Positions 1 to 64,000 of a stretch of DNA of 64,000 nt are shown one piece after another (within the stretch, counting starts at the first letter, position 1; each line of letters starts with the position of its first letter). The stretch lies in the NCBI GenBank assembly GCA_963810095.1, contig CAWEMM010000009.1, positions 352,001-416,000 on the forward strand. The letters run 5' to 3'. This stretch comes from an uncultured Chloroflexia bacterium (lineage in GTDB: Bacteria; Chloroflexota; Anaerolineae; CG2-30-64-16). Position numbers and translations under genes: made by a program. Under the pieces are notes generated by a model. The model did no database searches. It was not told the DNA's origin and saw only the letters and a program-made list of their open reading frames with translations.

Positions 1-667
1 ATATCGCTGTCGCCGGCCTCGGTCGATGGCGTGTTCTGGGAGTTCGGCCCCCAAGTGACGCGTGGCTATTACGCCGACGGCGGTTATCATAAAGTCAACC
101 TGTGGGATGGTGCCAAAGTGGTGGATTTCCCCGCACCCATCGGCACGCAGACCGTCTACATCGTGCCACAGAGCGAAACCCACACGCTGCCGCGCACGCT
201 TGGCGCAAAGTCTGTGACGGTGCGCGGGTGCTTCACGGCGAAGGCCATGCGCCTGATGCAGACGTTGGTCGAATATGGCTTCTTCGAGCCGGAGCCCGTC
301 GAGGTGAACGGCGCGGCCATCAGCCGCCGGGAGTTGATCAAGCAGTATCTCGTGCAGGCGCCCCAAGCCGTCGACGAGCCGGCGTGGGGCTACGGCCTTC
401 ATGTCGAGGTCACAGGACGGCAGGCCGGCCGCACGGTCAAACGCACGCTCTGGACGACGCACCCGCTGGCGGACAAGCCGGGTTGGGCAGGCCCCGAGGC
501 CTGGGCAAAGTGCGTGGCGCTGCCGCTCGTGGCGGGTGCTCTGCTCCTCGCCGAGGGGAACTACTCTGGCACGGGCGTCGATGCGCCCGAAGCATTCCTG
601 CCCACCGAGCCATTCCTGGCAGGAACTGGCGAGCCGGGGCTTGTGCGTGCACGAGAGCGAAGAATAG
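1..667 (+). CDS. Saccharopine dehydrogenase-family protein, C-terminal part (5' end outside window; frameshift near 620)
   Basis: ORF 31.. has FPAPIGTQTVYIVPQSETHTLP and TGVDAPEAFLPTEPFL, typical of this family's C-terminus; a natural end ELASRGLCVHESEE* lies in another frame ending at 667. Confidence 0.6.
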
Positions 668-725
668 GCGCCGGCCAGAAACCGGGTCTCTACGCCAGCG
701 AAGCTGGCGTAGAGACCCGGTTTCT

Positions 726-1869
726 TTATACCCGCCGTTCGACCGAGAACGGGGACAGGTCGAGTTCTGTCTTGCCCGTGATCACGAGCTGGGGCACTAC
801 CCGGCTCATCAGCGGCGTGACGATCACCGTCGACTTGAAGGCCGTTGCCAGGACGAGCCCCTGGACGCCGTCGACAGGCCCCAGGTAGGGCCTGCCGTCG
901 GCGGTGTATGCGACCGGCGCAGCCCAGCCTCGCAGAACGCGGAGCCGGTTCAGCGTGGGGAAGAAGCGACCGATTTCGGCTGCAATGGCGGACTGGCCCG
1001 CTTGGGAGGCGCGGCTTCCCAGGTCTTCCGTGTTCACCCCCGCCTCGCCCAGCAGAAAATGGCCCTCCGGGCTTTGACCCACTGCAAGCACTGCCTTCGC
1101 CTCGGGCTGCACTTCTGCCATCGCTTCGAAGAAGGCCGCCGATGAGATATGGTTACGGAGGGCCTGCTCCGAGCGCTCGGTGACCAGGGCCTGCCCATGC
1201 ACGTGGGAGATGGCCCAGCTCCGTCCGAGCAGGCGGCCCAGGTGCGGCGTCCACGCTGCCTGTTGCAAGCACGGCGACGGGTGCGCTGAAGAGGCCCCGG
1301 TTTGTCCGGAGCCCTGTGAGCCGCCCCCCCGACAGCACGAACTCGGTCACCTCAGTTTCCCGGTGTAGCTCCAGCCCGCAGCGGCGGCCCGCGGCGAGAT
1401 ACGCCTGTATGAACTGGAAGGGGCGCACCTGTCCTTCGCCTGGATAATAGCAGGCCCCCAGCGCGGCACGCGGGGAGATCAAGGGCTCGATCTCGTGTAG
1501 GCGCTCGGCGGGCACGAGCTCGGCCCGCACGCCCCCGGCATGCAGGGCGGGCAGCCGGGCGGCGAGTACCTGCCACTGGGCCTCGGTCTCGACGACAAGG
1601 AGGCTGCCGCGTGGCCGGTAGCCCACCTTTGCACCCAGCTCCTCTTCCAGGGTCGCAAAGCATGCCGCGCCGGTCAGGGTCAGGGGGAGGCTGTTCCCGA
1701 GCTCGCAGTCCTGGACCTGCACGCTGCCGTAGTTCGCACCCGAGCCGCCCGCACCGGGCACCGCACGCTCCAGCAGCGCGGTGTGCAGCCCGGCGGCCGC
1801 CAGCCCATAGGCCACCGCGCACCCGACATAGCCCGCTCCAACCACAAGTGCATCGTAGATTTGCGACAT
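726..1869 (-). CDS. FAD-dependent amine/amino-acid oxidoreductase (DAO/glycine oxidase/HcnC-like), frameshift near 1260
   Basis: N-terminal VVGAGYVG FAD motif and GASG-like GGSGANYG in ORF 1153..1869; C-terminal YTADGRPYLGPV in ORF 726..1268. Confidence 0.85.
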
Positions 1870-1906
1870 GGCGCTGCCATCCTGTCAGTAGGGGGAAGAG
1901 GACGTG

Positions 1907-2001
1907 ATGGTAGCATCCGATGCCGCGGTTGTCAACTGCTGTTATTCGCATCTCCTTCTTGTAAACTGCAGATTGACAGTGGTGCCGACTTGTGCTAAGG
2001 T
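1907..2001. promoter_or_regulatory. Divergent sigma70-type promoter pair with palindromic operator
   Basis: Plus strand TTGACA(1973)-N17-TAAGGT with TGn extension; minus strand TTGACA(1935)-N17-TACCAT with TGn; TGTAAAC-N5-ATTGACA at 1960-1978. Confidence 0.7.
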
Positions 2002-2120
2002 ATGGCCGGCTACCCATGCCTAAGCCCGGTGATCGTTCTCCTAACCTTAACCGTGCTGCAACACAAAGCGGGCTGGCCTTCGGCCCCCGGCACGGTGCAA
2101 CCTCGCCACGGAGGAACTGG

Positions 2121-3473
2121 ATGCCTAACAACGAGATTCACGACCTGAGATCATGGCTGCAAGTCCTGGAATCGGCGGGCCAGCTGGCGCGCGTGCGCCG
2201 GGAGGTCAGCCTGGAGCATGAACTGGCAACGGTGGCCGCCGCGCTGGAGCGGCAAGGCGGGCCCGCACCGCTCTTCGAGTGCGTAAAGGAGTCGCCCTGG
2301 CCGGTCTTCGCCTCGAGCGTGGCGAACCAGGAGCGTGCGGCTCTCGCACTCGCCTGTGACAAGAGCCAGGTAATCGAACGCATGCAGAAGGCAATCGATC
2401 CGGCCCAAGGGATCGCGCCCGTGCGCGTTTCGCGGGCTGCGTGGCAGGATAACGTCGTGACGGGCGCCGACGTCGACGTGACGAAGCTGCCCATTCCCAT
2501 CCACGCCGCGGACGACGGCGGCCCGTTCATCACCAGCGGGGTGATCATCAGCAAGGACCCGCTGACGGGGCGCGGCAACCTGTCATACAACCGGATGCAG
2601 GTTAAGGGACCGCAGGAATTTGGCTTCGACCTGAACGAGTGGCGACACGTGCGCCAGTTCATGGACGTGATGGAGGCCAAGGGTGAGGGGCTGCCCGTTG
2701 CCGTCGCCATCGGGCTCGACCCGGCCATCAAGATCGGCGCGGGCGCGCGCTACGATGGGGACGAACTCTACATCGCCGGGGCCATCCGCGGCCGCGGAAT
2801 TGAGGTCTGCCGGGGCGTGACCGTGGACATCGACATCCCGGCCGAAGCCGAGATCGTGATCGAAGGCTACCTCCCGCCCGGCGTGCGCAAGGGCGAGGGC
2901 CCCCTGGCCGAGTTCCACGGCTACTACGGCCGCATCTGGGAGAGCCCGGTGTTCCGGGTCACCGCGGTCTGCTGGCGCAACAACCCCACCTTCGAGACGA
3001 TTATCCCGGGCTGGAACGAGCACGTGTACATCGGCAACGTGCTGCCTCGCGAGCCGCTGCTGCTGAACTTCGTGAAGCACGTGAGCAAGGGCGTGACCGG
3101 GCTGCACCTGGTGCCCTACGGCAGCGGTTTCACGGCCGTTGTCGCCGCAAAGAAGTCGAACCCCGGCGAGCCGAAGAACATCGCGATGGCCGCGTTCACC
3201 GCGCACGTCAACGTGAAGTGGTGCATCGTCGTCGATCCGGACATCGACATCTACAATCCTGCGGACGTGATGTGGGCGCTGACGACCCGCGTCGACTGGA
3301 GCAAAGACATCTTCCTGGTGCCCGGCAGCCAGGGCCACGAGATGGACCCGACCGCCGACACCCGCGGCGTGCACACCAAGATCGGCATCGACGCGACGGC
3401 AGACAAGGGCCGCCGCGAGAACCTGCCTCGCGTGCGCTATCCCGACGTGGATTTGAGCAAGTACCTGGGTTAG
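2121..3473 (+). CDS. UbiD-family (prFMN-dependent) decarboxylase
   Basis: DGGPFIT, AEIVIEG, EGPLAEFHGYY, IVVDPDIDI, VMWALTTR and KIGIDAT motifs; GGAGG RBS before ATG 2121. Confidence 0.92.
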   Translation: MPNNEIHDLRSWLQVLESAGQLARVRREVSLEHELATVAAALERQGGPAPLFECVKESPWPVFASSVANQERAALALACDKSQVIERMQKAIDPAQGIAPVRVSRAAWQDNVVTGADVDVTKLPIPIHAADDGGPFITSGVIISKDPLTGRGNLSYNRMQVKGPQEFGFDLNEWRHVRQFMDVMEAKGEGLPVAVAIGLDPAIKIGAGARYDGDELYIAGAIRGRGIEVCRGVTVDIDIPAEAEIVIEGYLPPGVRKGEGPLAEFHGYYGRIWESPVFRVTAVCWRNNPTFETIIPGWNEHVYIGNVLPREPLLLNFVKHVSKGVTGLHLVPYGSGFTAVVAAKKSNPGEPKNIAMAAFTAHVNVKWCIVVDPDIDIYNPADVMWALTTRVDWSKDIFLVPGSQGHEMDPTADTRGVHTKIGIDATADKGRRENLPRVRYPDVDLSKYLG

Positions 3474-3490
3474 TTCGGAGGGGCGAAACG

Positions 3491-3575
3491 GGACGCAGAT
3501 CGAACTGATTCGACGGATCGACCTGATTTCAGCGAGAGATCATGCAGACCGGTCCGATCAGTTCTATCTGCGTCC
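3491..3575. repeat. Palindromic intergenic repeat, family A (CTGAT-periodic)
   Basis: GGACGCAGATCGAACTGAT ... ATCAGTTCTATCTGCGTCC inverted arms; related copies at 19797, 32494, 44988 and 45141. Confidence 0.75.
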
Positions 3576-5115
3576 TATTCGATATCAGCCCAGCAATCTG
3601 TTTTGCACGCCGGTCAGCTGGCGGGCGACGCGGTCGGTAAACGCCGAACCGCTCGGCGTAGAGGGGCGTCAGCGCCGTGTTTGGCTCGATGCGGCGCACG
3701 GGCGGCTGCAGCGCGGCGATGCCCGCTTCGATGCTCGCATACACGCCGGCACCCCAGCCGGCCAGCACCGCGGCGCCCAGCGCGGCCCAGCTCGAGTAGC
3801 TGGCAACTACGATGGGCACGTCGCCCACGTCCGCCAGGATCTGCGGCCAGATCGGGCTGCCCGTCGCGCCGCCCGACACCCGCAGCTCGTCCACCGCCAA
3901 CCCGGCCGTGCGCAGGTCTTCCAGGAACCACCGCACCTCGAACGCGCACCCCTCCAGGATCGCCCGGCTCATGTCGGCCCGGGTGTGCGCCAGCTCCAAC
4001 CCCGCAAAGGTCGTGCCCGGCACGCCGTCTGGCCCCTGTATCTGCGAAGAGAGCGGTAGGAACAGCAGGTTGTGACTGCCGGGCTCGCTCCCTGCGAGCG
4101 CCCCGTCGAGAAACGCGTAGAGCTGCCGCTTGTCGTATTGGGCCGCCGGGTCGGCCGACTGCCAGCCGTTCTGCAGCCACCAATCGACAATCGCACCAAA
4201 GCCACCGATGTACTGCGTCACCGTCCAGCGGTTCGTCACCGTGTGGAAGCTGATGTTGAGACCCGAGGGGATCACCGTCCGGTCGGGCCGTTCGGCCGTG
4301 CCCGTGATGGTCCACGCGGTGCCCGTCGAGAGCATGTAGCGCCCGGGGACGATGTTGCCCATCGCCATCGACGCGCAGACCTGGTCCATGCCGCCCGCCA
4401 CGACCGGGGTGCCCGCTGGCAGGCCAGTACGGGCGGCTACGTCAGCAGTGATCGGAGCGATGATCCGTCCCGCCCAGCCCAAGCCGGCCTGCGTGTGCCG
4501 GTCGACGCCCCCGAGCGCACACAACTCCTCATTCCAGCGCCCCTCATTGATGTCCACCAGCAGCATTTCGGCCGCGGCCGACAGGTCGGTGGCGAGAGAG
4601 CCTGTCAGGCGGCGGATGAGGAAGTCCGCCGGGCCGAGGTAGCAGGCGGCCGCGGCATGCACGTCGGGCCGGTTCTCCTTGAGCCATGCGATGCTCGGCA
4701 GCGGCAAGCCGGGGAAGGGGTGCCAGCCGCTGAGCCGGGTGATCGTGTCCGCGGTCCCGTCCGCGTACCACTGCTTCATCAGGGCGTTGCAGCGGGTGTC
4801 GAGCCACGTAATCATCGGGTAGACCGGGTCGCCGTTTGCGTCGGCCGGGATGATGGAGCCGCCCTGGGCCGCGAGCGCGAGTGCGAGGATGCGATAGCCG
4901 GGTCCCTCGCCCGCGGCGGCGGCCAGCTTCGCCAGCACGTCGAGGAGCGCCTGCCACACCAGCTCCGAATCCTGCTCGACCCAGCCCGGCTGGGGCGTGA
5001 GGAAGCCGTAGTCGTGGCTGGCAATGGCGATTTCGCCGCCGGCCGCGTCGAAGAGGATGCCCTTTGTCGATGAAGTGCCGATGTCGATTCCGATGATTGC
5101 GTCGCGCATGGTCAT
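3529..5115 (-). CDS. FGGY-family carbohydrate kinase (xylulokinase-like); exact 3' end uncertain
   Basis: [33 protein letters not shown] and [17 protein letters not shown] motifs. Confidence 0.9.
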
Positions 5116-5891
5116 GCCCCCTTCAAGACGGCGAGCGCTTCGCCGGCAGTCGCCCCGCCATGTACGATCGCCGCAATAGCAGCGGTCATACGCCGGGGGT
5201 CGTCCGCCTGGAACACGTTACGGCCGATGGCGACCCCGGCCGCGCCGGCCTGCCCCGCAGCCCGGATGCTCTCGAGCATCATTTCGGGCTGGTCCTGGCG
5301 CGCGCCGCCCAGGATCACCACGGGCACGTAACAGGTCTCGACCACCCGATCAAAGGGGGCCGCGTAGGGCACCTTAACCCAGTCTGCCCCTAACTCTGCG
5401 GCCACCCGGGCGCTCAGCGCGATATTCTCGACGGTGAAGAAGGCCGGTCCAGCGTCAAAACCGCCCGGCTGCATCTCTGCCAGTACGGGTAAGCCCCACG
5501 CGTGCGCCTCTGCGATGACGTGCGCCAGCGTCCGCAGTGTCTCGCGCTCCTGGGGCGTGCCGGGAAACGCCGAGACCACGACCGCGTCCGCGCCAATGCG
5601 CAGGGCATCCTCCACCGTGTAGAACTGGGCCCCCGGGCCCGATGCACCCAGCTTCGTCCCCCCGCCGTCTAGCCGCACGATCAAGCCGGCAGGGGCGAGT
5701 TCGTCGGCGAAGCGGGTGGCCACGCCGAAGCTCGTGAGAATGGCGTCCGCGCCGCCTGCAACAATTTGGCGTAGCGTGTCGCCCGGTCGTTCGATGCCAG
5801 GGATCGGCCCGTCGATCAATCCGTGATCGAATGCGACGATGACGGCTCGGCCGTCAGCGTTGAAAATGCGGCGTATGCGACGATTGAACAC
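5112..5891 (-). CDS. Class I aldolase, DhnA/LsrF family
   Basis: [17 protein letters not shown] (Schiff-base Lys) and GRNVFQ motifs; AGGAG RBS before GTG 5891. Confidence 0.88.
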
Positions 5892-5934
5892 GTTGCTCCT
5901 CAGGCTTCCTGTGTGAATGCCGGCGCGCGATGGT

Positions 5935-6018
5935 AACCACAAGGAACCAAAGACACGAAGGGACACAAAGCCCTGCCCGCCAACTTGGCGCATCTTTGGT
6001 TCTTCGTGTCTTTGTGTT
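5935..6018. repeat. Palindromic intergenic repeat, family B (CACAAAG/CACGAAG-periodic)
   Basis: ACCACAAGGAACCAAAGACACGAAGGGACACAAAG ... CTTTGGTTCTTCGTGTCTTTGTG. Confidence 0.7.
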
Positions 6019-6054
6019 CTGTTAGCAGCCATCTTCTATAGGAGACCTCTCCGC

Positions 6055-6819
6055 CTACCGGGGGCCCGCTTCCAGCACCCGCAGGCCCGCGTCGACCGGC
6101 AGGAGGATGCCGGTGATGTAGCTCGCTGCAGGCGACGCGAGGAAGACGGCCGCGGCGGCCAGTTCCTCCGGCTCGCCGTAGCGCTTGAACGGAATGAACC
6201 GCTCGAGCTCGGCCGCGACGGCCTCGGGCATCTTGCCCAGAAGCATTTCGGTGCGGAAGAGGCCGGGCGCGATCGCGTTGACGCGGATGTGATAGGGCGC
6301 CAGGTCGAGGGCCATGGCCTTGGTCAGGCTTTCCAGGCCGCCCTTGCTCGCCGCGTACGCGGTGCGCCCCGGGATGGTCTGCTGGGCCAGGATCGAGGTG
6401 ATGTGGATGATCGCGCCCTGCTGCCTGGGCGCCATGCGCCGGGCGACGAGTTGGCTCAGGTAAAACACGCCGCGCAGGTTTGTGTTCAACACCTTGTCCA
6501 GGTCGTCGAGATTGACATCCAGGAAGCGGTTGTGATCGACCGCGCCCGCGTTGTTCACGAGCACGCCAATGGGGCCGATGGCTTCGGCCGCGGCGACCAT
6601 CCGCTCGCAGTCTCCTGTCTGGCTGACATCCGCCTGGCACGGAGTGGCCAGGCCGCCCGCGGCCGCGATTTCGGCAACCGTCTCGGCTGCGCCGGCTTCG
6701 TCTGCCCGGTAGTTCACGATCACGTGCGCGCCCCGTGCGGCGAACGCCTTGGCGACGGCTCGCCCGATTCCCCGGGAGGCGCCGGTGACCAGTGCGACGG
6801 CGCCCGTAAACTCAGCCAT
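6055..6819 (-). CDS. Classical short-chain dehydrogenase/reductase (FabG-like)
   Basis: TGASRGIG, NNAG, YAASK and VNAIAPG motifs. Confidence 0.92.
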   Translation of the reverse strand: MAEFTGAVALVTGASRGIGRAVAKAFAARGAHVIVNYRADEAGAAETVAEIAAAGGLATPCQADVSQTGDCERMVAAAEAIGPIGVLVNNAGAVDHNRFLDVNLDDLDKVLNTNLRGVFYLSQLVARRMAPRQQGAIIHITSILAQQTIPGRTAYAASKGGLESLTKAMALDLAPYHIRVNAIAPGLFRTEMLLGKMPEAVAAELERFIPFKRYGEPEELAAAAVFLASPAASYITGILLPVDAGLRVLEAGPR

Positions 6820-7792
6820 TCCCGTTGCCTCCGGCTTTGCCGCCGAAGAACGAGCGTTTCAGCACGGCCACGTCGACATGGCCGGCCGAAAAGGTGCGGC
6901 CGGTGGTCAGGTTCGTCATGTGGAGCACGGCAGGGCGTGTGCATGTCGGCAGGGATCGCGTGGAAGTCGTAGTTCGCTTCCTGGTAGAGCTGCGAGAACG
7001 ACTTGCCGCCGATGCGGGAGGCCGAGGTGACGATTGCAGGCACGACCTGGGCGAGCAGGTCGTCCGTCCGCCTCGACGTACAGGCTCACCTCGCCGCCAT
7101 AGATCAGCGCGTCGTTGATCCGCCCGAACGAAGTCAGCTCGTCATGGGTCAGGGGGGGGATGGGCGCGACGCAGGAGGCGAAGCGGATGCAGCGAAGGTC
7201 GAACTCGGCCAATGCCAGCCGGTGCATGGTGAGTTCCACCACCGCGGGCAGGCACCTGCACGGTCGAGATCAGGCACGCGTGCTTGGAAGCGAGGATGTA
7301 CAGGTTCTCTGGCTGCAAGCCGCACGCGTCGGCCATCTTCTGCGCCATTTCCTCGGTGACCGGGCGGGTCATCTGCACGGTCACGACGCCCTCGTGATAG
7401 CGGTCCCGGTAGCTGATGTAGTCGAAATAGTGGTCGGGCTCGTGGTTGAGCGCGCGGGCCGGGCCCGAGAGCACGGGCGCGTCCGGTTCCTTCGCAAGGA
7501 CCCAGCCCGCCACCTGGCACCCCATGCAGGCTTCGAGCGCTCGGTTGACCATGACGCGGACGCCGGGCACCCGGATGTCGCCGAGGGGGAAGCTCTCGTA
7601 GCTGACCTCGGCCAGGTTACCGAGAGTCACCCGCGTGAAATACTTGGCCGCTTCCCAGCTGCCCGGCGCCTTCTGCCCCATGTCGATGAGCGTCGCACCA
7701 TTGGGGAAGTGCGAGACCTCGACCCCCAGCGCCTCGGGCGCGGCGAGGATCTCCCGGATCAGTTTCATGGTTTCGGCGTTGACACTTAGCAT
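6812..7792 (-). CDS. mch: Methenyltetrahydromethanopterin cyclohydrolase (Mch)-family protein, copy 1 (about 3 frameshifts)
   Basis: MLSVN...GATLIDMG, CQVAGW, LSGPARAL, STVQVPAR(V)VE, APIPP, GRINDALIYGG and GKSFSQLYQEANYDFHAI across ORFs 7142..7792, 6916..7242 and 6720..7043. Confidence 0.82.
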
Positions 7793-7834
7793 GTGGTCAC
7801 CCCTTTAGTGGTTTCCATGACGAGAGTCAGACGG

Positions 7835-7904
7835 AACCACAAAGGTTCACAAAGGACGATTCCTTCAGCCTTGTGGACCTTCGTGGCTTGGTGTCTTTGT
7901 GGTT
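7835..7904. repeat. Palindromic intergenic repeat, family B
   Basis: AACCACAAAGGTTCACAAAGG ... CCTTCGTGGCTTGGTGTCTTTGTGGTT. Confidence 0.7.
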
Positions 7905-8605
7905 AGCTTCGCGGTGTCAAGGAGCGTTTCTTGAAGGTCGGCCAGAAACTGGGCCGCGGTGGCGCCGTCGATGAAACGATGGTCGTAGCTGAGGCTGAAC
8001 CACGCCGTTTCGCGTGCCGTAACCTGGCCTTCCCAGATGACCGGCCGCAGCTTCGCCGCGCCGACCAGCAGGACCGCGCTCTCGGGCGGCCGCGGGATCG
8101 GGACGCCCCCATCGACGCCGTACATACCCAGGTTGCTGACGGTGAACGTGCCGCCCTCGATATCGACCATCTTCAGCTTGCCGCTGCGCGCGCGCGCCGC
8201 CCGGTCCTTCGCCGCCTCGTCGATCTCGAAGACTGACAGGGCCTGGCGCGTTGGGGATGACGGCCACGATCAGCCCGTCGGGCACCGCCACTGCCATGCC
8301 GAGATTGACCGGCTCGTAGAGCAGCATCTCGTCTTCCAGCAGTTCGGCGTTCAGCAGCGGATGCTGCGGGAGGTACGCGGCGACCGCGCACAGGATCAGG
8401 CTGTTGAGCGAGACCGGCGTGCCCTCGGCGGCCTGAGTACCGGCGCACGTCCTGCGCCGCCTGCAAGTCCACCTCGCGGCTGATCTGGCTCAGAGCGGCG
8501 GTGGCGACCGCAGCTTTCATGCCGCGCGCCATGGCCTTGCGCACCACGCCGAGCTTACGGGTTTCCCGAACCGGCACCCCGCGGCGGCGAGACCGTCGTG
8601 CCCAC
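7865..8605 (-). CDS. 2-oxoacid dehydrogenase E2 acyltransferase, catalytic domain only (frameshifted)
   Basis: VRKAMARGM, VNLGMAVAVPDGLIV, GGTFTVSNLGMYG and LSYDHRFIDGA across three frames. Confidence 0.8.
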
Positions 8606-8847
8606 TACGCCGCCTCTTCGATGATGCAGATGGGCGTCCCGACGGCTACTTCTTCCGTCCCCTCGGGCACGAGGATCTTGCTCAGCACGCCGCCGACGGG
8701 CGACTCGAGCTCGTTGGTGATCTTTTCGGTCGCAATTTCGACGAGAATCTCGCCTTGGGCCACCGAGTCGCCCTCGGCCTTGCGCCAGGCGCCAACGGTG
8801 CCCGAGTCCATGGTCAGGCCCCACTTGGGCATGATCACTTCAGTCAT
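8605..8847 (-). CDS. Stand-alone lipoyl-domain protein
   Basis: MPKWGLTMDSGTVGAW...EIATEKITNELESP (lipoyl-Lys motif); ends at a TAG after about 80 aa. Confidence 0.85.
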   Translation of the reverse strand: MTEVIMPKWGLTMDSGTVGAWRKAEGDSVAQGEILVEIATEKITNELESPVGGVLSKILVPEGTEEVAVGTPICIIEEAA

Positions 8848-8910
8848 GACGGAATCCTTTCGCGTTTCTCCCTGCCAAGTGCCGCGCACCTTGGAAGATG
8901 CCCCGCACTT

Positions 8911-9888
8911 TCAGCCCGCCATCACTTTGCGGACCGCGGCCTTGATGTCTTCCTTGCCCGGCAGCACGATCTTTTCCAGCGGCACGGAGAAGGGAATGGG
9001 CGTGTCTAGCCCGCACACCCGGGCCACAGGCGCCTTCAGCGACCGGAATGCCTCTTCGGAGATGACCGCGCTGACGTCCGACGCCAGGCTGCCGATCTTG
9101 GGCGCTTCGTTCGCCACGACCGCACGGCCCGTCTTGGTCACCGACTCCAGCACCGTCTCCGTATCCCAGGGGCGCAGGGTTCGGAGGTCCACAACCTCCA
9201 CCGAGATACCTTCCGCCGCAAGCTCGTTGGCCGCGGCCAGCGCTTCCTGCGTCATGCGCAGGGAGCCGACGACGGTGACGTCGGCGCCTTCACGCGCCAC
9301 GTTCGCCTTGCGCAGCGGCACCGTGTACTTCTCGTCGGGCACCTCGCCTTTGATGCGGTAAAGCGCCTTGTGCTCGAGGAAGAGGACCGGGTTGTCGTCC
9401 TCGATGCTGGCGATCATGAGCCCCTTCGCGTCGTAGGGCGTGGCCGGCCCAACGACCACCAGGCCGGGCACGTTCATAAACCAGCCTTCGACCGACTGCG
9501 AATGGTGTGGGCCGCCGCCGAAGCCGCCGCCCGCCGCGGTGCGCACGACGATCGGCGACTTGAATTGGCCGTCGAACATGTAATGCATCTTGGCCGCGTT
9601 GTTGACAAGCTGATCGTAGCACGTCGTCAGGAAGTCGGCGAACATGATCTCGGCGACCGGGCGCATACCCACCATCGCCGCGCCGACCGCGCTGCCGACG
9701 ATGGCCGCCTCGGACAGCGGCGTGTCGCGCACCCGCTCGTCGCCGTACTTGGCCCACAGCCCCTTGGTCACGCCGAAGTCGCCGCCCATGCGGCCGATGT
9801 CTTCGCCGAGCAGGAATACCTTGTCGTTCTCGGCCATCATCAGGTCGAGCGCGTTGTTCAGTGCCTGGACGAGGGTCATGGTCTTCAT
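8911..9888 (-). CDS. 2-oxoacid/acetoin dehydrogenase E1 beta subunit
   Basis: GEDIG, DTPLSEAAIVG, AEIMFADF, HHSQS, DAKGL and FLEHKALY motifs. Confidence 0.93.
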   Translation of the reverse strand: MKTMTLVQALNNALDLMMAENDKVFLLGEDIGRMGGDFGVTKGLWAKYGDERVRDTPLSEAAIVGSAVGAAMVGMRPVAEIMFADFLTTCYDQLVNNAAKMHYMFDGQFKSPIVVRTAAGGGFGGGPHHSQSVEGWFMNVPGLVVVGPATPYDAKGLMIASIEDDNPVLFLEHKALYRIKGEVPDEKYTVPLRKANVAREGADVTVVGSLRMTQEALAAANELAAEGISVEVVDLRTLRPWDTETVLESVTKTGRAVVANEAPKIGSLASDVSAVISEEAFRSLKAPVARVCGLDTPIPFSVPLEKIVLPGKEDIKAAVRKVMAG

Positions 9889-10860
9889 CGGGACGCAACC
9901 TCCCAGCCGACGTACACGTTGGCAGTCGCCTTGACCGGGTCGGGCTGCGGGCTCTGCATCGCGAAAGCGATCCAGCTCTCGACCAGCGCGTCGATCTCGG
10001 TCTTGATCTGGTTCAGCTCTTCCTCGGTGGCAATCGCCTGCGGCAGTCATGCGCTGCCGGGCCAGCATGATCGGGTCGTGCTCTTCGCGGAAGTAGCTTC
10101 ACCTCGTCCGCGGGGCGGAACTCGCCGCTGAACAGGCCCTGCCAGCGCCAGGTCTTGTATTCGACGAAGTACGGCCCCTTGCCGGCGCGGATGTGGGCCA
10201 CGGCCTCTTCGGTCGCCCGGTATGCGGCTGCGATGTCGTTGCCGTCGACCTGGACCGCAGGGATGCGGTACGCGGCGGCGAACTCGCACAGGTCACTCGT
10301 GGCGTGGCTGAACGCGACCGGGGTGGAGATGGCGTAGCCGTTGTTGACGCAGCAGTAGAGCACCGGCGCCTTCCACGTGCTCGCAAGGTTCATGCTTTCG
10401 TGCCACTCGCCGCGGCCCGAGGTCCCGTCGCCAACGATCACCGCCGCGACGCGGTCCGTCCCCTGCAGCTTCCAGCCCAGCGCCGCGCCCAGGGCCGTCA
10501 CCATCATCGACCCTTCGACGGCGTTGTTGCCGAAGTTGCCCACCGACGCGTCGGCGGAGTGCAGCGAGCCGCCTTTGCCGCTGCAAACGCCCGTCGCCGG
10601 CCGAACAGCTCGGCCATGATGCGCTCGCCGGGTGTGCCCGCGAGGATCAGCAGGCCGTGACAGCGGTGGTCGGGGAAGAAGCAGTCGGTGTGCTGCAGGT
10701 TCGCAGCGATGGCCGCCTGCGTCGCCTCCTGGCCCAGCCCGGTGTGGAGCATGCCGGGCACGTTGCCGCGTTTGAACTCGCGCTCCAGGCCGAGCTCAAA
10801 CGCCCGGACCCGGCACATGTCGCCATAGAGCTTGATTGCAAGTTCGGGATTCAAATCCAT
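9885..10860 (-). CDS. 2-oxoacid/acetoin dehydrogenase E1 alpha subunit (frameshifted)
   Basis: GMLHTGLGQEA, DHRCHG, TPP motif GDG...NNGYAIST and VDGND. Confidence 0.85.
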
Positions 10861-10874
10861 GGAGCCCCTCCTGT

Positions 10875-11937
10875 TTATGGTACTCCGAATGATGCAATGG
10901 CCTCGGCAATGATCGGGTAGCTGATCTGCCAGCGATCGAGTGGTACGTTCTCCGAGACCTGGATCTGCAGGCGGCCCGTGTGTCCGGCCGCAGCGAGGAT
11001 TTCGTCAGCCGCCGCCCGGATGACTTCGGGATCCGCAAGGTGTACGGAGCCGGGGAAGTTGACCCACAGCCGCTTTTCGGGCCACATAGCGGCCGCCTCG
11101 GCGACCGAGGTGTCGCAGTCGGGCAAAGGCGTGAAGGAGTCGAGCCCGCCGACCCCCGACGTGCCGATTTCCTTCCACAGCGGTTTCAGCATGCCGTCCA
11201 TGTGGACGTAAAGCGGCCTGCCGGTTTCGGCGAGCAGGTCGGCCAGCTCGTTGTAGAGCGAGGCGCAGTATTTCCGGAACCGGGCCGGTCCGATAGCTGG
11301 CGCAGTGATGTTGTCGGGGATGTCGATGTAAGGGGCCGGCGACAGGCGGGCGATCTCGAAGATCTGCCGCGCCCGGCGCACCAGCAGCTCAATCGTGTGC
11401 TCCACGTGGTCGGGCCAGTCGGCCAGGTGCCAGGACAGCGGCCCGAGGCCTACCCACTCAACCCAGAGCTGCTGCCAGGGCGTGCGCTCGCACTCGGCCT
11501 TCGGGAAACCGTCGTCGCCGAGCTCGGCACAATCCTCGAAAGTACTGCTCGTAGTTGTCGTGAACGGTCGAATCCTCCAGATAGCTCCAGAGGATTTCGT
11601 ATTCCTTGCGGGTTTCGATGAAGTGCTTCCGCGCGGTGGAACTGTCAAAGACGGGTTCGAATGCGCGTAACTCGACGAGGTCGCCCTTGGGCGTGTGCAG
11701 CGTGTTCCGCTGCCACTTGGCGCCTGCTTCGTGGAAGAACTCGCTTTCCCACGCACAGTTGGGGTGTTCGATGCGGTAGATGGGCCGATACCGGATGAGG
11801 CCGATGTTGCCGTGTCCGAGCAGGTCGAAGGCCTCCTGGGGCGGGAACATAATGTCGTACATCGCAAAGGGAACGCGGTCCATCTCGCGGCCCTGGACGA
11901 CCGCCAGCATGCGTTCGCGCATCGTCATCGTCTTCAT
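10875..11937 (-). CDS. Uroporphyrinogen decarboxylase/MtaA-like TIM-barrel protein of unknown function (one frameshift near 11540)
   Basis: MTMRERMLAVVQGREMDRVPF N-terminus; IPDNITAPAIGPARFRKY, YVHMDG and DSFTP segments. Confidence 0.6.
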
Positions 11938-12037
11938 TTGCGCACCCCTGGGCTAGTAGCGGAGCGGCAGCGGGCTTCGCCTGCGGAAGTCCTGCCCAAC
12001 AGATGTAGGTCAGTGGTGGCCAGAATTATCACGCGCC

Positions 12038-12133
12038 ATGTTAGCACGGGCCCTGCCGCTTGTCAAGCGATGGTTTACGAGGGGCCAGTTTTTCCGGCTA
12101 CCAGTTGACAAGGCGCCTTAAGTCTGCTATTAT
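12038..12133. promoter_or_regulatory. Divergent sigma70-type promoter pair with palindromic operator
   Basis: Plus strand TTGACA(12105)-N17-TATTAT with TGn; minus strand TTGACA(12066)-N17-TAACAT with TGn; TGTCAAG-N5-GTTTACG at 12061-12079. Confidence 0.7.
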
Positions 12134-12326
12134 CCCCCCGGTGACGCCTAAGGAACCTCCAGCCACTCCCGGCGGCGTCGCGACTTGGCCAGTCCACCAC
12201 CAGTCGGTCACCGTTTCGCAAAAGATCGGAGGACGCCCTACACGATTTCGCCTTCTTCGGCCCTAAGTTCGGACGAACCCGCACTGTCGACAAACAAACC
12301 TACATCTGTGAGTCACAGGAGGAAAG

Positions 12327-13385
12327 ATGGCATCTCGTCGCTTTTCGATCACGTTGCTTCTTGTCGTAGTTGCATCGCTCGTGCTGTCTGCGTGCGCCCC
12401 CGCAGCCGCACCCGCCCCCGCTGCGGCCCCCACTACGGCCCCGGCTGCCGCGGCTAAGCCCTTCAAGATCGGCCTGGTGCATCCCAGCCCGATCACCGAC
12501 TCCTGGAGCGGCCTGGCGTGGGCCGGCCTGAAAAGGCCAAGAACGACCTGGGCGCCGAGATCGCCAACGTCCAGGTGGGCGAGCCGGCCGGCTTCGAGAA
12601 AGCCTTTAGCGACTTCGGCGCTCAGGGCTACGACGTCGTCGTGGGCCACGGTTTCCAGTACAACGACGCGGCCGCCAAGGTCGCCCCGCAGTTCCCCAAG
12701 ACCTACTACGTCATCATGAACGGCAGCAGCACAGGCCCCAACCTGACCGGCATCAACACGATCCCGGGCTACGTCCAGATGATGTACGTGGCCGGCATGG
12801 CCGCAGGCAAGATCTCCAAGACCCACCAGTGCGCAGCGTTCACGCTCGAAATGCCGGCGACCAAGCTCCCCATGCAGGGCTTCGTGCAGGGCTTTGAGAG
12901 CGTCGCCGGCAACAAGTGCAGCCTCGTTACCCTGAACGACCAGAACGACGTAGGGGCGGCCAAGGAAGCGGCCTTGCAGGCCATGAACGACGGCGCGGAC
13001 ATCATCACCGCGAACGCCAACCTGGCCGGCTCGGGCGTGTGGCAGGCCGTGAAGGACAACGGCGCGGACAAGGTCTATGCGGTCGGCACGGTCGGCGACG
13101 TGAACGAACAGGCCCCGAAGAACATGCTGTTCAGCGCCACGCAGGACGTGCCCATGTCCATCTTCAACGCGGTCAAGGCGATCAAGGATGGCACGATCAA
13201 GCCCGGTTCGGGCATCGAGCTGCGCTTCGAGAACAAGGGCGACGAGGCCGCGTACCCCATCGCTGTGGAACTCCAACGTCTCCACCTCGGTCATGACGCC
13301 TGAGCTCAAGGCTGAGATCGAGGCCAACCTGAAGAAGATCCAGACCGGCGAGTTGAAGGTTCCCGAAATCTGGAAGCAGCAGTAA
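12327..13385 (+). CDS. BMP-family ABC substrate-binding lipoprotein (nucleoside/purine-type; 2 frameshifts)
   Basis: Lipobox LSAC, Ala/Pro linker, KIGLVHPSPITDSW, GYDVVVGHGFQY and GADII. Confidence 0.85.
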
Positions 13386-13404
13386 CTTCCAGGCGGACGA
13401 AGAC

Positions 13405-13500
13405 TCTTCACCACAAAGGCACGAGGACACTAAAGGTTCACGAAGCGTTTGGTGCATTGGCTGTGTGAACCTTTGAGCCTTGGTGCCTTAGTGGTGAAGA
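13405..13500. repeat. Palindromic intergenic repeat, family B
   Basis: TCTTCACCACAAAGGCACGAGG ... CCTTGGTGCCTTAGTGGTGAAGA inverted arms. Confidence 0.8.
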
Positions 13501-13545
13501 GCCGACACGAGTTGAGATCCATCCGGGGAATATGAGCATGCCCAC

Positions 13546-14632
13546 ATGAGCGTCCCAGCGGTTAGCAGCGAGCCGTCCTCCGCCGCGGTGAGAAACCAGG
13601 AATTGCTGCTCGCACTTTGGCGGAACCTGGTGCTCCCGGTCCTCTCGATCCTCGCGGCCCTGGCCGTCGGTGCAGCTTGTGCTGGTGCTGGCCGGCTACA
13701 ACGTTGGCGCGGCCTACGGCGCGCTCTGGCAGGGCGTATTCGGCAACACCCGGAACATGGGCGAGGCCTTCCTGCGCGCCACGCCCCTGATCCTGGTCGG
13801 CGCAGGCATCGCCGTTGCCTTCCGCTGCGGGCATCTGGAACATCGGCGCCGAAGGCCAGTTCTACCTGGGCGCGATCGCAGGCACCTTCATCGGCCTGCA
13901 GGTCGGTGGCCTGACCCCGTTCATCGCCATTCCGCTCGGTCTTCTCGCCGGCTTCCTCGCGGGCGGCGCCTGGGCCGAGCATCGCCGGCTGGATGAAGGT
14001 GCGTCTCGGCCTGAACGAGGTCGTCACCACCATCATGCTCAACTACATCGCGCTTGGCGTCGTCAGCTTCATGGTCAACGGGCCGATGCAGGAGAAGATC
14101 CACGCCAACCCGCAAACGGACCAGATCGCCAAGAGCATGTTCCTGCCCCTCATCTGGCCGCCCACCCGCGTCCACCTCGGCTTTGTTTTTGCCGTGATCG
14201 TGGCGGCCGTGCTTGCCTTCATCCTCTTCCGCACCCGCTGGGGCTATGCCATCCGTGCGGTCGGCTTCAATCCCGAGGCCGCCCGGCACGCCGGCATTAA
14301 CGTCAGCCGCCAGTTCCTCCTCGCCATGCTGCTGAGCGGCGGCGCGGCCGGCATTGCCGGCGCGGTCGAGATCATGGGCGTCACCCAGCGGCTCTACCCC
14401 GATCTTTCGCCCGGCTACGGGTTCACGGGCATTGCGGTGTCGCTGCTGGCCAACAACCATCCCGCTGGGCACGATCCTGTCGGGCTGGCTGTTCGGCGCG
14501 CTGGGCTCGGGCTCGCAGATGATGCAGCTCACCGCCCGCATCCCTGACGTCATGATTTACATCATCCAGGGCCTGGTGATCCTGTTCCTGGTCTCGTTCC
14601 GCATTCTGGGCGCGCGGATCGGCCGGAAGTAG
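13546..14632 (+). CDS. ABC transporter permease (CUT2/nucleoside type), frameshifted
   Basis: ATPLILVG, NIGAEGQ, NEVVTTIMLNYIA, GYAIRAVGFNPEAARHAGI and GYGFTGIAVSLL. Confidence 0.88.
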
Positions 14633-14645
14633 GAGGAGACGCCCC

Positions 14646-15575
14646 GTGGCATTGCTGCTGGTCCTGCAATCACTGCTGCAAGCCTCCCTGCGCATGGCGG
14701 CTCCGCTGATTTACACCTCCGTGGGCGAGACCTACAACGAGCGGGCGGGCGTCGTCAACATCGGGCTGGAAGGCATCATGCTCATCGGTGCCGTGCACGG
14801 CTTTCGGTGTCACGTATTATCTGAAGTCGATCGGCCTGGCCGTGCTCGCCGCCGCGCTGGTCGCCGGGTTCTTCGGCCTGATCTTTGCCTATGTGACCGT
14901 GACCCTCCAGGCCAACCAGATCGTCACCGGCACGGCCATGAACCTGATCGGCCTGGGCCTTTCCAGCTTCGTGTACCGCGTGGCGTTCCGTGACATGCCC
15001 GGCGCCCGCATCGAGCCGCTGGCCCGCGATCTCCATCCCCGTCCTGAGCAAGATTCCATTCATCGGCCCCATCCTGTTCGAGCAGAACGTGCTCGTCTAC
15101 GGCGCGCTGGTGCTGACGATGGTCGCGGCGCTGGTCATGAACAAGACCATGCTCGGCCTGTCCATCCGTGCGGTCGGCGAGCATCCGCGGGCCGTCTCCA
15201 CGGCCGGTCTGACCGTCTCGCGCCTGCGCTACGGCGCGGCGATCTTCGGTGCGATGATGGCGGGCATCGGCGGCGCGTACCTGCCGATCGCCTGGGCCAA
15301 CACATTTGTCGAGAACATGGTCGCCGGCCGCGGCTTCATCGCCCTCGCGATCGTCGTCTTTGGGCGCTGGACGCCCGTCGGCGCGTTCCTGGCCAGCATC
15401 CTCTTCGGCTTCACCTACGCGCTCCAGCTGCGCCTGCAGACGCAGAATCTGCGCGTCGCGTACCAGTTCCTGCAGGTGCTTGCCCTACATCGCCACGCTC
15501 GTGATCATGGTCATCCTGCGCGGCCGGTCGACACAGCCAAAAGCCATGGGCGTACCCTATTCGGAGCGAGCATGA
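14646..15575 (+). CDS. ABC transporter permease (CUT2/nucleoside type), frameshifted
   Basis: ERAGVVNIGLEGIML, ANQIVTG, RAVGEHP, GRGFIALA and LPYIATL. Confidence 0.88.
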
Positions 15576-17158
15576 CAGCCACCGACACTCCGGCCCACAG
15601 CACCGTCGGCCGCACTCCCGTGCCCCGCCTGCGGGTGCGCGATGTCTGCAAGAGCTTTGGCACGCTCAGGGCCAACGATCACATCTCGCTCGACGTGATG
15701 CCTGGCGAGGTGATGTGCCTGCTGGGCGAGAACGGCGCGGGCAAGTCGACGCTGATGAACATCGTCTATGGCCTGTACCGTGCGGACCAGGGGCGGATCG
15801 AGATCGACGGCCGCCCGGTGACCATCCGCTCGCCCCACGAGGCCATCGACCACGGCATCGGCATGGTGCACCAGCACTTCATGCTCGTTCCGCCGCTCAC
15901 GGTGACCGACAACATCATCCTCGGGCACCCGGCCCTTGGTCGGTCGCGGTTCGGTCCTCAACGATACGGCGGCGGTCGAGCAGCGCGTCAGCGAGGTGGG
16001 CAAGCGATATGGCCTCAAGATCAAGCCGGACGCCCGCGTTTCAGAACTCAGCGTGGGCGAGCAGCAGCGCGTGGAGATCGTCAAGGCGCTTTACCGCGGG
16101 GTCAGCCTGCTGATCCTCGACGAGCCGACGGCCGTCCTGACGCCGCAGGAGACGACCGATCTTTTCCACACGCTGCGCAGCCTGACCGCGGACGGGCTGG
16201 CCGTCATCTTCATCACCCACAAGCTCAACGAAGTCATGGCCGTCAGCGACCGGGTGACGGTGCTGCGCGACGGGAAGGTCGTCGGCCAGCGCCTGACCAG
16301 CGAGACTTCGATCCACGACCTCGCGGAGCTGATGGTGGGCCGCGAAGTGCAGATGACCATCGACAAGCCCGCCGTGGACTGCGGCGACGAACTGCTGCGT
16401 CATCGAGAACCTGACGGTCGAGGGCGAGCACGGGCGGAAGGCGCTGGACCGCCTCTCGCTGCTGCGTCCACTGCGGCGAGATCGTCGGCGTCGCCGGGGT
16501 GGACGGCAACGGGCAGCGCGAGCTCGCCTTGGCGATCGCGGGCTTGCTGAAGCCCGCGTCCGGGTCGATCCGCCTGGGCACGGCCGACATCGCCGGCAAG
16601 TCGCCGTATGAGATCATCCATGCCGGCTTGCGCCACATCCCGGAAGACCGCCACGCGGCCGGGCCTCGTGCTCGATTTCTCGGTCGCCGATAACCTGATC
16701 CTGAAGCGCTCGGACCAGCCGCCGTTTTCGCGGCGAGGCGTGCTGCAGCCGCGGGCCATCCTCGACTATGCCGCAGCGCACCGTCAAGAAGTTCGACGTG
16801 CGCACGCGCTCGGTCAATACCGAGACCAAGAACCTATCGGGCGGCAACCAGCAGAAGGTCGTGCTGGGCCGCGAGATCGACCAGGACCCCCGGTTGCTCA
16901 TCGCCGCGCAGCCGACCCGCGGCCTGGATGTCGGCGCGACCGAGTACATCCACCAATGCCCTGCTGGCGCAGCGGGCGCGGGGCGTCGCAATCCTGCTGA
17001 TCTCGACCGAACTGGAAGAGATCCTTGCCCTGAGCGACCGCATCGCCGTGATCTACGAGGGCCGCATTATCGGCGAAGTGCCGGGCGACCGGGCAAACAC
17101 GCAGAAGATCGGCCTGATGATGGCCGGCGTCGCGGGGCGAAGATGCTCGCCGCACTAA
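15572..17158 (+). CDS. ABC transporter ATP-binding protein with tandem ATPase domains, frameshifted
   Basis: GENGAGKSTL, GMVHQHFML, LSVGEQQRVEI, LDEPTAVLTPQE, LSGGNQQK and QPTRGLDVGA. Confidence 0.9.
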
Positions 17159-17184
17159 GGCCGACCGATGAAGGAAATGACCAC

Positions 17185-18551
17185 ATGGCAAACATACTGA
17201 TTGAAAACGGCGTCGTCCTGTCGCTCAACCCGCAGCGCGACCTGTTTGCGCCGGGCTACGTCCTGATCGAAGGCGACAAGATTGCCGCGGTTGGGGCCGG
17301 ACGAGTGCGCCGCCCGAAATCGCCGCGCGGGCCGAACGTGTCCTGGACGCGTCGCGCAAGGTCGTCATGCCGGGCATGATTAACATCGCACGAGCACCTC
17401 TTCCAGACCTTCGTGCGCGGCCTTTCCGATAACCGGCCGCTGATGGACTGGCTGCGGGATATCGTGTGGCCGATCAGCGCGGCCATGACCGCGGACGACA
17501 TGTACCTGGCCGCAATGGTGGGCCTGGTCGAAAACCTCCACGGCGGCGCCACTGCGGTGATCGACCACCAGTATCTGCACACGGACCCGGGCAACGACGA
17601 TGCAGCGTGCCGGGCCGCCGCAGAGTTCGGCATGCGCTACCGGCTGGCGCGTGGCTGGACGGACTGAACGCGCCCGCTTCCCTGCTCGACTCGAGCGATC
17701 ACATCGTGGCGGAGACGGGCGCATCCATGACGCCTGGCACGGCAAGGCCAACGGCCGCATTATGGTCGAGTTCGCACCGGGCGTGCCGTGGGGGTGCAGC
17801 GAGGCGACGATGCGCCGGCGCCTACGAGGTTGCGCAAGGAGTGGGACGGCGGCATGCACATCCATGTTGCCGAGACGCGCGTCGAGATCGAGATGGACCG
17901 CGAGACGAAGGGTATGGGCCACATCGAGTGGCTCGATTCGCTCGGCCAGTTGGCCCCGGGCACCCAACTCGTGCACAGCGTCTGGCTCTCTGACCGCGAG
18001 ATCGATCTGATCGAGGGGTCGCGGGTCGGTGGTCGTCCATTGCCCGGCCAGCAACATGTACCTGGGCTCGGGAATTTGCCAGGTGAAGCGGCTGCACGAG
18101 CGCGGCATTCCGGTGGCGCTGGGGCTCGACGGCGCGTGCAACAACGGCTTGGGGATGATCGACCTGCTGAAATGGGCCGCCAATCTGCAGCAGGTGGCGC
18201 ACTTGACGCGCCCGCCCTCAAGCGCGATGGACGTGCTCGATATGGCTTGCCTGGGCGGCGCGGCCGCGATCGGCCAGACCGCGGTCCTCGGCAGCCTCGA
18301 ACCCGGCAAGAAGGCCGACGTCGTCCTGGTCGATCGCGATTCCACCCGGCTTGGCCCTCGCCACGCCGCAGAGCCTGCCCGTTGCTTTGGTCTATACGGC
18401 CAGCAGCGCGGACGTCGACACGGTGATCGTCGACGGCGAAATCCTGCTGCAGGACGGCAAGGTGTGCGGGATCGACGAAGCCGCATTGGTGGCTGAGGCC
18501 CGGTCGGCCTGGGAGGCCGTGCTGGCCCGTGCGGGCGTTTCAGCCGCATAG
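17185..18551 (+). CDS. Amidohydrolase-family deaminase (MtaD/AtzA/guanine deaminase-like), several frameshifts
   Basis: VMPGMIN..HEHLFQT, HIHVAET, VHSVW, VHCPASNMYLGSG, LGLDG and GSLEPGKKAD. Confidence 0.85.
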
Positions 18552-18638
18552 AGTCTTATCATTGTCGTCCCCGTTCCCGGGTATCGCGATCAAGGATGAA
18601 GTGGCCGGGAGAGGACTCGGGGGAAGAGGTCAGGGAGA

Positions 18639-19788
18639 ATGAGCGTGCCCGGCAAGAGTTACGATGTCATCATCATTGGCGGCGGGTTCATCGGTGTCGC
18701 CACGGCTTACTATCTCGCCCGGCGCGGGACGAGCGTCCTCCTCATCGAGGGCAAGAGTCTCGGCAGCGGCTCCACGGGCGCCTGTGCTGGTCGCGCCCAG
18801 GTGTCCGAGTGCCATCCCGGCCTGCATCTCGACCTGGTCCAGCTCGGTCTGCAGCGCCTGGAACACTTGCAGGAAGAGCTGGGCTACGACTTCGAGTGGC
18901 GGCGCTTCGGCAACATCATGCTGGTCGACACCGAGCACGACTGGCAGGGGTGGGCCGCACAAAGCGCATTGCTGGCAGAGCGTGGCATCCCGGCCGCCAT
19001 GTGGGACGCGCAGACGCTCAAGGAAGCCGAGCCCGCGGTCCGCACCGACGACTTGATGGGCGCTGCGTGGTGCCTCGAAGGTCACGTCAACCCGCTCAAA
19101 TACTGTTGGGCCTACGCCCGCGCCGCCCGCCGTTTCGGCGCGGAGATCCATACGCAGGAACCGGTGATCTGCATCGAGCGCGACGGGGAGCGGATCACCG
19201 GCGTGCGGACGCAGCAGGGCTTCTACGGCGCGGGGCAGGTTCTCGTGGCCGCCGGCGCCTGGACCGCTAAGGTGCTCCGGACGGTGGATGTCGAGCTGCC
19301 CCTCAAGTCGACCAACGCGATGGCCATGATCAGCGAGAAGCTGCCACCCGTGCTCAACAACCACGTCGGGGTGGGCAACTTCTACGAGACCATCCACAAG
19401 AAAGCCAAGGCGGTTGCGCTCGGCGTGCTGCAGTTCCAGAACGGCTCGCTCTACATCGCGGAAGCGGTAGAGATGGGGACCATGGTTCGAATGGAGGCGA
19501 CGCCATGGGGACCGCCCGGCATGGCCCAGGTGCTGCTCGACCGTGTGCCCGCGTTCGCAGAGGGTCCACGTCGTCCGCTCGTGGGCCGCACCGAGCCCCT
19601 TCCTCGAGGACGAGCAGCCGGGGGTTGGCTACATCCCGGGCTTCGACAACCTCTTCCTGGCAACCTGCTTCCACCTGCACGTCACCACCGTGCCCGTGTT
19701 GTGCGACATTATCGCGAGCATGGCCCGCGACGAACCCACGGAGCTCGACGTCTCGGCATTCAGCCCCGCCCGGCTGTGGCCGTCGTAA
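18639..19788 (+). CDS. FAD-dependent amine/amino-acid oxidoreductase (DAO/HcnC-like), second copy; frameshift near 19560
   Basis: IIGGGFIG, GSGSTGACAG, GHVNP and VAAGAWT; C-terminus VRSWAAPSPF...AFSPAR in ORF 19543..19788. Confidence 0.85.
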
Positions 19789-19796
19789 AAGAACGC

Positions 19797-19879
19797 GACG
19801 CTGATTGAACTGATTGAACTGATTCGCATGATCCCTTTTAGAGATCATGAAGATCAGTTCGATCGGTTCAATCAGCGTC
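19797..19879. repeat. Palindromic intergenic repeat, family A
   Basis: GACGCTGATTGAACTGATTGAACTGAT ... ATCAGTTCGATCGGTTCAATCAGCGTC. Confidence 0.8.
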
Positions 19880-19911
19880 CTATTTCCGATCAGTTTGAGG
19901 AGTGCGAACGC

Positions 19912-20893
19912 ATGCAACCGCTTTCGATGGAGAATTACAGCGTCAACAAAGCCGCCGTCGCGATGATCAAGGACTCCATCGCGCGCGCGGACGAGCTGCA
20001 GATCAAGGCCTGGCGCGCTGAGTGCGGCGCCATGCTGGTCGACATGGGCCTGAACTGTCCCGGCAGTTGGAAGGCGGGCCAGGTGTTTGTTGAGGCCGGC
20101 TACGGCGGGCTCGGCAAGGCAACGTATGGCGTCTTCGATCTGCCGCCGTTCCGCGTGCCTACGCATCGACGTCTGGGTGGACCACCCGGTGATCGCGGTC
20201 GTCGCATCGCAGGCCGGCTGCTGGGAGTTGGGCAAGGGTGAGTTCGCCCAGATCGGCTCGGGCCCTGCCCGGGCGGTCGCGCTCGCAGATCGCTGGTCGC
20301 ACAGCGGCTACGTTGATCATGCCGACGAAGTCGTCGTCCAGCTGCAGACGCGGCGCATCCCGTCCGACGACCTGTGCCTCCAGGTGGCTGACCTCTGCCA
20401 CGTCAAGCCCGAGAATGTGTATGTCGTCTTCGCGCCCACCGCGTGCCTGGTGGGTGCGGTGCAGGTGGCCTCGCGCACGGTCGAGCAAGTCATGGTCAAG
20501 CTCTTCCTGCACGGCTTCGACATTCATTCGGTGAGGCATGGCTGGGGGACCGCGCCGGTCGCGCCGCTGACGCCCGACGAGGGTGAGGCGATGGGGCGCG
20601 TCAACGACTGCCTCTTCTACGGGGCGACGACGGTGCTCTACTCCGACGCACCCGACGAGGAAATCGAGCCGGTGCTGAACCGGCTGTGCTTCGACGTCAA
20701 TGCGGGCGAGTACTGGGGCATGCCCTTCGCCCAGATCTTCGAGCGCTTCCACCACAACTGGTTCGAGGTGCCCGACCTGATCGACTCGCCCGCGCACGTG
20801 GTGATCAACAGCCTGCGCACCGGGCATACCTTCGCTGGCGGGCAGATCAATCGCGAGGTGCTCCAGCGGTCGTTCTTCGGCCGAGCGGCTTGA
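19912..20893 (+). CDS. mch: Mch-family cyclohydrolase, copy 2 (one frameshift near 20160)
   Basis: YSVN...GAMLVDMG, SQAGCW, GSGPARA, APTACLVGAVQVASRTVE, APVAP, AMGRVNDCLFYG, GMPFAQIF and TGHTFAGG. Confidence 0.85.
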
Positions 20894-20972
20894 CAGGCGC
20901 TCGGGTTAGGCGTTGGGGCGGGCTGCGCTCGCCCCAACAGCGTTTTGTCCGCGTCTTTGGGCAGGGGTAGGA

Positions 20973-22133
20973 ATGGACCTCAGCGTTCGCATCGGCAGCC
21001 TCGAACTCGCCAACCCGGTCATCATTGCGTCGGGCCCGCCCGGCATCGACGGGGCCGCCATCAGGCGTATGGCGGCGGGCGCACCCGGTGCGATCGTCAC
21101 CAAGTCCATCGACCTGAAACCCTCGCCAGGCCAGCGCCTGAGCCTCTCCTACGCCGTCCCGGGCCGCAAGACGCTCGTGCTCACCGACCTCTGGTCCACC
21201 CACAGCCTCGAGGAGTGGTGCGAACGCGAGCTTCCCCTTGCCAAAGCAGGCGGCGTTCCGGTCATCGTCTCGCTGCAGGCGGTTAGCCTCACGCCAGCCG
21301 AGGACATCGCCCGGATGTCGCAGATGGCGGTGGCGGCCGGCGCGGACGCGATCGAGCTTTCGGCGTTCGGCATGTCGCCTAACGTGGTCGACGGCTCAGG
21401 CATCGGCGCGGTGCAGGACCCGGCGCGCACCTTCGACGTGATCCGGGCCGCCAAGCAGGCGGTGCGCGTGCCGGTCATCGCCAAGCTCCTGCCCGAGCCC
21501 TCCAACCTGATCGACCTGGTGCGGGCATGTGAGGCCGGCGGGGCCGATGCGATCGCCTCCCGCGACTCGGTATTCCCGGCCATCGCCTTTGACATACGCA
21601 CCCGCAAGCCTCGGGTGGCGCGCACCTTCGGCGGCTGGATGCCCGAGCTGTCGGGCCGCGCGATCAAGGAAATGGCGCTGGGTTATGTGGTGGAGATTGC
21701 CAGGCGGACGACCTTACCCGTTATCGGTGTGGGCGGCGTGATGACCTGGGAGGATGCGGTCGAGATGATGATCGCGGGCGCGTCTGCGGTCGGCATCTGC
21801 ACGGCGGCAATGGTCGAGGGGCCGAAGGTGAGCGGCAAGTTTCTGCGAGGCATTTCCGGCTACCTCGCGGAACAAGGGGTGACGCTGGAAGCGCTGCGCG
21901 GCAGTGGCCTGGAGGGGATGCGCCAGGTAAACGAGCTGGCCGAGCAGCCGCTGACCATGTGTGTGGACACCCAGGCGTGCAACCTGTGCGGGGTGTGCCT
22001 GCCGGTCTGCCCGGTGCAGGCGATTCACGAGGGCGACGGGCACATCTACATCGCGCCCGAAGAGTGCATTGCCTCCGCGTTCTGCGTCGAAAACTGTGCC
22101 CGGCATGCCATCAGTGTCGTAGCGCCGGCGTGA
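20973..22133 (+). CDS. Dihydropyrimidine dehydrogenase PreA/dihydroorotate dehydrogenase-like flavoprotein with C-terminal ferredoxin domain
   Basis: LANPVIIASGPP, IVTKSI, PVIAKL, SGRAIKEMAL and IGVGGV; C-terminal CNLCGVCLPVCP. Confidence 0.8.
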   Translation: MDLSVRIGSLELANPVIIASGPPGIDGAAIRRMAAGAPGAIVTKSIDLKPSPGQRLSLSYAVPGRKTLVLTDLWSTHSLEEWCERELPLAKAGGVPVIVSLQAVSLTPAEDIARMSQMAVAAGADAIELSAFGMSPNVVDGSGIGAVQDPARTFDVIRAAKQAVRVPVIAKLLPEPSNLIDLVRACEAGGADAIASRDSVFPAIAFDIRTRKPRVARTFGGWMPELSGRAIKEMALGYVVEIARRTTLPVIGVGGVMTWEDAVEMMIAGASAVGICTAAMVEGPKVSGKFLRGISGYLAEQGVTLEALRGSGLEGMRQVNELAEQPLTMCVDTQACNLCGVCLPVCPVQAIHEGDGHIYIAPEECIASAFCVENCARHAISVVAPA

Positions 22134-22144
22134 CGCCTATCTGA

Positions 22145-22187
22145 AACCTCCGAGGCCTCAGCAGAGTTGACACAAGCCTCGGAGGTT
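22145..22187. terminator. Hairpin between convergent genes (possible terminator or REP-like element)
   Basis: AACCTCCGAGGC / GCCTCGGAGGTT perfect 12-bp stem with 19-nt loop. Confidence 0.5.
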
Positions 22188-22200
22188 CGTTCGTCCCGGT

Positions 22201-22994
22201 CTATCCAAAGATCTGCTTGACCTTCTCCAGCGCCTCGGCCTCGGTGGTCGAGGGGTAGAATTCGAGCCCGATCAAGCCATCATACTTCAACTCGTGCAGC
22301 TTTTTGGCGATGTTCGGGAAATTGACCTCTCCCGTGCCCGGCTCCTGCCGGGTCGGGGCGTCGCCCACGTGCACGGCCTCGTAAAGCCCCGCATACTGCT
22401 CCAGCCCCCAGATCAGGTTCCCCCGTCGCGCTGCTGATGATAACAGTCAAAAGCCATGTGGAGCTTGGGATGGTCGAACCGGCGCACCCAGTCGGCCGCG
22501 AGATCGTGTTGGTGGACGAGGATGCCGCCCTTGATGTGAAACTCGTTCAGGGCCTCCACCCACACCTTCACCGGGGTCTGCTCGACGAGCTTGAGGATGC
22601 GCTCGGTCTGCTTCAGGCAGTTGGCGTACTGCTCGGCAGGGGTGAAGTTCGAGGACAGCCGCCGGGTGATCGTCCGGCCGTCGACAAAGTCGACCTGGTT
22701 CGAGAAGAGGAACAGGTACTGGACGCCGTACTGGCAGGCCATGTCCAGGCTTTCGGCCCACGTGCGATAGGTCAGCTCGTTGTCGCCGGGATCGGCGAAA
22801 GAGCCCATCTCGTCGTCGAAGGTCGAGTTGATGACGGCCCCCAGGCGGCGGCATTCGGACGCGATCTCGGCCATGGGCTGGCTGCGCCACGACCAGGCAT
22901 CCACCCGCTTGATCCCCAGCTTGCAGATCGGCTCCACCCGCTCGACCATCGGCCGGTCGGTGAACCAGAAATCCAGGTAACCCGTGAACTCCAT
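22201..22994 (-). CDS. Hydroxypyruvate isomerase (Hyi)/sugar phosphate isomerase-epimerase TIM barrel; frameshift near 22420
   Basis: VEALN, FDCYHQQ; downstream frame gives VHVGDAPTRQEPGTGEVNF and IGLEFYP. Confidence 0.82.
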
Positions 22995-23021
22995 TGTCGT
23001 GCTCCTTCCGAGTGACGCCTT

Positions 23022-23095
23022 AACACAAAGGCACAAAGACACGAAGACAGTGAAACACGAACGAGCTGACGTACTTCCTTTGTGTCTTTGTGGTG
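23022..23095. repeat. Palindromic intergenic repeat, family B
   Basis: ACACAAAGGCACAAAGACACGAAG ... CTTTGTGTCTTTGTGGTG. Confidence 0.7.
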
Positions 23096-23099
23096 ATCT

Positions 23100-24125
23100 C
23101 TATACTAGGCGGTGCCGCAACTCGCCGCCGCGCAGGATGGCTTCGATGTTGACGTAATCCCCCGCACGCATCGCGCCGGTCAGGCGGATCGCGCCCGCGG
23201 CAACGTGCGGCGTCAGGATGAGGTTGACCATCGGGTCGCGCGCGAGCGCCAGCAGCGGGTTATCGGGCTGTACCGGCTCCCAGGTGAAGCCGTCGACTGC
23301 GGCGCCACCGAGGTGTCGGGACCGCACGGCCTCGGCCAACGCGTTCTCGTCCACCGTGCCGCTGCCGCCGGTCTGGATGAAGAGGCTGCCCGGCTTCATG
23401 CAATTGAAGAACTCGGCATTGATGGATTCCTCCGCGCCAGGCAGGAGCGGCAGCAGCGCGATGACCACGTCGCAGCTCGCGGCCAGCTCATCTTTGCTGA
23501 CATAATGCAGGCCGAATTGCTGCTCGGCGACGGTGGGCAACTGGCGCCGCTTGTTGTACAGGACCGTGGACCCGAAGGGCTTGAGCCGGATCGCGAGCTC
23601 CAGGCCGATCTCGCCGAAGCCCAGGATGCCTACCTTCTTGTCCATGATCCCGCCGATGTCCTCGCGTCGCGCCCAGTTGTAGGCGAAGTAGTCTTCGTCG
23701 CACTTACGGGGAGGCGTGCCCCAGTCGTCGCCGTCCTCTGAGATCTTCATCAGCTCGCGCACCCGCTTGACCAGTCCCAGCATTTGCAGGAAGACATGCT
23801 CGGCCACGAGCTGGCATGTCTGCACCGGCAGGCAGCAAACGGGGATGCCCGCCGCCTGGGCCGCGGCGAGGTCCAGGTCCCAGGTCTGAATGCCCAACCG
23901 CTGGATCAGCCGCAGATTCTTGCCGGCCGCGATCATGTCCGCGTCGACCACACCCGTACGCTCGGAGATGAAGAACTCCATTTCGGGCAGGAGTGCGAGA
24001 ATCTCTTCCTTGCTCGGGTCGCGGCGCATCACTACGTCCAGCTCGGCCGGCGCGCCCTCGAGCGCCCACTGCTGCTGCTGCTGGCCGCGCTGGGTGACGA
24101 ATAGGATGTGGTGTTTGAGATCCAC
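23100..24125 (-). CDS. D-isomer-specific 2-hydroxyacid dehydrogenase
   Basis: VAEH, VGILGFGEIG, VDENALAEA, EPV and TPHVA motifs; GGAGG RBS before GTG. Confidence 0.88.
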   Translation of the reverse strand: MDLKHHILFVTQRGQQQQQWALEGAPAELDVVMRRDPSKEEILALLPEMEFFISERTGVVDADMIAAGKNLRLIQRLGIQTWDLDLAAAQAAGIPVCCLPVQTCQLVAEHVFLQMLGLVKRVRELMKISEDGDDWGTPPRKCDEDYFAYNWARREDIGGIMDKKVGILGFGEIGLELAIRLKPFGSTVLYNKRRQLPTVAEQQFGLHYVSKDELAASCDVVIALLPLLPGAEESINAEFFNCMKPGSLFIQTGGSGTVDENALAEAVRSRHLGGAAVDGFTWEPVQPDNPLLALARDPMVNLILTPHVAAGAIRLTGAMRAGDYVNIEAILRGGELRHRLV

Positions 24126-24165
24126 TGCTGACCTCCATAGTATCAGGCGCGTAGCCCGCAACGCT

Positions 24166-25659
24166 CTAGACGAGCGACGTCCAGACGGCCTTGACCTCGG
24201 TGTAGGCCTCGATAACTTCAAGCCCATTGTCGCGGCCGTAACCGCTGCCTTTGAAACCGCCAAAGGGCGATGCCGGGTCGAAGCGGTCATAGGTGTTGAC
24301 CCAGACCACGCCCGCCTTGACCGCCGCCGCAACCCGGTGCGCGCGGGCCACATCGCGGGTCCAGACGCCGGCCGCCAGCCCGTAGGTCGTGTCGTTCGCC
24401 CGGGTGATGACTTCCTGCTCGGTTTCGAACGGCAAGACCGGTACGACAGGCCCGAAGATCTCCTCGCGCGCCACCGTCATATCGTCGCGCACCCCGGTGA
24501 GGATGGCCGGCTCCATGTAGCAGCCGCCCGCGTACTCGCCCTCGGTCAGCCGCCGGCCGCCGTGCCACAGCGTCGCGCCCTGGTCCAGCCCGCCCTGCAG
24601 GTAGCCCTGGATCGAGTCGAGCTGGCTGGGGTGGATGATCGGGCCAATGTCGGTCGACAGGTCGAAGGCGTCGCCGATGCGAGCGGCTTTGACCGTCGCC
24701 GTCAGCTTCTCGAGCACCTGGTCGTAGACGGGCTTCTGCACAAACAAGCGCGCGCCTGCGACACAGCTCTGGCCGGTGAAACCAAAGCCCGCATTGAACG
24801 CGCCGCGCACGGCCGCATCGACGTCGGCATCGGCAAAGATGATGTTGGGCGCCTTGCTGCCCAGCTCGAGCGCCAGCCGCTTGAGGTTCCCGGCCGACGC
24901 CTTGATGATGCCGCGGCCCACCGCAGTGGAGCCCGTGAACTGGACCTTGTTGATGCCGTCGTGTTCGGCCAGCGCCGACCCGATCACCGGGCCGGGGCCG
25001 GTCAGGACATTGACCGCACCTTCGGGGAAGCCGGCTTCCTGGATCAGCTCGGCTAGCCGGATGATCGGCAGCGAGGCCCACTGGGCGGGCTTCAGGATGA
25101 CGGTGTTGCCGCACGCCAGCGCGGGTCCCATCTTCTGCACCGCATGGATCAGCGGGTAGTTCCAGGGGATAATGATCGCGACGACGCCCAACGGCTCGCG
25201 GCGGGTGTACACGAAATGGTCGAGCGCGCCGATCGACGGGGTATAGCCCGCAATCTTGCCGGGCCAACCCGAATAGTGGTAGGCCAGCCGAGTGGCGACG
25301 CGGGTGTCGATCATGCGGGTCTTCTTGAGCGGCTTGCCGTTGTCCAGCGATTCGATCTCGGCCAGTTCGCCCGCATGTGCGGTCATCAGGTCGCCCAGCT
25401 TGCGCAGGCAGGCCTCCCGGTCGCCCGGCGCCATCTTGCCCCAGCTCGTCTCAAATGCCTTGCGCGCCGCTGCGACGGCAGCTTCAACCTCGGGCACGCC
25501 GGCCTGCGCCAGCTCGGCCAGGCATGCGCCGTCGGAGGGGTTGTCGGTTCTGAAATGCCCGCCCGACGCCGCGTCCACCCACTGACCGCCGACGAACAGC
25601 TTGAACGGCGAACGTGCGAGGAATTGCTGCGTGGCCAGGCTGATCGGTTCCTTTGCCAT
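24166..25659 (-). CDS. NAD(P)-dependent aldehyde dehydrogenase
   Basis: IIPWNYP, FTGSTAVG, ELGSKAP, GQSCVAG, EEIFGPV and PFGGFKGSG. Confidence 0.93.
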   Translation of the reverse strand: MAKEPISLATQQFLARSPFKLFVGGQWVDAASGGHFRTDNPSDGACLAELAQAGVPEVEAAVAAARKAFETSWGKMAPGDREACLRKLGDLMTAHAGELAEIESLDNGKPLKKTRMIDTRVATRLAYHYSGWPGKIAGYTPSIGALDHFVYTRREPLGVVAIIIPWNYPLIHAVQKMGPALACGNTVILKPAQWASLPIIRLAELIQEAGFPEGAVNVLTGPGPVIGSALAEHDGINKVQFTGSTAVGRGIIKASAGNLKRLALELGSKAPNIIFADADVDAAVRGAFNAGFGFTGQSCVAGARLFVQKPVYDQVLEKLTATVKAARIGDAFDLSTDIGPIIHPSQLDSIQGYLQGGLDQGATLWHGGRRLTEGEYAGGCYMEPAILTGVRDDMTVAREEIFGPVVPVLPFETEQEVITRANDTTYGLAAGVWTRDVARAHRVAAAVKAGVVWVNTYDRFDPASPFGGFKGSGYGRDNGLEVIEAYTEVKAVWTSLV

Positions 25660-25676
25660 GTGTCCTCCAAAAACCC

Positions 25677-26863
25677 CTAGCAGGGCAGGTTGAGCGGCTT
25701 CCGCATCTGCGCCAGGATCGCCGCACAGTCCTCTGCGCTCGCCGGTCGGGGATTGTTGCCGAGCAGCACCATCCGGGTCGTCTCTTCGGCGATCGCCGCC
25801 CAGTCCGGCTCGACGCCGTCGTGCGCTTGCGCCTCGGGCAGTTCGCTCAGGGTGGTCGGCAGGCCAAGCCCGTGCACGAACCGGCCCAATGCCGTCGACC
25901 AACTCGTCGTCGCTTGCTCCAGCCCCCAGCCCCATCACGGCCGCGAGCCGCCCGCGACGCTCGGCCGCGATCGCAGGCAGGTTGAACCGGAGGACGTAGG
26001 GCAGAAGCACCGCATTCGCCAGCCCGTGGTGCAGGTGCAGGTGGCCGGTCAGAGGGCCAGAGAGCGCATGGACAAGCCCCAGCCCGGCCTGATCCATGGC
26101 GATGCCGCCCCAGGCGGCCGCCAACATCATGTGCTGCCGCGCTTCCATATCGTTGCCGTCGACGGTCGCCCGCGGCAGCATGCGCCAGGTCGTCTCCAGC
26201 GCTGCCAGGGCCAGCTGATCGGTAAAGGGATTCGCCCGCTTGCCTGTGTAAGCCTCGATCGCATGCACGAAGGCGTCCATGCCCGTCGCCGCGGTCATGA
26301 GCGGCGGCAGCGAGCGGGTCAGCTCGGGGTCGAGGATGGCCGAGTGTGCGAACATGAGCGGGCTGAGCACGCCCTTCTTGAACGGGCGGTCGGGGTCGAC
26401 GATGACCATCACCTTGCTCACCTCGCTGCCCGTGCCCGCCGTGGTCGGCACCGCGAGCACCGGGAAGGCTCCGCTGGGTGATGGGCTTGCCGCCCCATTG
26501 GTAGTCCGGGTAGCTGCCGCCGTTCGCCACGAGCATGGCGATGGCTTTGGCGACGTCGATGGCGCTGCCGCCGCCCAACGCCACGAGGGCTTGGACCCCT
26601 TGCTCCAGGGCGATGGCGAGACCGGCATGCACTTCGGTGGTCGTGGGATTGGTGCTGACGTCGGAGAAGGCGAGCACCGTAAAGCCCGCTTCTTGCAGCG
26701 CGGCGCAAAACCGTTCGGGCCAGCCAAGTTGGGCCAGGCCCCGATCGCTGACGAGAAGCACCCGCATCGCGCCAAGCGCTTTGAGCTGCGTCTTCAGCGC
26801 TTCGACCGCGGGCTGCCCGAAAAGCACCTGCGTGGGCAGCGTGAAAGCAAATGCTGAGAGCAT
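25677..26863 (-). CDS. Iron-containing alcohol dehydrogenase (2 frameshifts)
   Basis: ALGGGSAIDVAK, PTTAGTGSE, TGMDAFVHAIE, HALS and HHGLAN. Confidence 0.88.
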
Positions 26864-26893
26864 CGTTCCTCCTCGCTGAGGGTGTGAATCAGC

Positions 26894-28315
26894 CTAATCT
26901 TCGGCCCCAACCGCCATGTCTGCCAATGCGACGGGGTGGATCGGCGGGCGGGGTGTGAAGATCCCGGTCGCATGACGCGAGGCAAGATAGTCCTCGCGCA
27001 GGCCGGCCTCACGCATCAGGATGCGGGCGGCCAACTCGCCACAGATCCGGCCCTGGCAATTGCCCATGCCCAGGCGGGTGAGGGCTTTCAGTTCCGTCGT
27101 CGAGCGGACACCGTCGGCTGCGGCCGCCCGGATGTCTCCCGCGGTCACTTCCTCGCACCGGCAGATGATCGTGTCTTCGTGGGCGAGCTCGAAGATGCCG
27201 GGACCCGGGGTGTAGAACTGCCCGAGCATGGCCGCGAAGCGACGCTCGCGGCGCAACGGGCCCTTCAGACGGTCCACCTTCTGCTGCACCTGCTCGGGGG
27301 CGAGGCGGCCGAGCGACCCGGCGGCCGAATACCCCGCCACCTGCCCTTCCAGCGCGGAGAGCGCGGCGCCGCCGATGCCCGCACCGTCGCCGGCCATGTA
27401 GACGCGGCCGAGCGAGGTCTGCATATTCTCGTCGCGCACCGGCACGTAGCCGCCCCGACGCAGGTCGTACTCGTGCGCGCACCCCAGCAGCCGGCTCAAC
27501 TCGGTGGACGGGATGAAGCCGTAGCCCAGGAGGATCGTGTCGGCCTTGACGACTTGCTCGCTGCCCTTCACCGGCCGCCACGTCTCGTCTAGCCGAGCGA
27601 TCACTGCCTCTTCAACCTGGTCCGCGCCCCGCGCTTCGACCACGGCCCAACCGAACCGGTACGGCACGCCGCGGAGCGCTCGCAGGTAGCTCCAGCCTTC
27701 GCGCACCCGGTCCCACTGCCCCCACATGGCGGCAGCCTGGCGCACGTTCCGCCGGCCCATCGAAGAACCTTCCAGGATGGCGGCAACTTCTGCACCCGCA
27801 CGCACGAGGGACGCGGCAACTGCAAGTTGCAGCGGGCCTGTGCCCGACAGGAGTACCCTGCGACCCGCCAGCACCCGCTGATTCTTCAGGAGGGTCTGTG
27901 CTGCGCCGGCGGTCATCACGCCTGGCAGCGTCCAGCCGGGGAAAGCGACCGGGCGGTCGTATGCGCCGGTCGCGAGGATCAGGGCCTCCGTCGACAGGGC
28001 GGGCGGCGAAGACGGGCCGCTGAGGGCCACCTCCCAGCAGCCCCCCGCAGGGGCCGGGAACGTGCCCCAGACCGTGGTCTCCGAAAGGACCCGGACCTTG
28101 GCATCGCGCAGTTTGCTCATGAGCGAGACGGCCGCGACCTGGTGGTCCGTGCGGTCGTCTGCCCGAAAAGCGGCAGGCAGCTGCCGGAAGTATTGGCCCC
28201 CGGGGCGGGCATAACCGTCGACCAGGACGACCTGTGCGCCGGACTCTGCGGCTGCCACAGCAGCGTTGATGCCCGCAGGCCCTGCGCCGATGACGACGAC
28301 TTCCACCTGTTCCAT
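26894..28315 (-). CDS. FAD/NAD(P)-binding oxidoreductase with C-terminal BFD-like 2Fe-2S domain (HcnB/opine oxidase A-like)
   Basis: IGAGPAG, ATGAYDRPVAFPGWTLPGV, ICRCEEV, TRLGMGNCQGRIC and RPPIHP. Confidence 0.88.
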   Translation of the reverse strand: MEQVEVVVIGAGPAGINAAVAAAESGAQVVLVDGYARPGGQYFRQLPAAFRADDRTDHQVAAVSLMSKLRDAKVRVLSETTVWGTFPAPAGGCWEVALSGPSSPPALSTEALILATGAYDRPVAFPGWTLPGVMTAGAAQTLLKNQRVLAGRRVLLSGTGPLQLAVAASLVRAGAEVAAILEGSSMGRRNVRQAAAMWGQWDRVREGWSYLRALRGVPYRFGWAVVEARGADQVEEAVIARLDETWRPVKGSEQVVKADTILLGYGFIPSTELSRLLGCAHEYDLRRGGYVPVRDENMQTSLGRVYMAGDGAGIGGAALSALEGQVAGYSAAGSLGRLAPEQVQQKVDRLKGPLRRERRFAAMLGQFYTPGPGIFELAHEDTIICRCEEVTAGDIRAAAADGVRSTTELKALTRLGMGNCQGRICGELAARILMREAGLREDYLASRHATGIFTPRPPIHPVALADMAVGAED

Positions 28316-28320
28316 CGCTA

Positions 28321-28617
28321 TCACCCCGCTCGCGTCTCGATGGCCATGCCGGGGACCAGGGTCGTCATGCACGCCCGCAGGTTGGGCACGCCGTCGATGG
28401 TGACCAGGCAGTCGTAACAGATGCCGATGCCGCAGAAGATGCTCCGGGGCTGGCCGTTCTTGGGCGTGTGGCGGAAAGTGCGGATGCCCTCCGCGAGGAG
28501 CAGGGCAGCGACCGTCTCGCCGGAATAGGCGCTCACGGCGTGCCCGTCAACCTGCACGGTGATCGGCTCGCCGCGCTGGGCGAGGGGCAACTCGGGGTCG
28601 GATTGGGTGACTCGCAT
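28321..28617 (-). CDS. 2Fe-2S-binding subunit (HcnA-like)
   Basis: GETVAALL, FCGIGICYDCLV and RACMT. Confidence 0.9.
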   Translation of the reverse strand: MRVTQSDPELPLAQRGEPITVQVDGHAVSAYSGETVAALLLAEGIRTFRHTPKNGQPRSIFCGIGICYDCLVTIDGVPNLRACMTTLVPGMAIETRAG

Positions 28618-28700
28618 ACGAAGCCTCCGGTGGCATTCATGGCGGCCGGTCCAGGTGTGGTGCTAGTCAGGAGCGTGCTCGGCGTAAATCGCCAACATGG

Positions 28701-28743
28701 ATGGTATCACGGGGTCCGAGAAGTGTCAACTGCCAGTTGACAC
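28701..28743 (-). promoter_or_regulatory. Promoter with perfect palindromic operator
   Basis: GTGTCAACTG-C-CAGTTGACAC (28723-28743) overlaps minus-strand TTGACA-N17-TACCAT with TGn. Confidence 0.75.
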
Positions 28744-28769
28744 CGTTCACTCGTTGTAGGCGACCTAGA

Positions 28770-29336
28770 TCAGTTACTCGCCCGGGCGATGGCCGAAATG
28801 TAGTCTGCGGAAGTGTCGCCCAGGGCCCGGATGTTCTCCAGGTAGCGGTTCTCCAGATACATGCAGTCCCCGGCCCGTAGCTCATAGATCTTACCGGCGA
28901 GCGTGATCTCGACGGTGCCCGAGAGGACGACAATACACTCTTCGCCGGGGTCGCCCACCAACTGCTGAAGGGTGTAGCCTGCGGCCGGCTCGAGGCAGAC
29001 GCGGAACAGCACCATTTTGCGCGTGACCTGGGGCGTTAGCACCTCGTAACTGACGTGTGTGTCGGGGAAGACCAGGCGACCACGGGTCTCGGCGCGCACG
29101 ACAAGGTTGTCGGCCGACGTATCGGCCAGGAGGCGCGGCAGCGCGATCTTGAGCGCGTTGGCTATGCTGAGGGCCGAGGCGAGGGTCGGGTTGGCCCGGC
29201 CGCGTTCGAGGTTGCTCAGGAACGTTGCGCTCAAGTTCGTCAGTTCCGCCAGGTCGCGCAGGCTGAGGCCAAGCTCCTGTCGCCGTTCCTTGATGCGCTC
29301 GCCGAAATGAGCGTAATCCTCGGAAAATTCGTCCAT
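28770..29336 (-). CDS. XRE-family HTH regulator with C-terminal cupin sensor (PuuR/SutR-like)
   Basis: LSLRDLAELTNLSATFLSNLERGRANPTL HTH; GEECIVVLSG...LRAGDC cupin. Confidence 0.9.
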   Translation of the reverse strand: MDEFSEDYAHFGERIKERRQELGLSLRDLAELTNLSATFLSNLERGRANPTLASALSIANALKIALPRLLADTSADNLVVRAETRGRLVFPDTHVSYEVLTPQVTRKMVLFRVCLEPAAGYTLQQLVGDPGEECIVVLSGTVEITLAGKIYELRAGDCMYLENRYLENIRALGDTSADYISAIARASN

Positions 29337-29414
29337 GTCATCGTCCTTCGCAATGCAGCATCGCTAAGTCACGAATGCCGCCAATTACGTGTAGTTGCAA
29401 TTCTGTATGTGAGA

Positions 29415-29456
29415 ATCATACCAGACACTGCACGATTCGTCAACCACGAGTTTGTA
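29415..29456 (-). promoter_or_regulatory. Promoter of the XRE regulator with degenerate operator
   Basis: Minus-strand TTGACG-N17-TATGAT with TGn; CGTCAAC-N5-GTTTGTA at 29438-29456. Confidence 0.55.
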
Positions 29457-29649
29457 AATGGACAAACTGTAAGCCCCGAATTCACTAGCTGCTCGGGTCG
29501 CGGCGCAGGGAACCCGCAAACTCAACTCCGCCCCAGTTCCACCAGCCATGCTCTTGGCGGTCGCTCCTCCGGCCTTGGGTCTCCCGGTCGATCTGCTATA
29601 CTTCTTCCCGCGCACAAACGCCTTCCCGATACCGGCACAAGGAGCCTGC

Positions 29650-32375
29650 ATGTCCACTCACCCTTCGGCCACTTGGCCCCTCGGCCTCCAACCCACCATC
29701 TCCCAGCCGCTCCCGCACCGCATGCTCGCCCTGACCGTGCATCGCGATCGTTACGGGCCGCCGGCAGAGGTCATTCACCTGGAAGAAGTGGCAGCGCCGC
29801 GCCTGCGCCTTGAAGACGCGGGCCGTGTCCTGGTCAGCATCCTGGCCACGGGCCCAAACTTCAACACCAACTTCGCCGCGCTTGGGCTGCCGGTGCCCGT
29901 TTTTGGCCGGGGCGACAGCGCCGGCCTGCACATCCCGGGCAGCGACGCCCTGGGCATCGTGGTGGACGCGGGCCCCGCCGTTAAGAGCGTGCGCGTGGGG
30001 CAGGCTGTCATCCTCGACTCGTGGACGGGCCGCAATATCCGGGGGTACGAGACCCACGATGGGTTTAACGCCCAGTTTGCGGTGGTCGACGAGGCGCGCG
30101 CGCTCCCCTTACCCGAAGAACTGCGGCGCCATGCGCCCGAGCAGCTCGCCGCCCTCCTGCTGACTTACGGCACCGCCTACCGGTGCGTGGTCGAGCGGCT
30201 GGAAGTCCGTCCCGGCGACTCGATCCTGCTGATGGGTGGGGGCAAGGGTACCAGCTTCGCCGGCGCGCAGCTCGCCAAGGCCCTCGGCGCGCGGGTGCTG
30301 CTCATGGGCTCCAACCCGGAGCTCGGCCGTGCGCTCATGGCACGGGGCCTCGCCGACGCGTTCGTCGACCGCCGCAGCCTGCCGCCAGGGGTGTTCGGCG
30401 TGCTCGCGCCCGAGACGGACCATGGGGCCTGGGCCGCGCAAACCGAGCCGTTCCGCCGGGCCGTTTATGAGGCCAACGCGGGCCGCCCGGTGGACAAGAT
30501 CTTCGAGCACACGGGGGGGCGCAACTTCCCGTTGCTGGTCTCGACGCTGGCCGAAGGTGGGACGCTGGCTTTCTTCGGCGCGACGGGCAGCGGGCTGAAG
30601 GGCGAGTACAAGAACACGTTCTTCTATGCGGGCCATCGCTGCGTGATCGACGCCCGGTGGGTCTGGATGCGCCAGAAGCAGGTGATCTTCCGCCGCGGCT
30701 CCGCGCGCGACATCTTCTCCGAAATCCGCCTGCCCCCCGGCCGCAGGGGGCTGATCTGGGGCGCAGACGCCTATGCGGCGGAGTTCGCCGCGGCCGCGCT
30801 CGAACGGGGCACGGACCTGGCCGTGATCGCCTCGCATAGCCGGGAGGCTGAGGGCATCGCTGCGCTTGTCCGGCTGGGCGTACCTCAGGGTCACATGATC
30901 GACCGCGACCGGTTTTCGCTGCCTGCGGACATGCCCGATCCCTTGACGGAGGACGGCCGCTCGAACCCCGCCTACGGGCCCGGCTTCATGGACCCCGCGC
31001 GGGACTGGGGCGGGCGATCTGGGATGTGTTCGGCCCGCGTGTCAGCCCGGACTTTGTCGTAGACCGGCCGGACGCGGGCATGCTGCACTTCAGCACGTTT
31101 CTGGCCCGCGACTACGACGAAGCCGACGAGTTCCCGAGCGGTTACGTGATCGTACGCGGCGGGTCGGACTTGTCGATTCGAGGCTCTCACATGTACCGCA
31201 GCGGCCAGGCGCGCGAGGTCGTGCGGCTGTTGGCCGAAGGCCGCCTCGTGATGGAGCCGGACGACCTGGAGTTGGTGGGGCTGGCGGGCCTGCCACAGGT
31301 CCAGCAAGCGATGCTGGACGGTAGGATGACCAAGCCTAAGGGTGCGGCGTTGGTGCAAGCAAGCGGCGCCGGGCGCTCGGTCGCCGAAGTCGAGGCCGCC
31401 TACCTGGGCGAGGCCTTGCCCCGGCTGCCCGGCCCGCTTACCCTCACGTGGAGTGAAGGGGTGGCGATCGTGACCCTGAACCGGCCCGAGGCGCTCAACG
31501 CGCTCAGCGAGGACCTCCTGGCGCAGCTCGAAGCTGTCGTTGCGCAGGTGGAGCGGGACGGGACGGCCGGCGGGCGGCACGTGGACGCGCTCCTGCTGCG
31601 CGGTGCGGGTCGCGCCTTCATGGCCGGCGCGGATGTGACTGGGTTTATGGGCAAGACGGCCGGCCAGATTGCCGCGCTGGCCGCGAAGGTTCTCGACGTC
31701 TACGGCCGCCTCGAAAATCTCCGCGTGCCGGTCGTGAGCCTGGTCGACGGCTTTGCGCTCGGCGGCGGCAACGAGCTCGCAATGAGCACGCATTATCGCA
31801 TCGTGACCGAGAACGCGCAGATCGGCCAGCCGGAGATCAAGCTGGGCATCATTCCCGGCTACGGGGGCATGCAGCGCCTGCCTCGCCTGATCGGGGCGCG
31901 CCAGGCTGCCCGGCTGGCCCTCAACGGCGAGCCCATCGACGCCCACACGGCCGTTGCCTTCGGGCTGGCCGATGCGTTCTGCCCGTCGTCAACCGCGCTG
32001 CGGGTGGCTTTCCAGGTTGCGCGGGAGCTGGCCGGGGGTGCTCGCCCGTTCGTGCGTCGTGACTGGGACGCGCTCGCCGCGAGTCAGCGCGCCGAGCTCG
32101 ATGCCCTGTGGGCCGAACCACAAGTCGCGGACCTGCTCGACGCACCCCCTCCCACCGCCAACGAGCGCGGCGAGCTCCGCGCGGCCAGGCGCTACGCCGG
32201 CCGCGTCGCCTTGGAAGCGCTGCGGGCCGGCTACGAGCGAGGCTTCAGCGCCGGCCTCGCCAACGACGCGCAGCTTTTCGGGCAGGTGACCGCCTCCCCC
32301 TCGGGGCAGGAGTGGGTGGGCCGCTTCCTGGCGAAAGACCCCCGCCAATCGGCGTTCTTGACGCTGCTGGAGTGA
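29650..32375 (+). CDS. Enoyl-CoA reductase (Ccr/Pcs-like MDR) fused to enoyl-CoA hydratase; frameshift near 31010
   Basis: PNFN, IPGSD, IRGYET, LTYGTAYR, FEHTG, WVWMRQKQ and IRGSH; then NRPEALNAL, AFMAGAD, ALGGGNELA and GQPEIKLGIIPGYGGMQRLPR. Confidence 0.8.
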
Positions 32376-32493
32376 GGTCGCCCCTTCGAGCAAATGAGAG
32401 AGCTTCGCAGTTATGCGCCGGCTGTGCTGGCATTTATAACCGCGAAGCTCTGAAAGTCCCGTCAGTTGTGGTAACCCGTCTCGACTGACTGAA

Positions 32494-32588
32494 ATGGGAC
32501 ACTGGTGCAACTGATTGGACTGCTCCGCACTGTCCTTCGGGAAAAGATCTTGATAGTCAGTCCAATCCGTTCAGGCAGTCCAATGTCC
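32494..32588. repeat. Degenerate palindromic repeat, family A
   Basis: ATGGGACACTGGTGCAACTGATTGGACTG ... CAGTCCAATC, resembles the 44988 and 45141 copies. Confidence 0.6.
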
Positions 32589-32595
32589 GATCAGG

Positions 32596-33540
32596 TCAGG
32601 CCCGTGATGCGACGGGCTGCTGGGCCGACGCCGGTTCAGCCGCCGGCTCCCTGGCCGGCACCCGGATGGCTGCGACAAGCCCGACGACCAGCGCCGCGTC
32701 CAGCAGCACCCGCACTGCGACGACGGGCTGGCTGAAGGTGAAGAACAGGACCACGAAGACCGACGCCACGGCAAGCGTCAGCGGCGCCACCCAGGGACGC
32801 CGGGCCACGAACAACACGGCGGCGGCGACTCCAACCAACAGGGCGACGAACCAGAGCACCATCTCCACCGGCTCCTGGTAGGGCGGCTCGGCCCAGCCCT
32901 CGGCGCGGGCCTTGATCCCGTTCATCATGCGCTGTTCCATGATGAAGGCGCCATTGCCGATGAAGAAGGCCATGACAGGGTTGTCCCCGCCGGTCATCGG
33001 CTGGATGCCGATCCGGTTAACCAGCCGGGTGCCTTTCCCGTCCGCAGTCGGCGCGATCTGCCACAACCACGTCCAGCCCATCACGTCGGGGCTGACCGCC
33101 GTAGCCAGCAGCCACTTCCCCGGCTCGAAGCGTTCCCATTTGAGCAGGCTCTGGATGATCTGCTCGCCCGCCTGTGGGTTCTGCCACTCGGGGTGGATCT
33201 CGTTCGCGTTTGTGTAGTTGACCGTATAGTCCGCGCCGCCCGTGATGGCGCCCACCCGGTCCTCGATGAAGGTGAAGCTGTAGAAGGCGCCGCGGGTGTC
33301 GCCAATTTGCGCCAGCCAGGGCCAGACCTTTTCGGGTGGCGCATTGATGGTGCGTGCGTTGGTCCAGTCGATGACCGGTGCGGACAGCGTCTCGTCGCCT
33401 GGCAGCGTGAGCGCGGCCTCGGCGGCCGTGGCGCCCCAATGGGGCATCTGGGCCTGAAAAATGGCGAAGCCGGCGACCAGCGCCACGGCCAGGACGACGA
33501 GGCCAATCAGTATGCGGAGGAGGCGGGTGCGAAGAGTCAT
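32596..33540 (-). CDS. Membrane-anchored SRPBCC-like protein
   Basis: WGATAAE...LPGD, INAPPEKVWPWLAQIG..RGAFYS and MEQRMMNGIKARAE, plus TM helices. Confidence 0.7.
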   Translation of the reverse strand: MTLRTRLLRILIGLVVLAVALVAGFAIFQAQMPHWGATAAEAALTLPGDETLSAPVIDWTNARTINAPPEKVWPWLAQIGDTRGAFYSFTFIEDRVGAITGGADYTVNYTNANEIHPEWQNPQAGEQIIQSLLKWERFEPGKWLLATAVSPDVMGWTWLWQIAPTADGKGTRLVNRIGIQPMTGGDNPVMAFFIGNGAFIMEQRMMNGIKARAEGWAEPPYQEPVEMVLWFVALLVGVAAAVLFVARRPWVAPLTLAVASVFVVLFFTFSQPVVAVRVLLDAALVVGLVAAIRVPAREPAAEPASAQQPVASRA

Positions 33541-33645
33541 GGATGATACCCTCACTTTCGCACGGTACTACGCACCCGGCACGTCCCCGGTCGCGTCATG
33601 CTGCTGGGCGACAGGCGACCAGCAGCTTCGACAGCCCGCGAACCC

Positions 33646-33954
33646 TTAGGTCACGACGTTATAGAACTCGCGGCGCCCCGATTCGGTCGCCGGGACCATG
33701 CGGGCGAACCAATCCCCGAATTCGGGCAGCGCAAACTCGGCCGCCGTGAGCCGCTCCCACCCGGCAAAGTCGTCGACGAGGATCTCGGTCACGACGGTGA
33801 AGAACGGGCCGCTTGCGTCCGTCATGATGCGAAACTCGTGCATGTAGCCGCGGCCTTCGCTGCCCTCCCAGTGGCCGCTCAGCTCCCTAAAGAGGGCGAC
33901 CAGTTCGTCGCCCCTCCCATACTTCGCCTGAAACACATCGCGCACGAGCAACAC
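33646..33954 (-). CDS. Small hypothetical protein (NIPSNAP-like fold suspected)
   Basis: AAGGAG RBS before GTG; RDVFQAKYG...RIMTDASGPFFTVVTE...SGRREFY. Confidence 0.6.
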   Translation of the reverse strand: MLLVRDVFQAKYGRGDELVALFRELSGHWEGSEGRGYMHEFRIMTDASGPFFTVVTEILVDDFAGWERLTAAEFALPEFGDWFARMVPATESGRREFYNVVT

Positions 33955-34133
33955 GGCTGAACTCCTTCTGCCCGGTCCCTCACCGGTGCAAAGCTCGGTT
34001 TGCGCGCTGGCAGATCGACCTGGGTTCTGAGTATGACTTTTATTACAGATCCGAGGAAACTGCAAGGAGAGCGTGGCGGAGGCGACGGCCTTCCCCGCTC
34101 ACAGAGACCGGGCGGGGAAGGCCAGGGGGACAA

Positions 34134-34670
34134 TTAGGCCCGCCGGTAGCGCAGCCGTACGACGCCGCTCGGGAAGACCTGGTGATCGACGAGTGTCAGC
34201 GCCTGCTGGAGGCTCCGGGCAGCGGGCTCGAGGAGCGGGATGCCCGCGCCGAGCACCACCGGAATGAGTGTCAGGTCGTATTCGTCGATGAGCCCGGCTG
34301 CGGCGAAGGCTGCCGCGAGCTTGCCGCCTCCGACCAGCCAGATATTTTTCTGGTGCTTCGCCTGCAGCGACCGGACGAGGTCGGCCGGCGCTTCGGAGGT
34401 GAAGCGCACGCTGCCGCCTTTCGGCTGGGGCAGGGCGCGGGAGGTCATCACGATCGACTCCAACCCTTCGTAGGGCCACTCCTCCCCCCTGTTCAGGATC
34501 CACTCATACGTCGCCGCGCCCATAATCAGCGCACCGAGCCCGGCCACCAACTCCTGATAGCCGTAGTCTTCGCCGGTGGCGTCGTATTTGAGCAGCCACG
34601 CCAGGTCGCCGCCCGGTCCTGCGATCAACCCGTCCACGCTCATGGCCAGGTAGTAAATGACTTTGCCCAA
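34134..34670 (-). CDS. Dihydrofolate reductase-like (RibD C-terminal) protein
   Basis: AMSVDGLIA, IMGAATYE, IWLVGGG, GLIDE and PVVLGAGIPL. Confidence 0.88.
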   Translation of the reverse strand: MGKVIYYLAMSVDGLIAGPGGDLAWLLKYDATGEDYGYQELVAGLGALIMGAATYEWILNRGEEWPYEGLESIVMTSRALPQPKGGSVRFTSEAPADLVRSLQAKHQKNIWLVGGGKLAAAFAAAGLIDEYDLTLIPVVLGAGIPLLEPAARSLQQALTLVDHQVFPSGVVRLRYRRA

Positions 34671-34680
34671 GAGGTGCTCC

Positions 34681-37256
34681 TTATCGCGATGCGAGGCCAC
34701 CGACGGCAGGTGTCCGAAGCTTCAAGCGCAAGCCATCAAGCCGGCTCGTGTCGAAGACTCCGCCCTCCGACCAATGCGCGTCGAAGGCTGCCGCGCCGAG
34801 CCGCCACGTACGCGGGTAATCGGCGAATAAATGCGCTGCGACAAGCCGTCATCGACATGCGGCGGCTGCTCCCAGTATTCTTTCCGCTGCGCCGAAGAGG
34901 CAGGCAGCGCGGGCATCGTGAGCTGCAGGCCGGCTACGCCCGAACCCCATGAGCGAACGAGCTTCCCACCCGGAGGGCAGCCGGAGTTCCCTCACGATAC
35001 TCACGTGCTCTTGAAATAACGCTTGCGCCTCCCGCCAGTTCCCTTCGTCCAGTGCGAGACGGCCAAGGCTTGCGACGACCGCGTGCAGGCCTCGCAGATA
35101 CTGCATGCTCCGCCAGATCTGCGCACACTCCATGAGGCAAACGCGCGCCCGTGTCCAGATCGCCCTCCATGTGCGCCAGGCGTCCAAGCGACTGCAGCGC
35201 GTGCGAGGTCCAGAGCGGATAACCCTCGCGCCTGGCAATCGCCAGCGCCTCGCCATATCGCTGGCGTGCCAACTCAGCCTCGCCCTTGCCGAGCGCCAAC
35301 TCGCCCATCGTCCACAGTGCGTAGGAATAGTGGAGCAGGTTGCCGGCTTGGCGGCAGGCCGCCAGGAGCTCCTCCTCGTACTCATCCATTGCCGCAATCG
35401 AGTTGGTAGCGGTAGACTTCCACCAGGCTGAAGCGATTGAAGCACTGCGGCAAATCGTCCTGTTCCCGTGCCATGGCGAGGCTGGCCTTGATGAGCTTCT
35501 CTGCCCGCGGGTACTCGCGCATGCCAAAGACCTGATCGCCGGCGAACCAGAGCGCGGTCGCGGCGGAGTTTGCTGGGCGGCCAGGCTTCGGTCAGTGCAA
35601 GGATGACGGTCGACCAGGCGAACGAGTCATAGAGCCGCACGCTGTAGAAGGTGAAGATACTCAGCGCTTTGCCGAGGCGGATCGCCGATGCCGCGTTCCT
35701 CTCGAGCGCGACAGCCATCGCCGCTCGGAAGTTGTCGTATTCGTTGCCCAGGCGATCGATCCATGCGGTTCGACCTGCCAGGATGTGCGGTTCGCTCTCT
35801 TCGGCCAAGGCCACGTAGTAGCCCAGGTGCCGGTCGCGAACCGCATCCAGCTCGCCGTGCGCCTTGAGGTTTTCCAGGCCGTACTGTCGCACCGTTTCCA
35901 GCAACCGGTACCGGCTCTCCGCCCGCGTTTCTCGCACGATCACCAGCGAGTGCTCGACGAGGCTGGTCAGCAGGTCGAGGACCTGAGGTCGATCGATCAC
36001 GAACGTCAGTCCATGCCGAGCCTGTCCTTCAATGTAGCCCCCACCCGCGCAAACAGCCTCGACAGCTTCAAGTGCAAAGCTGCCCGCAAACACCGCCAAC
36101 CGGTTCAGCAGTGTGGCTTCTGGCCCGGTCAGCAAATCGTAGCTCCAGTCCAGCGATGCCCGCAATGTCTGTTGCCGGCGCAAGGCCGTGCGGCTGCCGT
36201 GCGTGAGCAGGCTGAACTGGTCGTCCAGGTGGGCAGCAATCTGCTGGGGCGCGAGGATGCGGATGCGCGCGGCCGCCAGTTCGATCGCCAGCGGCATGCC
36301 GTCCAGCCGGGTTACGATCTCGGCGACCGCCTGCACATTCGACCCGTCGATGCGAAAGGCCGGCTGGGCGCTGCGGCCCCGCTCCGCAAACAGCCGCATA
36401 GCCTCGTATGCCGCGGCCTCGTTGATGGGTGGAAGATGCTCAGGATCTGGCGCTTGCAGGGAGGGGACGCTGTAGCTGGTCTCGCCGCAGACGCGCAGTG
36501 GCTCCCGGCTTGTCGCCAGCACCTTGAGCCATGCAGCGCCGGCCAGAAGAGACTCGGCCAGCTCCGCACACTGCTCGATCAGGTGCTCGCAATTGTCCAG
36601 AAGCAGGAGCAGTTGGCGCCCCGCCAGGTAGTCGAGGAGTTGCTCCCGGAGGGGCGCGCTGCCGCCGTGGCGAACCCCCAGGCTCGAAGCAATCGCCTGG
36701 GGCAGGATTTCGCCGTCCTCCAGGGGCGCCAGGTCCACGAGCCAAACGCCGTCAGGAAAGACGTCGACCAGGCGACCGGCAACTTCCAGCGCAAGGCTCG
36801 TCTTGCCGCACCCGCCCGCGCCGGTGAGGGTGAGCAATCTGACGCTTTGCAGCACGCCCAGGAGCTCGGCGATCTGTGCCTCGCGGCCGACGAAGCTGCT
36901 TAGGCGGAGGGGCAGGTTGCTCCGGCGGCGACGCCCCGTAGGACCCGCCCCGCCGGTCCTGGGGTTGATATCGGTGGAGGTGGGGGGCGGGGCCATTGCG
37001 GTGGCCGCGAGCGGCACGTCCCCGCCGACAATTGCACGCGCGAAGTTGACAAACGCCTGCCTGTCGGCTGAGGGTACGTCCAGAACCGCAGCGAGGCTGA
37101 GCGCGATTTCTTCGAAGGCCGGCGCTCGCCGGACTCGATCTTCCGGAGGGTGACGAGAGCAACGCCCAGCCGGTTGGCAAGCTCGGCCTGGGTCAGGTCG
37201 CGGCTGCTGCGGTGGCGTTTCAACCAATGTCCGAACGAAGTACCGGTGTCGTCCAT
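34681..37256 (-). CDS. XRE-HTH / NB-ARC(STAND) ATPase / TPR regulator (several frameshifts)
   Basis: SFGHWLKRHR..DLTQAELA HTH; LTGAGGCGKT, LLLDNCEH, LDGMPLAIELAAAR and RYRLLETVRQY; TPR-like C-terminus. Confidence 0.82.
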
Positions 37257-37450
37257 GACGGCCTCGCAGGGTGGGGCGGCTGCTCAACCGAGATTTCGTG
37301 GTCGGGGACATTGTATCACAATTCGTATCACTTCGCGTACCAGCGCGACCACTTCACAAGCAGGTGCACGCATGATTAAATGATGGCACGACCTCGTGCA
37401 GTGGCACGGAACATTCACCTTGCGACCACCAGCGAAACGGAGGAACGACG

Positions 37451-37966
37451 ATGAAGAAGCTTTCGATTTGGCTGACTCTGCTGCTGCTCGTCCTGTTCGC
37501 CGCCGCCCCGGCCTCGGCGAACCAACCCATCGTGAGCTACCAGGAATTCGACCAGCAGTACCTCCTCGCGGTCTGTGACTATGGTGAGGTGTGGGATACC
37601 TTCCACGTCTTCGCGAGAATTACCGAGTTCCCGGAGAAGGACGGCAGCGTGCAGACGTTCGGCGCCGACATTGACGGGGCGGACTTCGTTTACCTGGCCA
37701 GCGAGTCGACCGTCCAGATTGCGTACGGCGAGGCGCACTTCCAGCAGGACTTCACGCTCGTTGGCACGAACCCCGACCTGTGGCAGGTCAAGTGGACGGG
37801 GGTACAGTACAACCTGAAGACGATGGCTGGAATGCCTTTCCTGCAAATCGCCGGGCAATCCGTCGCCTACCGGATTGACAACGACCCGAGCACTCAGTGG
37901 TATGTCAAGAGTGTGGGCCACAACAACTACGACGAAGCGGCCATCTGCGCCGCACTTGCCCCGTAA
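37451..37966 (+). CDS. Secreted hypothetical protein
   Basis: GGAGG RBS; signal peptide MKKLSIWLTLLLLVLFAAAPASA. Confidence 0.75.
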   Translation: MKKLSIWLTLLLLVLFAAAPASANQPIVSYQEFDQQYLLAVCDYGEVWDTFHVFARITEFPEKDGSVQTFGADIDGADFVYLASESTVQIAYGEAHFQQDFTLVGTNPDLWQVKWTGVQYNLKTMAGMPFLQIAGQSVAYRIDNDPSTQWYVKSVGHNNYDEAAICAALAP

Positions 37967-38365
37967 GCGGACACTGATGTCGGCTGCCGGACGGCACGCT
38001 GTTTATCAGCGCAGGGCGCCTCGACTTCGTCCTGCACCCGGGCGTAGAGTGGGTGCTTTCTCCCGACAGTGGCAACCCGGGCAATATCGACGCTTTCTGC
38101 AAGGCGATGTCCGAGTAATCGGCCCCGCTGAGAGCAAGGCAGGGGAAGCTCCGGTCCACTTCCGCCACGTGAGTAGACCGGAGCTTTATGTCTGGCGTGG
38201 GTTCGGCTGCCAATCACTCGTCCTGCATGTAGAAGCGCTCCAGATCGTCGTGCTTTCGTCCTCGCATACACCCACCCCCGTCTACCACGAAGCCACTGCC
38301 CTTGCACCCCAGTGAAAGCGGTGACATGAAGTTGTGCGTTGACATCATGAACGGGGAGGGCGACG

Positions 38366-38944
38366 ATGTACATTGAGACGGTTGACGAGATCGATGCGAC
38401 GGGGCTGTTGAAAGACCTGTATGACGCGGACCGGCAGGCGAACGGGTACGTGCCGAACTATACGCAGGCCATGAGCCTCCACCCGGAGGTCAATGCCGCC
38501 TGGCGCGAGCTTTCCAAGGCAATTCGCTCGAAGATGCGCTTGCGGCGTTACGAATTGGTTACTTATGCGGCAGCCCGCGCGCTCGGCTGCCGGTACTGAC
38601 TGCTGGCCCACGGAGCGGTGCTCCGCAAGAACGGCTTCAGCGTCGAGCAGTTGCGGGCAATCACGACCGATTTCCGGGAGGCCGGCCTGGCGCCGGAAGA
38701 GGTTGCGATGATGGCCTACGCCGAGAAAATCGCGGTGCGGGCGTATGAGGTGACCGAAGCGGATATCGAAGGACTGCGCAGCCACGGGTTGACCGACGCG
38801 GAGATTCTCGACGTAGCATTCGCGGCCGCGGCACGCTGCTTCTTCAGCAAGACGCTGGACGCACTGGGCGCCGAACCCGACAAAACCTATGACGAGCTGG
38901 CGGACGCCCTGGACGACGTGCTGCCGAAACACCGGGCTGCCTGA
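38366..38944 (+). CDS. AhpD/carboxymuconolactone decarboxylase-like peroxidase-related protein; probable selenoprotein (TGA 38597-38599)
   Basis: ORFs 38366..38599 and 38618..38944 share a frame; reading through gives ALGCRY(U)LLAHG, matching the CxxC-x-x-x-H AhpD motif. Confidence 0.8.
38611..38625 (+). other. Candidate bacterial SECIS hairpin
   Basis: CGGAGC-GGT-GCTCCG stem-loop starting 11 nt after the in-frame TGA. Confidence 0.55.
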
Positions 38945-38959
38945 GCCGGCACCCAAGCC

Positions 38960-39847
38960 TTACGCCGCGTCGGCCAGCACCTCGCCGATCACGCGCCGCG
39001 CGACTTCGGCCTGGCGCTGGTCCGTGCCGGCGTACTCCACGAGGGTGATCAGCGCCTTCCACAGCGCCCATCCGCGGCCCCGGTCCCATGTCGCAGGGTC
39101 GAGCGCGACCGCGGTCCTGAACGCCCGCCGGCTCTTCCCTGAAAACAGCGTCCACGCGATGGCCAAGTCACAGGCCGGGTCGCCCACGCCCGAAGTGCCG
39201 AAGTCGATCACTGCAGCCAGCCGGCCGGCCCTGGTCAGCAGGTTGCCCGCTGCCACGTCGCCATGGATCCACACGGGCGGCCCGCCCCAGCGCGACTCGA
39301 GCGCAGTCTCCCACACCTCCGTCGCCCGGCCCGTGTCGACCAGGCCGTCCAATTGCTCGATGGCTCGCCGGGTCTCGCCGTCATATACTTGGGGCGGCGC
39401 GCCGCGGAAGAAGTTGTGGCTGCCGGGCGGGGGCCCGCCGGTCGGGTCGACCTGCTGCAACGCGACGAGGAAGCCGGCGAGGGTCGTGGCAAACTCCGAT
39501 AGGTCGGCAATACGCTCGACCGCGGCCGTCTCGCCCTCTAGCCAGCGATAGATGGACCACTGCCAGGGATAGCCGTGCGCCGGTTGGCCCAGCGCGATGG
39601 GGAAGGGGATCGCCAGCGGCAGGTGTGGCGCGAGGCGGGGCAGCCAGCGGTGTTCCTTTGCCACCTGCGCCACATAGCCGGCGGCGCTGGGCAAGCGCAC
39701 GGACAGTTCTGGGCCGAGGCGGAAGGTGCGGTTATCCCAGCCGTTGGGTTCGGCAGGGACGACGGGGAGATGTGCCCATTGTGGAAACTGCCCGGCGACC
39801 AGCCGCCTGACCAGCGCGGCGTCAATATCATCTCTTTTTGGATCCAT
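38960..39847 (-). CDS. Aminoglycoside phosphotransferase-family kinase
   Basis: GWDNRTFRLG, WIHGDVAAGNLL, VIDFG and GDPACDL. Confidence 0.9.
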   Translation of the reverse strand: MDPKRDDIDAALVRRLVAGQFPQWAHLPVVPAEPNGWDNRTFRLGPELSVRLPSAAGYVAQVAKEHRWLPRLAPHLPLAIPFPIALGQPAHGYPWQWSIYRWLEGETAAVERIADLSEFATTLAGFLVALQQVDPTGGPPPGSHNFFRGAPPQVYDGETRRAIEQLDGLVDTGRATEVWETALESRWGGPPVWIHGDVAAGNLLTRAGRLAAVIDFGTSGVGDPACDLAIAWTLFSGKSRRAFRTAVALDPATWDRGRGWALWKALITLVEYAGTDQRQAEVARRVIGEVLADAA

Positions 39848-39959
39848 GCGGCCAGGGTACACGAGGAGCGCCGGCCAGGCAAGCGAGCGACGTCCTGTTG
39901 CGTCCGTTAAGGGCTTTCGGTGGGGCCTTGACCCCCACCGAAAGCCGGGATGTGCGAGG

Positions 39960-40823
39960 TTACTGCACGATGGGCCGGTTACATGCGTTTGGCAGCGTCA
40001 CCGGCTGCGTTTTGCCGTTGATGTTCGTCAGGTCGATGGAGATGCCGAAGTCGCCCTCGAACTTCAGCGGCTCGAACGCACCGCTGTAGTTCCCTCGGAA
40101 CGCCACCGGGAAACCCGTCTTCGCGTCGATGAACAGGTCCGCGTCTTCTGCCGACCAGAGCGAGTCGCCGAAGTCCTTGACCTTTTCGTCCTTGCTCTTC
40201 TGGGCCGCGGCCAGGAAGGCATCGCCGTCGATGACATAGTGCTTCACTGCGACCCCGTTCAGCTTCTCCTCGCCCACCAACTTGCCACGCGCGACATCGC
40301 TGCTCGTCAGCAACGTCATCAGTGCCTGCGGGCTCGTCGCGTCGAGCGTATCGGTCGCATTCAGCGCCTGCGGCTTGATGCAGATGGGGATGAGGCTGGG
40401 CACCGAGACGAAAGCGCCCTGCGGCGTCTTGAAGAGCTCAACCTTCGACGGCGTGAACAGGCCGACCATCGAGCCGCCGACCTTGGTTGCCAGCGGGCCC
40501 AGCAGCGGGCCGGAGATCGTGATCTTGCTCGTGTTGGGATCGCTGACGTTCAGCGCGCCGTTCAGTTGGCCCTGGGTCCGCTCACCGTCGATCAGGCCGT
40601 TCACATCCAGCGTGACGTTCCCGTTCAGCGAGTTGAGTTTTGCGATCGACTGGAGGGGGATCGGGTCGCCCGGAACGGGGGTTGTTGCGGCGAGCGGCGC
40701 GATGAACTTCGTCAGGGCCGACGCGGGGAAACCCGAGCCTGCGCTCTCTACGGCGAGCAGCGTAAAGACCGCGATCGCCAGCACCGCGATCCCAAAGGCA
40801 AAATTCCGAACCATCGCCTTCAT
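39960..40823 (-). CDS. Secreted/membrane-anchored hypothetical protein
   Basis: AAGGAG RBS, N-terminal hydrophobic signal; GEEKLNGVAVKHY-type beta-rich segment. Confidence 0.7.
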   Translation of the reverse strand: MKAMVRNFAFGIAVLAIAVFTLLAVESAGSGFPASALTKFIAPLAATTPVPGDPIPLQSIAKLNSLNGNVTLDVNGLIDGERTQGQLNGALNVSDPNTSKITISGPLLGPLATKVGGSMVGLFTPSKVELFKTPQGAFVSVPSLIPICIKPQALNATDTLDATSPQALMTLLTSSDVARGKLVGEEKLNGVAVKHYVIDGDAFLAAAQKSKDEKVKDFGDSLWSAEDADLFIDAKTGFPVAFRGNYSGAFEPLKFEGDFGISIDLTNINGKTQPVTLPNACNRPIVQ

Positions 40824-41063
40824 AGATGTGGGCTCCTTTCATGAGCAAGCCGCAATGGGCTGACTTGGGTGTGCAGCCCAGGTGGGGTTAGCGGCCAGGA
40901 ACGCGCCTCGCCAGCCTGAGCTTATGATAATAGTTGATGGGCGCTGGGCATACGCCCAAATGGGTGTAGTTGGGGTGTATTTCGGCGCGGGTAACTGCCG
41001 GGGGACTGCAACCAAGGGGGCGCCGCTGCGAACCAGCCGCGCCCCCTTGCCAGACACGCTTCG

Positions 41064-42056
41064 TTAGCGTGCGGCAAACCAGTCGAGGATGGCGGCGAGC
41101 GCCTGAGGGTCGAGGACGGCTGCCTCCGCATTGTAGCCCGCAGCTACCTCGGCGGGGTTCAGCGTCTCCCGGGGCTGACTCTCGTGCTTGAGCACGTGGT
41201 TCGCCTCTTCAGAATAGACAAACATGATGTCCTTGCGTCCGCCTACCGCCTGTTCCAGCCGGCCGCCGTCGGCCTGCCAATCCACCTGGATGTCCCTCTT
41301 CCCGATCACGACCAGCACGGGCACGGTGACCTCGGCCAGCCAGGCGGCCGCATCGGCGAGCCACAGCTCACGGGCGAAGGGCAGGTTCATCGGGCTGGTC
41401 AGGCCCTGCAGCAGCATCAGGACCCCTTGCGGCAGCACGGGGTCGGGTGTGACCGGCTGGTCGGACTGGAACTGTGCGATGGCCGCGTCGTAGGCCGCGA
41501 TCATCTCGGCCCCGTTCGGCACGGCCGCCAGCTGTGCGACGATCTGGCTGCGCCCGACGTCGCCCATCACCCGTCCGGGAGGTGCAGTCAGCACGAGCCC
41601 GGCAAAGGGGAGCGCGGGGTCGTGGACCTGGTAGTTCAAGGCATGCAGCGCGCCCTCACTGTTGGTCAGTGCGAAGATGCGGCTTGAATCGACGAAATCC
41701 TCGCCCGCCAGCACGCGCACCGCGCTTGCCAGCTCGTCGACATGGGTCCCAAAGCTGACCTTGCCCATCAGCTTCGGGAAGTTCTCCTGTGCATGGGGGC
41801 CCGAAGCTCGCTTGTCATAACGCAGCGATGCGATTCCCTTTTGCGCCAGCGCGCCGGCGAGGAGGCGGGCGCTGCCGTTCGTGCCGGGGAGAAGGGGCGT
41901 GTTCCAGTCCCGATCGGTCGGTCCGCTGCCGGCCACCATCACCACGGCCGGGAAAGGTCCGGCCCCTGCCGGCCTCACCACCGTCGCGTACATCGTCGTG
42001 TCGTCCAGCGGCCAGTCCACTTCGAAGCTGGTCCCGCGTGTTGCTTGTTCCGTCAT
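41064..42056 (-). CDS. Alpha/beta hydrolase
   Basis: GSGPTDRD, LRYDKR, nucleophile elbow TNSEG, GKRDIQV and NHVLK. Confidence 0.85.
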   Translation of the reverse strand: MTEQATRGTSFEVDWPLDDTTMYATVVRPAGAGPFPAVVMVAGSGPTDRDWNTPLLPGTNGSARLLAGALAQKGIASLRYDKRASGPHAQENFPKLMGKVSFGTHVDELASAVRVLAGEDFVDSSRIFALTNSEGALHALNYQVHDPALPFAGLVLTAPPGRVMGDVGRSQIVAQLAAVPNGAEMIAAYDAAIAQFQSDQPVTPDPVLPQGVLMLLQGLTSPMNLPFARELWLADAAAWLAEVTVPVLVVIGKRDIQVDWQADGGRLEQAVGGRKDIMFVYSEEANHVLKHESQPRETLNPAEVAAGYNAEAAVLDPQALAAILDWFAAR

Positions 42057-42198
42057 TTCGTCGTCCTTCTATGTTGAAGCAGTATTGAGCGAGGTCCACT
42101 GAGTGCGGATTGTAGCACAGCGATCATGCCCGTGTCGTACCCCAAACCTGGTATCCTGATCTCCAACAATCGGCGCTTGCGCCGGCGTCTTGGCGGAC

Positions 42199-42207
42199 TG
42201 CTATACT
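42199..42207 (+). promoter_or_regulatory. Extended -10 promoter for the leuS leader
   Basis: TGCTATACT ending 6 nt before ATG 42214. Confidence 0.6.
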
Positions 42208-42213
42208 GGGGCC

Positions 42214-42312
42214 ATGTTGAAGCAGCATACGTTCGAGGCTCTCTTGCTTACGGCGCTCCTTGCGCAAAGGAGAGGTATCCGCCTGGGCAGGGGCGTCGGG
42301 TCGAGCGCATAA
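42214..42312 (+). CDS. Leu-rich leader peptide (32 aa)
   Basis: MLKQHTFEALLLTALLAQRRGIRLGRGVGSSA*, 7 Leu codons including CTC TTG CTT and CTC CTT; lies directly before a terminator and leuS. Confidence 0.7.
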   Translation: MLKQHTFEALLLTALLAQRRGIRLGRGVGSSA

Positions 42313-42336
42313 GCTGCGACGAGTCACGCCGGATCC

Positions 42337-42363
42337 AAGACCTCCCAGGTGGGAGGTCTTTTT
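42337..42363 (+). terminator. Intrinsic terminator (attenuator) upstream of leuS
   Basis: AAGACCTCCC-AGGT-GGGAGGTCTT followed by a T-run. Confidence 0.8.
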
Positions 42364-42397
42364 ATTCCGGGTCAAAATCCAGAAAGGAGCGTTTCAA

Positions 42398-44966
42398 ATG
42401 GGGCTTGCGAGATGACGGAAGGAGCAACCGGGCACGAAGCGGCGGAGCGCCCAACCGGGGCGCCGCTTATGATCACACGAGCATCGAGCGTAAGTGGCAG
42501 GAGCGTTGGGCGGCCGCCGATCTCTATCGCACGCCCGAGCCCGGGCCGGACCGGCCCAAGTTTTACTGCCTGGAGTTCTTTCCCTACCCGTCAGGAAGCG
42601 GGCTGAGCGTCGGGCACGGCCGTAACTACGTGCCGAGTGATGTGATCGCCCGCTATTACCGGATGCGGGGCCGCGCCGTCCTGCACCCCATGGGCTGGGA
42701 CGCGTTCGGGCTGCCCGCCGAGAACGAGGCGATCCTGCGCGGCATTCACCCTGCGGAAACCACCGTGCGCTACTCGGCCAACTACAAGCGCCAGCTGACC
42801 CTGATGGGCTGCTCCTATGATTGGGGACGCGAAATCAACTCGAGCAGGCCCGAGTTCTACCGCTGGACCCAGTGGTTTTTCCTGCTGCTGTACCGGCGCG
42901 GCCTGGCTTACCGGGCAACCGGCCGGCAGTGGTGGTGTCCCGGCTGCAAGACCGTGCTGGCGAACGAACAGGTCGACGCGGACGGCGTTTGCTGGCGCGG
43001 CCACACGGGTGTGTACAAGCGTGACATGGAGCAGTGGTACTTCCGCATCACGGCTTATGCGGACCAACTGCTGGACGACCTGGCAACTCTGGACTGGCCT
43101 GAGCACATTGTGGCCATGCAGCGGAACTGGATCGGCCGCAGCGAGGGCGTCCAGTTCGCGTTGGCGGTGGAGGGTGACGGCGGGGCAAGCGTCGAGGTCT
43201 TTACGACCCGGCCCGACACGCTGCCCGGGGTGACCTTCGTCGCGCTGGCGCCCGAGCATCCGCTGGTCGACGTGATGACGACTGCCGGGCAGCGCGCGGC
43301 AGTGGACGAATATCGCGGCCGGGCGATCCGCCGCAGCGAGGTCGACCGGATGCAGGGGAGCCGCGAGCGCACGGGTGTGTTCACCGGCTCGCACGCGGTC
43401 AATCCCGTGACTGGCGAGCGCGTGCCCGTGTATGTGGCCGACTACGTGTTGATGTCGTACGGGGCCGGCGCGATCATGGGCGTGCCCGCGCACGACGAGC
43501 GCGATTATGACTTCGCGGTCCGCCACGGCCTGCCGGTCAAGGTCGTCGTCGCGCCGTCAGGGGCGGGCGGCAACACCTCCGGAGTCTCGGGCGGCGCGTA
43601 CACCGGGACGGGCGTCATGGTCAACGCCGGCGGGTGGGACGGGCTGGCGTCTGAGGAGGCAGGTCGCCGCATCGCCGCATTCCTGGAGGAACGCGGTGTG
43701 GGCCGGCGCACCGTGCAGTACAAGATGCGCGACTGGCTGATCTCCCGCCAGCGCTACTGGGGTGCGCCCATCCCCATCGTCTACTGCCAACGCTGCGGGA
43801 CAGTGCCCGTTCCCGAGTCAGACCTGCCCGTACTGCTGCCCCCGCTGGAGTCATGGCTGCCGGGCGACGACGGGCGCTCGCCGCTGGCCGCGCTGCCATC
43901 GTTCGTCGAAACGACGTGCCCGGTGTGCGGCGGGCCGGCACGGCGCGAGACCGACACGATGGACGGCTTTGCCTGCTCGAGCTGGTACTTCCTGCGCTTT
44001 GTCAGCCCGCATTATGGGGACGGCCCGTTCGATCCGGCCGCCCTGGCCCAGTGGGGCAGCCCCGACCTGTACACCGGCGGCGCGGAGCACGCGGTGATGC
44101 ACCTGCTCTACGCCCGGTTCTGGACGAAGGTGATGGCCGACGCGGGCATCGTACCGTTCCGCGAGCCGTTCCCTGTACTGCGAAGCCAGGGCACGATGCG
44201 GGTGCGCGACGGCGGCTCGGGCGAGCTGCGCAAGATGTCGAAGTCGGCCGGCAACGTTGTGACGCCGGACAGCGTGGCCGAATCGCACGGCGGCGACGCG
44301 CTGCGCATCTATCTGCTCTTCATGGCGCCGTTTGAGAACAGCACGGTGTGGGAAGAAGAGGGAATCAACGGCGCGCGGCGCTTCCTCGAGCGGGCGTGGC
44401 GGTTAGTCGACGACGTGGCGGCCGCGGCGCCGTCCGAGATCGGCTCGGGCGAGGGGGACCGCGCTGCCGACGAGCGGCTGGCGCGTGCCATGCACCGGGC
44501 GATCGGACAGGTGACGGGCGAGATCGAACGCCTGGAGTTCAACACCGCGGTTGCGGCGTTGATGAAGTGCCTGAACGCGATGAGTGACTACCGGGTCGAG
44601 CACGGCGTCACGCGGGCTCTGACGGGCGCGGTCCGCACCTTCGTGCTGCTGTTGGCGCCGTTTGCGCCTCACATCGCCGAGGAACTCTGGGAGCGGCTGG
44701 GAAACCCCGCCGGCGACGTGTCTAGTGTGCATATCCAGCCGTGGCCCGTGTGGGACGAGGCCCTGGCCGCGGAGGAGACCGTGACGCTGGTGGCGCAGGT
44801 TGACGGCCGGGTACGCGATCGCCTGGCATTGCCCGCGGGGGCAGAGGAGGACGCAGCGGTGAGGCTGGCGCTGGCCAGCACGGCCGTGCAAAGGGCGCTG
44901 GCTGGCCGGCCGCCGGCCCGCGTCGTTTACGTGCCCGGCCGGTTAGTCAACCTGGTGACGGGGTGA
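42398..44966 (+). CDS. leuS: Leucine--tRNA ligase (start inferred from AAGGAG + ATG 42398 with a probable homopolymer indel)
   Basis: FFPYPSG.GLSVGH (HIGH variant), GWDAFGLPAEN, FTTRPDT, GVPAHDERD, RDWLISRQRYWG and KMSKS. Confidence 0.95.
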
Positions 44967-47052
44967 GTCGCCGGCCAGAAGGATAAGAATGGGACGCTGA
45001 TGCGACTGATTGAACTGATCTGCACGGTCTCCGGCTAGAGATCAGGCGGATCAGTCGCATCAGTTCGATCAGCGTCCCATTATCAGAAGCCGCTGTTCGA
45101 CTCACCGGCGCCCTGCCGCCCACTGTTCGATCGTTTCGGCCGCTGATACAACTGATTGGACTGATTTGCACTGTCTCCGGAAAGAGATCAGGCGGATCAG
45201 TCGCATCAGTTCGATCAGTGTCCCATTGCAGAAGCCGGTTGGCCTCCTCCAGCAGCAGCTTGCGCTGCGCTGGCGTCGGCTGGCCGGCCGCGAAGGGCAG
45301 TTGCACGATCTCGTCGAAGATCGCGGCCAGCGCGCCCACTCGCTCGCGGCGTGTCGGCAGCTTCGCCCCCGCATCGAGCATCCGCTCGTAATGGATCACC
45401 TGTGGCGTCAGCCGCTCGGCCAGCAGCGCCTCGAACGCCTCGATGCACCCCTCGAACGGCGCGACCTGCGCCAGCCATTCCTCGCCGAGCCGGTTCCGCT
45501 GCTCCGGCGTCACCCGCCGGATGGGTTCCAGGTCGGCCGGGTCGTCGACGACGAAGTAACCGAGCGCTTCGAGCACGGCCAGGTTATTCTTAACCATCGT
45601 GCGTCGCTCGGCCTGGCCGCCGTCCGGCCCAGGGGCGTCCAGAAGCGCGGTCGCCTTCAGCTTGCCGTCGAGGCGCAGCCGCGGCACGAAAAGCGCCCGC
45701 GTCCGGCCGCCTTCCTCGGTCACGAAGATGTTCTGCGTGTGGTTCTTGATGCGGATGCCGTTGCCAAAGCGCAGGTCGTACTCGTCGTGCTCGTGGTGCG
45801 ACCGGTCCGCGTTCAACTCTTCCCAGTGCCCCGCGACCTTATCCGCGACAAAGAGCAGGTCGGCGCGGTCGCGTGCCACCCCGTCAGACGCCGCAATCTC
45901 ATAGACCGGCATTGGCCAGTCAAGCCGGGTGACCGTAACATCATCAAGGCGCGCGACCGCCCTCTGGGGCTGCGCCCTGAGCACGGGGATGTCGGGGAGC
46001 TTGAAGAACTGGTAGTGCTGGTGATAGATCGTGTTGCCCGCCCAGTGGTTGCAGACGCCGCTGACGGGCGTGGCTTCGGGGTCCGCGCCGTACCGCTCGC
46101 AGAACGCGCGTATGTCACGGTTGATGACCGATACGAGCGTAATCAGGTCGCTGAACGAGTACGACTGAGGGTCCATGTTCATGACCAGGTCGTTGATATG
46201 CGGGAAGTCCCAGGCCAGGAAATGGCACGCGGTGCGGGGGTCGCCCAGCGGCGCATAGGTGAATCCGAAGCGGTAGTTCCGCACGGTCGCGCGCACCTGC
46301 CCTTGCGGCTCACTGCCGGCGTGGACCGGCGTCGAGTGGATGGTGGCCTCCCGCGGGTTGAGCACCGCGACGGAGCAGTAATTGCACGACGACTTGTACT
46401 GGATCGTTCCCCAGATCAGCTTTCGCAGGGGCTCGTAGCGCTGTGGCAGGATCAGGGCGTCTTCGCGCAGGAGCGGCCCGTCCATCTTGACGTAGACCGG
46501 GCGCCGCGATCGCTCGATCATGCGCTTCGCCGTCGTATCCTTGAACTGGATCTGCCGGTTGTTAACGTCGGCACGGATGAGGATGCCCTGCAACTCCAGG
46601 TGGTGCAGGATGGCCGACACGTCGGCCACGGTGAAGGGGCCTCCGCCTTCAGCGTTCAGCGCGTCCAGGTCGAAACTGAACGTACCGATCAAGCCGTCCT
46701 CGTGGTAGATGAACTCGACGGGATCGGCCTTCGGGTTCATGATGTGCAGCCGGCGCAGCTCGGCCTTGTTCCCACGGATGCGCCGGATCGGGATGTGGAC
46801 GAACGCGAAGCGGTCGCCCCCGGCGGGGACCTCTGGGTCGGGGATCACTTCGATTTGCTTCTCCCCTTCCACAACCGGGATGTGTCCGATCCTCAGCCCG
46901 TGGAGGTGGGCGACCGCGACGGCGATGCCCAGACCATGCTCGGCCAGCACGTCGCGCAGCAGCTCGCCAACAACTGCCATGTTCGTTTCAGAAATCAGCC
47001 GGCAGCCGGGCGCATCGAAAAGCTGCTCCAGCACTTCCTGCAGGGTAGGCAT
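44947..47052 (-). CDS. Large hypothetical protein with a HIT/GalT-like HxHxQ motif; C-terminus runs into repeats
   Basis: Long ORF with coding-like composition; NHWAGNTIYHQHYQFF motif. Confidence 0.6.
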   Translation of the reverse strand: MPTLQEVLEQLFDAPGCRLISETNMAVVGELLRDVLAEHGLGIAVAVAHLHGLRIGHIPVVEGEKQIEVIPDPEVPAGGDRFAFVHIPIRRIRGNKAELRRLHIMNPKADPVEFIYHEDGLIGTFSFDLDALNAEGGGPFTVADVSAILHHLELQGILIRADVNNRQIQFKDTTAKRMIERSRRPVYVKMDGPLLREDALILPQRYEPLRKLIWGTIQYKSSCNYCSVAVLNPREATIHSTPVHAGSEPQGQVRATVRNYRFGFTYAPLGDPRTACHFLAWDFPHINDLVMNMDPQSYSFSDLITLVSVINRDIRAFCERYGADPEATPVSGVCNHWAGNTIYHQHYQFFKLPDIPVLRAQPQRAVARLDDVTVTRLDWPMPVYEIAASDGVARDRADLLFVADKVAGHWEELNADRSHHEHDEYDLRFGNGIRIKNHTQNIFVTEEGGRTRALFVPRLRLDGKLKATALLDAPGPDGGQAERRTMVKNNLAVLEALGYFVVDDPADLEPIRRVTPEQRNRLGEEWLAQVAPFEGCIEAFEALLAERLTPQVIHYERMLDAGAKLPTRRERVGALAAIFDEIVQLPFAAGQPTPAQRKLLLEEANRLLQWDTDRTDATDPPDLFPETVQISPISCISGRNDRTVGGRAPVSRTAASDNGTLIELMRLIRLISSRRPCRSVQSVASASHSYPSGRRLTPSPG
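44988..45081. repeat. Palindromic repeat, family A
   Basis: AATGGGACGCTGATGCGACTGATTGAACTGATC ... GATCAGTCGCATCAGTTCGATCAGCGTCCCATT. Confidence 0.85.
45141..45227. repeat. Palindromic repeat, family A (tandem neighbour of the 44988 copy)
   Basis: Right arm AGAGATCAGGCGGATCAGTCGCATCAGTTCGATCAG(T/C)GTCCCATT nearly identical to the previous copy. Confidence 0.85.
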
Positions 47053-47171
47053 GGTCGTCAATCCTTTCCGCCCCAAGCTTAGCACTGGGCAGACGCGGCG
47101 GGCAAGCGGTGCGCGCCGCTTGCGTTCCTGCTTCCGGGGTAGTAGAGTGGTGGCATCCCGGAGGTGACGAA

Positions 47172-48011
47172 ATGGAGCTACAGGATTTGCAGTCGATGCG
47201 TGAGAGCTTCGCGCAGACTGGGCGGATGCCCGTGCTCTTCGTGGGGCACGGCAGCCCCATGAATGCCATCGAAGATAACGAGTTTTCGCGGGCGTGGGCC
47301 GCCCTGGGCCCGGCGCTGCCCCGGCCGCGGGCCATCCTGTGCATTTCGGCGCACTGGGAGAGCCGGGGAACCCTGCTCACCGCGATGGAGCAACCGCGCA
47401 CCATCCACGACTTCGGCGGCTTCCCGCCCGAGCTGAATGCGGCGCAGTACCCCGCGCCGGGCAGCCCTTCTCTGGCAGAGGAGGCGCGCGAGCTGCTGGG
47501 GCTGGCCGGCGACGCGCTCGACCTGCGCTGGGGGCTGGATCACGGCTGCTGGAGCGTGCTGAAGCCGATGTTCCCCCTGGCCGACATCCAGGTCGTCCAG
47601 CTCAGCATGGACTACTTCAAGCCCGAGCAGGCGCATTATGAGCTGGCGCGCGGCCTCGCACCACTCCGTCGCAAGGGCGTGCTGATTCTGGGCAGCGGCA
47701 ACATGGTGCACAACCTGCGCCTGGTCCGGCTGCCCGGCGGCTGGCCCGACAGCATCAACACACCCTTTGCCTTCGATTGGGCCATCGAGGCGAATGACCT
47801 GTTCAAGAAGCTGGTCGACGATCGGAACCACGGGCCGTTGATCGATTACCCAGGGCTGGGCCGGGCCGTGCAACTGGCGGTGCCCACCCGCGAGCACTAC
47901 CTGCCCATGCTGTACGCGCTCGCGCTGCAGGAACCGGACGAGCAGGTGCGCTACTTCAACGACGTCGCGGTAGCGGGGTCATTGACCATGACCTCATTCG
48001 TGATCGCTTAA
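47172..48011 (+). CDS. ygiD: 4,5-DOPA extradiol dioxygenase (YgiD/LigB family)
   Basis: FVGHGSPMNA, ISAHW, HDFGGFP, WGLDHG, GSGNMVHNL and PTREHYLP. Confidence 0.88.
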   Translation: MELQDLQSMRESFAQTGRMPVLFVGHGSPMNAIEDNEFSRAWAALGPALPRPRAILCISAHWESRGTLLTAMEQPRTIHDFGGFPPELNAAQYPAPGSPSLAEEARELLGLAGDALDLRWGLDHGCWSVLKPMFPLADIQVVQLSMDYFKPEQAHYELARGLAPLRRKGVLILGSGNMVHNLRLVRLPGGWPDSINTPFAFDWAIEANDLFKKLVDDRNHGPLIDYPGLGRAVQLAVPTREHYLPMLYALALQEPDEQVRYFNDVAVAGSLTMTSFVIA

Positions 48012-48015
48012 CAGC

Positions 48016-49239
48016 GTGACCGGTCCGTCTCCCGCGCCACCCAAAGGGAGCCGCACGCTTGGCGTCCTGCGCCAGGTGGTCTTCCTCGTCTCCATGCCGT
48101 TCTTCATCCTCGGGCTGATGCTGCCGGTCTACGGGAAGGAGATCGGCGCGAGCGTGCTGCAGATCGGGCTCTTCTTCTCGGCGTTCTCGCTGGCGACGGT
48201 GTTCCTCCGGCCCGTCGTCGGTTGGGGACTCGACCGGTTCGGGCGGCGCGGTTTCTTTCTGGTCGGCGTCGCGGGCTATGCCATCACGATGTTCGGGTTC
48301 GCGTTCATCGACCAGATCTGGGCGGTGGTCGCAGCCCGGGTGGTGCAGGGAATTGCGTCGTCGTTTTTGTGGTTGGCCTCCAGCGCAATGGTTGCAGACA
48401 GCGCCGGAGAGCAGGAGCGCGGCGTCTCGTTCGGGGGCATTACGGAGGCCAGCAGCCGGGGCTCCATCGTCGGGACCTTCATCGGCTTCACCCTGCTGAG
48501 CACGCCGTTTGGCAAAGATGGATTCGGCTTGCCGTTCAGCAGCTGGACCGCCCTCTTCGTCCTCTTCGGGCTGGTCAACCTGGCCGCCCTGGCCGTCGCG
48601 CTGCGCAAGCTGCCCGAAACCCGGCCCGCTCGTCACCTGGAGGAGGATTCGCGCATCCGGTGGTCGCAGACCTGGGTGCTTCTGCTCCTCGTGACGCTGG
48701 TCACCGGCGCGTCGGCCGCAATGATCTCTCCGATCGTGATCATCTTCCTCCAGGAGAAGCTCGGGGTGGGGCCTTCGACGCTGGGCTGGGCTTTCCTGCC
48801 GACGGGCCTCGTCTGGGCGCTGCTCCCCTCCAGGCTGGGTAAGTTGGCAGATCGCTTCGGGCGCAAGCCGCTGATGCTGCTCGCCTTGGTGGCGGCCGCG
48901 GCAACTTCATTCATTGTGCCTTCGATCGCGACCGTCGTGGGGCTTGCGCTGCTCTGGGCGTTCCAGGCCGCGTGCTACGCCGCGGGCGACCCTGCCGAGC
49001 AGGCGCTGGTGGCAGACCTGACTGGGCGACAGCAGCGAGGCCGGGCTTACGGGCTGTATGTAATGTGCGCGGACCTGGGCGCGACGATTGGGCCGCTGGG
49101 GGGCGCGTGGCTGTACCAGACCTATGGCCCGCAGGCGCCCTTCTATGCCAACGGCGTCATCCTGGCGCTGTGTGCCCTGGTGCTGCTGATCTTCCTGAAA
49201 ATTCCGCCGGTCGCTCGACCCGCACCTGCCCCAGCCTGA
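48016..49239 (+). CDS. MFS transporter
   Basis: Multi-TM hydrophobic pattern; GWGLDRFGRR and GKLADRFGRK motif A. Confidence 0.9.
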   Translation: MTGPSPAPPKGSRTLGVLRQVVFLVSMPFFILGLMLPVYGKEIGASVLQIGLFFSAFSLATVFLRPVVGWGLDRFGRRGFFLVGVAGYAITMFGFAFIDQIWAVVAARVVQGIASSFLWLASSAMVADSAGEQERGVSFGGITEASSRGSIVGTFIGFTLLSTPFGKDGFGLPFSSWTALFVLFGLVNLAALAVALRKLPETRPARHLEEDSRIRWSQTWVLLLLVTLVTGASAAMISPIVIIFLQEKLGVGPSTLGWAFLPTGLVWALLPSRLGKLADRFGRKPLMLLALVAAAATSFIVPSIATVVGLALLWAFQAACYAAGDPAEQALVADLTGRQQRGRAYGLYVMCADLGATIGPLGGAWLYQTYGPQAPFYANGVILALCALVLLIFLKIPPVARPAPAPA

Positions 49240-49266
49240 AGCGCCCGGGTCCACCGGCTCAGCCCC

Positions 49267-49761
49267 TCATCTCCTGGCGCGTAAGAACGTGATCACATCC
49301 AGGTCGCCCGGCGACAATCCATACGTGGTGAGCAGGACCGCCGCCTCAGAGCGGTGCTGCGTGCCATGGTTCAGCACGTGGAGCAGGAGATGCCAGAGCA
49401 CGTCCGACTGCGGCACGCCCTTGGTCGTCTTGTAGTCGACCGGCGCGTTCAATTTGGTGTCCGTTAAGCCCGCCACGGTCTCCTGTAGCGCCGCCGCCTC
49501 GACTGCCCAGCGCTTCTGCAGGCCCTCAAAGGCCGGTAGGTCGGCTTCCTTCAAGACGGTAGTCGGGGATTCGCCCTCGAACCTCGTCCGCCAGACGATT
49601 TCGGCGGACAGCGCATGCACGAGCGTGCCGCGCAGGCTTCCGTGGGGCACCGGTGCGAGCGCAACGTACTGGTCTTCGGTCACGCGGGCGGCTTGGGTCA
49701 GCACCCGATCCCAAGCCCAGGCGTGGTAACGGAACAGCGTGACGATATCGTCCCGGTTCAT
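49267..49761 (-). CDS. DinB-family protein
   Basis: SLRGTLVHAL and HVLNHGTQHRSE. Confidence 0.88.
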   Translation of the reverse strand: MNRDDIVTLFRYHAWAWDRVLTQAARVTEDQYVALAPVPHGSLRGTLVHALSAEIVWRTRFEGESPTTVLKEADLPAFEGLQKRWAVEAAALQETVAGLTDTKLNAPVDYKTTKGVPQSDVLWHLLLHVLNHGTQHRSEAAVLLTTYGLSPGDLDVITFLRARR

Positions 49762-49899
49762 ACAGCATCTCCTTCACGACGTCGATCGCGCAGGCTGGCC
49801 CGCGCCGGTTCGCGTCGCCTCAAGCAGAAATGAACAGCCCCACCGTTACTGGTGGGGCCTCATCCTCTCGCTCACGGGCCGCCGCCCCGCCGTGTGGCG

Positions 49900-50328
49900 C
49901 TACTGGCGCGTCTCGCCCGTGTCCAGGCTCATCTGCCAGGGGAGGCCGAACTTGTCGGTCACCATGCCGTACAACGGCGTCCAGAACGTCTGCTGCAGGT
50001 CCATGTTCACCCGGCCGCCTTCTTTCAGGCCGTTGAATGCCCGAACGAGTTCGTCGCGGTCCTTGCTGACCAGCGTCAGGCTGATGTTGTTGCCCACCGT
50101 CAGCGGCATGCCGGGGAAGGTGTCTGAGAACATCAGCGTCGACCCGCCGACCTCGATCTCCGAGTGCATGATCAGGTTCTTCGCCGCCTCGGGCATGGGA
50201 TGTGCCGGGTCGCTCGGGCCCTGCCCGAAGGTCATCGTGCCCCGGGGCTCGGTATTGAAGACCTTGGCATAGAATTCGATCGCTTCGCGGCAGTTGCCCG
50301 GGAAGTTGATATACGGATTGATCGCCAT
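49900..50328 (-). CDS. VOC/PhnB-family protein
   Basis: YINFPGNCREAIEFY, IMHSEI and YGMVTDKFGLPWQ. Confidence 0.88.
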   Translation of the reverse strand: MAINPYINFPGNCREAIEFYAKVFNTEPRGTMTFGQGPSDPAHPMPEAAKNLIMHSEIEVGGSTLMFSDTFPGMPLTVGNNISLTLVSKDRDELVRAFNGLKEGGRVNMDLQQTFWTPLYGMVTDKFGLPWQMSLDTGETRQ

Positions 50329-50469
50329 TCGTGTGCTCCTTGCTCGTGGGCTCGGCCGCGCCCGTCTGGTCGGGGGCCGGCCGACCAGACGACTATACGC
50401 CGCGCGACGCGGCGCTGTTTGTAAGTGATCGTCCCTTACTGCGGCGCTGCGACAAAGGCGATGCCGCGC

Positions 50470-51234
50470 CTAGCCCGGCGCGGCGGCGGCCATCGCTTGC
50501 GCCGCGCTGCGTCGCCGGCACTCGGGACAGAGGCCCCAGCGGTCATCGCCCGTGCCGGTCAAACCCGCCAGGAACGCCATGGGCTCCGGCGCGTAGGGGC
50601 GTCCGCAGCCCGGACACGGCTTGAGCGGTACGACGGTGTCCCAGAGCCGCAGCCGGCGTTCTCCTGCCCCATCCTCGACTCGAACTGCGCCGGTCGGGCA
50701 GACCGCCGCGCACGCGCCGCACCCGATGCAGGCGTCTGACTGGACGTGGAACGGCGCTGCAACCTCCCGGCCCGGGCCTCGGCCCATGAACCCGATTGCG
50801 GCCGCGCCCACCAGGTCACGGCATACCCGCACACAGAGCCCGCACAGCACGCACAACTCGTCCGGCTTGCCGCTGCTTGCAAAGCGGGTCGAGTTGAGCC
50901 CTGCCTCCGCGGCCAGGTCTTGGATGAGGCTCGACGTGGGGCAGCGGGCGAGCAGGAACTCCAGCATCATCGTGCGGGCCGCCACCGCGGCCGGTGCGCG
51001 GGTGTCCACCACCAGGCCCTCGGCTGCAGGATGGGTGCAGGCGGCCGCGACCTGCCCCGGCCCCTCCTCCGCGGCACGCGTTTCGACCAGGCATAGGCGG
51101 CACGCGCCGTAGGCCGGCAGGCCCTCCCAGTGACACAAGGTCGGCAGGTGGACGCCTGCGAGACGGACAGCATGCAGGACGGTCGCGCCGGGCGGGACGG
51201 TGACGGGTTGGCCGTTTACGATCAGCGTTGGCAT
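50470..51234 (-). CDS. HoxU/NuoG-N-terminal-like Fe-S protein (2Fe-2S + 2x4Fe-4S)
   Basis: PTLCH, GACRLC..AAC, CVLCGLCVRVC and CIGCGACAAVCP; no catalytic domain follows. Confidence 0.85.
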   Translation of the reverse strand: MPTLIVNGQPVTVPPGATVLHAVRLAGVHLPTLCHWEGLPAYGACRLCLVETRAAEEGPGQVAAACTHPAAEGLVVDTRAPAAVAARTMMLEFLLARCPTSSLIQDLAAEAGLNSTRFASSGKPDELCVLCGLCVRVCRDLVGAAAIGFMGRGPGREVAAPFHVQSDACIGCGACAAVCPTGAVRVEDGAGERRLRLWDTVVPLKPCPGCGRPYAPEPMAFLAGLTGTGDDRWGLCPECRRRSAAQAMAAAAPG

Positions 51235-51246
51235 CTCCGCACCTCC

Positions 51247-52989
51247 TCAACTCACGCCCGGCCCTGCCGGAGCGCACTTGCCCGCGGGGCACCGGTGCTC
51301 TATCACGTGCGCCTCGTACTCGTCGCGGAAATAGCGCAGGGTTGAGAGAACCGGGTTCGGGGCGGTCTGGCCCAGGCCGCAAAGCGAGCCGGCCTGCACC
51401 GCCGCGCTCACCTCCTCCAGCAAGTCCAGGTCCGCGGGTCTGCCCTGTCCTTGCGTGATCCGCGTGAGGATTTCGCGGAGGTGCCGCGTGCCCTCGCGGC
51501 AAGCCGTGCACTTGCCGCACGACTCGGCCTGCGTGAACTCCAGGAAGTAGCGTGCGACATCTACCATGCATGCCGTCTCGTCGAGCACGACCATGCCGCC
51601 CGAGCCCATGATCGAGCCCGCCGCCTTCATGCCCTCGTAGGTGACCGGCCGGTCGAAGAGGCTGGCTGGCAGGCAGCCTCCCGACGGGCCCCCGGTTTGA
51701 ACCGCCTTGATGCGGCGGCCGTCTCGCCCACCGCCACCGATGTCCTCGAGCAGCGTCCGCAAGGGCATGCCCAGCGGCACCTCCACCAGGCCGGTGTTGG
51801 CCACCTGGCCGACGAGCGAGAACACGACCGTCCCCGCATTTGCGGGCGCGCCGATCGAAGCGTACCACTCGGCGCCTCGGGCGAGGATGACCGGGACGGT
51901 CGCCCATGTCTTGACGTTGTTGATGACCGTCGGGCGGCCCCACAGCCCGCTCTCCGCGGGATACGGCGGCTTCGGCCGGGGCTCGCCCAGTCCGCCTTCG
52001 ATGGAGGCCAGCAGCGCGGTCTCCTCGCCGCACACGAACGCGCCCGCGCCGCGTACGAGCTTGAGGCTGAAGCTAAAGCCCGAGCCGAGGATGTTCTCGC
52101 CGAGCAATCCGTTGGCTTCGGCTTGCTCGATGGCCCTGGCAAAACGCTCGACGGCGAGTGGGTACTCGTCGCGAATGTAGGCGAAGCCGAGCGTCGCGCC
52201 GGCTCCGTACGCGCCGATAATCATCCCTTCGATCACGCTGTGCGGGTCCGACTCCAGCACCGTGCGGTCCATGTAGGCGCCGGGGTCGCCCTCGTCGCCG
52301 TTGCAGACCAGGTACTTCACGTCGCCGGCCGCAATCCGGGCGAGGCGCCACTTGCGCCCCGTGGGAAAGCCCCCGCCGCCTCGCCCCCGCAGCCCAGACG
52401 CGACGATCTCGTCGACGACCTGGTCGGGGGCGACGTGTGCCAGGGTGCGCTCGAGCGCGGCGTACCCGCCCCGCGCGACGTATTCGGCCAGGCTGCCCGG
52501 GTCGACGTACCCGCAGTTCCGGAGCACGATCTTCTGCTGGCACTCGAAGAAGGGGATGGCCGCCAGCGACGCCAGGGCCGCGCTGCCCTCGGGCCTGGGG
52601 AAACGGTGCGGGGGGCCAACCGGCGGCGTGCGTTCCTCGTCGATCACGGCCCAGGCGCGTTCGGTGGGGAGATCACCCCGTGCGAGCGAGTCGACCACCG
52701 CTCGGGCAGTTGCCCGGGTGACCGACTTGTACAGAACGCGGCCGCAGCCGGGCATCCGCACGTCGACCAGCGGCTCGCCCTGGCAGTAGCCGATGCAGCC
52801 GGTAGTCGACAGGACGGCGTCGAGCCCGCGCTGCGCGATCCGCTGTGCCAACGCCTCGTAAACCGCCCCGGCGCCCGCGGCCCGGCCGCAGGTCGCCATC
52901 CCAACCGTGATCTTGATGCGATCGGGGTACAGGGTCGCGTCGCCCGTTGCGGCCAGTTCCGACAGGGTCGGGTGGACTGCCGCGTTCAT
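51247..52989 (-). CDS. NuoF/HoxF/HydB-like NADH-binding flavoprotein with N-terminal thioredoxin-like 2Fe-2S domain
   Basis: GCIGYCQGEP, GRGGGGFP, DEGDPGAYMD, GAFVCGEET, GGPSGG and ESCGKCTACREG. Confidence 0.9.
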   Translation of the reverse strand: MNAAVHPTLSELAATGDATLYPDRIKITVGMATCGRAAGAGAVYEALAQRIAQRGLDAVLSTTGCIGYCQGEPLVDVRMPGCGRVLYKSVTRATARAVVDSLARGDLPTERAWAVIDEERTPPVGPPHRFPRPEGSAALASLAAIPFFECQQKIVLRNCGYVDPGSLAEYVARGGYAALERTLAHVAPDQVVDEIVASGLRGRGGGGFPTGRKWRLARIAAGDVKYLVCNGDEGDPGAYMDRTVLESDPHSVIEGMIIGAYGAGATLGFAYIRDEYPLAVERFARAIEQAEANGLLGENILGSGFSFSLKLVRGAGAFVCGEETALLASIEGGLGEPRPKPPYPAESGLWGRPTVINNVKTWATVPVILARGAEWYASIGAPANAGTVVFSLVGQVANTGLVEVPLGMPLRTLLEDIGGGGRDGRRIKAVQTGGPSGGCLPASLFDRPVTYEGMKAAGSIMGSGGMVVLDETACMVDVARYFLEFTQAESCGKCTACREGTRHLREILTRITQGQGRPADLDLLEEVSAAVQAGSLCGLGQTAPNPVLSTLRYFRDEYEAHVIEHRCPAGKCAPAGPGVS

Positions 52990-53426
52990 CGCCGGTACCT
53001 GGCCAGGATCTCGTCCAGCCCGCTGGGCGTGAGCTGTCCGTACGTATCCTCGTCGACGCGGACCACCGGCGCCAGCCCGCACGAGCCCACGCAGCGCACG
53101 CGCTTGAGCGTGAATTCGTTGTCCGCCGTCGTTTGGTCGGGGCCGATGCCGAGGCCCGCCTCGAGCCGTGCCAGCAGCTCGGCCGAGCCCCGCACGTAGC
53201 ACGCCGTGCCCTCGCACACGTGGATCTTGTGCCTGCCGCAGGGGCGGAACGTGAATGCGGCATAGAACGAGGCCGCGCTCACCATTTGGCTCAGCGGCAC
53301 GCCCAACTCGGACGCCGCGGCGCGCACCGCCTCGACGGGCAAGTAACCGTGCTGCGCCGTGATCTCGTGGAGCGCGGCCAGGACGGCGCCCGGTTCAGGT
53401 ATCTGGTAGGCCTGGCTTGGGAGCAT
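52986..53426 (-). CDS. NuoE/HoxE/HydC-like 2Fe-2S subunit
   Basis: ASFY, VCEGTACYVRG and CVGSCGLAP. Confidence 0.9.
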   Translation of the reverse strand: MLPSQAYQIPEPGAVLAALHEITAQHGYLPVEAVRAAASELGVPLSQMVSAASFYAAFTFRPCGRHKIHVCEGTACYVRGSAELLARLEAGLGIGPDQTTADNEFTLKRVRCVGSCGLAPVVRVDEDTYGQLTPSGLDEILARYRR

Positions 53427-53443
53427 GGAAGGCCTCCTGGTGG

Positions 53444-55183
53444 CTATGGGTTCATCTCATACTGTCCGGCCAGCCCATACACGGAGCCGCGCCACACCCG
53501 GTCGAAACGCGCCGGGTTCGCGACCGGCTTGCGGACCATCTTCAGGCACAGTTCCATCTGCGCCGCGGTGCTGCTCGGCTTGCCGTAGAGCTGCACGGCG
53601 TACTTCGAAAAGTCGCGCACCATGAAATCGAAGATCTGGTCGACGGTGTCGCCGTCAATCGCGTAGAGCCTGGCGTTTTCGAGGACCAACTGGCCGTAGA
53701 CCACCAACGTGAACAGCTCGCCCAGCGCCAGCAGGAAGTCTGTGTCCTGTTGCTGCGCGTCGCTGGGTGTGGCCGTGGCCAGGAGCGTCTTGAGCGCCCG
53801 GATCTGCTCCTTGAAGACGGCTGTATTGGGGACGTCGTACAGGTCATAGGCCGGGCCGTAGTCGTGGAAACGGATTTTGCCCAGGCCGTGCGCCGGCCCC
53901 TGGTCGAACAGGAAGTCGTCGTTGCGGGGCTCGTTTACCGTCGGCACGGGCGGATACTCGGCCGGTGCGAAGAAGTAGTTCGCCATGAACTTGACGATCA
54001 GGGCGATGTTGACGTGCACCGTGCCCTCGAGCTTGGGCAGCGCCCGGATGTCGCGGGCCGCCATCTCGAAATACATGTCCCGCTCGAAGCCCTTGGCTGC
54101 GATGACGTCCCACAGCAGGTTGATAACCTCCTCCCCCTGGGTGGTCACCTTCATCTTGACGGTCGGGTTATAGAGCAGGTAGCGCCGGTCGAGGGGCGAC
54201 GCGACCCGCATATAGTCGGCGGCCCGCAGCGCAAACAGCTTCATCGCCAGCAGCCGGGCATACGCGTCGGTGAACATCTGGCGCACGTGGGGGAAGTCGG
54301 TGACTGACATGCCGTAGAGGCGCCGGCCCGCTGCATGGTTGATTGCTTCGTAGAGCGCGTGCGTGCAGATGCCGATCGAGGCCCACCCCAGGTTGTACTT
54401 CCCGATGTTCACCGTGTTCAGCGCGGCGTCCCAGGCCGCATCGCCCCGGGAGAGGATATCGGCCTCCGTTACCGGATAGTCGCGCAGGGCGAAGTTCGCA
54501 ACGTAGTTCTGGCTGTCGGTCACATTTGCGATCAGGTCGTAGCCCCGGTTGCGGTAGTCGGCTGCAAAGAAGACGTACTCGCCCGTTCCGGCCAGCTTGC
54601 CGAAGGTCGACACCATGGGCGCAGCGTTGCCGTTGCCGATGTAGTACTTCTCGCCGTTCGCCAGATAGGTTCCATCGGACTGCGGCGTCAGGCACATCTC
54701 GGTCGAGTAGACGTCCGCGCCGTGCGCTCGCTCAGAGAGGCCGAACGCGAAAACCTCGCCTTCCTTCAGCAGCCGGGCCGCCCTGCGCTTGGCGTCCTCG
54801 TTGCGGCTCTGCCAGATGGGGCCAAGGCCCAGGATCGACACCTGCCACGTATACCAGTAGGCCAGCCCGTAGAAGCCGAGGATTTCGTTGAACTCGCAGA
54901 TGCGCCAGGTGTCCCAGCGGGCGTGCGGCCCACCATAGCTCGCGGGCGTCAGCAGGTCCGCGAACAGCCCGGCGCGCTTCTGGAACTCGATGAAGTCGGC
55001 GTACCACACCCGCTTCTGGTCGTCGGCCTTGAGCCGGCGCTTGCCCTTATCTTCGAAAAACGCGATCGTCTCGCGCATGATCTCGGACGAGCGCTCGTCA
55101 GGGTAGGGCCGGGTATGCGCCTTGGGATTGAGCAGGAGCGCACCACCCGTTAATGGCGCACCATTGGTAAATGGCGTAGTCAT
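53444..55183 (-). CDS. Acyl-CoA dehydrogenase
   Basis: AFGLSERAHGAD, ANGEKYYIGN, TVNIGK and PKLEGTVHVN; start overlaps the cooS stop (ATGA). Confidence 0.88.
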   Translation of the reverse strand: MTTPFTNGAPLTGGALLLNPKAHTRPYPDERSSEIMRETIAFFEDKGKRRLKADDQKRVWYADFIEFQKRAGLFADLLTPASYGGPHARWDTWRICEFNEILGFYGLAYWYTWQVSILGLGPIWQSRNEDAKRRAARLLKEGEVFAFGLSERAHGADVYSTEMCLTPQSDGTYLANGEKYYIGNGNAAPMVSTFGKLAGTGEYVFFAADYRNRGYDLIANVTDSQNYVANFALRDYPVTEADILSRGDAAWDAALNTVNIGKYNLGWASIGICTHALYEAINHAAGRRLYGMSVTDFPHVRQMFTDAYARLLAMKLFALRAADYMRVASPLDRRYLLYNPTVKMKVTTQGEEVINLLWDVIAAKGFERDMYFEMAARDIRALPKLEGTVHVNIALIVKFMANYFFAPAEYPPVPTVNEPRNDDFLFDQGPAHGLGKIRFHDYGPAYDLYDVPNTAVFKEQIRALKTLLATATPSDAQQQDTDFLLALGELFTLVVYGQLVLENARLYAIDGDTVDQIFDFMVRDFSKYAVQLYGKPSSTAAQMELCLKMVRKPVANPARFDRVWRGSVYGLAGQYEMNP

Positions 55184-57078
55184 ATCCCCAGCCCCGCCCG
55201 CCGTTCCTTGAGCGCCATAACCAGCTTCTGCGCCGCGCAGATCGGGTCCGGCTCGACGATGAAGTAGCCGCCGAGCAGGTCCTTGGCAGTCTGCGTCAGC
55301 ACTTTGACTACGAGCGGGCTGCCGGTGACCGGCGGCACCACGCCGACATGGGTCGGCAGGCCCAGGGCGACGGCCCAGGTGCCGATCGAGACGGCCTTTT
55401 CCATCGCGGCCTCGGGCGCGGTGGCCACCACGGGGAGCTGGCTCACATCCACGCCGAGCTTGTTCGCGAGCGCGGTGGCGATGGCGGCGGCCCGGGTGTT
55501 GTCCACGCACGAACCCGTGTGCAAAGTCATCGGGAGGGGCGCGCCCAGGCCCGCGGCGTTGCCCAGCGCCGTCAGCACCGCCTTCAACCCGGGGCCGGCG
55601 TATTTCTCGGTGGCAGCCGGGGTCATCAAGCCGTGGCGTGCGAAGGTGCCGGCCGCGCAGCCCGTGCAGAGGATCAGCACGTTCTCGCGGACGAGTTCCT
55701 TCACGAGCGTCACGAAGGTCTTGTCCTGCGTGATCTTCACGTCGTTGCAGCCCGCGAACAGGCACACGCCCAGGATATTGCCGTTGACGATGTTGTCGAT
55801 CAGCGGCTTCAGCGGGTCGGCCGGGTCGACCAGGGACAACACCTTCACGATGGTTTCGACGGACATGCCGGCGAGCGCGTCGTTGGTGACGGGCGGGATA
55901 TTGATTTTGTTTGGATCCCGACGACCGTATGCCTCGATGGCGAGCCGCAGGATGTCTTGCGCCCGTTCGCCGGCGTGCGCCTCGTCGAACTCGACGTGCG
56001 TCGCGCCGGGGATCTTCGCAATGGACATGGTGGTGACGATCGCCGTGTGATAGCGCTTCGCGACCTCGGGCAGGCTGGGCATGATGCACTGGTAGTCGAC
56101 GACGGCCGCGTCGAGCGCGCCCGTCACGATGGCCAACTCTTGCGAGAGCGAGTTCGTCGCGCTCGGAATGCCGTGGCGCATCATCACCTCGTTGCCCGTA
56201 CAGCAGATGCCGACGATGTTGAATCCTTCGGGCGCGCCTGCCGCGACGGCCGCGTCCTTCATTCGGGCGGCTTCGGCGACGATGATTTCGCTGAGCACGG
56301 GGTTGTGGCCGTGCACGGCAACGTTGACCGCGTCCGCTTTCAGGCAGCCGAGATTAGCGCGGGCCATGACGGGCGCCGGCGTGCCGAAGAGGATGTCTGA
56401 CAGATCGGTGGCCAGGTACATGCCCGTGTAGTCGCCGACCGCGCACTTGATCGCGCCGAGCAGGATATTTACCGGGTCGGCGTCGACGCCGTTGGTTGTC
56501 CGGTGCATGACCTCGGCGACGGCCGAATCGAGGCCGGGCGGAACCAGCCCGAACTGCTCCAGCTTTGCAAAGCGCTGGGCGGTGACCGTGGTTTTGAGCC
56601 AGACTGGGGGCGTCTCGCGTTCGGAGAACTCGTCGAGCGCCAGCCGGGCTAACTCGCCGGCGAGGGCTTGATCGCTCTTGCCGTCCCTGGCAATGCCGAC
56701 TCGGGCGAGCACGGCGGCGAACTTGTCTTGGTCTTTGATGCCGTAGTCGGGCGCTTCCCCCCGGCTCCACTTGAGCAGGGTGTGCGCCAGGTGCTTGGCG
56801 TGGGCCGAGTGGGACGATGTGCCGCCGGCAATGCTCCGGGCCAGGCCGCGGGCGACGATGGTGTCGGCGTTCGCGCCGCAGATGCCGAGCTGAGGGCCGG
56901 TCGTGCCGAACGGGTCGATGCGACACGGCCCTTGCAGGCAGTGGCGGCAGCAGAGCCCTGTCTCACCGAAGCCGCACTGGGGCAACTGCGCCTCGTAGCG
57001 ATCCCAGGCCAAGTTGATTCCCGCCGATTGCGCGGACTTGAGCATGAGGATGGAATCGGGACTGATCGAGCGTTCCAT
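55180..57078 (-). CDS. cooS: Anaerobic Ni-Fe carbon monoxide dehydrogenase catalytic subunit
   Basis: CGFGETGLCCRHCLQGPC, GICG, HSAH, HGHNP, ICCTGNE, DYQCIMP, AGCN, TGC, GSCVDN and EKAVSIG all present. Confidence 0.96.
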   Translation of the reverse strand: MERSISPDSILMLKSAQSAGINLAWDRYEAQLPQCGFGETGLCCRHCLQGPCRIDPFGTTGPQLGICGANADTIVARGLARSIAGGTSSHSAHAKHLAHTLLKWSRGEAPDYGIKDQDKFAAVLARVGIARDGKSDQALAGELARLALDEFSERETPPVWLKTTVTAQRFAKLEQFGLVPPGLDSAVAEVMHRTTNGVDADPVNILLGAIKCAVGDYTGMYLATDLSDILFGTPAPVMARANLGCLKADAVNVAVHGHNPVLSEIIVAEAARMKDAAVAAGAPEGFNIVGICCTGNEVMMRHGIPSATNSLSQELAIVTGALDAAVVDYQCIMPSLPEVAKRYHTAIVTTMSIAKIPGATHVEFDEAHAGERAQDILRLAIEAYGRRDPNKINIPPVTNDALAGMSVETIVKVLSLVDPADPLKPLIDNIVNGNILGVCLFAGCNDVKITQDKTFVTLVKELVRENVLILCTGCAAGTFARHGLMTPAATEKYAGPGLKAVLTALGNAAGLGAPLPMTLHTGSCVDNTRAAAIATALANKLGVDVSQLPVVATAPEAAMEKAVSIGTWAVALGLPTHVGVVPPVTGSPLVVKVLTQTAKDLLGGYFIVEPDPICAAQKLVMALKERRAGLGI

Positions 57079-57092
57079 TCGTTTGCCTCCGG

Positions 57093-57671
57093 TCAGCTAT
57101 TCTCTTGGGCGCTGAGAAGCACATCCTCGCGCACCTGCCGCGCCGACGCCAGCACCTCACCGGCGCGCTCGCGCGACGCCCGTGCAAAGTCGTCGCCTTC
57201 CTGGAAGAGGAGAGCGCCCGTGGGGCACGCCGACACGCAGGCCGGCACGGGGCGATCGGGACACAGGTCGCACTTGACGGCCATGACCCGGGAGCCGGCC
57301 GGCGCATTGGCATCGGTGACCGCGGCCCGGCCGATCATGCCGAACGGGCAGGTCATCACGCACATGCCGCACGCGATACACGCGTGCTTGCCGCCGGCAT
57401 TGGTGACTTCGTCGCGCGGGCCGCGATGCATCACTTGCGGAATGCACGCGGCGATGCACGGCGCGGGATCACAGTGGCGGCAGGTCATGGGTAGCTTGGT
57501 GACTTCGAAGGGGGCAGCGGCGACGGCGTGGACGTAAATGCGGGTGTGCGGCGGGGGCGACTCAATCATGGCCCCCAGGAGGTTTTGGCTGCTGGAGTGC
57601 GCGACAGCGCAAGCCAGCTCGCAGGTTTTGCAGCCTGTGCAAAGCTCAGGACGGACGAAGAGTTTCTTCAT
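57093..57671 (-). CDS. cooF: CooF-like 4Fe-4S ferredoxin subunit
   Basis: CTGCKTCELAC, CRHCDPAPCIAAC, CIACGMCVMTCP and KCDLC...CVSACP; directly upstream of cooS. Confidence 0.9.
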   Translation of the reverse strand: MKKLFVRPELCTGCKTCELACAVAHSSSQNLLGAMIESPPPHTRIYVHAVAAAPFEVTKLPMTCRHCDPAPCIAACIPQVMHRGPRDEVTNAGGKHACIACGMCVMTCPFGMIGRAAVTDANAPAGSRVMAVKCDLCPDRPVPACVSACPTGALLFQEGDDFARASRERAGEVLASARQVREDVLLSAQENS

Positions 57672-57789
57672 TGACAACCCTCCTGTGAACGCGGTGCGGG
57701 CTTCGTTGGCGAAGCGCGCACGATAGAGGCGGAGGACGCCGGTCGGAGGAATGGTTCACAGCACAGTCAGTGTGCGATTGTCTGGCAGG

Positions 57790-57818
57790 AGTATACTGCA
57801 GGTTTTTAGAGCGGGCAA
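57790..57818 (-). promoter_or_regulatory. Candidate promoter of the coo operon
   Basis: Minus-strand TTGCCC-N17-TATACT. Confidence 0.5.
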
Positions 57819-57870
57819 AGGCGCGTTGATAGGCAGAGGTGATGACGGTGCGGGCCGCGCCCGTCACGCA

Positions 57871-58177
57871 TCAAGCATAGCCGGTCACCTCGTAATGCAG
57901 GACCCCCGGCTCGAACTCCAGCAGGTAGCCGGCATCCTCGGGATAGTACTTCGCGGCGGAAGGATCGTCACCCGCAAAGGCCCGGATCGACGCCAGGTTC
58001 TCCCAGAATGTGAGCGTGACGAAGTGCGTGACGTCTCCCTCCTCCCGCTCCAGAATGTAGGCGTTCATGTTCCCGGGGATGGACCGGTAGTCGGGGAGCG
58101 CCCACTGGATGAGGAATTGGCGGTACTCGGCCGCCTTCGCCTTCGCGAACGCGCCCATGCCACATGCGCATGATCAT
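57871..58177 (-). CDS. Antibiotic-biosynthesis-monooxygenase-like small protein (frameshift near 5' end)
   Basis: MIMRMWHG start in one frame; HFVTLTFWENLASIRAFAG..AKYYPED in the other. Confidence 0.7.
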
Positions 58178-58300
58178 CTTAACCTCCCCCGGCCCGTATC
58201 GAAGGCTTGCGCTGCCGCCGGCCTTCGGGTTGTCGCTTTCCCCTAGACCACTATACTACGGACGGCGCGTCGAAGTCCACTCGGGTTTACCTGTTCCCGG

Positions 58301-59153
58301 TCACGCGCGCTCCGCGACAAATGCCACGCCCAGCATCCCCGTGCCGGTGTGCACTGACAGCCCCGCGGTGAGGCCGGTGAAGATGATCTCAGGGCAGGGC
58401 AAGGTCGCGCTCAGCGTCTCGGCAAACGCCTTCGCCTCGTCCAGGGCGTCGACGTGCACGACCGCCAGCCGCTCGATGCGGCGCTCGCCGAGCGTGCTCT
58501 TGGTCAGTTCCACCACTCGGGCCAGCGCCTTGCTGCGGGTGCGCACCTTTTCCAGCAGGTCGAGCTTGCCGTCGCGCAGCGTCAGCACCGGCTTGACCCC
58601 GAGCAAGTTGCCCATGCCCGCGGCCAGGTAACCCACCCGGCCGCTCATGGCGAGATACTTGAGCGTGGCGAGCGCCCCGTACACGTACGCCCGCTGCCCC
58701 ACGTCGCGCGCCGCTCCGACAACCTGCTCGACCGTCGCGCCCGCCTGCGCGGCCTCAGCTGCGGCGAGGCACATGAAACCCTGCGCCATCGTCACGCTCT
58801 GCGTGTCCAGCACCACGATCTGGCATTCGGGCAGCAGATCGCGCGCAGCCAGCGCCGCGTTGAAGGTCGCGCTCGATGGCCGAGCTGACGCAAAGGCACA
58901 CGATCGCATCCGCGCCCCCGGCAATGGCGTCCTGGAACGCCTGGAGGAACTGCCCAACGCTGGGGGCCGATGTGGTGGGCAGCTTGCCCTCCCGGTCGAC
59001 CCGCGCGAACAGTTCGGCGTCGCTGATGTCGACCTCGGTGAGGAAGCTCTCCTGTCCGAAGAGGACGCTGATCGGCACCTGCCGGATGCCGTATTGGGCG
59101 GCCAGGCCAGCGGGAAGGCTAGCGTCGGTATCCGTCACGATGGCGATCTTCAT
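58301..59153 (-). CDS. DegV-family fatty-acid-binding protein (frameshift near 58875)
   Basis: KIAIVTD, PTTSAPS, LKYLAMSGR, VKPVL and SVHTG. Confidence 0.88.
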
Positions 59154-59331
59154 AATTCCTCCAGGCCCGATGAAAAACACGAGTGGGCGCAGTCCCCGAT
59201 TGAGAAGCATGGGAACGCTGCTCGTGGATAGATTGTATCATACCTCCGGGCAAAGGCAGCGCGCGGGCTCGTGGTGGGCGCCGCCCACGCGCCTCGTCGC
59301 TGCTAATGGAAGTGGCACAGCGGGGGAAAAC

Positions 59332-59359
59332 AAAAAAACCCCACCGTAAAGGTGAGGTT
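59332..59359 (-). terminator. Intrinsic terminator downstream of tRNA-Asp
   Basis: Minus strand AACCTCACC-TTTAC-GGTGGGGTT followed by a T-run. Confidence 0.65.
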
Positions 59360-59377
59360 ACGGGCTTACGCCCAGAA

Positions 59378-59450
59378 CGGGGACGACGGGGCTCGAACCC
59401 GCGATCTTCGGCTTGACAGGCCGACATGTTGACCACTACACTACGTCCCC
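59378..59450 (-). tRNA. tRNA-Asp(GTC), CCA not encoded
   Basis: GGGGACG acceptor stem pairs with CGTCCCC; anticodon loop CTGTCAA; T-loop GGTTCGAGCC. Confidence 0.95.
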
Positions 59451-59557
59451 AGTTGTCTGACCGCTCACGTCTTTGTGACCGCCGACACTCTGTTTATATC
59501 ATACCCCCATTTAACCGTCAAATTACGCACCCGGTTCTCTTGTCAGGGGAGTGTTCA

Positions 59558-60469
59558 TTGCTTGCAACCTATGCCGGCGAACTCGCCGCGCTCGCCGCGG
59601 CGACGCTGTGGGTCTTCTCTTCGCTCTTCTTCACCATCGGCGGCCGGCGGGTCGGCGCGTTTGCCGTCAACCGGATGCGCCTGGTCTTTGCCGTCCTGCT
59701 GGTCGGGACCGCGCACTGGCTGATCTACGGGCAGCCCTTCCCCACCGGTGCACCGCCGTACCGGGTCTTCTGGCTCGGTCTGTCCGCGATCGTGGGGCTG
59801 GTCATCGGCGACACCCTGCTGTTCCAGTGCTACGTGCTGGTGGGCACGCGCATCGGGGTGCTCATGTTCGTCCTCGGACCGCCGTTCGGCGCGCTGCTCA
59901 GCTGGCTTTTCCTTGGCGAGAGCATGGCGCCAATTGAGTTGGTCGCGATGGCGTTGGTCCTCGGCGGCGTGCTGTGGGTCGTGCTCGAGCGGCAGGCAGG
60001 CATGAGCGAAACGCCGGCCGCCCGCCGGAACTACGCGCTGGGCATCCTCTTCGGCGTCCTGGCTCAACTGTGCCAACAGGCTAACCTGGTCATGTCCAAG
60101 CAGGGGCTCGCGGGCGGTTATCCCGCCCTCTCAGGCGTGATGATCCGCATGGTCACCGGCATGATTGCGATCTGGCTGCTCGCCATCGTCCAGCGCGAGG
60201 CGCTGCACACCATTCGCCAGGTCCGCGCGGACGGTCGGGCGGCCGGGGCCATCTTCGGGGGCGCGTTCTCCGGTCCGTTCCTCGGCGTATGGATGTCGAT
60301 GATCGCGGTGCAGTCCTCGCGCATCGGCGTCGCCTCCACCCTGATGGCACTGACGCCGGTGATATCCTTGCCGGTGGTTCACTTCGTGTTGAAGGAGCGC
60401 ATCTCGCCTCGCGCCATCTTTGGAACGCTGGTGGCCATGTCAGGCGTGGCGCTGATGGTACTGCACTAG
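59558..60469 (+). CDS. DMT/EamA-family transporter
   Basis: Multi-TM pattern, GELAALAAATLW, LVIGDTLLF, FLGE and VLKERIS; start inferred at TTG 59558. Confidence 0.85.
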   Translation: MLATYAGELAALAAATLWVFSSLFFTIGGRRVGAFAVNRMRLVFAVLLVGTAHWLIYGQPFPTGAPPYRVFWLGLSAIVGLVIGDTLLFQCYVLVGTRIGVLMFVLGPPFGALLSWLFLGESMAPIELVAMALVLGGVLWVVLERQAGMSETPAARRNYALGILFGVLAQLCQQANLVMSKQGLAGGYPALSGVMIRMVTGMIAIWLLAIVQREALHTIRQVRADGRAAGAIFGGAFSGPFLGVWMSMIAVQSSRIGVASTLMALTPVISLPVVHFVLKERISPRAIFGTLVAMSGVALMVLH

Positions 60470-60574
60470 GGCACGCGCTTCCCGCTTCAGGACGAATTGC
60501 CCATTGATTCCCGTGCCAAAATGCACTATGATCTTGGCTGAGGGGAATTGGACCCCAACGAGAGGAAGTGCAGT

Positions 60575-61726
60575 ATGACCGCGCCAGACAAGCCGACCTT
60601 CTCGGACCTCCTCAACATCGCCCTTGATGCACTGAAGATGTGGCCGCCGGACTACGTCCGGTCGATCCTCGGACCGGTGAGCACGTGGCTCCCGCCGCAG
60701 AATCCGTATTCCGAGTTCACCGTGCTCGATCCCTGGCGCCTGCGTCGGGCGCTCAAGTACCTCGTCGACGTGACCGTGCCCTCATTCTCGGGCGCGCCAC
60801 CGCCGTTCCTCGCCACTCTCATGCCGCCCTTCCTCGAAGACCTGTTCTTCGTGCAAACCGAGGTCCTGCATCGCCCGGACTACTATGCCGACTACACGAG
60901 CTTCCCGCGCGAGAAGTGGTTCTTCATCAACGGCATCCTGACGAACGGCGACGTGGCACAACTCAACGCGGCTTGCATCTCCTGGCTGTTCCACCGGCCG
61001 GTCACCTTGATCCAGAACGCGACCGACGGCGCAGTGCGCGACCTGTACGAATGTGCACTCGGCAAGGAGTGGTACCGGGATACCTCAAACACCGAGGCGG
61101 CGCGGATTGCGTTTCCGGCCATCTACGATGCCCTGACCGACCCGTCCAAGGACAAGGTAGTCGTCATCTGCCATTCGCAGGGCACCATCATCATGGCGGT
61201 TGTGCTGGCCGCGCTCGAGATGCTGCACCGCGCCGGGGACGGATCCCGCGGGCTGGACGAGGGCGCGCCCCTGCCGATTCCGCTGGACGAGGCGGACCTG
61301 GATTTGGGCGACTTTGCTGCACTGACCCCCGAGCAGTGGGAGAAGCTAGAGGTCTACTTCTTCGCGACGTGCGCGAACGAAATCCGTCATCATGCCTGCG
61401 TGGCCGGGCCGCGCCCAGTGCCGTGGCTCGAGCATTTCGGCAACGAGCGCGATCTCGTCGCTCGGCTGGGCATGTTCGCGCCCGAGGCTGACAAGTGCGG
61501 CGTCCACATTGAAGGGGCAACTTATATTCGCCGCAGCGCCTGGGGCCACCTGCTGAACATCGACTACCTGCTGCCGATTGCCGCGGAGCAGAAGCGAGGG
61601 CGGCGACGCGGCGGCCGGTGCGATTCCGAGCCCTTCAGCCTCGTCGAGGCAGAGCCGTACGGGTACACGGACATGCCGCGCCTCTTCGATTACATCAACG
61701 GGGGCTCACCGCCCGACTGGCCGTAG
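60575..61726 (+). CDS. Hypothetical alpha/beta-hydrolase-like protein
   Basis: WFFINGI, ICHSQG nucleophile elbow, EHFGNERDLVARLG and GHLLN. Confidence 0.6.
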   Translation: MTAPDKPTFSDLLNIALDALKMWPPDYVRSILGPVSTWLPPQNPYSEFTVLDPWRLRRALKYLVDVTVPSFSGAPPPFLATLMPPFLEDLFFVQTEVLHRPDYYADYTSFPREKWFFINGILTNGDVAQLNAACISWLFHRPVTLIQNATDGAVRDLYECALGKEWYRDTSNTEAARIAFPAIYDALTDPSKDKVVVICHSQGTIIMAVVLAALEMLHRAGDGSRGLDEGAPLPIPLDEADLDLGDFAALTPEQWEKLEVYFFATCANEIRHHACVAGPRPVPWLEHFGNERDLVARLGMFAPEADKCGVHIEGATYIRRSAWGHLLNIDYLLPIAAEQKRGRRRGGRCDSEPFSLVEAEPYGYTDMPRLFDYINGGSPPDWP

Positions 61727-61755
61727 CGCGCTACGACCCTGCGGCGCGGTGACTC

Positions 61756-62043
61756 CTACAGCATTTCGATCGTGTAGTCGACCAGCTCTGCGTCCAGCCG
61801 CCAGGCTTCTATCGCCTCGGCGACCCGCTGCAGCAGGCCGTGCACGTAGTCGGCGCTGACGGAGACGGCGGCGACGCCAATGACCATGTGGCCGAGTTGG
61901 TCCATGTCCTCCACTTCGGCGACCGAGACGTTGAACTCCTTGCGAATGCGGGCGATGATGGGCTTGATGTTGCCCCGTTTCTCCTTGAGCGAGCCCACGC
62001 CGGGGATGTAGATCTCGAGGGTGAGCAAACCGACCGAGGCCAT
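61756..62043 (-). CDS. DUF503 (YlxP-like) protein
   Basis: SLKEKR, FNVSVAEV..D motifs. Confidence 0.85.
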   Translation of the reverse strand: MASVGLLTLEIYIPGVGSLKEKRGNIKPIIARIRKEFNVSVAEVEDMDQLGHMVIGVAAVSVSADYVHGLLQRVAEAIEAWRLDAELVDYTIEML

Positions 62044-62044
62044 G

Positions 62045-62557
62045 TCAGGCGGGGCCGGCTGCTGCCGCAGCGTCTGTTGCAGGGCCCGTGGCCGGCGGGG
62101 CCGCGAGATGGGCGCGCGCCCGAGCGGCAAATTCCTTCTCTGAGCCGTAAGTCAAGACGCGCTCGGCCTCGTCCAGGCCCGATACCCACCTCGGATTGAA
62201 GCGGGCTTCGTCCGCGCTCTGGAAGTTTGGCTCGCTGCGATGCGCGTCGGCCAGGCGCATGAGGTAGTAGCGCTCGGTGCGGCGCACGTGCTCGCCCTCG
62301 GCGTCGAGGTGCTTGTCGAACTCGGTGACGGTTGTGCCCAGGTCGGCCAGCACGTGCAGGCTGCAGTAGCCCGACTCTTCGCACGTCTCGCGCAGCGCGG
62401 CCTGTTCGTCCGTTTCGCCCGGTTCGACGTGGCCCTTGGGCAGGCGCACTTCGTGGACGATCTGGCCGTCGCGCTCCACCCAGCGCTCGATGAGCAGCAC
62501 CCGGCCCCCATCGTCCATCACCACCCCGCCCGCCGCGGTATATTCCCGTCGCCGCAT
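62045..62557 (-). CDS. NUDIX hydrolase
   Basis: AAGGVV and LPKGHVEPGETDEQAALRETCEESG Nudix box. Confidence 0.9.
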   Translation of the reverse strand: MRRREYTAAGGVVMDDGGRVLLIERWVERDGQIVHEVRLPKGHVEPGETDEQAALRETCEESGYCSLHVLADLGTTVTEFDKHLDAEGEHVRRTERYYLMRLADAHRSEPNFQSADEARFNPRWVSGLDEAERVLTYGSEKEFAARARAHLAAPPATGPATDAAAAAGPA

Positions 62558-62570
62558 AGAGATCTCCCTG

Positions 62571-62650
62571 CCACGCATTACACGAATGGTGCGAATTCAA
62601 CCAATTCCGGAGCCCGCCGGGGCAATCCGTTCAATTCGTGCCATTCGTCG
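62571..62650. repeat. Palindromic intergenic repeat, family C (CGAAT-periodic)
   Basis: CACGAATGGTGCGAATTCAACCAATT ... AATCCGTTCAATTCGTGCCATTCGT. Confidence 0.55.
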
Positions 62651-62658
62651 CCGCTTCG

Positions 62659-63465
62659 TCAGGCTCGCATCGTCCACACATCGTTCTGGTACTTGTCGCG
62701 CACGAGCTCGAGAGTCCAGGCCCGCTCCTGCTCGGTCAGCTCGCCCGCCACCAGCTCGATGCCCAGCGCCTCGGCCATGCCCGCTGTGAGAGCCTCGACC
62801 GCCTCTTCGTAGCGCACCACCCGGCCCAGGAGTTCCTCGACCGTGGCGGCATGTCCCTGTAACGACGCGCGTAGGGCCTCGCGTTCCGCCTCATCCTCAA
62901 AGTAGAGGCAGTCCACCACCCGGGTCAGGTCGCCCACCAGGGGCAGCGAGCCGTGCTGAAGCACGGAGGAGCTGCGCCGGGCCTGCGCGCTGCCGAGCAC
63001 CTTGCGAGTGCCCGACACGATCTCGTAGGCCGAGGGCACCTCGAAGCAGGCCGCAGACACGTCTGGCCCCGCACGGTTCGTGCCGGGCGCCTCCTGTGCC
63101 TCGATCCCCAGGCGCTGCAACCCGGCGACCAGGCCGTGACTGATGCGAAGGTAGCTGTCGAGTACGTACCCTTGCATGAGCGGATCGTCGGGCGCGGCGA
63201 CGATGGAGTAGGTCATCTCGTCGGTATGGAGGATGGCACGCCCTCCCGTCGGCCGGCGCACGACCTCGTAGCCGCGGGCGGCGCACCGGGCGAGGTCCAC
63301 GCCAGACGCGGCCTGGTTCCGGCCCAACGAGACACAGGGCGGGTCCCACGCATAGAAGCGCAGGGTGGGTGGGACGAGCCGTGCAGCAATTGCCTGGCTG
63401 ATCGCCTCGTCCACCGCCATGTTATGCGCGCCCGGCGCGGCCCGGTCAACAATCAAACGCCACAC
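62659..63465 (-). CDS. Lipoate-protein ligase/octanoyltransferase (LplA/LipM family)
   Basis: NMAVDEA, PTLRFYAW, RRPTGGRAILH, CFEVPS.YE, KVLGSAQ and LQHGS. Confidence 0.88.
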   Translation of the reverse strand: MWRLIVDRAAPGAHNMAVDEAISQAIAARLVPPTLRFYAWDPPCVSLGRNQAASGVDLARCAARGYEVVRRPTGGRAILHTDEMTYSIVAAPDDPLMQGYVLDSYLRISHGLVAGLQRLGIEAQEAPGTNRAGPDVSAACFEVPSAYEIVSGTRKVLGSAQARRSSSVLQHGSLPLVGDLTRVVDCLYFEDEAEREALRASLQGHAATVEELLGRVVRYEEAVEALTAGMAEALGIELVAGELTEQERAWTLELVRDKYQNDVWTMRA

Positions 63466-63494
63466 AAATACCTCGCGTTATTGAGGTTCTCGTT

Positions 63495-63575
63495 CACACG
63501 AAGAACCAAAGAACACAAAGTCGCACAAAGAGGGATCAAAAAGCCTTTGTGAGCCTTGGTGTTCTTCGGTTCTTC
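63495..63575. repeat. Palindromic intergenic repeat, family B
   Basis: GAAGAACCAAAGAACACAAAGTCGCACAAAG ... CTTTGTGAGCCTTGGTGTTCTTCGGTTCTTC. Confidence 0.75.
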
Positions 63576-63584
63576 CTGTTGCCG

Positions 63585-64000
63585 TTACTGCTCCCAGAGC
63601 AGGTACTTGCCGTCCTTGGCGAACAGCTCGCCGTCGACCGTCACCTCGCCCCCGCGGCGCAGATCGCAGAGCATGTCCCAGTGGATGGCCGACCGGTTGG
63701 TGGAGCCGGTCTCGGGATAGCCCGCGCCGAACGCCATGTGAACCGTGCCGCCGATCTTCTCGTCGAAGAGCATGTTCTTGATGAAGCGCTGGATGCCGAA
63801 ATTGGTGCCGAACGCGAACTCGCCCAGCCGCCGGCTGCCCTCATCCGTGGTCAGAATCTTGGTCAGGAACTCCTCGTTCTTGGCCGCGGTCCACTTGACC
63901 GCCACGCCGTCTTCGAACCACACCTGGACGCCCGCAACCTCGCGGCCCCCATAAATGGCCGGGAAGCTGAAGGAGACATGCCCGTTGATCTTCGTCTCTT
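63585..64000 (-). CDS. Aminopeptidase (M29, AmpS/PepS type), C-terminal part
   Basis: LGEFAFGTN, LFDEKIGGTVHMAFG and SAIHWDM. Confidence 0.88.
   Translation of the reverse strand, partial: ETKINGHVSFSFPAIYGGREVAGVQVWFEDGVAVKWTAAKNEEFLTKILTTDEGSRRLGEFAFGTNFGIQRFIKNMLFDEKIGGTVHMAFGAGYPETGSTNRSAIHWDMLCDLRRGGEVTVDGELFAKDGKYLLWEQ

Follow-up and report, generated by a model that had tools for sequence, protein, structure and literature searches.

The reductive uric-acid (2,8-dioxopurine) pathway is a described system. Li et al. (bioRxiv 10.1101/2025.05.19.654654) show a reductase paired with SsnA, by which reductive dearomatisation is followed by ring cleavage; there the reductase can be YgfK, the PydA-like UacX or, in Chloroflexota, a protein of the luciferase family. 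Here, we analyzed a 64,000-nucleotide stretch of DNA from an uncultured Chloroflexota bacterium (the window, to which all plain positions refer), in which a ~31-kb regulon (G000:C9:350,595-381,336) abuts, upstream of the window, a variant of this cluster. We propose, at a probability of about 0.5 and leaving aside the exact order of steps, that it is an uncharacterised catabolic regulon by which a nucleoside-like or sugar-bearing N-heterocycle is taken up and dismantled. This reading builds on directly observed gene content, a cluster-enriched palindrome, synteny in other genomes and adjacency to the reductive uric-acid-type cluster.

Gene content and boundaries

Pfam searches of the open reading frames recovered every gene family named in an earlier note on this DNA, the amidohydrolase mainly via its intact same-genus orthologue (by itself, the fragment in the window reaches 20.7 bits, below the cut-off of 25). 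They also gave a URO-D-like gene absent from that list, whose sole orthologue found, in G196, matched no NCBIfam model. The first observation is confirmed in part. The ~29 kb first assigned to the cluster falls short: the window edge cuts its left boundary, and the regulon begins ~1.4 kb further upstream, where a TIM-barrel isomerase gene precedes the start of the saccharopine-dehydrogenase-like gene (L111:19524; Sacchrp_dh_NADP match L111:19524-20000, in frame with window base 1). As assembled, the latter ORF extends to 888 through the hairpin, which is probably a two-way terminator; this course suggests another frame error near the 3' end.

Table 1. Features of the regulon within the window
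Feature	Position	Strand	Evidence
Saccharopine-dehydrogenase-like gene, 3' part	1..675 (end approximate)	+	Sacchrp_dh_C match (Pfam)
Hairpin, perfect 23-nt arms, between convergent Sacchrp_dh and DAO1	677..725		Inverted repeat I20, 100% complementary
DAO1, DAO-family FAD oxidoreductase, frameshifted	726..1869	-	Pfam DAO
DAO1/UbiD divergent promoter region	1930..1978		Exact CAGTTGACA half-site and degenerate palindrome
UbiD-family decarboxylase	2121..3473	+	Pfam UbiD_N, UbiD, UbiD_C
FGGY-family sugar kinase	3529..5115	-	Pfam FGGY_N, FGGY_C
DhnA-type class I aldolase (DeoC/LacD family)	5112..5891	-	Pfam DeoC
SDR oxidoreductase	6055..6819	-	Pfam adh_short_C2
MCH1, Mch-family cyclohydrolase paralogue, three frames	6830..7792	-	Three PF02289 pieces
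E2 lipoyl acyltransferase, frameshifted	7865..8889	-	Biotin_lipoyl 8605-8889; 2-oxoacid_dh 7865-8170
E1 beta, TPP-dependent dehydrogenase	8911..9888	-	Transket_pyr, Transketolase_C
E1 alpha, frameshifted	9890..10860	-	E1_dh in two frames
URO-D-like protein, accessory gene, probably frameshifted	10875..11937	-	Weak URO-D match, 28.2 bits
Divergent promoter region, URO-D-to-FGGY unit/Bmp-to-PreA unit	12040..12130		CAGTTGACA half-site
BMP-family substrate-binding protein, frameshifted	12327..13386	+	Pfam Bmp 12518-13303
Two BPD_transp_2 permease genes, frameshifted	13546..15572	+	Frames mapped on L016 orthologues
Tandem-domain ABC ATPase, at least four frames	15570..17165 (approximate)	+	ABC_tran fragments; frames mapped on L016
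Amidohydrolase, deaminase/TRZ-ATZ/SsnA group, frameshifted	17185..18545	+	Mapped on L016 orthologue
DAO2, SoxB/ThiO-like flavoprotein, frameshifted	18624..19790	+	Pfam DAO
MCH2, Mch-family cyclohydrolase paralogue, one frameshift near 20164	19927..20893	+	PF02289 pieces
PreA/PydA/UacX-like flavin reductase	20913..22133	+	Pfam DHO_dh and Fer4 families
Hyi-like TIM-barrel isomerase, one frameshift	22204..22994	-	AP_endonuc_2, two pieces
D-2-hydroxyacid dehydrogenase	23100..24125	-	Pfam 2-Hacid_dh_C
Aldehyde dehydrogenase	24166..25689	-	Pfam Aldedh, 553 bits
Fe-dependent alcohol dehydrogenase, three frames	25698..26872	-	Fe-ADH, ADH_Fe_C
HcnB/SoxA-like flavoprotein subunit	26894..28324	-	Pyr_redox_2, Fer2_BFD, SO_alpha_A3
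HcnA-like 2Fe-2S subunit	28321..28617	-	Fer2_4, 101 bits
Candidate operator, perfect palindrome TGTCAACTG-C-CAGTTGACA	28724..28742		Zero mismatches, 0.01 matches expected
XRE-cupin transcription regulator	28770..29336	-	HTH_3, Cupin_2

As assembled, at least 13 genes of the window change frame (DAO1, MCH1, E2, E1 alpha, Bmp, both permeases, ABC ATPase, amidohydrolase, DAO2, MCH2, Hyi and Fe-ADH), and two overlapping ORFs indicate that the URO-D-like gene probably does too. On contig L016, from the same genus, each of their orthologues is one uninterrupted frame. In Logan contigs from four public runs, compared from position 10000 on at a depth of 2-6, some pieces differ from the window by indels only, 11 of the 12 listed (out of 26) being single-base. 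Read indels fall in E1 alpha (10096), Bmp (13265), the permeases (13676, 14464, 14796, 15026), the amidohydrolase (18021, 18348), Hyi (a C inserted after 22419, three runs) and Fe-ADH (25892, 26462); eight of them, 14464 and all those after it, match frame switches inferred independently from the L016 comparison. Given the intact same-genus genes and the one-base indels of near-identical short-read contigs at the break points, the frame breaks are probably assembly errors and the genes intact in the cell.

UbiD scores 312.8 bits with TIGR00148 (cut-off 244.85), its closest solved relatives being 6H6V (283 bits) and AnInD, and E1 beta scores 350.7 bits with the PDH E1-beta subfamily model (cut-off 321). 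The top NCBIfam models lie under their cut-offs for the FGGY kinase (xylulokinase, 242 versus 380 bits), the aldehyde dehydrogenase (betaine-aldehyde dehydrogenase, 498 versus 593) and the L016 amidohydrolase orthologue (5'-deoxyadenosine deaminase, 382 versus 522; SsnA model, 200 bits), of which the solved relatives are 4DYK, 4GBD and 4F0R. The aldolase reaches 230 bits against 241 with PRK07226 and 162 bits with the LsrF-type model, and DAO2 stays under the cut-offs of both the ThiO and SoxB models. The PreA-like reductase has two 4Fe-4S motifs without an FAD-binding partner domain (PreA model, 146 bits versus 335). DAO1 matches DAO profile positions 1-204 of 353 in ORF 1153-1869, with the rest in ORF 726-1268; E1 alpha matches E1_dh positions 3-78 and 101-229 in separate frames; and Bmp begins at 12327 with an ATG and a hydrophobic N-terminal stretch.

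Conservation in other genomes

The earlier note had named a lack of conserved synteny among the findings that would refute the proposal; the opposite was observed. Reshuffled versions of the cluster, with Mch beside the same families, were found in 15 other genomes, and no two of their loci are near-copies. Among 80 Mch loci retained from the genome collection, 8 have the cluster context; the other seven genomes came from searches of relatives and of the class. The anticipated signature of mch, ubiD, preA-like and BMP genes was not borne out: in the fetched cluster loci of the 15 genomes, tblastn matched UbiD in none, the saccharopine dehydrogenase was likewise found in none, and the PreA-like gene was found in one (G011); G007 lacks it at the corresponding place. 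As these three genes are not conserved elsewhere, parts of the scheme are lineage-specific.

A single compact operon of 11 genes in L031, preceded by the same perfect palindrome, unites sugar genes, amine-dehydrogenase genes and two Mch; it consists of RibD_C-like, amidohydrolase, Mch, DAO, Fer2_4, HcnB-like, Hyi, aldolase, FGGY, Mch and AKR genes, with all gaps ≤67 nt. FGGY kinase orthologues (51-64% identity) adjoin MCH2 in L031-L033, and aldolase orthologues occur in L031-L033, G196 and G221. DAO1 has orthologues in L031 and L033 (39-42% identity). In L031, L033 and L036, those of DAO2 are contiguous with genes of the Fer2_4 and HcnB-like types; DAO2 probably serves as the beta subunit in an HcnABC-like dehydrogenase. 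The SDR gene adjoins MCH1-type genes in G007, G011, G021, G204, G297, L034, L036 and L037; a D-2-hydroxyacid dehydrogenase orthologue is present in L038 (52% identity) and absent from G007. XRE-cupin orthologues were found in G007, G011, G021, G196, G221, L031-L033 and L037.

Mch paralogues

MCH1 covers PF02289 profile positions 1-285 and has the catalytic-Glu motif VVELTMHRL; MCH2 covers positions 1-68 and 55-311, keeps the motif QVASRTVE, and shows 240 bits to 1QLM and 90% identity to its L016 orthologue. Both retain the Arg/Glu motif at the site that distinguishes the 4GVR chain from the 4GVQ chain (Glu versus Gln). A branch with 99% support separates all 15 of the Mch defined by context from 75 canonical Mch, and the cluster type forms a clade of its own. 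Of 60 columns with ≥90% conservation in canonical Mch, its members retain 36-44; E140Q, F107A and the loss of Y96 and F286 are among the changes common to all three subclades. Searches of this genome, which is 88.5% complete, turned up no H4MPT pathway genes (Ftr, Fae or beta-RFAP synthase). The Mch fold may still have a folate or pterin C1 adduct as its substrate, as proposed for Haloferax (PMC8305020).

Candidate operator

Of the single operator that the earlier note had assigned to the promoters, the palindromic motif containing CAGTTGACA stood up in three promoter regions but had no match at ≤5 mismatches in the XRE gene's own promoter. Exact CAGTTGACA occurs at 13 sites in the 6.13-Mb genome, four of them in these regions (1930, 12102, 28724 and 28734). 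Together, the sites at 28724 and 28734 make up a perfect palindrome that adjoins the XRE-cupin gene, overlaps a -35 box and is kept in L016 (one mismatch), L031 and L033 (none). The DAO1/UbiD region holds an exact half-site (1930-1938), TGTAAACTGCAGATTGACA at 1960 with four mismatches, and a promoter read from the sequence as TTGACA-17 nt-TAAGGT. Between the URO-D-to-FGGY and Bmp-to-PreA units, a half-site at 12102-12110 accompanies promoters likewise read from the sequence, TTGACA-17 nt-TATTAT (+) and TTGACA-17 nt-TAACAT (-); G196 and G221 carry this half-site too, in both cases between Bmp and MCH1. A copy with three mismatches precedes the upstream TIM/Sacchrp_dh unit (L111:18595), and the motif recurs at the orthologous loci L016, L025, L028, L031, L033, G196 and G221. 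Since the half-site includes the -35 consensus TTGACA, part of this recurrence could reflect promoter similarity. The most visible shared intergenic repeat, a CACAAAG-type motif in same-strand gene gaps of the window (7 matches versus 0.03 expected), was rejected as the operator because it is a genome-wide REP-like element (387 matches versus 1 for the reversed control). The XRE-cupin protein probably represses the regulon through the TGTCAACTG-N-CAGTTGACA candidate operators, and we consider it likely that the genes make up one co-regulated heterocycle-catabolic system.

Substrate and putative pathway

The DNA upstream of the window encodes an XDH-family enzyme, a YgeW-like carbamoyltransferase, an SsnA-like protein, a second PreA-like protein, YgeY (342 bits versus a cut-off of 321) and dihydropyrimidinase/HyuA (500 versus 393). 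In L036, the E1-E2-SDR-Mch module is likewise flanked by XDH, HyuA-like and SsnA-like genes, and in L037 by an XDH large-subunit gene. Adjacency to the described uric-acid pathway shifts the odds to a purine-type substrate; among the candidates first offered (a pterin, a flavin product or a modified nucleoside), the pterin and flavin thus become less likely. Our leading candidate, held tentatively, is a purine-nucleoside-type compound. The weak likeness of Bmp to solved nucleoside binders (at most 78 bits, for its closest relative 7X0R) counts against a nucleoside. Neither a phosphorylase nor a hydrolase for nucleosides was observed within the cluster, and no riboswitch and no enzyme match at equivalog level names a substrate. 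The claim of an undescribed pathway holds insofar as we found no account of the gene combination or route in the literature searched, but the upstream DNA matches a known cluster type.

In the putative model, the BMP/CUT2 ABC importer would bring the compound in, and the amidohydrolase, of the nucleoside/heterocycle deaminase group, would take off an amino group. The ring would then be dearomatised by a flavin reductase, here the PydA/UacX-like PreA-like protein, whereas other clusters have a RibD_C-like or luciferase-family gene in its slot. The two Mch paralogues would hydrolyse cyclic formamidine carbons to N-formyl intermediates and formate, the same chemistry as methenyl-H4MPT hydrolysis. 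A three-subunit HcnABC/opine-oxidase-like dehydrogenase (DAO, Fer2_4 and HcnB-like) would cleave a secondary C-N bond, releasing a sugar or polyol part that the isomerase, FGGY kinase and class I aldolase would convert to triose phosphate and an aldehyde, the latter processed by the aldehyde and alcohol dehydrogenases. Finally, the E1/E2 complex and the SDR would turn the remaining 2-oxo or hydroxy-keto fragment into an acyl-CoA. Against this last step counts that a full E2 was not found in L036 and L037, where only an ~80-aa lipoyl protein was found. This precise order is unlikely to be right throughout. Mch is otherwise known as an enzyme of methane metabolism that opens rings, and its two copies here probably serve in dismantling a heterocycle.

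Gene content and transcription units

The source Chloroflexota genome (G000), in which the window occupies G000:C9:352001-416000, is a 6.13-Mb assembly of 16 contigs, 88.5% complete and with a GC content of about 66%. The closest named relatives of the window Mch genes come from Anaerolineales, Anaerolineae and other Chloroflexota metagenome-assembled genomes. Pfam scans of the open reading frames located all the families named in the earlier note within positions 1–29456. The domains comprise Sacchrp_dh_C, two DAO, UbiD, FGGY, a DeoC/LacD aldolase, SDR, two MCH, E2, E1 beta, E1 alpha, Bmp, two BPD_transp_2 permeases, an ABC ATPase, DHO_dh with 4Fe-4S motifs, AP_endonuc_2, 2-Hacid_dh, Aldedh, Fe-ADH, a Pyr_redox_2/Fer2_BFD/SO_alpha_A3 protein, a Fer2_4 protein and an HTH_3+Cupin_2 regulator. 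The amidohydrolase was recognized mainly via its same-genus orthologue, and a weak URO-D-like gene came in addition to the families of the note. Transcription units were inferred from strand, spacing and promoters and are listed in the table together with the motifs and neighbouring genes.

Coordinates of transcription units, motifs and neighbouring genes (window positions unless a locus is named; L111 is the 20 kb before the window, with its genes in their order)
Feature	Position	Strand	Remark
Unit TIM, Sacchrp_dh		+	
Unit DAO1	726–1869	-	
Unit UbiD		+	
Unit URO-D-like, E1 alpha, E1 beta, E2, MCH1, SDR, aldolase, FGGY	URO-D-like 10875–11937; MCH1 6830–7792	-	
Unit Bmp, two permeases, ABC ATPase, amidohydrolase, DAO2, MCH2, PreA-like	Bmp 12327–13386; amidohydrolase 17185–18545; DAO2 18624–19790; MCH2 19927–20893; PreA-like 20913–22133	+	
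Unit Fer2_4, HcnB-like, Fe-ADH, Aldedh, 2-Hacid_dh, Hyi	Fer2_4 28321–28617; HcnB-like 26894–28324; 2-Hacid_dh 23100–24125	-	
Unit XRE-cupin	28770–29336	-	
CAGTTGACA site	1930		between DAO1 and UbiD
CAGTTGACA site	12102		between the long minus-strand unit and the Bmp unit
Perfect palindrome TGTCAACTG-C-CAGTTGACA	28724 and 28734		upstream of the Fer2_4 operon, beside the XRE-cupin gene
Operator copy, 3 mismatches	L111:18595		before the TIM-isomerase/Sacchrp_dh unit reaching into the window
CACAAAG/CACGAAG repeat, inverted pairs	5929–6033; 7838–7908; 13404–13501; 23014–23099		
CACAAAG-type repeat, copy outside the cluster	63497–63551		
Second palindromic family	3487–3588; 19792–19893; 44993–45081		just past gene ends
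GC-rich hairpin	22150–22190		between the convergent PreA-like and Hyi genes
RibD_C gene	34134–34700		dropped as a cluster member
STAND/NB-ARC ATPase gene	34849–37017		about 5 kb past the cluster
BTAD-NB-ARC-TPR regulator gene	L031:18681–20957		past the L031 cluster
Second Mch copies	L018:6600–7553; L019:8067–9026; L027:9721–10668		outside clusters
Second E1 alpha/beta pair and aldehyde:ferredoxin oxidoreductase	L111		first in order
XDH-family enzyme	L111: about 5800–8317		frameshifted
YgeW-like carbamoyltransferase	L111		YgeW model is top match of the truncated frame, 207 bits vs cut-off 453
2-Hacid_dh and amidohydrolase fragments	L111		
YgeY hydrolase	L111		342 bits vs cut-off 321 (passes)
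Dihydropyrimidinase/HyuA	L111		500 bits vs cut-off 393 (passes)
SsnA-like amidohydrolase	L111		top match, 246 bits, under cut-off 455
Second PreA-like gene, then TIM isomerase and Sacchrp_dh	L111		last in order

The hairpin between the PreA-like and Hyi genes is probably a terminator, and the TTGACA in its loop explains one near-match to the operator half-site. Beyond the cluster, the pairing of the window STAND gene with the BTAD-NB-ARC-TPR regulator gene of L031, a locus of another genome, may be coincidence. The RibD_C gene was excluded because its similarity to the RibD_C-like protein of L031 is only marginal (22.7 bits, E 0.004). An Rfam search of positions 1–30000 with E up to 5 detected no riboswitch in the long leaders; the sole match was a chance miRNA on a palindromic repeat.

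NCBIfam and PDB searches with 30 proteins returned no equivalog-level match that names a substrate. The nearest models of the amidohydrolase are those of 5'-deoxyadenosine deaminase, TRZ/ATZ and 8-oxoguanine deaminase, and its nearest solved relatives are 4DYK, 4GBD and 4F0R. UbiD is closest to AnInD and to 6H6V, a furan-dicarboxylate decarboxylase, and the aldehyde dehydrogenase to betaine-aldehyde and aminoaldehyde enzymes. The importer resembles the CUT2 nucleoside importers of the BMP/PnrA family in its components and their customary order (Bmp, two BPD_transp_2 permeases, tandem ABC ATPase); however, Bmp is only distantly similar to solved members (78 bits at best, to 7X0R; Med, BmpD and others, 30–50 bits), and its nucleoside ligand is putative. 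A literature search on PDB code 7X0R found no paper.

Sugar shunts of the kinase/isomerase/aldolase type include the Lsr AI-2 system and the 5-deoxyribose DHAP shunt. The cluster is similar to them in its FGGY kinase (nearest to xylulokinase), DeoC/LacD-family class I aldolase (nearest to the ADH-synthase/DhnA subfamily) and isomerase, after which aldehyde and alcohol dehydrogenases would act. No shunt model passes, however (xylulokinase, 242 vs 380; AI-2 kinase, 152 vs 528; LsrF, 162 vs 297), and the isomerase belongs to the Hyi family, unlike those of the two shunts. HcnABC, opine oxidase and D-hydroxyproline dehydrogenase are three-subunit flavoprotein dehydrogenases, and sarcosine oxidase is heterotetrameric. 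The HcnABC-type composition is found here as a DAO-type subunit, a Pyr_redox_2 subunit having a BFD-type 2Fe-2S motif plus an SO_alpha_A3 domain, and a small Fer2_4 subunit, all with NCBIfam scores far under the cut-offs. The genes of this putative complex are contiguous in L031, L033 and L036 (loci of other genomes), whereas in the window DAO2 lies in another transcription unit than the Fer2_4 and HcnB-like genes. E1 alpha, E1 beta and E2 are present with no E3 found within the cluster; E1 beta passes a subfamily model only, and the E1 alpha of G196, a genome of another family, scores 277 bits against a cut-off of 394.

Mch paralogues of the cluster

The PF02289 domain spans the full length of the Mch paralogues, and the MCH2 orthologue of the same-genus genome G007 can be aligned with M. 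kandleri Mch over its entire length (240 bits to 1QLM). Within the motif GR(I/V)V(E/Q)T, the chains of 4GVQ and 4GVR differ by Glu/Gln. At this catalytic position, presumably the residue numbered Glu186, both paralogues of the window possess Glu, together with the preceding Arg. In full-length homology and in the Arg/Glu catalytic motif, they are like the Mch of methanogens, Archaeoglobus and methylotrophs. In a quick IQ-TREE tree of 90 sequences with a midpoint root, where three non-cluster rows also had long branches, all 15 context-defined Mch fell on one side of a branch with 99% SH-aLRT and formed three long subclades. Out of 60 columns at least 90% conserved in 75 canonical Mch, these subclades keep 36, 44 and 41, respectively, and they have in common the replacements E140Q, F107A, Y96 to I/V/A, and F286 to H/D. 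The cluster proteins thus differ from canonical Mch as a separate long-branched clade with 16–24 of the 60 conserved columns changed and with genes inside catabolic operons. We read these sequence features as suggesting that the hydrolytic mechanism is retained and the binding pocket changed. The canonical H4MPT role was rejected, as Ftr (PF01913), Fae (PF08714) and beta-RFAP synthase (TIGR00144) were not found in the 88.5%-complete genome.

Second Mch copies of related Anaerolineae, located outside clusters in L018, L019 and L027, have Ala at the position of the catalytic Glu, and one of the three also has His for the preceding Arg. Judged from these residues, the copies may be inactive or repurposed.

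Relation to the reductive uric-acid pathway and proposed scheme

The reductive purine pathway is described in two 2025 preprints, consulted here in their accessible parts (Li et al., bioRxiv 10.1101/2025.05.19.654654; Liu et al., 10.1101/2025.04.24.650524). In those parts, the E. coli cluster consists of xdhD-ygfM, ygfK, ssnA, hyuA, ygeW, ygeY, ygeX and yqeA; C. difficile has the PydA-like UacX, which lacks the FAD domain, in place of YgfK, and Chloroflexota SsnA neighbourhoods have a luciferase-family putative F420 reductase instead (Li et al., 10.1101/2025.05.19.654654). By sequence, the gene set of L111 (G000:C9:332001-352000) matches this pathway, and a true variant of the uric-acid cluster is thereby located directly upstream of the window. 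YgeX diaminopropionate ammonia-lyase was not found in the 88.5%-complete G000 (best 29.8 bits against a cut-off of 274), and a carbamate kinase gene is on another contig.

The cluster itself has SsnA-related amidohydrolases like the uric-acid cluster, and in it, too, a flavin reductase may be paired with an amidohydrolase for dearomatization and ring cleavage. The PreA-like proteins of both the window and L111 consist of DHO_dh and 4Fe-4S domains without an FAD domain, like UacX as far as the preprint parts describe it. Across Mch clusters the reductase varies between PreA-like, RibD_C-like and luciferase-family proteins (a luciferase-family gene directly follows Mch in L037, a locus of another genome), in parallel to the variation of uricolytic clusters in those parts. 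In contrast, the units within 1–29456 lack XDH, HyuA, YgeW and YgeY, and the window amidohydrolase, encoded in the same operon as the PreA-like protein, scores 382 bits to the 5'-deoxyadenosine deaminase model versus 200 bits to the SsnA model (cut-off 455.5). Moreover, the E. coli and C. difficile cluster genes given in the preprint parts include no Mch, HcnABC-like dehydrogenase, E1/E2, BMP importer or sugar enzymes.

We propose a tentative scheme for the cluster. It is suggested because the reductive purine pathway pairs a reductase with an amidohydrolase, because a reduced purine without the 8-oxo group is a cyclic formamidine as in methenyl-H4MPT, because HcnABC-like enzymes cleave secondary C–N bonds, and because sugar genes and ring enzymes lie in the same operons. 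From chemical reasoning, C4=C5 reduction of a purine without the 8-oxo group would yield a cyclic formamidine, the group hydrolysed by Mch in methenyl-H4MPT. In the boldest reading, to which we assign a probability of about 0.2, Mch would have been recruited away from C1 metabolism and would act as a hydrolase on purine nucleosides in reduced or cationic form, at their cyclic formamidine carbons (C8 and/or C2). The substrates might be inosine- or adenosine-type rings after flavin-dependent dearomatization, or N-methylated nucleosides such as 7-methylguanosine, and the sugar would be freed by the HcnABC-like dehydrogenase in place of a nucleosidase. Such a system would provide Chloroflexota with an oxygen-independent, formate-releasing degradation of purine nucleosides, complementing the neighbouring 2,8-dioxopurine pathway. 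The scheme is weakest where it assigns roles to E1/E2 and the SDR.

Alternatively, the substrate could be of the pterin or flavin type, with Mch acting on a pterin C1 adduct or a pterin-like ring; we regard this as possible, if unlikely. Candidates are a ribityl-lumazine or riboflavin fragment, folate, a pterin resembling neopterin or biopterin, or methanopterin that methanogens release. The known form of the Mch fold, matched with 240 bits to 1QLM, binds pterin, and the polyol-type kinase, aldolase and isomerase would fit a ribityl or polyhydroxy side chain. Consistent with this alternative are also further families of pterin and flavin chemistry in related clusters, namely the RibD_C-like reductase in L031 and L033, the FTCD_C-like protein and M20 peptidase in L038 and the luciferase-family protein adjoining Mch in L037, as well as XDH-family enzymes nearby. 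Near-identical sequence occurs in freshwater sediment metagenome runs, and we infer that methanogen cofactors are available in such sediment. However, the adjacent cluster matches the purine (uric acid) pathway and no known pterin pathway, and the deaminase is nearest, among models and solved relatives, to adenosine-analogue, 8-oxoguanine and triazine enzymes. In addition, Y96, F107, E140 and F286, invariant in canonical Mch, are replaced in all three cluster subclades, which points to a changed pocket, and Rfam found no FMN or THF riboswitch in positions 1–30000.

Another alternative, which we consider distinctly unlikely, takes the Mch copies as housekeeping-type methenyl-tetrahydrofolate cyclohydrolases that do not act on the substrate ring and recycle C1 units from sarcosine-oxidase-like dehydrogenases or formimino transfer. 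For Haloferax, the accessible part of one report (PMC8305020) proposes methenyl-THF as the substrate of an Mch homologue. The catalytic motif is kept, the DAO and HcnB-like subunits resemble SoxB and SoxA, and L038 contains the FTCD_C-like gene. Nevertheless, each cluster has two or three diverged paralogues with branches of 0.55–1.23 substitutions per site and replaced invariant residues, contrary to what a conserved housekeeping role predicts, and these genes stand among amidohydrolase, DAO, E2 and SDR genes rather than folate enzymes.

Operator motif and conservation of the cluster

The 9-mer CAGTTGACA is rare, with 13 exact copies in the 6.13-Mb genome, four of which are in promoter gaps of the cluster. 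By eye, a TTGACA -35 box overlaps each site, with a plausible -10 box 17 nt off. The palindrome, with 0–1 mismatch, recurs in L031, L033 and L016 (a contig of G007), and half-sites are present in promoter gaps of L025, L028, G196 and G221. At up to five mismatches, cluster loci contain 21 matches in 0.28 Mb versus 23 in 1.15 Mb of control loci. The earlier note had the promoters of several units share one operator; a shared candidate operator is present in the three promoter gaps with CAGTTGACA, but the XRE gene's own promoter has no such site, and none was found in the purine-type cluster further upstream. The gene adjoining the palindromic candidate operator encodes a predicted regulator with HTH_3 and cupin domains.

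A CACAAAG-type repeat was rejected as the shared operator, since its 19-nt core has 387 copies genome-wide versus 1 for the reversed control. The repeat, made of 8-nt periodic units in inverted pairs, sits between consecutive same-strand genes and also occurs outside the cluster; it is a REP-like element, not the cluster operator. The second palindromic family consists of elements of about 90–100 nt with 40-nt arms and has 67 genome matches, both strands counted; its Rfam match was only a chance miRNA hairpin.

Mch queries were run against relatives, the class and the genome collection. Conserved synteny, which the earlier note had proposed to look for, is present: the same families surround cluster-type Mch in 15 other genomes, namely G007, G011, G021, G196, G221, G204 and G297 and those of loci L031, L032, L033, L034, L036, L037, L038 and L057. 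No two of their loci are 97% identical over 1 kb. The note's particular signature of mch, ubiD, preA-like and BMP did not hold, as UbiD was found in none of the loci of these 15 genomes and PreA-like only in G011; Sacchrp_dh was likewise found in none, URO-D-like only in G196 and 2-Hacid_dh only in L038. The recurrent core combines Mch, SDR and E1/E2 (or E1 and a lipoyl protein) with Mch, DAO and amidohydrolase, often joined by the BMP importer, and with the XRE-cupin regulator. From the genome collection, 80 Mch loci were kept, and the cluster context is seen in 8 of them; the other 72 have no queried neighbours except scattered SDR, ABC, FGGY and PreA-like genes at 27–38% identity.

Arrangements differ between lineages. 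In G196 and G221, both of another family, the order is almost that of the window, including a half-site between Bmp and MCH1. In L031 and L033, RibD_C-like, amidohydrolase, Mch, DAO, Fer2_4, HcnB-like, Hyi, aldolase, FGGY, Mch and AKR form one operon behind a perfect palindrome. L036 joins HyuA-like and SsnA-like amidohydrolases, a three-subunit XDH and DAO1 to a set of E1 alpha, E1 beta, lipoyl protein, SDR, Mch, two further amidohydrolase genes, FGGY, HcnB-like, Fer2_4 and DAO2. In L036 (8945–9181) and L037 (near 6431), a lipoyl protein of about 80 aa is all that comes after the E1 genes, and the query used found no E2 catalytic domain in these clusters. G007 lacks the PreA-like and 2-Hacid_dh genes at otherwise colinear positions, which indicates that genes were recently gained or lost inside the cluster. 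When 301 genomes of the class were sampled, MCH1-type genes with at least 55% identity were found in 6, G000 included; within the class, the trait is rare and patchily distributed.

It is improbable that the 29 kb are a chance mosaic of unrelated sugar/polyol, amine/opine and acetoin/pyruvate operons and a transporter, with a shared motif that is merely a promoter -35 box. TTGACA is indeed contained in the half-site, the presence of UbiD, Sacchrp_dh, URO-D-like, 2-Hacid_dh and PreA-like varies between genomes, and every function call stays at the family level. Yet a 9-mer with 13 sites genome-wide has four in the cluster, and the 19-bp perfect palindrome at 28724 is formed where no plus-strand gene follows. 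Furthermore, sugar, amine-dehydrogenase and Mch genes share one tight operon in L031 and L033, and the families that recur around cluster-type Mch in 15 other genomes do so in none of the other 72 kept loci.

Frame interruptions

Many Pfam matches in the window are partial, with adjacent fragments carrying on in another frame, and at least 13 genes change frame as assembled. L016, a 14.8-kb contig colinear with window 13253–29336 at 77–83% DNA identity, has the same genes as single open frames. When its proteins were mapped onto the window, the two permeases, the ABC ATPase, amidohydrolase, DAO2, MCH2, Hyi and Fe-ADH proved to change frame. Logan contigs from four public runs, three of which are labelled freshwater sediment metagenome, were aligned to window 10000–29500; the runs share small fractions of words with it (0.09–0.18), so that the aligned pieces are the evidence, and several pieces of 190–470 nt are otherwise identical to the window. 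At a read-contig depth of 2–6, 12 indels were listed, with 14 more beyond the listing. Single-base indels account for 11 of the 12 listed, and 10 of these 11 are surplus bases in the window, which indicates a systematic consensus error. Eight read indels match independently inferred frame switches (14464, 14796, 15026, 18021, 18348, 22419, 25892 and 26462), and several of them recur in two or three runs. Given the intact L016 orthologues and the read indels at frame switches, the breaks are probably assembly consensus errors and the genes intact in the organism.

A decaying pseudogene set, as the frame changes in at least 13 assembled genes might imply, is ruled out for practical purposes by the read evidence over 10000–29500, because at eight independently inferred switches the short-read contigs, some otherwise identical to the window, do not have its surplus base or supply the one it misses, extra bases in 10 of the 11 listed single-base differences mark a systematic error, and the G007 orthologues are intact. 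Window 10000–29500 contains dense single-base indel errors, mostly extra bases. The open reading frames of 32–64 kb, beyond the stretch covered by the read comparison, look long and regularly spaced.

Significance

The earlier note did not recognize the combination of genes as a described pathway, and the literature searched bears this out: we found no account of it, no Mch homologue in heterocycle catabolism and no such cluster, including in the literature on aminoimidazole, formiminoglycine and UbiD. We classify the cluster as a probable heterocycle-catabolic regulon, related and adjacent to the reductive purine pathway, with a proposed recruitment of Mch that is unreported in the literature searched. 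Experiments could approach the inducer, and hence the substrate, directly through the conserved palindrome and the XRE-cupin regulator.

The Mch family is regarded as a marker of methanogenesis and methylotrophy. If the proposed reading of Mch holds, the family would gain a second role as a ring-opening hydrolase in heterocycle catabolism, and Mch matches in metagenomes would no longer automatically signify C1 metabolism. Anaerobic degradation of purines and nucleosides, for which the two 2025 preprints in their accessible parts describe the main reductive route, would likewise acquire a new branch. This branch would belong to Anaerolineae-type Chloroflexota, known here only as metagenome-assembled genomes.

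Follow-up and report, generated by a model that had tools for sequence, protein, structure and literature searches.

Results

Two genes of the Mch family lie on opposite strands in a gene island of the window, the 64,000-nucleotide stretch of DNA from an uncultured Chloroflexia bacterium that was analysed. Mch, methenyl-tetrahydromethanopterin (methenyl-H4MPT) cyclohydrolase, is a ring-opening enzyme familiar from the metabolism of methane and methanol. We call the two genes Mch1 and Mch2, and they are the only two Mch copies in the 6.13 Mb genome (G000, 88.5% complete). Relatives and loci used for comparison are given by our labels (G and L, respectively). The features of the island are as follows.

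3529..5115, minus: FGGY-family sugar (pentulose-type) kinase; Pfam FGGY_N and FGGY_C; best NCBIfam match xylulokinase, below cut-off
5112..6032, minus: DeoC/LacD-type class I aldolase (LsrF/ADH-synthase-like); Pfam DeoC; NCBIfam NF005556 at 229 against a cut-off of 241; also in the G221 cluster
6055..6819, minus: SDR oxidoreductase, the conserved Mch1 partner; 68% identity to the G021 SDR; ortholog matches Pfam adh_short
6812..7792, minus: Mch1, cyclohydrolase family, clade N (see below); read through frame changes near 7240, 7066 and 6935
7865..8900, minus: E2 (2-oxoacid dehydrogenase acyltransferase, lipoyl part), frameshifted; 70-73% to G021 E2 by tblastn; ortholog matches Pfam 2-oxoacid_dh
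8911..10068, minus: E1 beta (TPP-dependent, PDH/acetoin-dehydrogenase-like); 80% to the G021 ortholog; Pfam Transket_pyr and Transketolase_C; NCBIfam NF006667 at 355 against a cut-off of 321
9894..10860, minus: E1 alpha, in three frames; pieces 82-85% to the G021 ortholog; Pfam E1_dh
10875..11867, minus: URO-D-like protein, weak match (Pfam URO-D, E 1.2e-6); homologues at 77-78% identity in L036 and L037
12458..13303, plus: Bmp/PnrA-like substrate-binding protein of an ABC importer; Pfam Bmp, E 1.3e-28; 80% to G221 Bmp
13516..15572, plus: two BPD_transp_2 permeases, four frame changes
15561..17131, plus: double-domain ABC ATPase
17017..18542, plus: deaminase-type amidohydrolase (COG0402-like; HxH and HxxE motifs), split over three frames; 58% to the G007 ortholog; Pfam Amidohydro_1; best NCBIfam matches 5'-deoxyadenosine, 8-oxoguanine and guanine deaminases and TRZ/ATZ, none of which reaches its cut-off
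18636..19779, plus: DAO-family FAD amine oxidoreductase; 86% to the G007 ortholog; Pfam DAO, E 1.7e-56; far under cut-off on NCBIfam ThiO and SoxB
19912..20893, plus: Mch2, cyclohydrolase family, clade N; extra base at 20164
20913..22133, plus: DHOD/PreA-like flavoprotein with C-terminal 4Fe-4S domain, accessory; Pfam DHO_dh and Fer4, NCBIfam below cut-off; no counterpart in L021 (G007) and, among 80 loci, one in L038 only
22204..23006, minus: xylose-isomerase-like TIM-barrel protein; also in the G221 cluster
23100..24353, minus: D-2-hydroxyacid dehydrogenase family protein; Pfam 2-Hacid_dh_C
24172..26872, minus: aldehyde dehydrogenase and Fe-alcohol dehydrogenase
26897..28617, minus: HcnB/SoxA-fragment-like flavoprotein (Pyr_redox_2, BFD 2Fe-2S, SO_alpha_A3) and small Fer2_4 protein, which may be partner subunits of the DAO protein
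28782..29336, minus: HTH-cupin regulator

Two divergent members of the Mch family

An earlier note on this DNA had described two Mch-family genes in opposite orientation, and Pfam searches bear this out at those coordinates, with both stretches matching PF02289 over its length. Mch1 matches in three pieces (7142-7792, E 9e-50, profile positions 1-180; 6916-7242, E 6.6e-16, positions 181-239; and 6720-7043, E 1e-4, positions 249-285) and Mch2 in two (19828-20241, E 5e-14, positions 1-69; and 20087-20893, E 2e-72, positions 57-311), so that together the pieces span positions 1-285 and 1-311, respectively. Intact orthologs of the two genes score 307-310 bits on the same profile (positions 1-311) and pass the cut-off of TIGR03120, the Mch equivalog model, with 272, 270 and 256 bits against 228.8; for Mch2, its largest piece in the window reaches 222 bits by itself. 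On this model the canonical proteins of G036, a genome of the same class, score 355-418 bits as compared to 256-272 for the orthologs of Mch1 and Mch2, and across 301 genomes of the class the Pfam MCH scores are bimodal.

Every motif that the note had named was located: SGPARA in both proteins, Q-x-x-x-R-x-x-E (as QVPAR|VVE and QVASRTVE in the two genes), G-R-x-N-D (GRINDALIYG and GRVNDCLFYG), and CQVAGW versus SQAGCW, which distinguishes the paralogues. Their strong divergence is likewise real, the two sharing 32.6% identity when compared via intact orthologs. An ortholog of Mch1 (L022:2044-3003) is 69% identical to it. The Gln, Arg and Glu of Q-x-x-x-R-x-x-E, of which the Arg and Glu reportedly have catalytic roles in the Mch of A. 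fulgidus, are invariant in 11 of 11 Mch1-clade sequences, and in clade N as a whole their conservation is at least 96%. The same clade retains 29-30 of the 37 columns conserved in canonical Mch, and three of the 37 are substituted throughout (E to Q, D to P, and F to H or D).

Frame changes in the window

Mch1 carries three +1 shifts and Mch2 one extra base, and the contig pieces that we compared at frame-change sites did not span ~7240 or 20164; on these grounds one could regard both genes as decayed, functionless pseudogenes whose frameshifts are genuine, which we consider very unlikely. The frame changes are not peculiar to the Mch genes, but spread over 7 of the 12 genes syntenic with G007 (11 changes in ~16 kb), and the FolD match in G000 is likewise split into adjoining pieces. 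The joints show neither stops nor loss of residues (ortholog residues 84 and 85 are contiguous across the Mch2 site), and Mch2 is 88-90% identical to its intact G007 ortholog (L021:7355-8338). Furthermore, one letter of the window is missing from short-read contigs at 6936 in Mch1, at 8373 in E2 (contig X2), at 10096 in E1 alpha (X2 and X3) and at 14464 in the permeases (X1 and X5), exactly the frame-change sites, and the listed indels against these contigs are all surplus letters in the window. Because the surplus base is missing from short-read contigs at several of these sites, we read the breaks as assembly errors: the organism itself probably has intact copies of both genes, and the interruptions look like single-base assembly insertions that occur genome-wide.

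Absence of H4MPT pathway genes

Profile searches of G000 found no match for Fae, FTR, Mpt_N or beta-RFAP synthase. The models TIGR00144, PF09176 and PF01913 had no match in G000, G007, G021 (98% complete) or G221 (100% complete), and PF01913 had none in G196, whereas the in-class control, G036, was positive for all three. G007, G021 and G221 thus carry the same Mch genes yet lack beta-RFAP synthase, Mtd and Ftr. The placement of both genes outside an H4MPT C1 context, proposed from the window alone, therefore extends to the genome and its relatives. One could still suppose that these are ordinary methenyl-H4MPT cyclohydrolases and that the rest of the pathway was lost to incomplete assembly, given that G000 is incomplete, that H4MPT clusters do occur in relatives of the same class, and that the orthologs exceed the TIGR03120 cut-off. 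However, incompleteness of G000 would not account for the same absences in G021 and G221, and in the loci examined the neighbours are never H4MPT genes; we thus hold this explanation to be extremely improbable. Since the organism can neither make nor use H4MPT, the substrate would not be methenyl-H4MPT.

A distinct bacterial clade

Our Mch trees, quick and unrooted, took in the 150 best representatives and a number of added rows. Of the 154 rows, 55 form a distinct bacterial clade of the family (SH-aLRT 99), labelled clade N here, which holds both Mch1 and Mch2, each of the 13 rows whose context or taxon is non-H4MPT, and proteins of Chloroflexota, Acidimicrobiia and Bacillota. Seven verified H4MPT-cluster rows and Methanocaldococcus fall on the opposite side of this branch. 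Mch1 and Mch2 are two paralogues of clade N and do not group with canonical Mch, which further argues against an ordinary role in H4MPT metabolism.

Conserved neighbourhoods

The pairing of Mch1 with Mch2 recurs in G007, G196, G221 and further contigs, and the set of amidohydrolase, Mch and DAO protein is common to the window and these three genomes. Among 13 metagenome loci (39-66% G+C), the set is complete in nine, the remainder being short contigs, and at least one partner is present in all 13; L121 and L117 carry Bmp ABC genes. Around Mch1 a different set is found: of 49 loci with a length of 17 kb or more, 47 have E1 alpha/beta, 46 the SDR and 21 E2, and the same kind of HTH-cupin regulator adjoins 18. 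The catabolic context that had been suggested for both genes is thus seen in gene sets for catabolism and uptake that are conserved around them across phyla.

Discussion

From what was observed directly, namely the family, intactness at the tested sites, the missing H4MPT genes, the separate clade, the conserved neighbourhoods and the catalytic residues, we infer what type of reaction takes place, what kind of compound is the substrate and in which order the steps run. Because this bacterium is without the usual cofactor pathway and the genes sit in an island for uptake and breakdown, Mch1 and Mch2 probably act on an N-ring compound other than the usual H4MPT-linked substrate. The more specific proposal, that they are cyclohydrolases acting on a non-H4MPT cyclic formamidine in the breakdown of an N-heterocycle, is one for which we judge the chances to be evenly balanced. 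With the Gln/Arg/Glu hydrolytic machinery kept, the expected reaction would be the interconversion of a cyclic formamidine or formamidinium and a ring-opened N-formyl amine. Both paralogues would serve one island for an imported N-heterocycle, probably nucleoside-, purine- or pterin-like: Mch2 would work with the deaminase-type amidohydrolase and the DAO-type flavin amine oxidoreductase behind the Bmp-type ABC importer, Mch1 would belong to a second module with the TPP-dependent E1 alpha/beta, the lipoyl E2 and the SDR, and the nearby sugar-type kinase, aldolase and isomerase would process a carbohydrate part. The earlier note's idea of a repurposed Mch fold accordingly gains from the non-H4MPT context, the non-canonical clade and the catabolic gene sets; the two cyclic amidine intermediates that it proposes as substrates are putative.

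The main rival reading is that both proteins, or at least Mch1, are cyclohydrolases of methenyl-tetrahydrofolate (or another folate-like pterin) handling C1 units of the island, for example from oxidative demethylation of the DAO type. It owes this rank to a Mer-like gene (resembling methylene-H4MPT reductase) that flanks Mch1 in other lineages: a Mer-like LLM protein, with 168-199 bits on Mer models and at most 96 bits on other LLM models, is encoded within the flank of 51 of 80 Mch1-clade loci, which fits carrier-bound C1 chemistry. DAO-family enzymes flank clade-N Mch, and with the catalytic residues and most canonical columns retained, the enzymes may still recognise a pterin-C1 adduct as head group. 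Tetrahydrofolate has also been proposed as cofactor of the haloarchaeal Mch (HVO_2573) and Mer (HVO_1937) (PMC8305020), an assignment that is itself tentative. In G000, however, FolD is already present and no Mer-like gene was found, and in four of four genomes checked there is no GcvT-type folate-binding gene near these Mch genes. The SoxA-like protein matches the soxA model at positions 169-596 of 996 only, and therefore a folate-binding end lies outside the match. A C1 role would also leave unexplained why these genes are so tightly linked, across phyla, with genes for a deaminase-type amidohydrolase and a nucleoside-type importer, and why a single island should hold two paralogues that are 33% identical. 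We regard a folate substrate as possible but less than likely.

Returning to the breakdown of an N-heterocycle, one could envision, as a rather speculative version, that clade-N Mch opens the rings of purine-type (or pterin-type) nucleosides imported via Bmp, each paralogue opening a different ring, with the deaminase, DAO and sugar genes finishing the breakdown. The carbon hydrolysed would be that of a formamidine or formamidinium, such as imidazole C8 or C2 of the pyrimidine ring; such carbons are particularly prone to react when the base is cationic and N-methylated. Under such circumstances the deaminase would strip the exocyclic amine, the DAO protein would oxidise the secondary amine exposed by ring-opening (an N-methyl or glycosyl-amine bond), and the sugar part would be consumed by the products of the kinase, aldolase, E1 and SDR genes. 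We found no paper on these non-methanopterin Mch paralogues in a catabolic island. If this speculative version is true, they would represent an undescribed hydrolytic, Mch-based route of N-heterocycle breakdown across Chloroflexota, Acidimicrobiia and Bacillota.

Comparison with known systems

Haloarchaeal HVO_2573 resembles the proteins described here in being an Mch-family protein of an organism without methanopterin, and its proposed partner, a Mer homologue, recalls the Mer-like neighbour frequent in the Mch1 clade. Its function is likewise only proposed; the haloarchaeon has a Mer homologue, unlike G000, and a context of deaminase, DAO and importer is not mentioned in the portion of that paper drawn on here (PMC8305020).

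With canonical Mch (EC 3.5.4.27; PF02289, TIGR03120; PDB 1QLM, 4FIO, 4GVQ), which converts methenyl-H4MPT into 5-formyl-H4MPT by hydrolysis, Mch1 and Mch2 share family membership over the full length, a size of ~320 aa, and the Q-x-x-x-R-x-x-E, GPAR and GR-x-ND motifs. Against the M. kandleri enzyme (1QLM) Mch2 scores 240 bits (E 3e-70) and Mch1 221 bits, as compared to 340 bits for a canonical Mch protein of the same class. They differ in their separate clade, their lower model scores and the replacement of three near-invariant residues, in a host without genes for H4MPT biosynthesis or H4MPT C1 metabolism, and in their neighbours, which are the deaminase, DAO, Bmp importer, E1/E2 and SDR and not Fae, Mtd or Fhc. 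The kind of step proposed for Mch1 and Mch2, in which hydrolysis at the carbon of a cyclic formamidine yields an N-formyl amine, is carried out in purine and pterin metabolism by other ring-opening cyclohydrolases, namely FolD/FchA, IMP cyclohydrolase and GTP cyclohydrolases; their folds are unrelated to that of Mch, and the likeness is thus one of chemistry rather than of membership.

Results

Mch1 and Mch2, the two genes that the earlier note had assigned to the Mch family, are both matched by Pfam MCH (PF02289) and NCBIfam TIGR03120, at 6812-7792 on the minus strand and 19912-20893 on the plus strand respectively, in agreement with that assignment. A whole-genome search found no other Mch copy in the host genome, G000 (6.13 Mb in 16 contigs, ~66% G+C, 88.5% complete, 4.8% contamination), of which the window is C9:352001-416000. 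The motifs that the note had named (SGPARA, Q-x-x-x-R-x-x-E and G-R-x-N-D-x-x-x-YG) all occur in the two proteins, and the strong divergence it described is borne out by their intact orthologs, which are 32.6% identical. Their sequence homology to solved Mch settles family membership; a search of the ESM Atlas returned Mch clusters only.

Features of the island holding Mch1 and Mch2 (window coordinates)
744-1875, minus: second DAO-like gene at the left island edge, frameshifted, 29-36% identical to the DAO beside Mch2
1977-3473, plus: UbiD-family decarboxylase, also at the left island edge
Mch1 operon, minus, in order: E1 alpha, E1 beta, E2, Mch1, SDR, DeoC-type aldolase, FGGY kinase
10875-11867, minus: weak URO-D-like ORF between the E1 alpha and Bmp genes, with 77-78% identity in loci L036 and L037
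Mch2 operon, plus, gene 1: Bmp/PnrA-like binding protein
Mch2 operon, plus, next: two permeases, then an ABC ATPase
Mch2 operon, plus, after the ATPase: amidohydrolase of the deaminase type, showing HxH and HxxE motifs
Mch2 operon, plus, after the amidohydrolase: DAO-family flavoenzyme, then Mch2
20913-22133, plus, last gene of the Mch2 operon: DHOD/PreA-like Fe-S flavoprotein with a 4Fe-4S tail, 20 bases past Mch2
Convergent genes facing the Mch2 operon, minus: TIM-barrel isomerase, 2-hydroxyacid dehydrogenase, aldehyde dehydrogenase, Fe-alcohol dehydrogenase
Further convergent genes, minus: HcnB/SoxA-fragment-like flavoprotein, Fer2_4 protein, HTH-cupin regulator

As assembled, Mch2 carries a single extra base at 20164, with ortholog residues 84 and 85 adjoining each other across it, and the frame of Mch1 shifts by +1 at three places (near 7240, 7066 and 6935). 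Frame changes number 11 in total in seven of the 12 genes syntenic with the same-genus genome G007 (window 13500-29300), and the FolD match in G000 (G000:C6:936276-936778) is likewise broken into adjoining pieces. We compared window 6000-22200 with low-depth contigs from four public sequencing runs (X1, X2, X3 and X5) labelled freshwater sediment metagenome, some pieces of which are identical to the window over 234-375 bases. Among the indels listed (27 more lie beyond these), every one is a letter absent relative to the window, and they coincide with frame-change sites at 6936 (Mch1; three X5 contigs), 8373 (E2), 10096 (E1 alpha) and 14464 (permease); two gaps occur in an X5 piece over 6920-7170, a stretch that contains two of the three Mch1 shifts. 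The pieces shown covered neither 20164 nor the vicinity of 7240. Because frame changes extend across the neighbouring genes and the short-read contigs lack the extra letters at several of the breaks, we treat both Mch genes as intact with a small residual doubt; the breaks are probably not real, and it is very unlikely that Mch1 and Mch2 are true pseudogenes. The G000 assembly contains many single-base insertions, so its estimated completeness may be too low.

The lack of any H4MPT context, which the earlier note had described for the window, holds genome-wide: Fae, FTR, Mpt_N (MtdA/B) and beta-RFAP synthase were not found when G000, at 88.5% completeness, was searched. Since that genome is incomplete, we also searched relatives with the same Mch types. 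Beta-RFAP synthase, Mpt_N and FTR were not found in G007, G021 (98% complete) or G221 (100% complete), nor was FTR, the only marker searched there, in G196. All three were found in the same-class control G036, where a textbook H4MPT cluster surrounds the two Mch genes (DUF2193, Mpt_N, DUF1464, ATP-grasp, FhcA-like Amidohydro_3, FhcC-like GXGXG and CitG-like genes). One could still envision an ordinary Mch whose remaining pathway genes went unassembled in G000, but we consider this extremely improbable, and methenyl-H4MPT is very unlikely to be the substrate of Mch1 or Mch2.

Relatives with true H4MPT clusters (G036, G019 and G011) have a second Mch paralogue of their own (L017:8067-9023, L020:6516-7550, L023:16651-17850 and L024:9725-10726), in which the motif Glu is changed to Ala (ARVVAT or ARAVAT) and GR-x-ND is replaced by ALAND, AHAND or ARAND; that of G036 directly follows a DUF2193 gene. 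This Ala variant may be inactive or of other function.

A HMMER search of 1.84 billion representatives gave 945 Mch-family clusters. One tree of 141 rows was built from the full-length proteins of the best 150 representatives, Mch1-clade samples and genome-locus proteins, and a second, of 154 rows, by adding named proteins; both are quick and unrooted, with sampling biased towards Mch2-like proteins. In both, a canonical side separates from a non-canonical clade N with SH-aLRT 99, and comparison with canonical Mch, which the earlier note had proposed as a check, places Mch1 and Mch2 on the non-canonical side. Clade N (45 rows in the first tree, 55 in the second) contains Mch1, Mch2 and their orthologs, together with proteins source-named as Oscillospiraceae, Halanaerobiales, Clostridiaceae and Acidimicrobiia, and within it Mch1 and Mch2 are not sisters; opposite stand seven proteins of verified H4MPT clusters and one Methanocaldococcus Mch. 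Scores divide similarly: TIGR03120 gives the Mch1 and Mch2 orthologs 256-272 bits versus 355-418 for canonical proteins, and in the class, where Mch was found in 24 of 301 genomes, full-length matches fall into two groups by Pfam score (293-310 versus 357-455 bits). Against the Mch of M. kandleri, a canonical protein of the class scores 340 bits, and Mch1 and Mch2 score 221-240 bits.

Of 37 alignment columns conserved to 80% or more among the canonical proteins, the Mch1 clade retains the canonical majority residue at 30 and the Mch2 clade at 29. The Gln, Arg and Glu of Q-x-x-x-R-x-x-E, of which we take the Arg and Glu to be the catalytic pair from the A. fulgidus enzyme, are at least 96% conserved in clade N. 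At three columns the residue differs throughout the clade: by the numbering of the canonical G036 protein, 98% of clade N has Q for E157, P stands in place of D297, and H or D in place of F301.

The Mch1 type is common, with at least 47% identity among the best 120 of 176 matches in a set of 5.8 billion proteins, and was confirmed at no fewer than 133 species-level loci in GTDB species genomes. Of these, collected with the Mch1-clade alignment as query, 80 were kept; by title they belong to Chloroflexota (Anaerolineae, Caldilineales) and Actinomycetota (Acidimicrobiia), with one from Gammaproteobacteria. The Mch2 type is rarer (78 matches of at least 54% identity among those listed, before a drop to 43%), and all six named matches among those listed are "Chloroflexi bacterium". 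Both types lie on one contig in the window, G221 and G196 and, judging from contigs of equal length, on several metagenome contigs as well.

Genes near Mch1 in the 49 Mch1-clade loci that span 17 kb or more
E1 alpha and E1 beta: 47 loci
SDR: 46 loci
E2 catalytic domain: 21 loci
Deaminase-type amidohydrolase: 19 loci
HTH-cupin regulator: 18 loci

At some Mch1 loci a lipoyl domain alone replaces the full E2. A Mer-like luciferase-family gene flanks Mch1 in 51 of the 80 loci, mostly directly downstream (e.g., L068:11814-12881 and L043:10890-12044). These loci come from Acidimicrobiia and part of the Caldilineae, and many of them also carry an additional SDR and, instead of a full E2, a lipoyl-domain protein that stands alone. 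The top models for the Mer-like gene are two for Mer (methylene-H4MPT reductase) at 156-199 bits, under cut-off, with other LLM models at 96 bits or less; no such gene was found in the window's nearest relatives or, by tblastn, in G000.

The amidohydrolase of the Mch2 operon is matched best by models for TRZ/ATZ and for deaminases of the adenosine, guanine and 8-oxoguanine types, in each case under cut-off. Together with Mch and DAO it recurs in G007, G196 and G221 and, with a Clostridiaceae-type clade-N protein as query, in contigs of 39%-66% G+C; both partners adjoin Mch in nine of 13 such contigs and at least one does in all 13, the incomplete ones being short contigs. At L121, the ATPase, Bmp and two permease genes lie directly upstream of the set. 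The DHOD/PreA-like gene is missing at the equivalent place in G007 and occurs in one of the 80 Mch1 loci (L038). The Fer2_4 protein and HcnB/SoxA-fragment-like flavoprotein (26897-28617) with the DAO (18636-19779) may resemble the three-subunit amine dehydrogenases (HcnABC, opine oxidase, hydroxyproline dehydrogenase), and the DAO could belong to a complex of this kind as one of its subunits.

Discussion

Mch1 and Mch2 most likely retain the family chemistry, in which a cyclic formamidinium is hydrolysed to yield an N-formyl amine. That they act in breakdown of an imported N-heterocycle we regard as an even chance, a role favored because the genes are linked, across phyla, with a deaminase, a flavoenzyme that oxidises amines and an importer of the nucleoside type, and because two diverged paralogues share one island. 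Ectoine, creatinine, thiamine breakdown products, biopterin side-chain cleavage and riboflavin were considered as substrates, none with support.

The main alternative is that the two proteins serve H4F-type C1 metabolism, a role proposed for haloarchaeal Mch and Mer (PMC8305020). The Mer-like neighbor in the Mch1 clade points in this direction, but G000 already has FolD, none of four genomes examined has a GcvT-type folate-binding gene near its Mch genes, the folate-binding part of the soxA model is missing from the SoxA-like protein, and the link to deaminase and importer would be left unexplained; we consider a folate role possible but doubtful.

Mch is taken to indicate methanopterin-linked C1 metabolism, and automatic annotation follows, the source databases labelling clade-N proteins as Mch. 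A large, well-separated bacterial Mch clade nevertheless exists in organisms without methanopterin, its genes tied to those for deaminase, flavin oxidase and importer or for TPP enzyme and SDR. In MAGs of Chloroflexota, Acidimicrobiia and Bacillota, "Mch" annotations and the C1-pathway inferences derived from them are probably wrong in many cases. Our literature search revealed no publication that places Mch-family proteins in catabolism outside C1 metabolism, and two papers from 2025 that deal with purine or urate degradation under anaerobic conditions do not use the term "methenyltetrahydromethanopterin cyclohydrolase". Clade N offers a testable way into an undescribed breakdown route for N-ring compounds or a new folate-type C1 module. 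The clade is a variant within an established enzyme family, and the finding puts right an inference often drawn from annotation.

Follow-up and report, generated by a model that had tools for sequence, protein, structure and literature searches.

A conserved five-gene operon for a putative CO:NAD(P)+ oxidoreductase in Anaerolineae and a probable lineage-specific insertion of an acyl-CoA dehydrogenase gene

A CO dehydrogenase operon was analysed in a stretch of 64,000 nucleotides (the window) from an uncultured bacterium of the Anaerolineae. Five of its six genes form a unit that is conserved in this class. With a probability of roughly two in three, we regard this unit as coding for a soluble, non-bifurcating CO:NAD(P)+ oxidoreductase and the sixth gene, encoding an acyl-CoA dehydrogenase (ACAD), as a passenger whose product uses ETF.

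Results

The features of the operon are listed in Table 1. According to the original prediction, six tightly packed genes lie on one strand in the order cooF-cooS-acd-nuoE-nuoF-hoxU-like, which was confirmed by the coordinates and by the intergenic gaps of 14, -4, 17, -4 and 12 nt from cooF to the hoxU-like gene. The predicted overlap of the cooS TGA with the ACAD ATG (as ATGA) was also found in the sequence. Four promoter-like sites were detected in the region, compared to 0.8 expected. Terminator-like sites were not enriched (5 versus 4.3 in shuffles), and the region scan revealed none on the minus strand between the operon genes. As the frequency of such sites did not exceed that of the shuffles, the idea of a hairpin or terminator within the operon was dropped. 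The ACAD gene is probably co-transcribed with the genes of the CO enzyme and translationally coupled to cooS.

Table 1 Features of the CO dehydrogenase operon (positions in the window)
Feature	Position	Strand	Length	Assignment
cooF	57093-57671	minus	192 aa	polyferredoxin, four Cys4 motifs; Pfam Fer4 families
cooS	55180-57078	minus	632 aa	Ni,Fe CO dehydrogenase catalytic subunit; TIGR01702
ACAD	53444-55183	minus	579 aa	VLCAD-type acyl-CoA dehydrogenase; Pfam, fold matches
nuoE-like	52986-53426	minus	146 aa	NuoE/BfuC-like [2Fe-2S] subunit; PF01257 (2Fe-2S_thioredx) 151 bits
nuoF-like	51247-52989	minus	580 aa	NuoF/BfuB-like FMN/NAD(H) subunit; Complex1_51K, SLBB, NADH_4Fe-4S
hoxU-like	50470-51234	minus	254 aa	candidate WorA-type (type 2) BfuA; Fer2_4 (PF13510) + Fer4_7
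promoter-like site	57790-57818	minus		~120 nt upstream of cooF; weak consensus match only

Genes for ACS, hydrogenase and ETF had been described as missing from the window. This was found to hold for the span covered here, which comprises 18 ORFs on either side of the operon from 38960 to 63465. Without ETF genes in the operon or in these flanks, the locus does not have the gene content of an ETF-linked complex of the Bcd/EtfAB or CarCDE type. Elsewhere in the metagenome-assembled genome (88.5% complete, 4.8% contamination) a second cooS adjoining ACS, three NiFe-hydrogenase loci and, on contig C6, two ETF-alpha genes were located, one of the latter beside an ordinary ACAD gene.

The order cooF-cooS-nuoE-nuoF-hoxU-like was found at 17 further loci with CooS at least 79% identical and additionally in G006, giving 18. 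Only the five genes are common to all 19 operon loci, while every other flanking family occurs at no more than 4 of them, the most frequent one (4 of 19) being an antisense ORF. Among the flanking families of these 19 loci there is no conserved gene for a small ferredoxin. The five-gene unit is thus conserved in Anaerolineae. At the next-nearest loci, about 50 with CooS 57-72% identical, cooS and cooF occur without the flavoprotein module.

CooS reached 706 bits with TIGR01702 and so passed the equivalog cut-off of 478; 822 bits were obtained with CODH-II of Carboxydothermus hydrogenoformans. All recognised Cys/His motif columns of the B-, C- and D-clusters are identical in the alignment of both proteins, in agreement with the prediction that CooS keeps its ligand motifs; the alignment columns, and the residue numbering, are those which we take to be the cluster ligands. 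The 16 cysteines of CooF are conserved without exception in 15 orthologues. The best PDB matches of this protein are HycB4 of 7qv7 (73 bits) and 9mqx_E (63 bits), by which it is identified as a homologue of WorS/HycB and would act as the electron wire from CooS.

Residues 4-246 of the HoxU-like protein align end to end with residues 7-240 of WorA (9mqx_A, 165 bits), including the four zinc-finger cysteines (both CPxC pairs). For this protein sites of one [2Fe-2S] and two [4Fe-4S] clusters are predicted, as are a zinc-finger motif of four cysteines in the C-terminal part and a terminal helix; its cysteines are invariant in 13 orthologues. The third N-terminal cluster (A3) is lost; a single Cys remains of its site, which lies between the 2Fe-2S and 4Fe-4S motifs. 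The missing A3, the zinc-finger motif and the predicted terminal helix assign the protein to the WorA-type (type 2) BfuA subunits, as judged from alignment and modelling. In the WorABCSL complex, zinc finger and helix recruit WorS, of which CooF is a homologue, and a corresponding 'CodhABCSF' is expected in the passages available from PMC12318220. An interface of CooF with residues 215-252 of the HoxU-like protein was predicted with an ipSAE of 0.74 (best control 0.00) and so passed a mark which 58 of 80 solved complexes attained, against 2 of 110 mismatched pairs; the model runs share at least 90% of contacts, with partner pLDDT of at least 86. Because a similar complex has already been solved, this pass may mirror mere likeness.

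The NuoF-like protein contains an N-terminal thioredoxin-like 2Fe-2S domain, PF01512 (Complex1_51K), PF10531 (SLBB) and PF10589 (NADH_4Fe-4S). Hence, the FMN-binding, SLBB and NuoF-type 4Fe-4S domains which characterise BfuB are all recognised by Pfam. The domains of BfuC and BfuA are recognised too, with PF01257 in the NuoE-like protein and PF13510 together with Fer4_7 in the HoxU-like protein. The best PDB matches of the NuoF-like protein are BfuB subunits (544-651 bits), whereas the non-bifurcating homologues FdsB and Nqo1 gave at most 417 bits. For the NuoE-like protein the C subunits of bifurcating hydrogenases, 7t2r_C and 8a6t_C (132 bits), matched best. By these similarities the NuoE/NuoF/HoxU-like module is assigned as a derivative of BfuABC.

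One domain of BfuB is missing. No Fer4 match to a C-terminal 2x[4Fe-4S] ferredoxin-like domain was obtained with Pfam in the NuoF-like protein, so that the ferredoxin-type 4Fe-4S domain (IPR017896; B3/B4 clusters) is lacking. The last domain ends at residue 561 of 580, leaving 19 residues. All 13 intact orthologues (567-590 aa) have the same end point and likewise lack the domain. In two positive controls, L147 (647 aa) and L242 (619 aa), the Fer4 domain was present.

The C-terminal domain of the ACAD (PF00441) was recognised with 63.5 bits (cut-off 22.4). The middle domain reached 25.2 bits, below its cut-off of 33.3, making the Pfam match weak overall. An AF2 model from a 28-row alignment had a pLDDT of 91.4; an earlier model (17 near-identical rows, pLDDT 62.5) was set aside. 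Among fold matches over the full length, the best are 3owa, 2z1q, human VLCAD and ACAD9, which like the query have an additional helical domain at the C-terminus besides the ACAD core; TM-scores on the query are 0.65-0.74, and the identity to solved structures is 15-18%. The putative catalytic glutamate, E386, is nearly invariant, and its L-E-G motif aligned with Y-E-G of 5jsc. Sequence and model together place the 579-aa protein in the ACAD superfamily. Its homologues are 68-88% identical across phyla, and the family (about 565 aa) is unusually conserved. It appears to be uncharacterised as far as our searches reach: relatives carry the name 'FadE4', an automatic ESM Atlas cluster name which we take as given, and no functional study was evident among the FadE4 titles listed. 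In the genome analysed, the ACAD is the only copy of its family.

At none of the 18 other orthologous loci is an ACAD gene located at the junction of cooS and nuoE, among them two from the same genus (G002 and G006). In a further relative, G026, an 87% identical ACAD gene is followed by nuoE; the arrangement is split over two contigs with about 414 nt unseen between them. G026 is probably the only relative which shares the insertion. In the nearest CooS clade of four members the ACAD is present in two and missing in two. The spacer between ACAD and nuoE comprises 17 nt in the window versus about 75 nt in G026, and the two are not alignable. In two relatives' genomes ACAD and operon lie on separate contigs (L034 with L082; L009 with L085). 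Unrelated insertions are present in L086, at the cooS-nuoE junction, and in L087, where they follow cooS.

The surroundings of the ACAD family were examined as well. None of the five operon genes is near the family member in 79 of 80 genome loci, 78 of 80 metagenome loci and all 22 class-sample loci. Every neighbouring family was confined to at most 8 of 160 loci; acyl-CoA synthetase, a thiolase-like protein, SDR and another ACAD are among the commonest. Of the 160 loci, 3 (including the orthologue) have an adjacent NuoF-type gene, compared to about 1.3 by chance as roughly estimated from the density of such genes (5 in 6.13 Mb). On two metagenome contigs (L198 and L242) a family member lies 270-550 nt from Bfu-type modules.

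Within the window the ACAD gene is closely fitted into the operon. Its ATG occupies the spot of the nuoE start in the ACAD-less G002, the nuoE downstream has gained an AGGAGG site of its own, and the GC3 of the ACAD gene matches that of its neighbours (0.88). The N-terminus carries about 14 extra residues, an extension missing in the closest homologues P0001-P0006 (84-88% identity) and in P0113. This tight integration suggests that the ACAD is produced together with the CO enzyme, to which it could have gained a link. In a public sediment run, which may be that of the source sample, a contig of 221 nt spans the cooS/ACAD junction (54998-55218) with 0 differences. Among the pieces listed, only this junction is bridged, and none bridges ACAD/nuoE.

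Discussion

The original prediction of CO oxidation to NADH is well supported by the conservation of the unit and by its homology to solved complexes, in the form of NAD(P)H production via CooF and the flavoprotein module. CO would be oxidised at the C-cluster of CooS, and the electrons would leave through the CooS clusters to the four-cluster CooF. The WorA-type A subunit, with zinc finger and C-terminal helix as adaptor, would dock CooF. From its [4Fe-4S] and [2Fe-2S] clusters electrons would presumably flow to the [4Fe-4S] cluster of the B subunit and to its FMN, the site at which NAD(P)+ would be reduced, either nucleotide being conceivable. The gene of a VLCAD-type fatty-acyl-CoA dehydrogenase would have been inserted between cooS and nuoE in this lineage; its product is most likely still served by ETF encoded elsewhere and would work apart from the CO enzyme.

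A related enzyme has been predicted in print and was never purified: 'Codh-Bfu' or 'CodhABCSF' is a hypothetical bifurcating CO dehydrogenase known from bioinformatics only, as described in the sections available from Schut et al. 2022 (PMC9304861) and Feng et al. 2025 (PMC12318220). The operon analysed here is a variant of it. Like Codh-Bfu, it joins CooS and CooF to BfuA-, BfuB- and BfuC-type subunits, and like CodhABCSF it has a putative WorA-type A subunit with zinc finger and C-terminal helix and a WorS-like CooF wire. Unlike Codh-Bfu, the BfuB homologue is without the B3/B4 domain that defines the family, and an ACAD gene is inserted in the operon of the window. The gene order cooF-cooS-C-B-A also differs from that of Codh-Bfu, in which the CODH genes lie between B and A, and the host belongs to the Chloroflexota, whereas Codh-Bfu is reported in PMC9304861 'only in Firmicutes', with 4 sequences.

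The bifurcating tungsten aldehyde oxidoreductase WorABC(SL)3 of Acetomicrobium mobile (9MQX) has matching A, B, C and S homologues, with the predicted docking of CooF at the same C-terminal region of the A subunit. In contrast, the catalytic module here is CooS and not the tungstopterin protein WorL, and the B subunit is truncated. CODH-II/CooF of C. hydrogenoformans and other CooS-CooF pairs are alike in ligand motifs and in the adjoining CooF gene, but the operon described here also encodes a flavoprotein NAD(H) module. The HoxEFU diaphorase of bidirectional NiFe hydrogenases and the NuoEFG N-module belong to the same three families and have the same task of NAD(P)(H) electron exchange; unlike them, the module is nearer to Bfu subunits in sequence. 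An identity with HoxEFU was rejected by scores below the NCBIfam equivalog cut-offs (HoxE 130.8 versus 224, HoxU 112.5 versus 333), with no hydrogenase gene in the examined flanks. Complex I NuoEFG was rejected likewise (NuoF 482 versus 559, NuoE 138.6 versus 141), with no nuo genes adjoining.

The context had been regarded as undescribed. Links of Ni-CODH to NuoEFG-like proteins and 'Codh-Bfu' are already in print in the accessible portions of PMC6344411, PMC13240472, PMC9304861 and PMC12318220, so the context is not wholly new. None of the titles listed for CooS with an acyl-CoA dehydrogenase concerns such an operon, and no related work on CooS and CooF with NAD in Anaerolineae turned up. 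The word 'acyl-CoA' does not occur in the main text of PMC6344411, PMC9304861 or PMC13240472, whose supplementary tables might list ACAD or Chloroflexi members.

Loss of the ferredoxin-like B3/B4 domain from the B subunit suggests that no bifurcation to ferredoxin takes place, and the CO enzyme is probably non-bifurcating. A true Codh-Bfu, which transfers electrons from CO to NAD+ and ferredoxin with another site replacing B3/B4, is unlikely. It would fit the scores of the NuoF-like protein with BfuB, well above those with FdsB and Nqo1, as well as the closeness of the NuoE-like protein to BfuC and of the HoxU-like protein to WorA. Furthermore, the proposed bifurcation site requires FMN, B1 and C1 alone according to the available text of PMC12018979, and these domains are all present. 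However, the definition of the Bfu family includes the ferredoxin-type 4Fe-4S domain in BfuB (PMC9304861), and it is missing here and in 13/13 intact orthologues. In NfnABC the ferredoxin site is the B3/B4 domain and the observed low-potential path runs via B3/B4 (PMC12018979, same text), and the operon has no conserved gene for a small ferredoxin next to it.

Concerning the ACAD, a coupling of CO oxidation with enoyl-CoA reduction, or of acyl-CoA oxidation with CO2 reduction, had been proposed. As a working part, the ACAD would reduce enoyl-CoA with electrons from CO or NADH, or feed electrons from acyl-CoA oxidation into the module, without ETF. We consider this improbable. Translational coupling without an internal terminator, the single genomic copy of the family, the probable recurrence in G026 and the family members near Bfu-type modules in L198 and L242 point to it, but the gene is absent from 18/18 other junctions, two of them in the same genus, and from half of the closest CooS clade. 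The family has no conserved neighbour at 160 loci, its adjacency to NuoF-type genes is near chance, the ETF genes are elsewhere in the genome, and the spacers of window and G026 cannot be aligned. Absence from all homologous operons had been named in advance as the finding that would speak against a role of the ACAD, and this is nearly what was observed, with G026 as the one probable exception. A recruitment of the ACAD onto a Bfu-derived module without ferredoxin arm, forming a new high-potential branch, is very improbable; such a branch might serve ETF-free enoyl-CoA reduction by CO or NADH, or split NADH electrons between enoyl-CoA and CO2 reduction, and in that case the placement in L198 and L242 would hint faintly at a partnership that recurs. 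An artefact of assembly or binning is hardly credible. The metagenomic origin of the genome, its completeness and its contamination would allow for it, but the junctions read cleanly and in frame with matching codon composition on either side, the short-read contig, possibly from the source sample, bridges cooS and ACAD, and G026 independently has ACAD followed by nuoE. Most likely, the ACAD is a co-transcribed passenger, inserted in a single lineage and no regular part of the CO system. Its insertion is a caution that tight packing and overlapping start and stop codons are no proof of functional coupling.

Genome data have led to the prediction of a CO dehydrogenase hard-wired to NAD(P)+, yet no such enzyme was ever isolated. 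The form described here is conserved in many Anaerolineae of sediment and soil. With the ferredoxin-binding domain lost, it would be the simplest natural enzyme leading from CO to NAD(P)H. The five-gene enzyme offers a natural test of the role of the B3/B4 domain in Bfu enzymes and is a possible catalyst for CO-driven cofactor regeneration. By means of this enzyme, the use of trace CO would be open to abundant uncultured Chloroflexota.

Results

The genes cooF, cooS, ACAD (acyl-CoA dehydrogenase homologue) and the NuoE-, NuoF- and HoxU-like genes follow each other on one strand with intergenic gaps of 14, -4, 17, -4 and 12 nt. All six family assignments are supported by Pfam and NCBIfam. For ACAD the C-terminal domain was detected with 63.5 bits, and the middle domain stayed under its cut-off. 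In an alignment of CooS with CODH-II of Carboxydothermus hydrogenoformans (822 bits) all motif columns taken as cluster ligands were identical. On the basis of gene calls, gaps, families and this alignment, the original prediction of six tightly packed genes (50470-57671), with the acd start overlapping the cooS stop and with the cluster ligand motifs of CooS kept, was therefore confirmed.

Genes of the string, in the order of transcription
Gene	Position	Strand	Family support
cooF	57093-57671	minus	
cooS	55180-57078	minus	TIGR01702, 706 bits
ACAD	53444-55183	minus	Pfam, weak match
NuoE-like gene	52986-53426	minus	Pfam/NCBIfam family
NuoF-like gene	51247-52989	minus	Pfam/NCBIfam family
HoxU-like gene	50470-51234	minus	Pfam/NCBIfam family

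cooF is preceded by a promoter-like site about 120 nt upstream, and the terminator scan gave no convincing site inside the string. Between the promoter-like site and cooF a short inverted repeat was observed; just upstream of the site lies a 95-aa ORF without Pfam match (57871-58158, minus strand). No gene of a CO-sensing regulator was found adjacent to the operon (around 57740-58160). The flanks consist of unrelated genes, including DegV-family, glyoxalase-like, DinB, MFS transporter and LeuRS genes.

Homologous operons were identified in relatives. In 17 of the best 80 CooS loci nuoE comes after cooF-cooS; 14 of them continue through nuoF and hoxU, and the contigs of the other three end first. 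CooS is at least 79% identical in all 17, and nearly all hosts are Anaerolineae or Chloroflexota. The distance from cooS to nuoE is 4-292 nt in 16 loci. At the junction of locus L086 (6760-9114) four unrelated small genes occupy 2.35 kb (YdeI/OmdA-like, DUF3788, one without Pfam match and cytidylate-kinase-like). An eighteenth locus, L087 (9896-13900), has lost the flavoprotein genes; downstream of its cooS come genes for a beta-helix protein and an IS66 transposase, and part of the cooS 3' end is present a second time at 11974-12185. The nineteenth, L098, stops inside cooS. Common to the 19 operon loci are the five genes only, and no recurring regulator, cooC or other flank gene was found across them. 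In the orthologous operon of L085 the NuoF-like gene (10383-11603) reads as just 407 aa, which points to a frameshifted or truncated gene in this MAG. The operon of L096, a MAG labelled Zixiibacteriota, nests in the Chloroflexota CooS clade beside the Promineifilaceae MAG L095 (support 100/99), which suggests mis-binning or recent transfer.

The original prediction regarded the absence of acd from all homologous operons as a sign of chance insertion. ACAD was found at none of the 18 other visible cooS-to-nuoE junctions, namely the 17 loci and an additional one in G006, a genome of the same genus, but genome G026, where the arrangement is divided between contigs C509 and C148, probably has it. 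Also G002 (locus L081), of the same genus, has no ACAD at the junction. In two relatives ACAD and operon are on separate contigs (L034 with L082, L009 with L085). The CooS tree places the window in a four-member clade (support 99/97), branching as window, then G026, then G002 with G035; ACAD is present in the window, probably in G026, and absent from G002 and G035. The spacer between ACAD and nuoE is not the same in the window as in G026, and the two do not align. A single insertion with later loss or exchange would fit, and so would two independent insertions.

In G002 the cooS stop is TAG and nuoE begins 3 nt later. The ATG of ACAD occupies the spot of this nuoE start in the window, and a new AGGAGG site precedes the window's nuoE. 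GC3 of ACAD equals that of the adjoining genes. The N-terminus of ACAD is longer than in its family by about 14 residues, which are disordered in the model. Thus, from start and stop placement, the AGGAGG site and GC3, ACAD appears to be cleanly built into the transcription unit, yet it is a recent and patchy addition.

The family of ACAD has proteins of about 565 aa that are 68-88% identical across phyla (Chloroflexota, Desulfobacterota, Myxococcota, Bacillota, Calditrichota, Acidobacteriota, Actinomycetota and archaeal MAGs). The well-supported model of ACAD (pLDDT 91.4) matches the VLCAD-type ACADs 3owa, 2z1q, human VLCAD and ACAD9 over the full length (TM-score on query 0.65-0.74); the catalytic Glu-Gly is conserved. 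Besides four ordinary ACADs, the window's genome encodes a single member of this family, and on another contig it has two ETF-alpha genes, one adjoining an ordinary ACAD. No functional study of the family was found in the literature.

The five other operon proteins are absent from 79 of the 80 best ACAD genome loci (tblastn, E <= 1e-10), the single exception being L007, a 1.9-kb contig of the Anaerolineae MAG G026 with ACAD then nuoE, and from 78 of 80 metagenome loci. In a class-wide sample of 400 genomes the ACAD gene was detected in 22, with no operon gene within +/-1.5 kb at any of these 22 loci. After clustering of 867 ORFs within 4 kb of 160 ACAD loci, the most frequent neighbour family reached at most eight loci. 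The commonest neighbours were polysaccharide deacetylase, PlsC-like acyltransferase, MatE, acyl-CoA synthetase and SDR, further BipA, another long ACAD, a thiolase-like protein and a YegS-type lipid kinase. The neighbourhoods have a lipid/fatty-acid flavour without fixed partner. Strong conservation across phyla yet without conserved neighbours was seen for the family in the window, L001-L080 and L179-L280. Two metagenome contigs have a family member beside Bfu-type modules: in L242 (754-6047) it lies about 550 nt ahead of cooF-like, nuoE, BfuB (with Fer4 domain) and BfuA genes, and in L198 (2-4187) it comes 270 nt after a HydB/HydA FeFe hydrogenase.

Further redox loci were observed in the window's genome. 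One of them is a CODH/ACS cluster (L281, G000:C6:907000-926900) that contains a second cooS, 42% identical, together with AcsB, two CdhD-family genes, a CBS protein and genes of NAD-binding, DHODB-type Fe-S and Pyr_redox_2 (NfnAB-like) type; the examined stretch showed no cooC. NuoF-type domains at G000:C10:55416-55922 and C10:72258-72758, in open frames of 1131 and 1093 aa, lie near matches to the NiFe-hydrogenase large subunit on this contig and may be fused or NAD-linked hydrogenase modules.

Discussion

By sequence comparison, the three 'diaphorase' proteins are closest to electron-bifurcating Bfu subunits rather than to complex I or Hox. The NuoF-like protein scored 544-651 bits against BfuB of NfnABC, NiFe-HydABCSL, FeFe-HydABC and WorABCSL, versus at most 417 bits against the non-bifurcating FdsB and Nqo1. 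HydC/BfuC are the closest relatives of the NuoE-like protein. The HoxU-like protein aligns end to end, two CPxC pairs included, with chain A of 9MQX, the solved tungsten aldehyde oxidoreductase WorABCSL. WorA has no A3 cluster, binds zinc by four C-terminal cysteines and recruits WorS with its terminal helix, and the WorS homologue of the hypothetical 'CodhABCSF', which has never been purified, is CooF (PMC12318220). CooF of the window matches 9mqx_E and the HycB subunits of HDCR. Complex prediction for the HoxU-like protein with CooF gave 0.74 (best control 0.00); 58 of 80 solved complexes attain this mark, as do 2 of 110 mismatched pairs. The runs share at least 90% of contacts, partner pLDDT is at least 86, and the predicted interface comprises residues 215-252 of the HoxU-like protein. 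A like complex is already solved, so this predicted contact would reflect that resemblance and is no independent proof.

Inoue et al. 2019 (PMC6344411) and a marine survey of 2026 (PMC13240472) reported Ni-CODH genes next to NuoEFG-like COGs, and a bifurcating Codh-Bfu was proposed from four Firmicute sequences (PMC9304861). The main texts of these three papers do not mention acyl-CoA. The truncated Chloroflexota form was not found described in the open-access literature.

A ferredoxin-type 4Fe-4S domain in BfuB is the defining feature of the Bfu family (PMC9304861). The ferredoxin site of NfnABC lies between the C-terminal domain of its C subunit and the ferredoxin-like B3/B4 domain (PMC12018979). 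The window's module is built like WorABCSL, but its B subunit stops 19 residues past the NuoF-type cluster domain and the ferredoxin-type domain is missing, as in 13 of 13 intact orthologues; Firmicute-type homologues in L147 and L242 keep it. Because this domain is missing, we infer that the operon product would be a non-bifurcating CO:NAD(P)+ oxidoreductase. Since the FMN/B1/C1 core remains, the enzyme may still bifurcate.

A coupling of CO oxidation to acyl-CoA metabolism was also proposed. For this speak the tight integration of ACAD, its single copy in the window's genome, and family members 270-550 nt from Bfu-type modules in the unrelated contigs L198 and L242. However, such adjacency occurs in 3 of 160 loci, not far from the 1.3 or so expected by chance, a coarse estimate based on 5 NuoF-type genes in 6.13 Mb. 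A real coupling has a small probability. With no ACAD at the 18 other junctions and no fixed neighbour in 160 loci, the proposal was not upheld; most likely it over-reads a lineage-specific insertion.

The predicted oxidation of CO to NADH would, in refined form, be the work of a Bfu-derived, WorABCSL-like module without ferredoxin arm. The reaction from CO to NAD+ is downhill, because the potentials are about -520 mV for CO2/CO and -320 mV for NAD+/NADH (tabulated in PMC9304861). A CO-to-NAD(P)H function of the operon is plausible.
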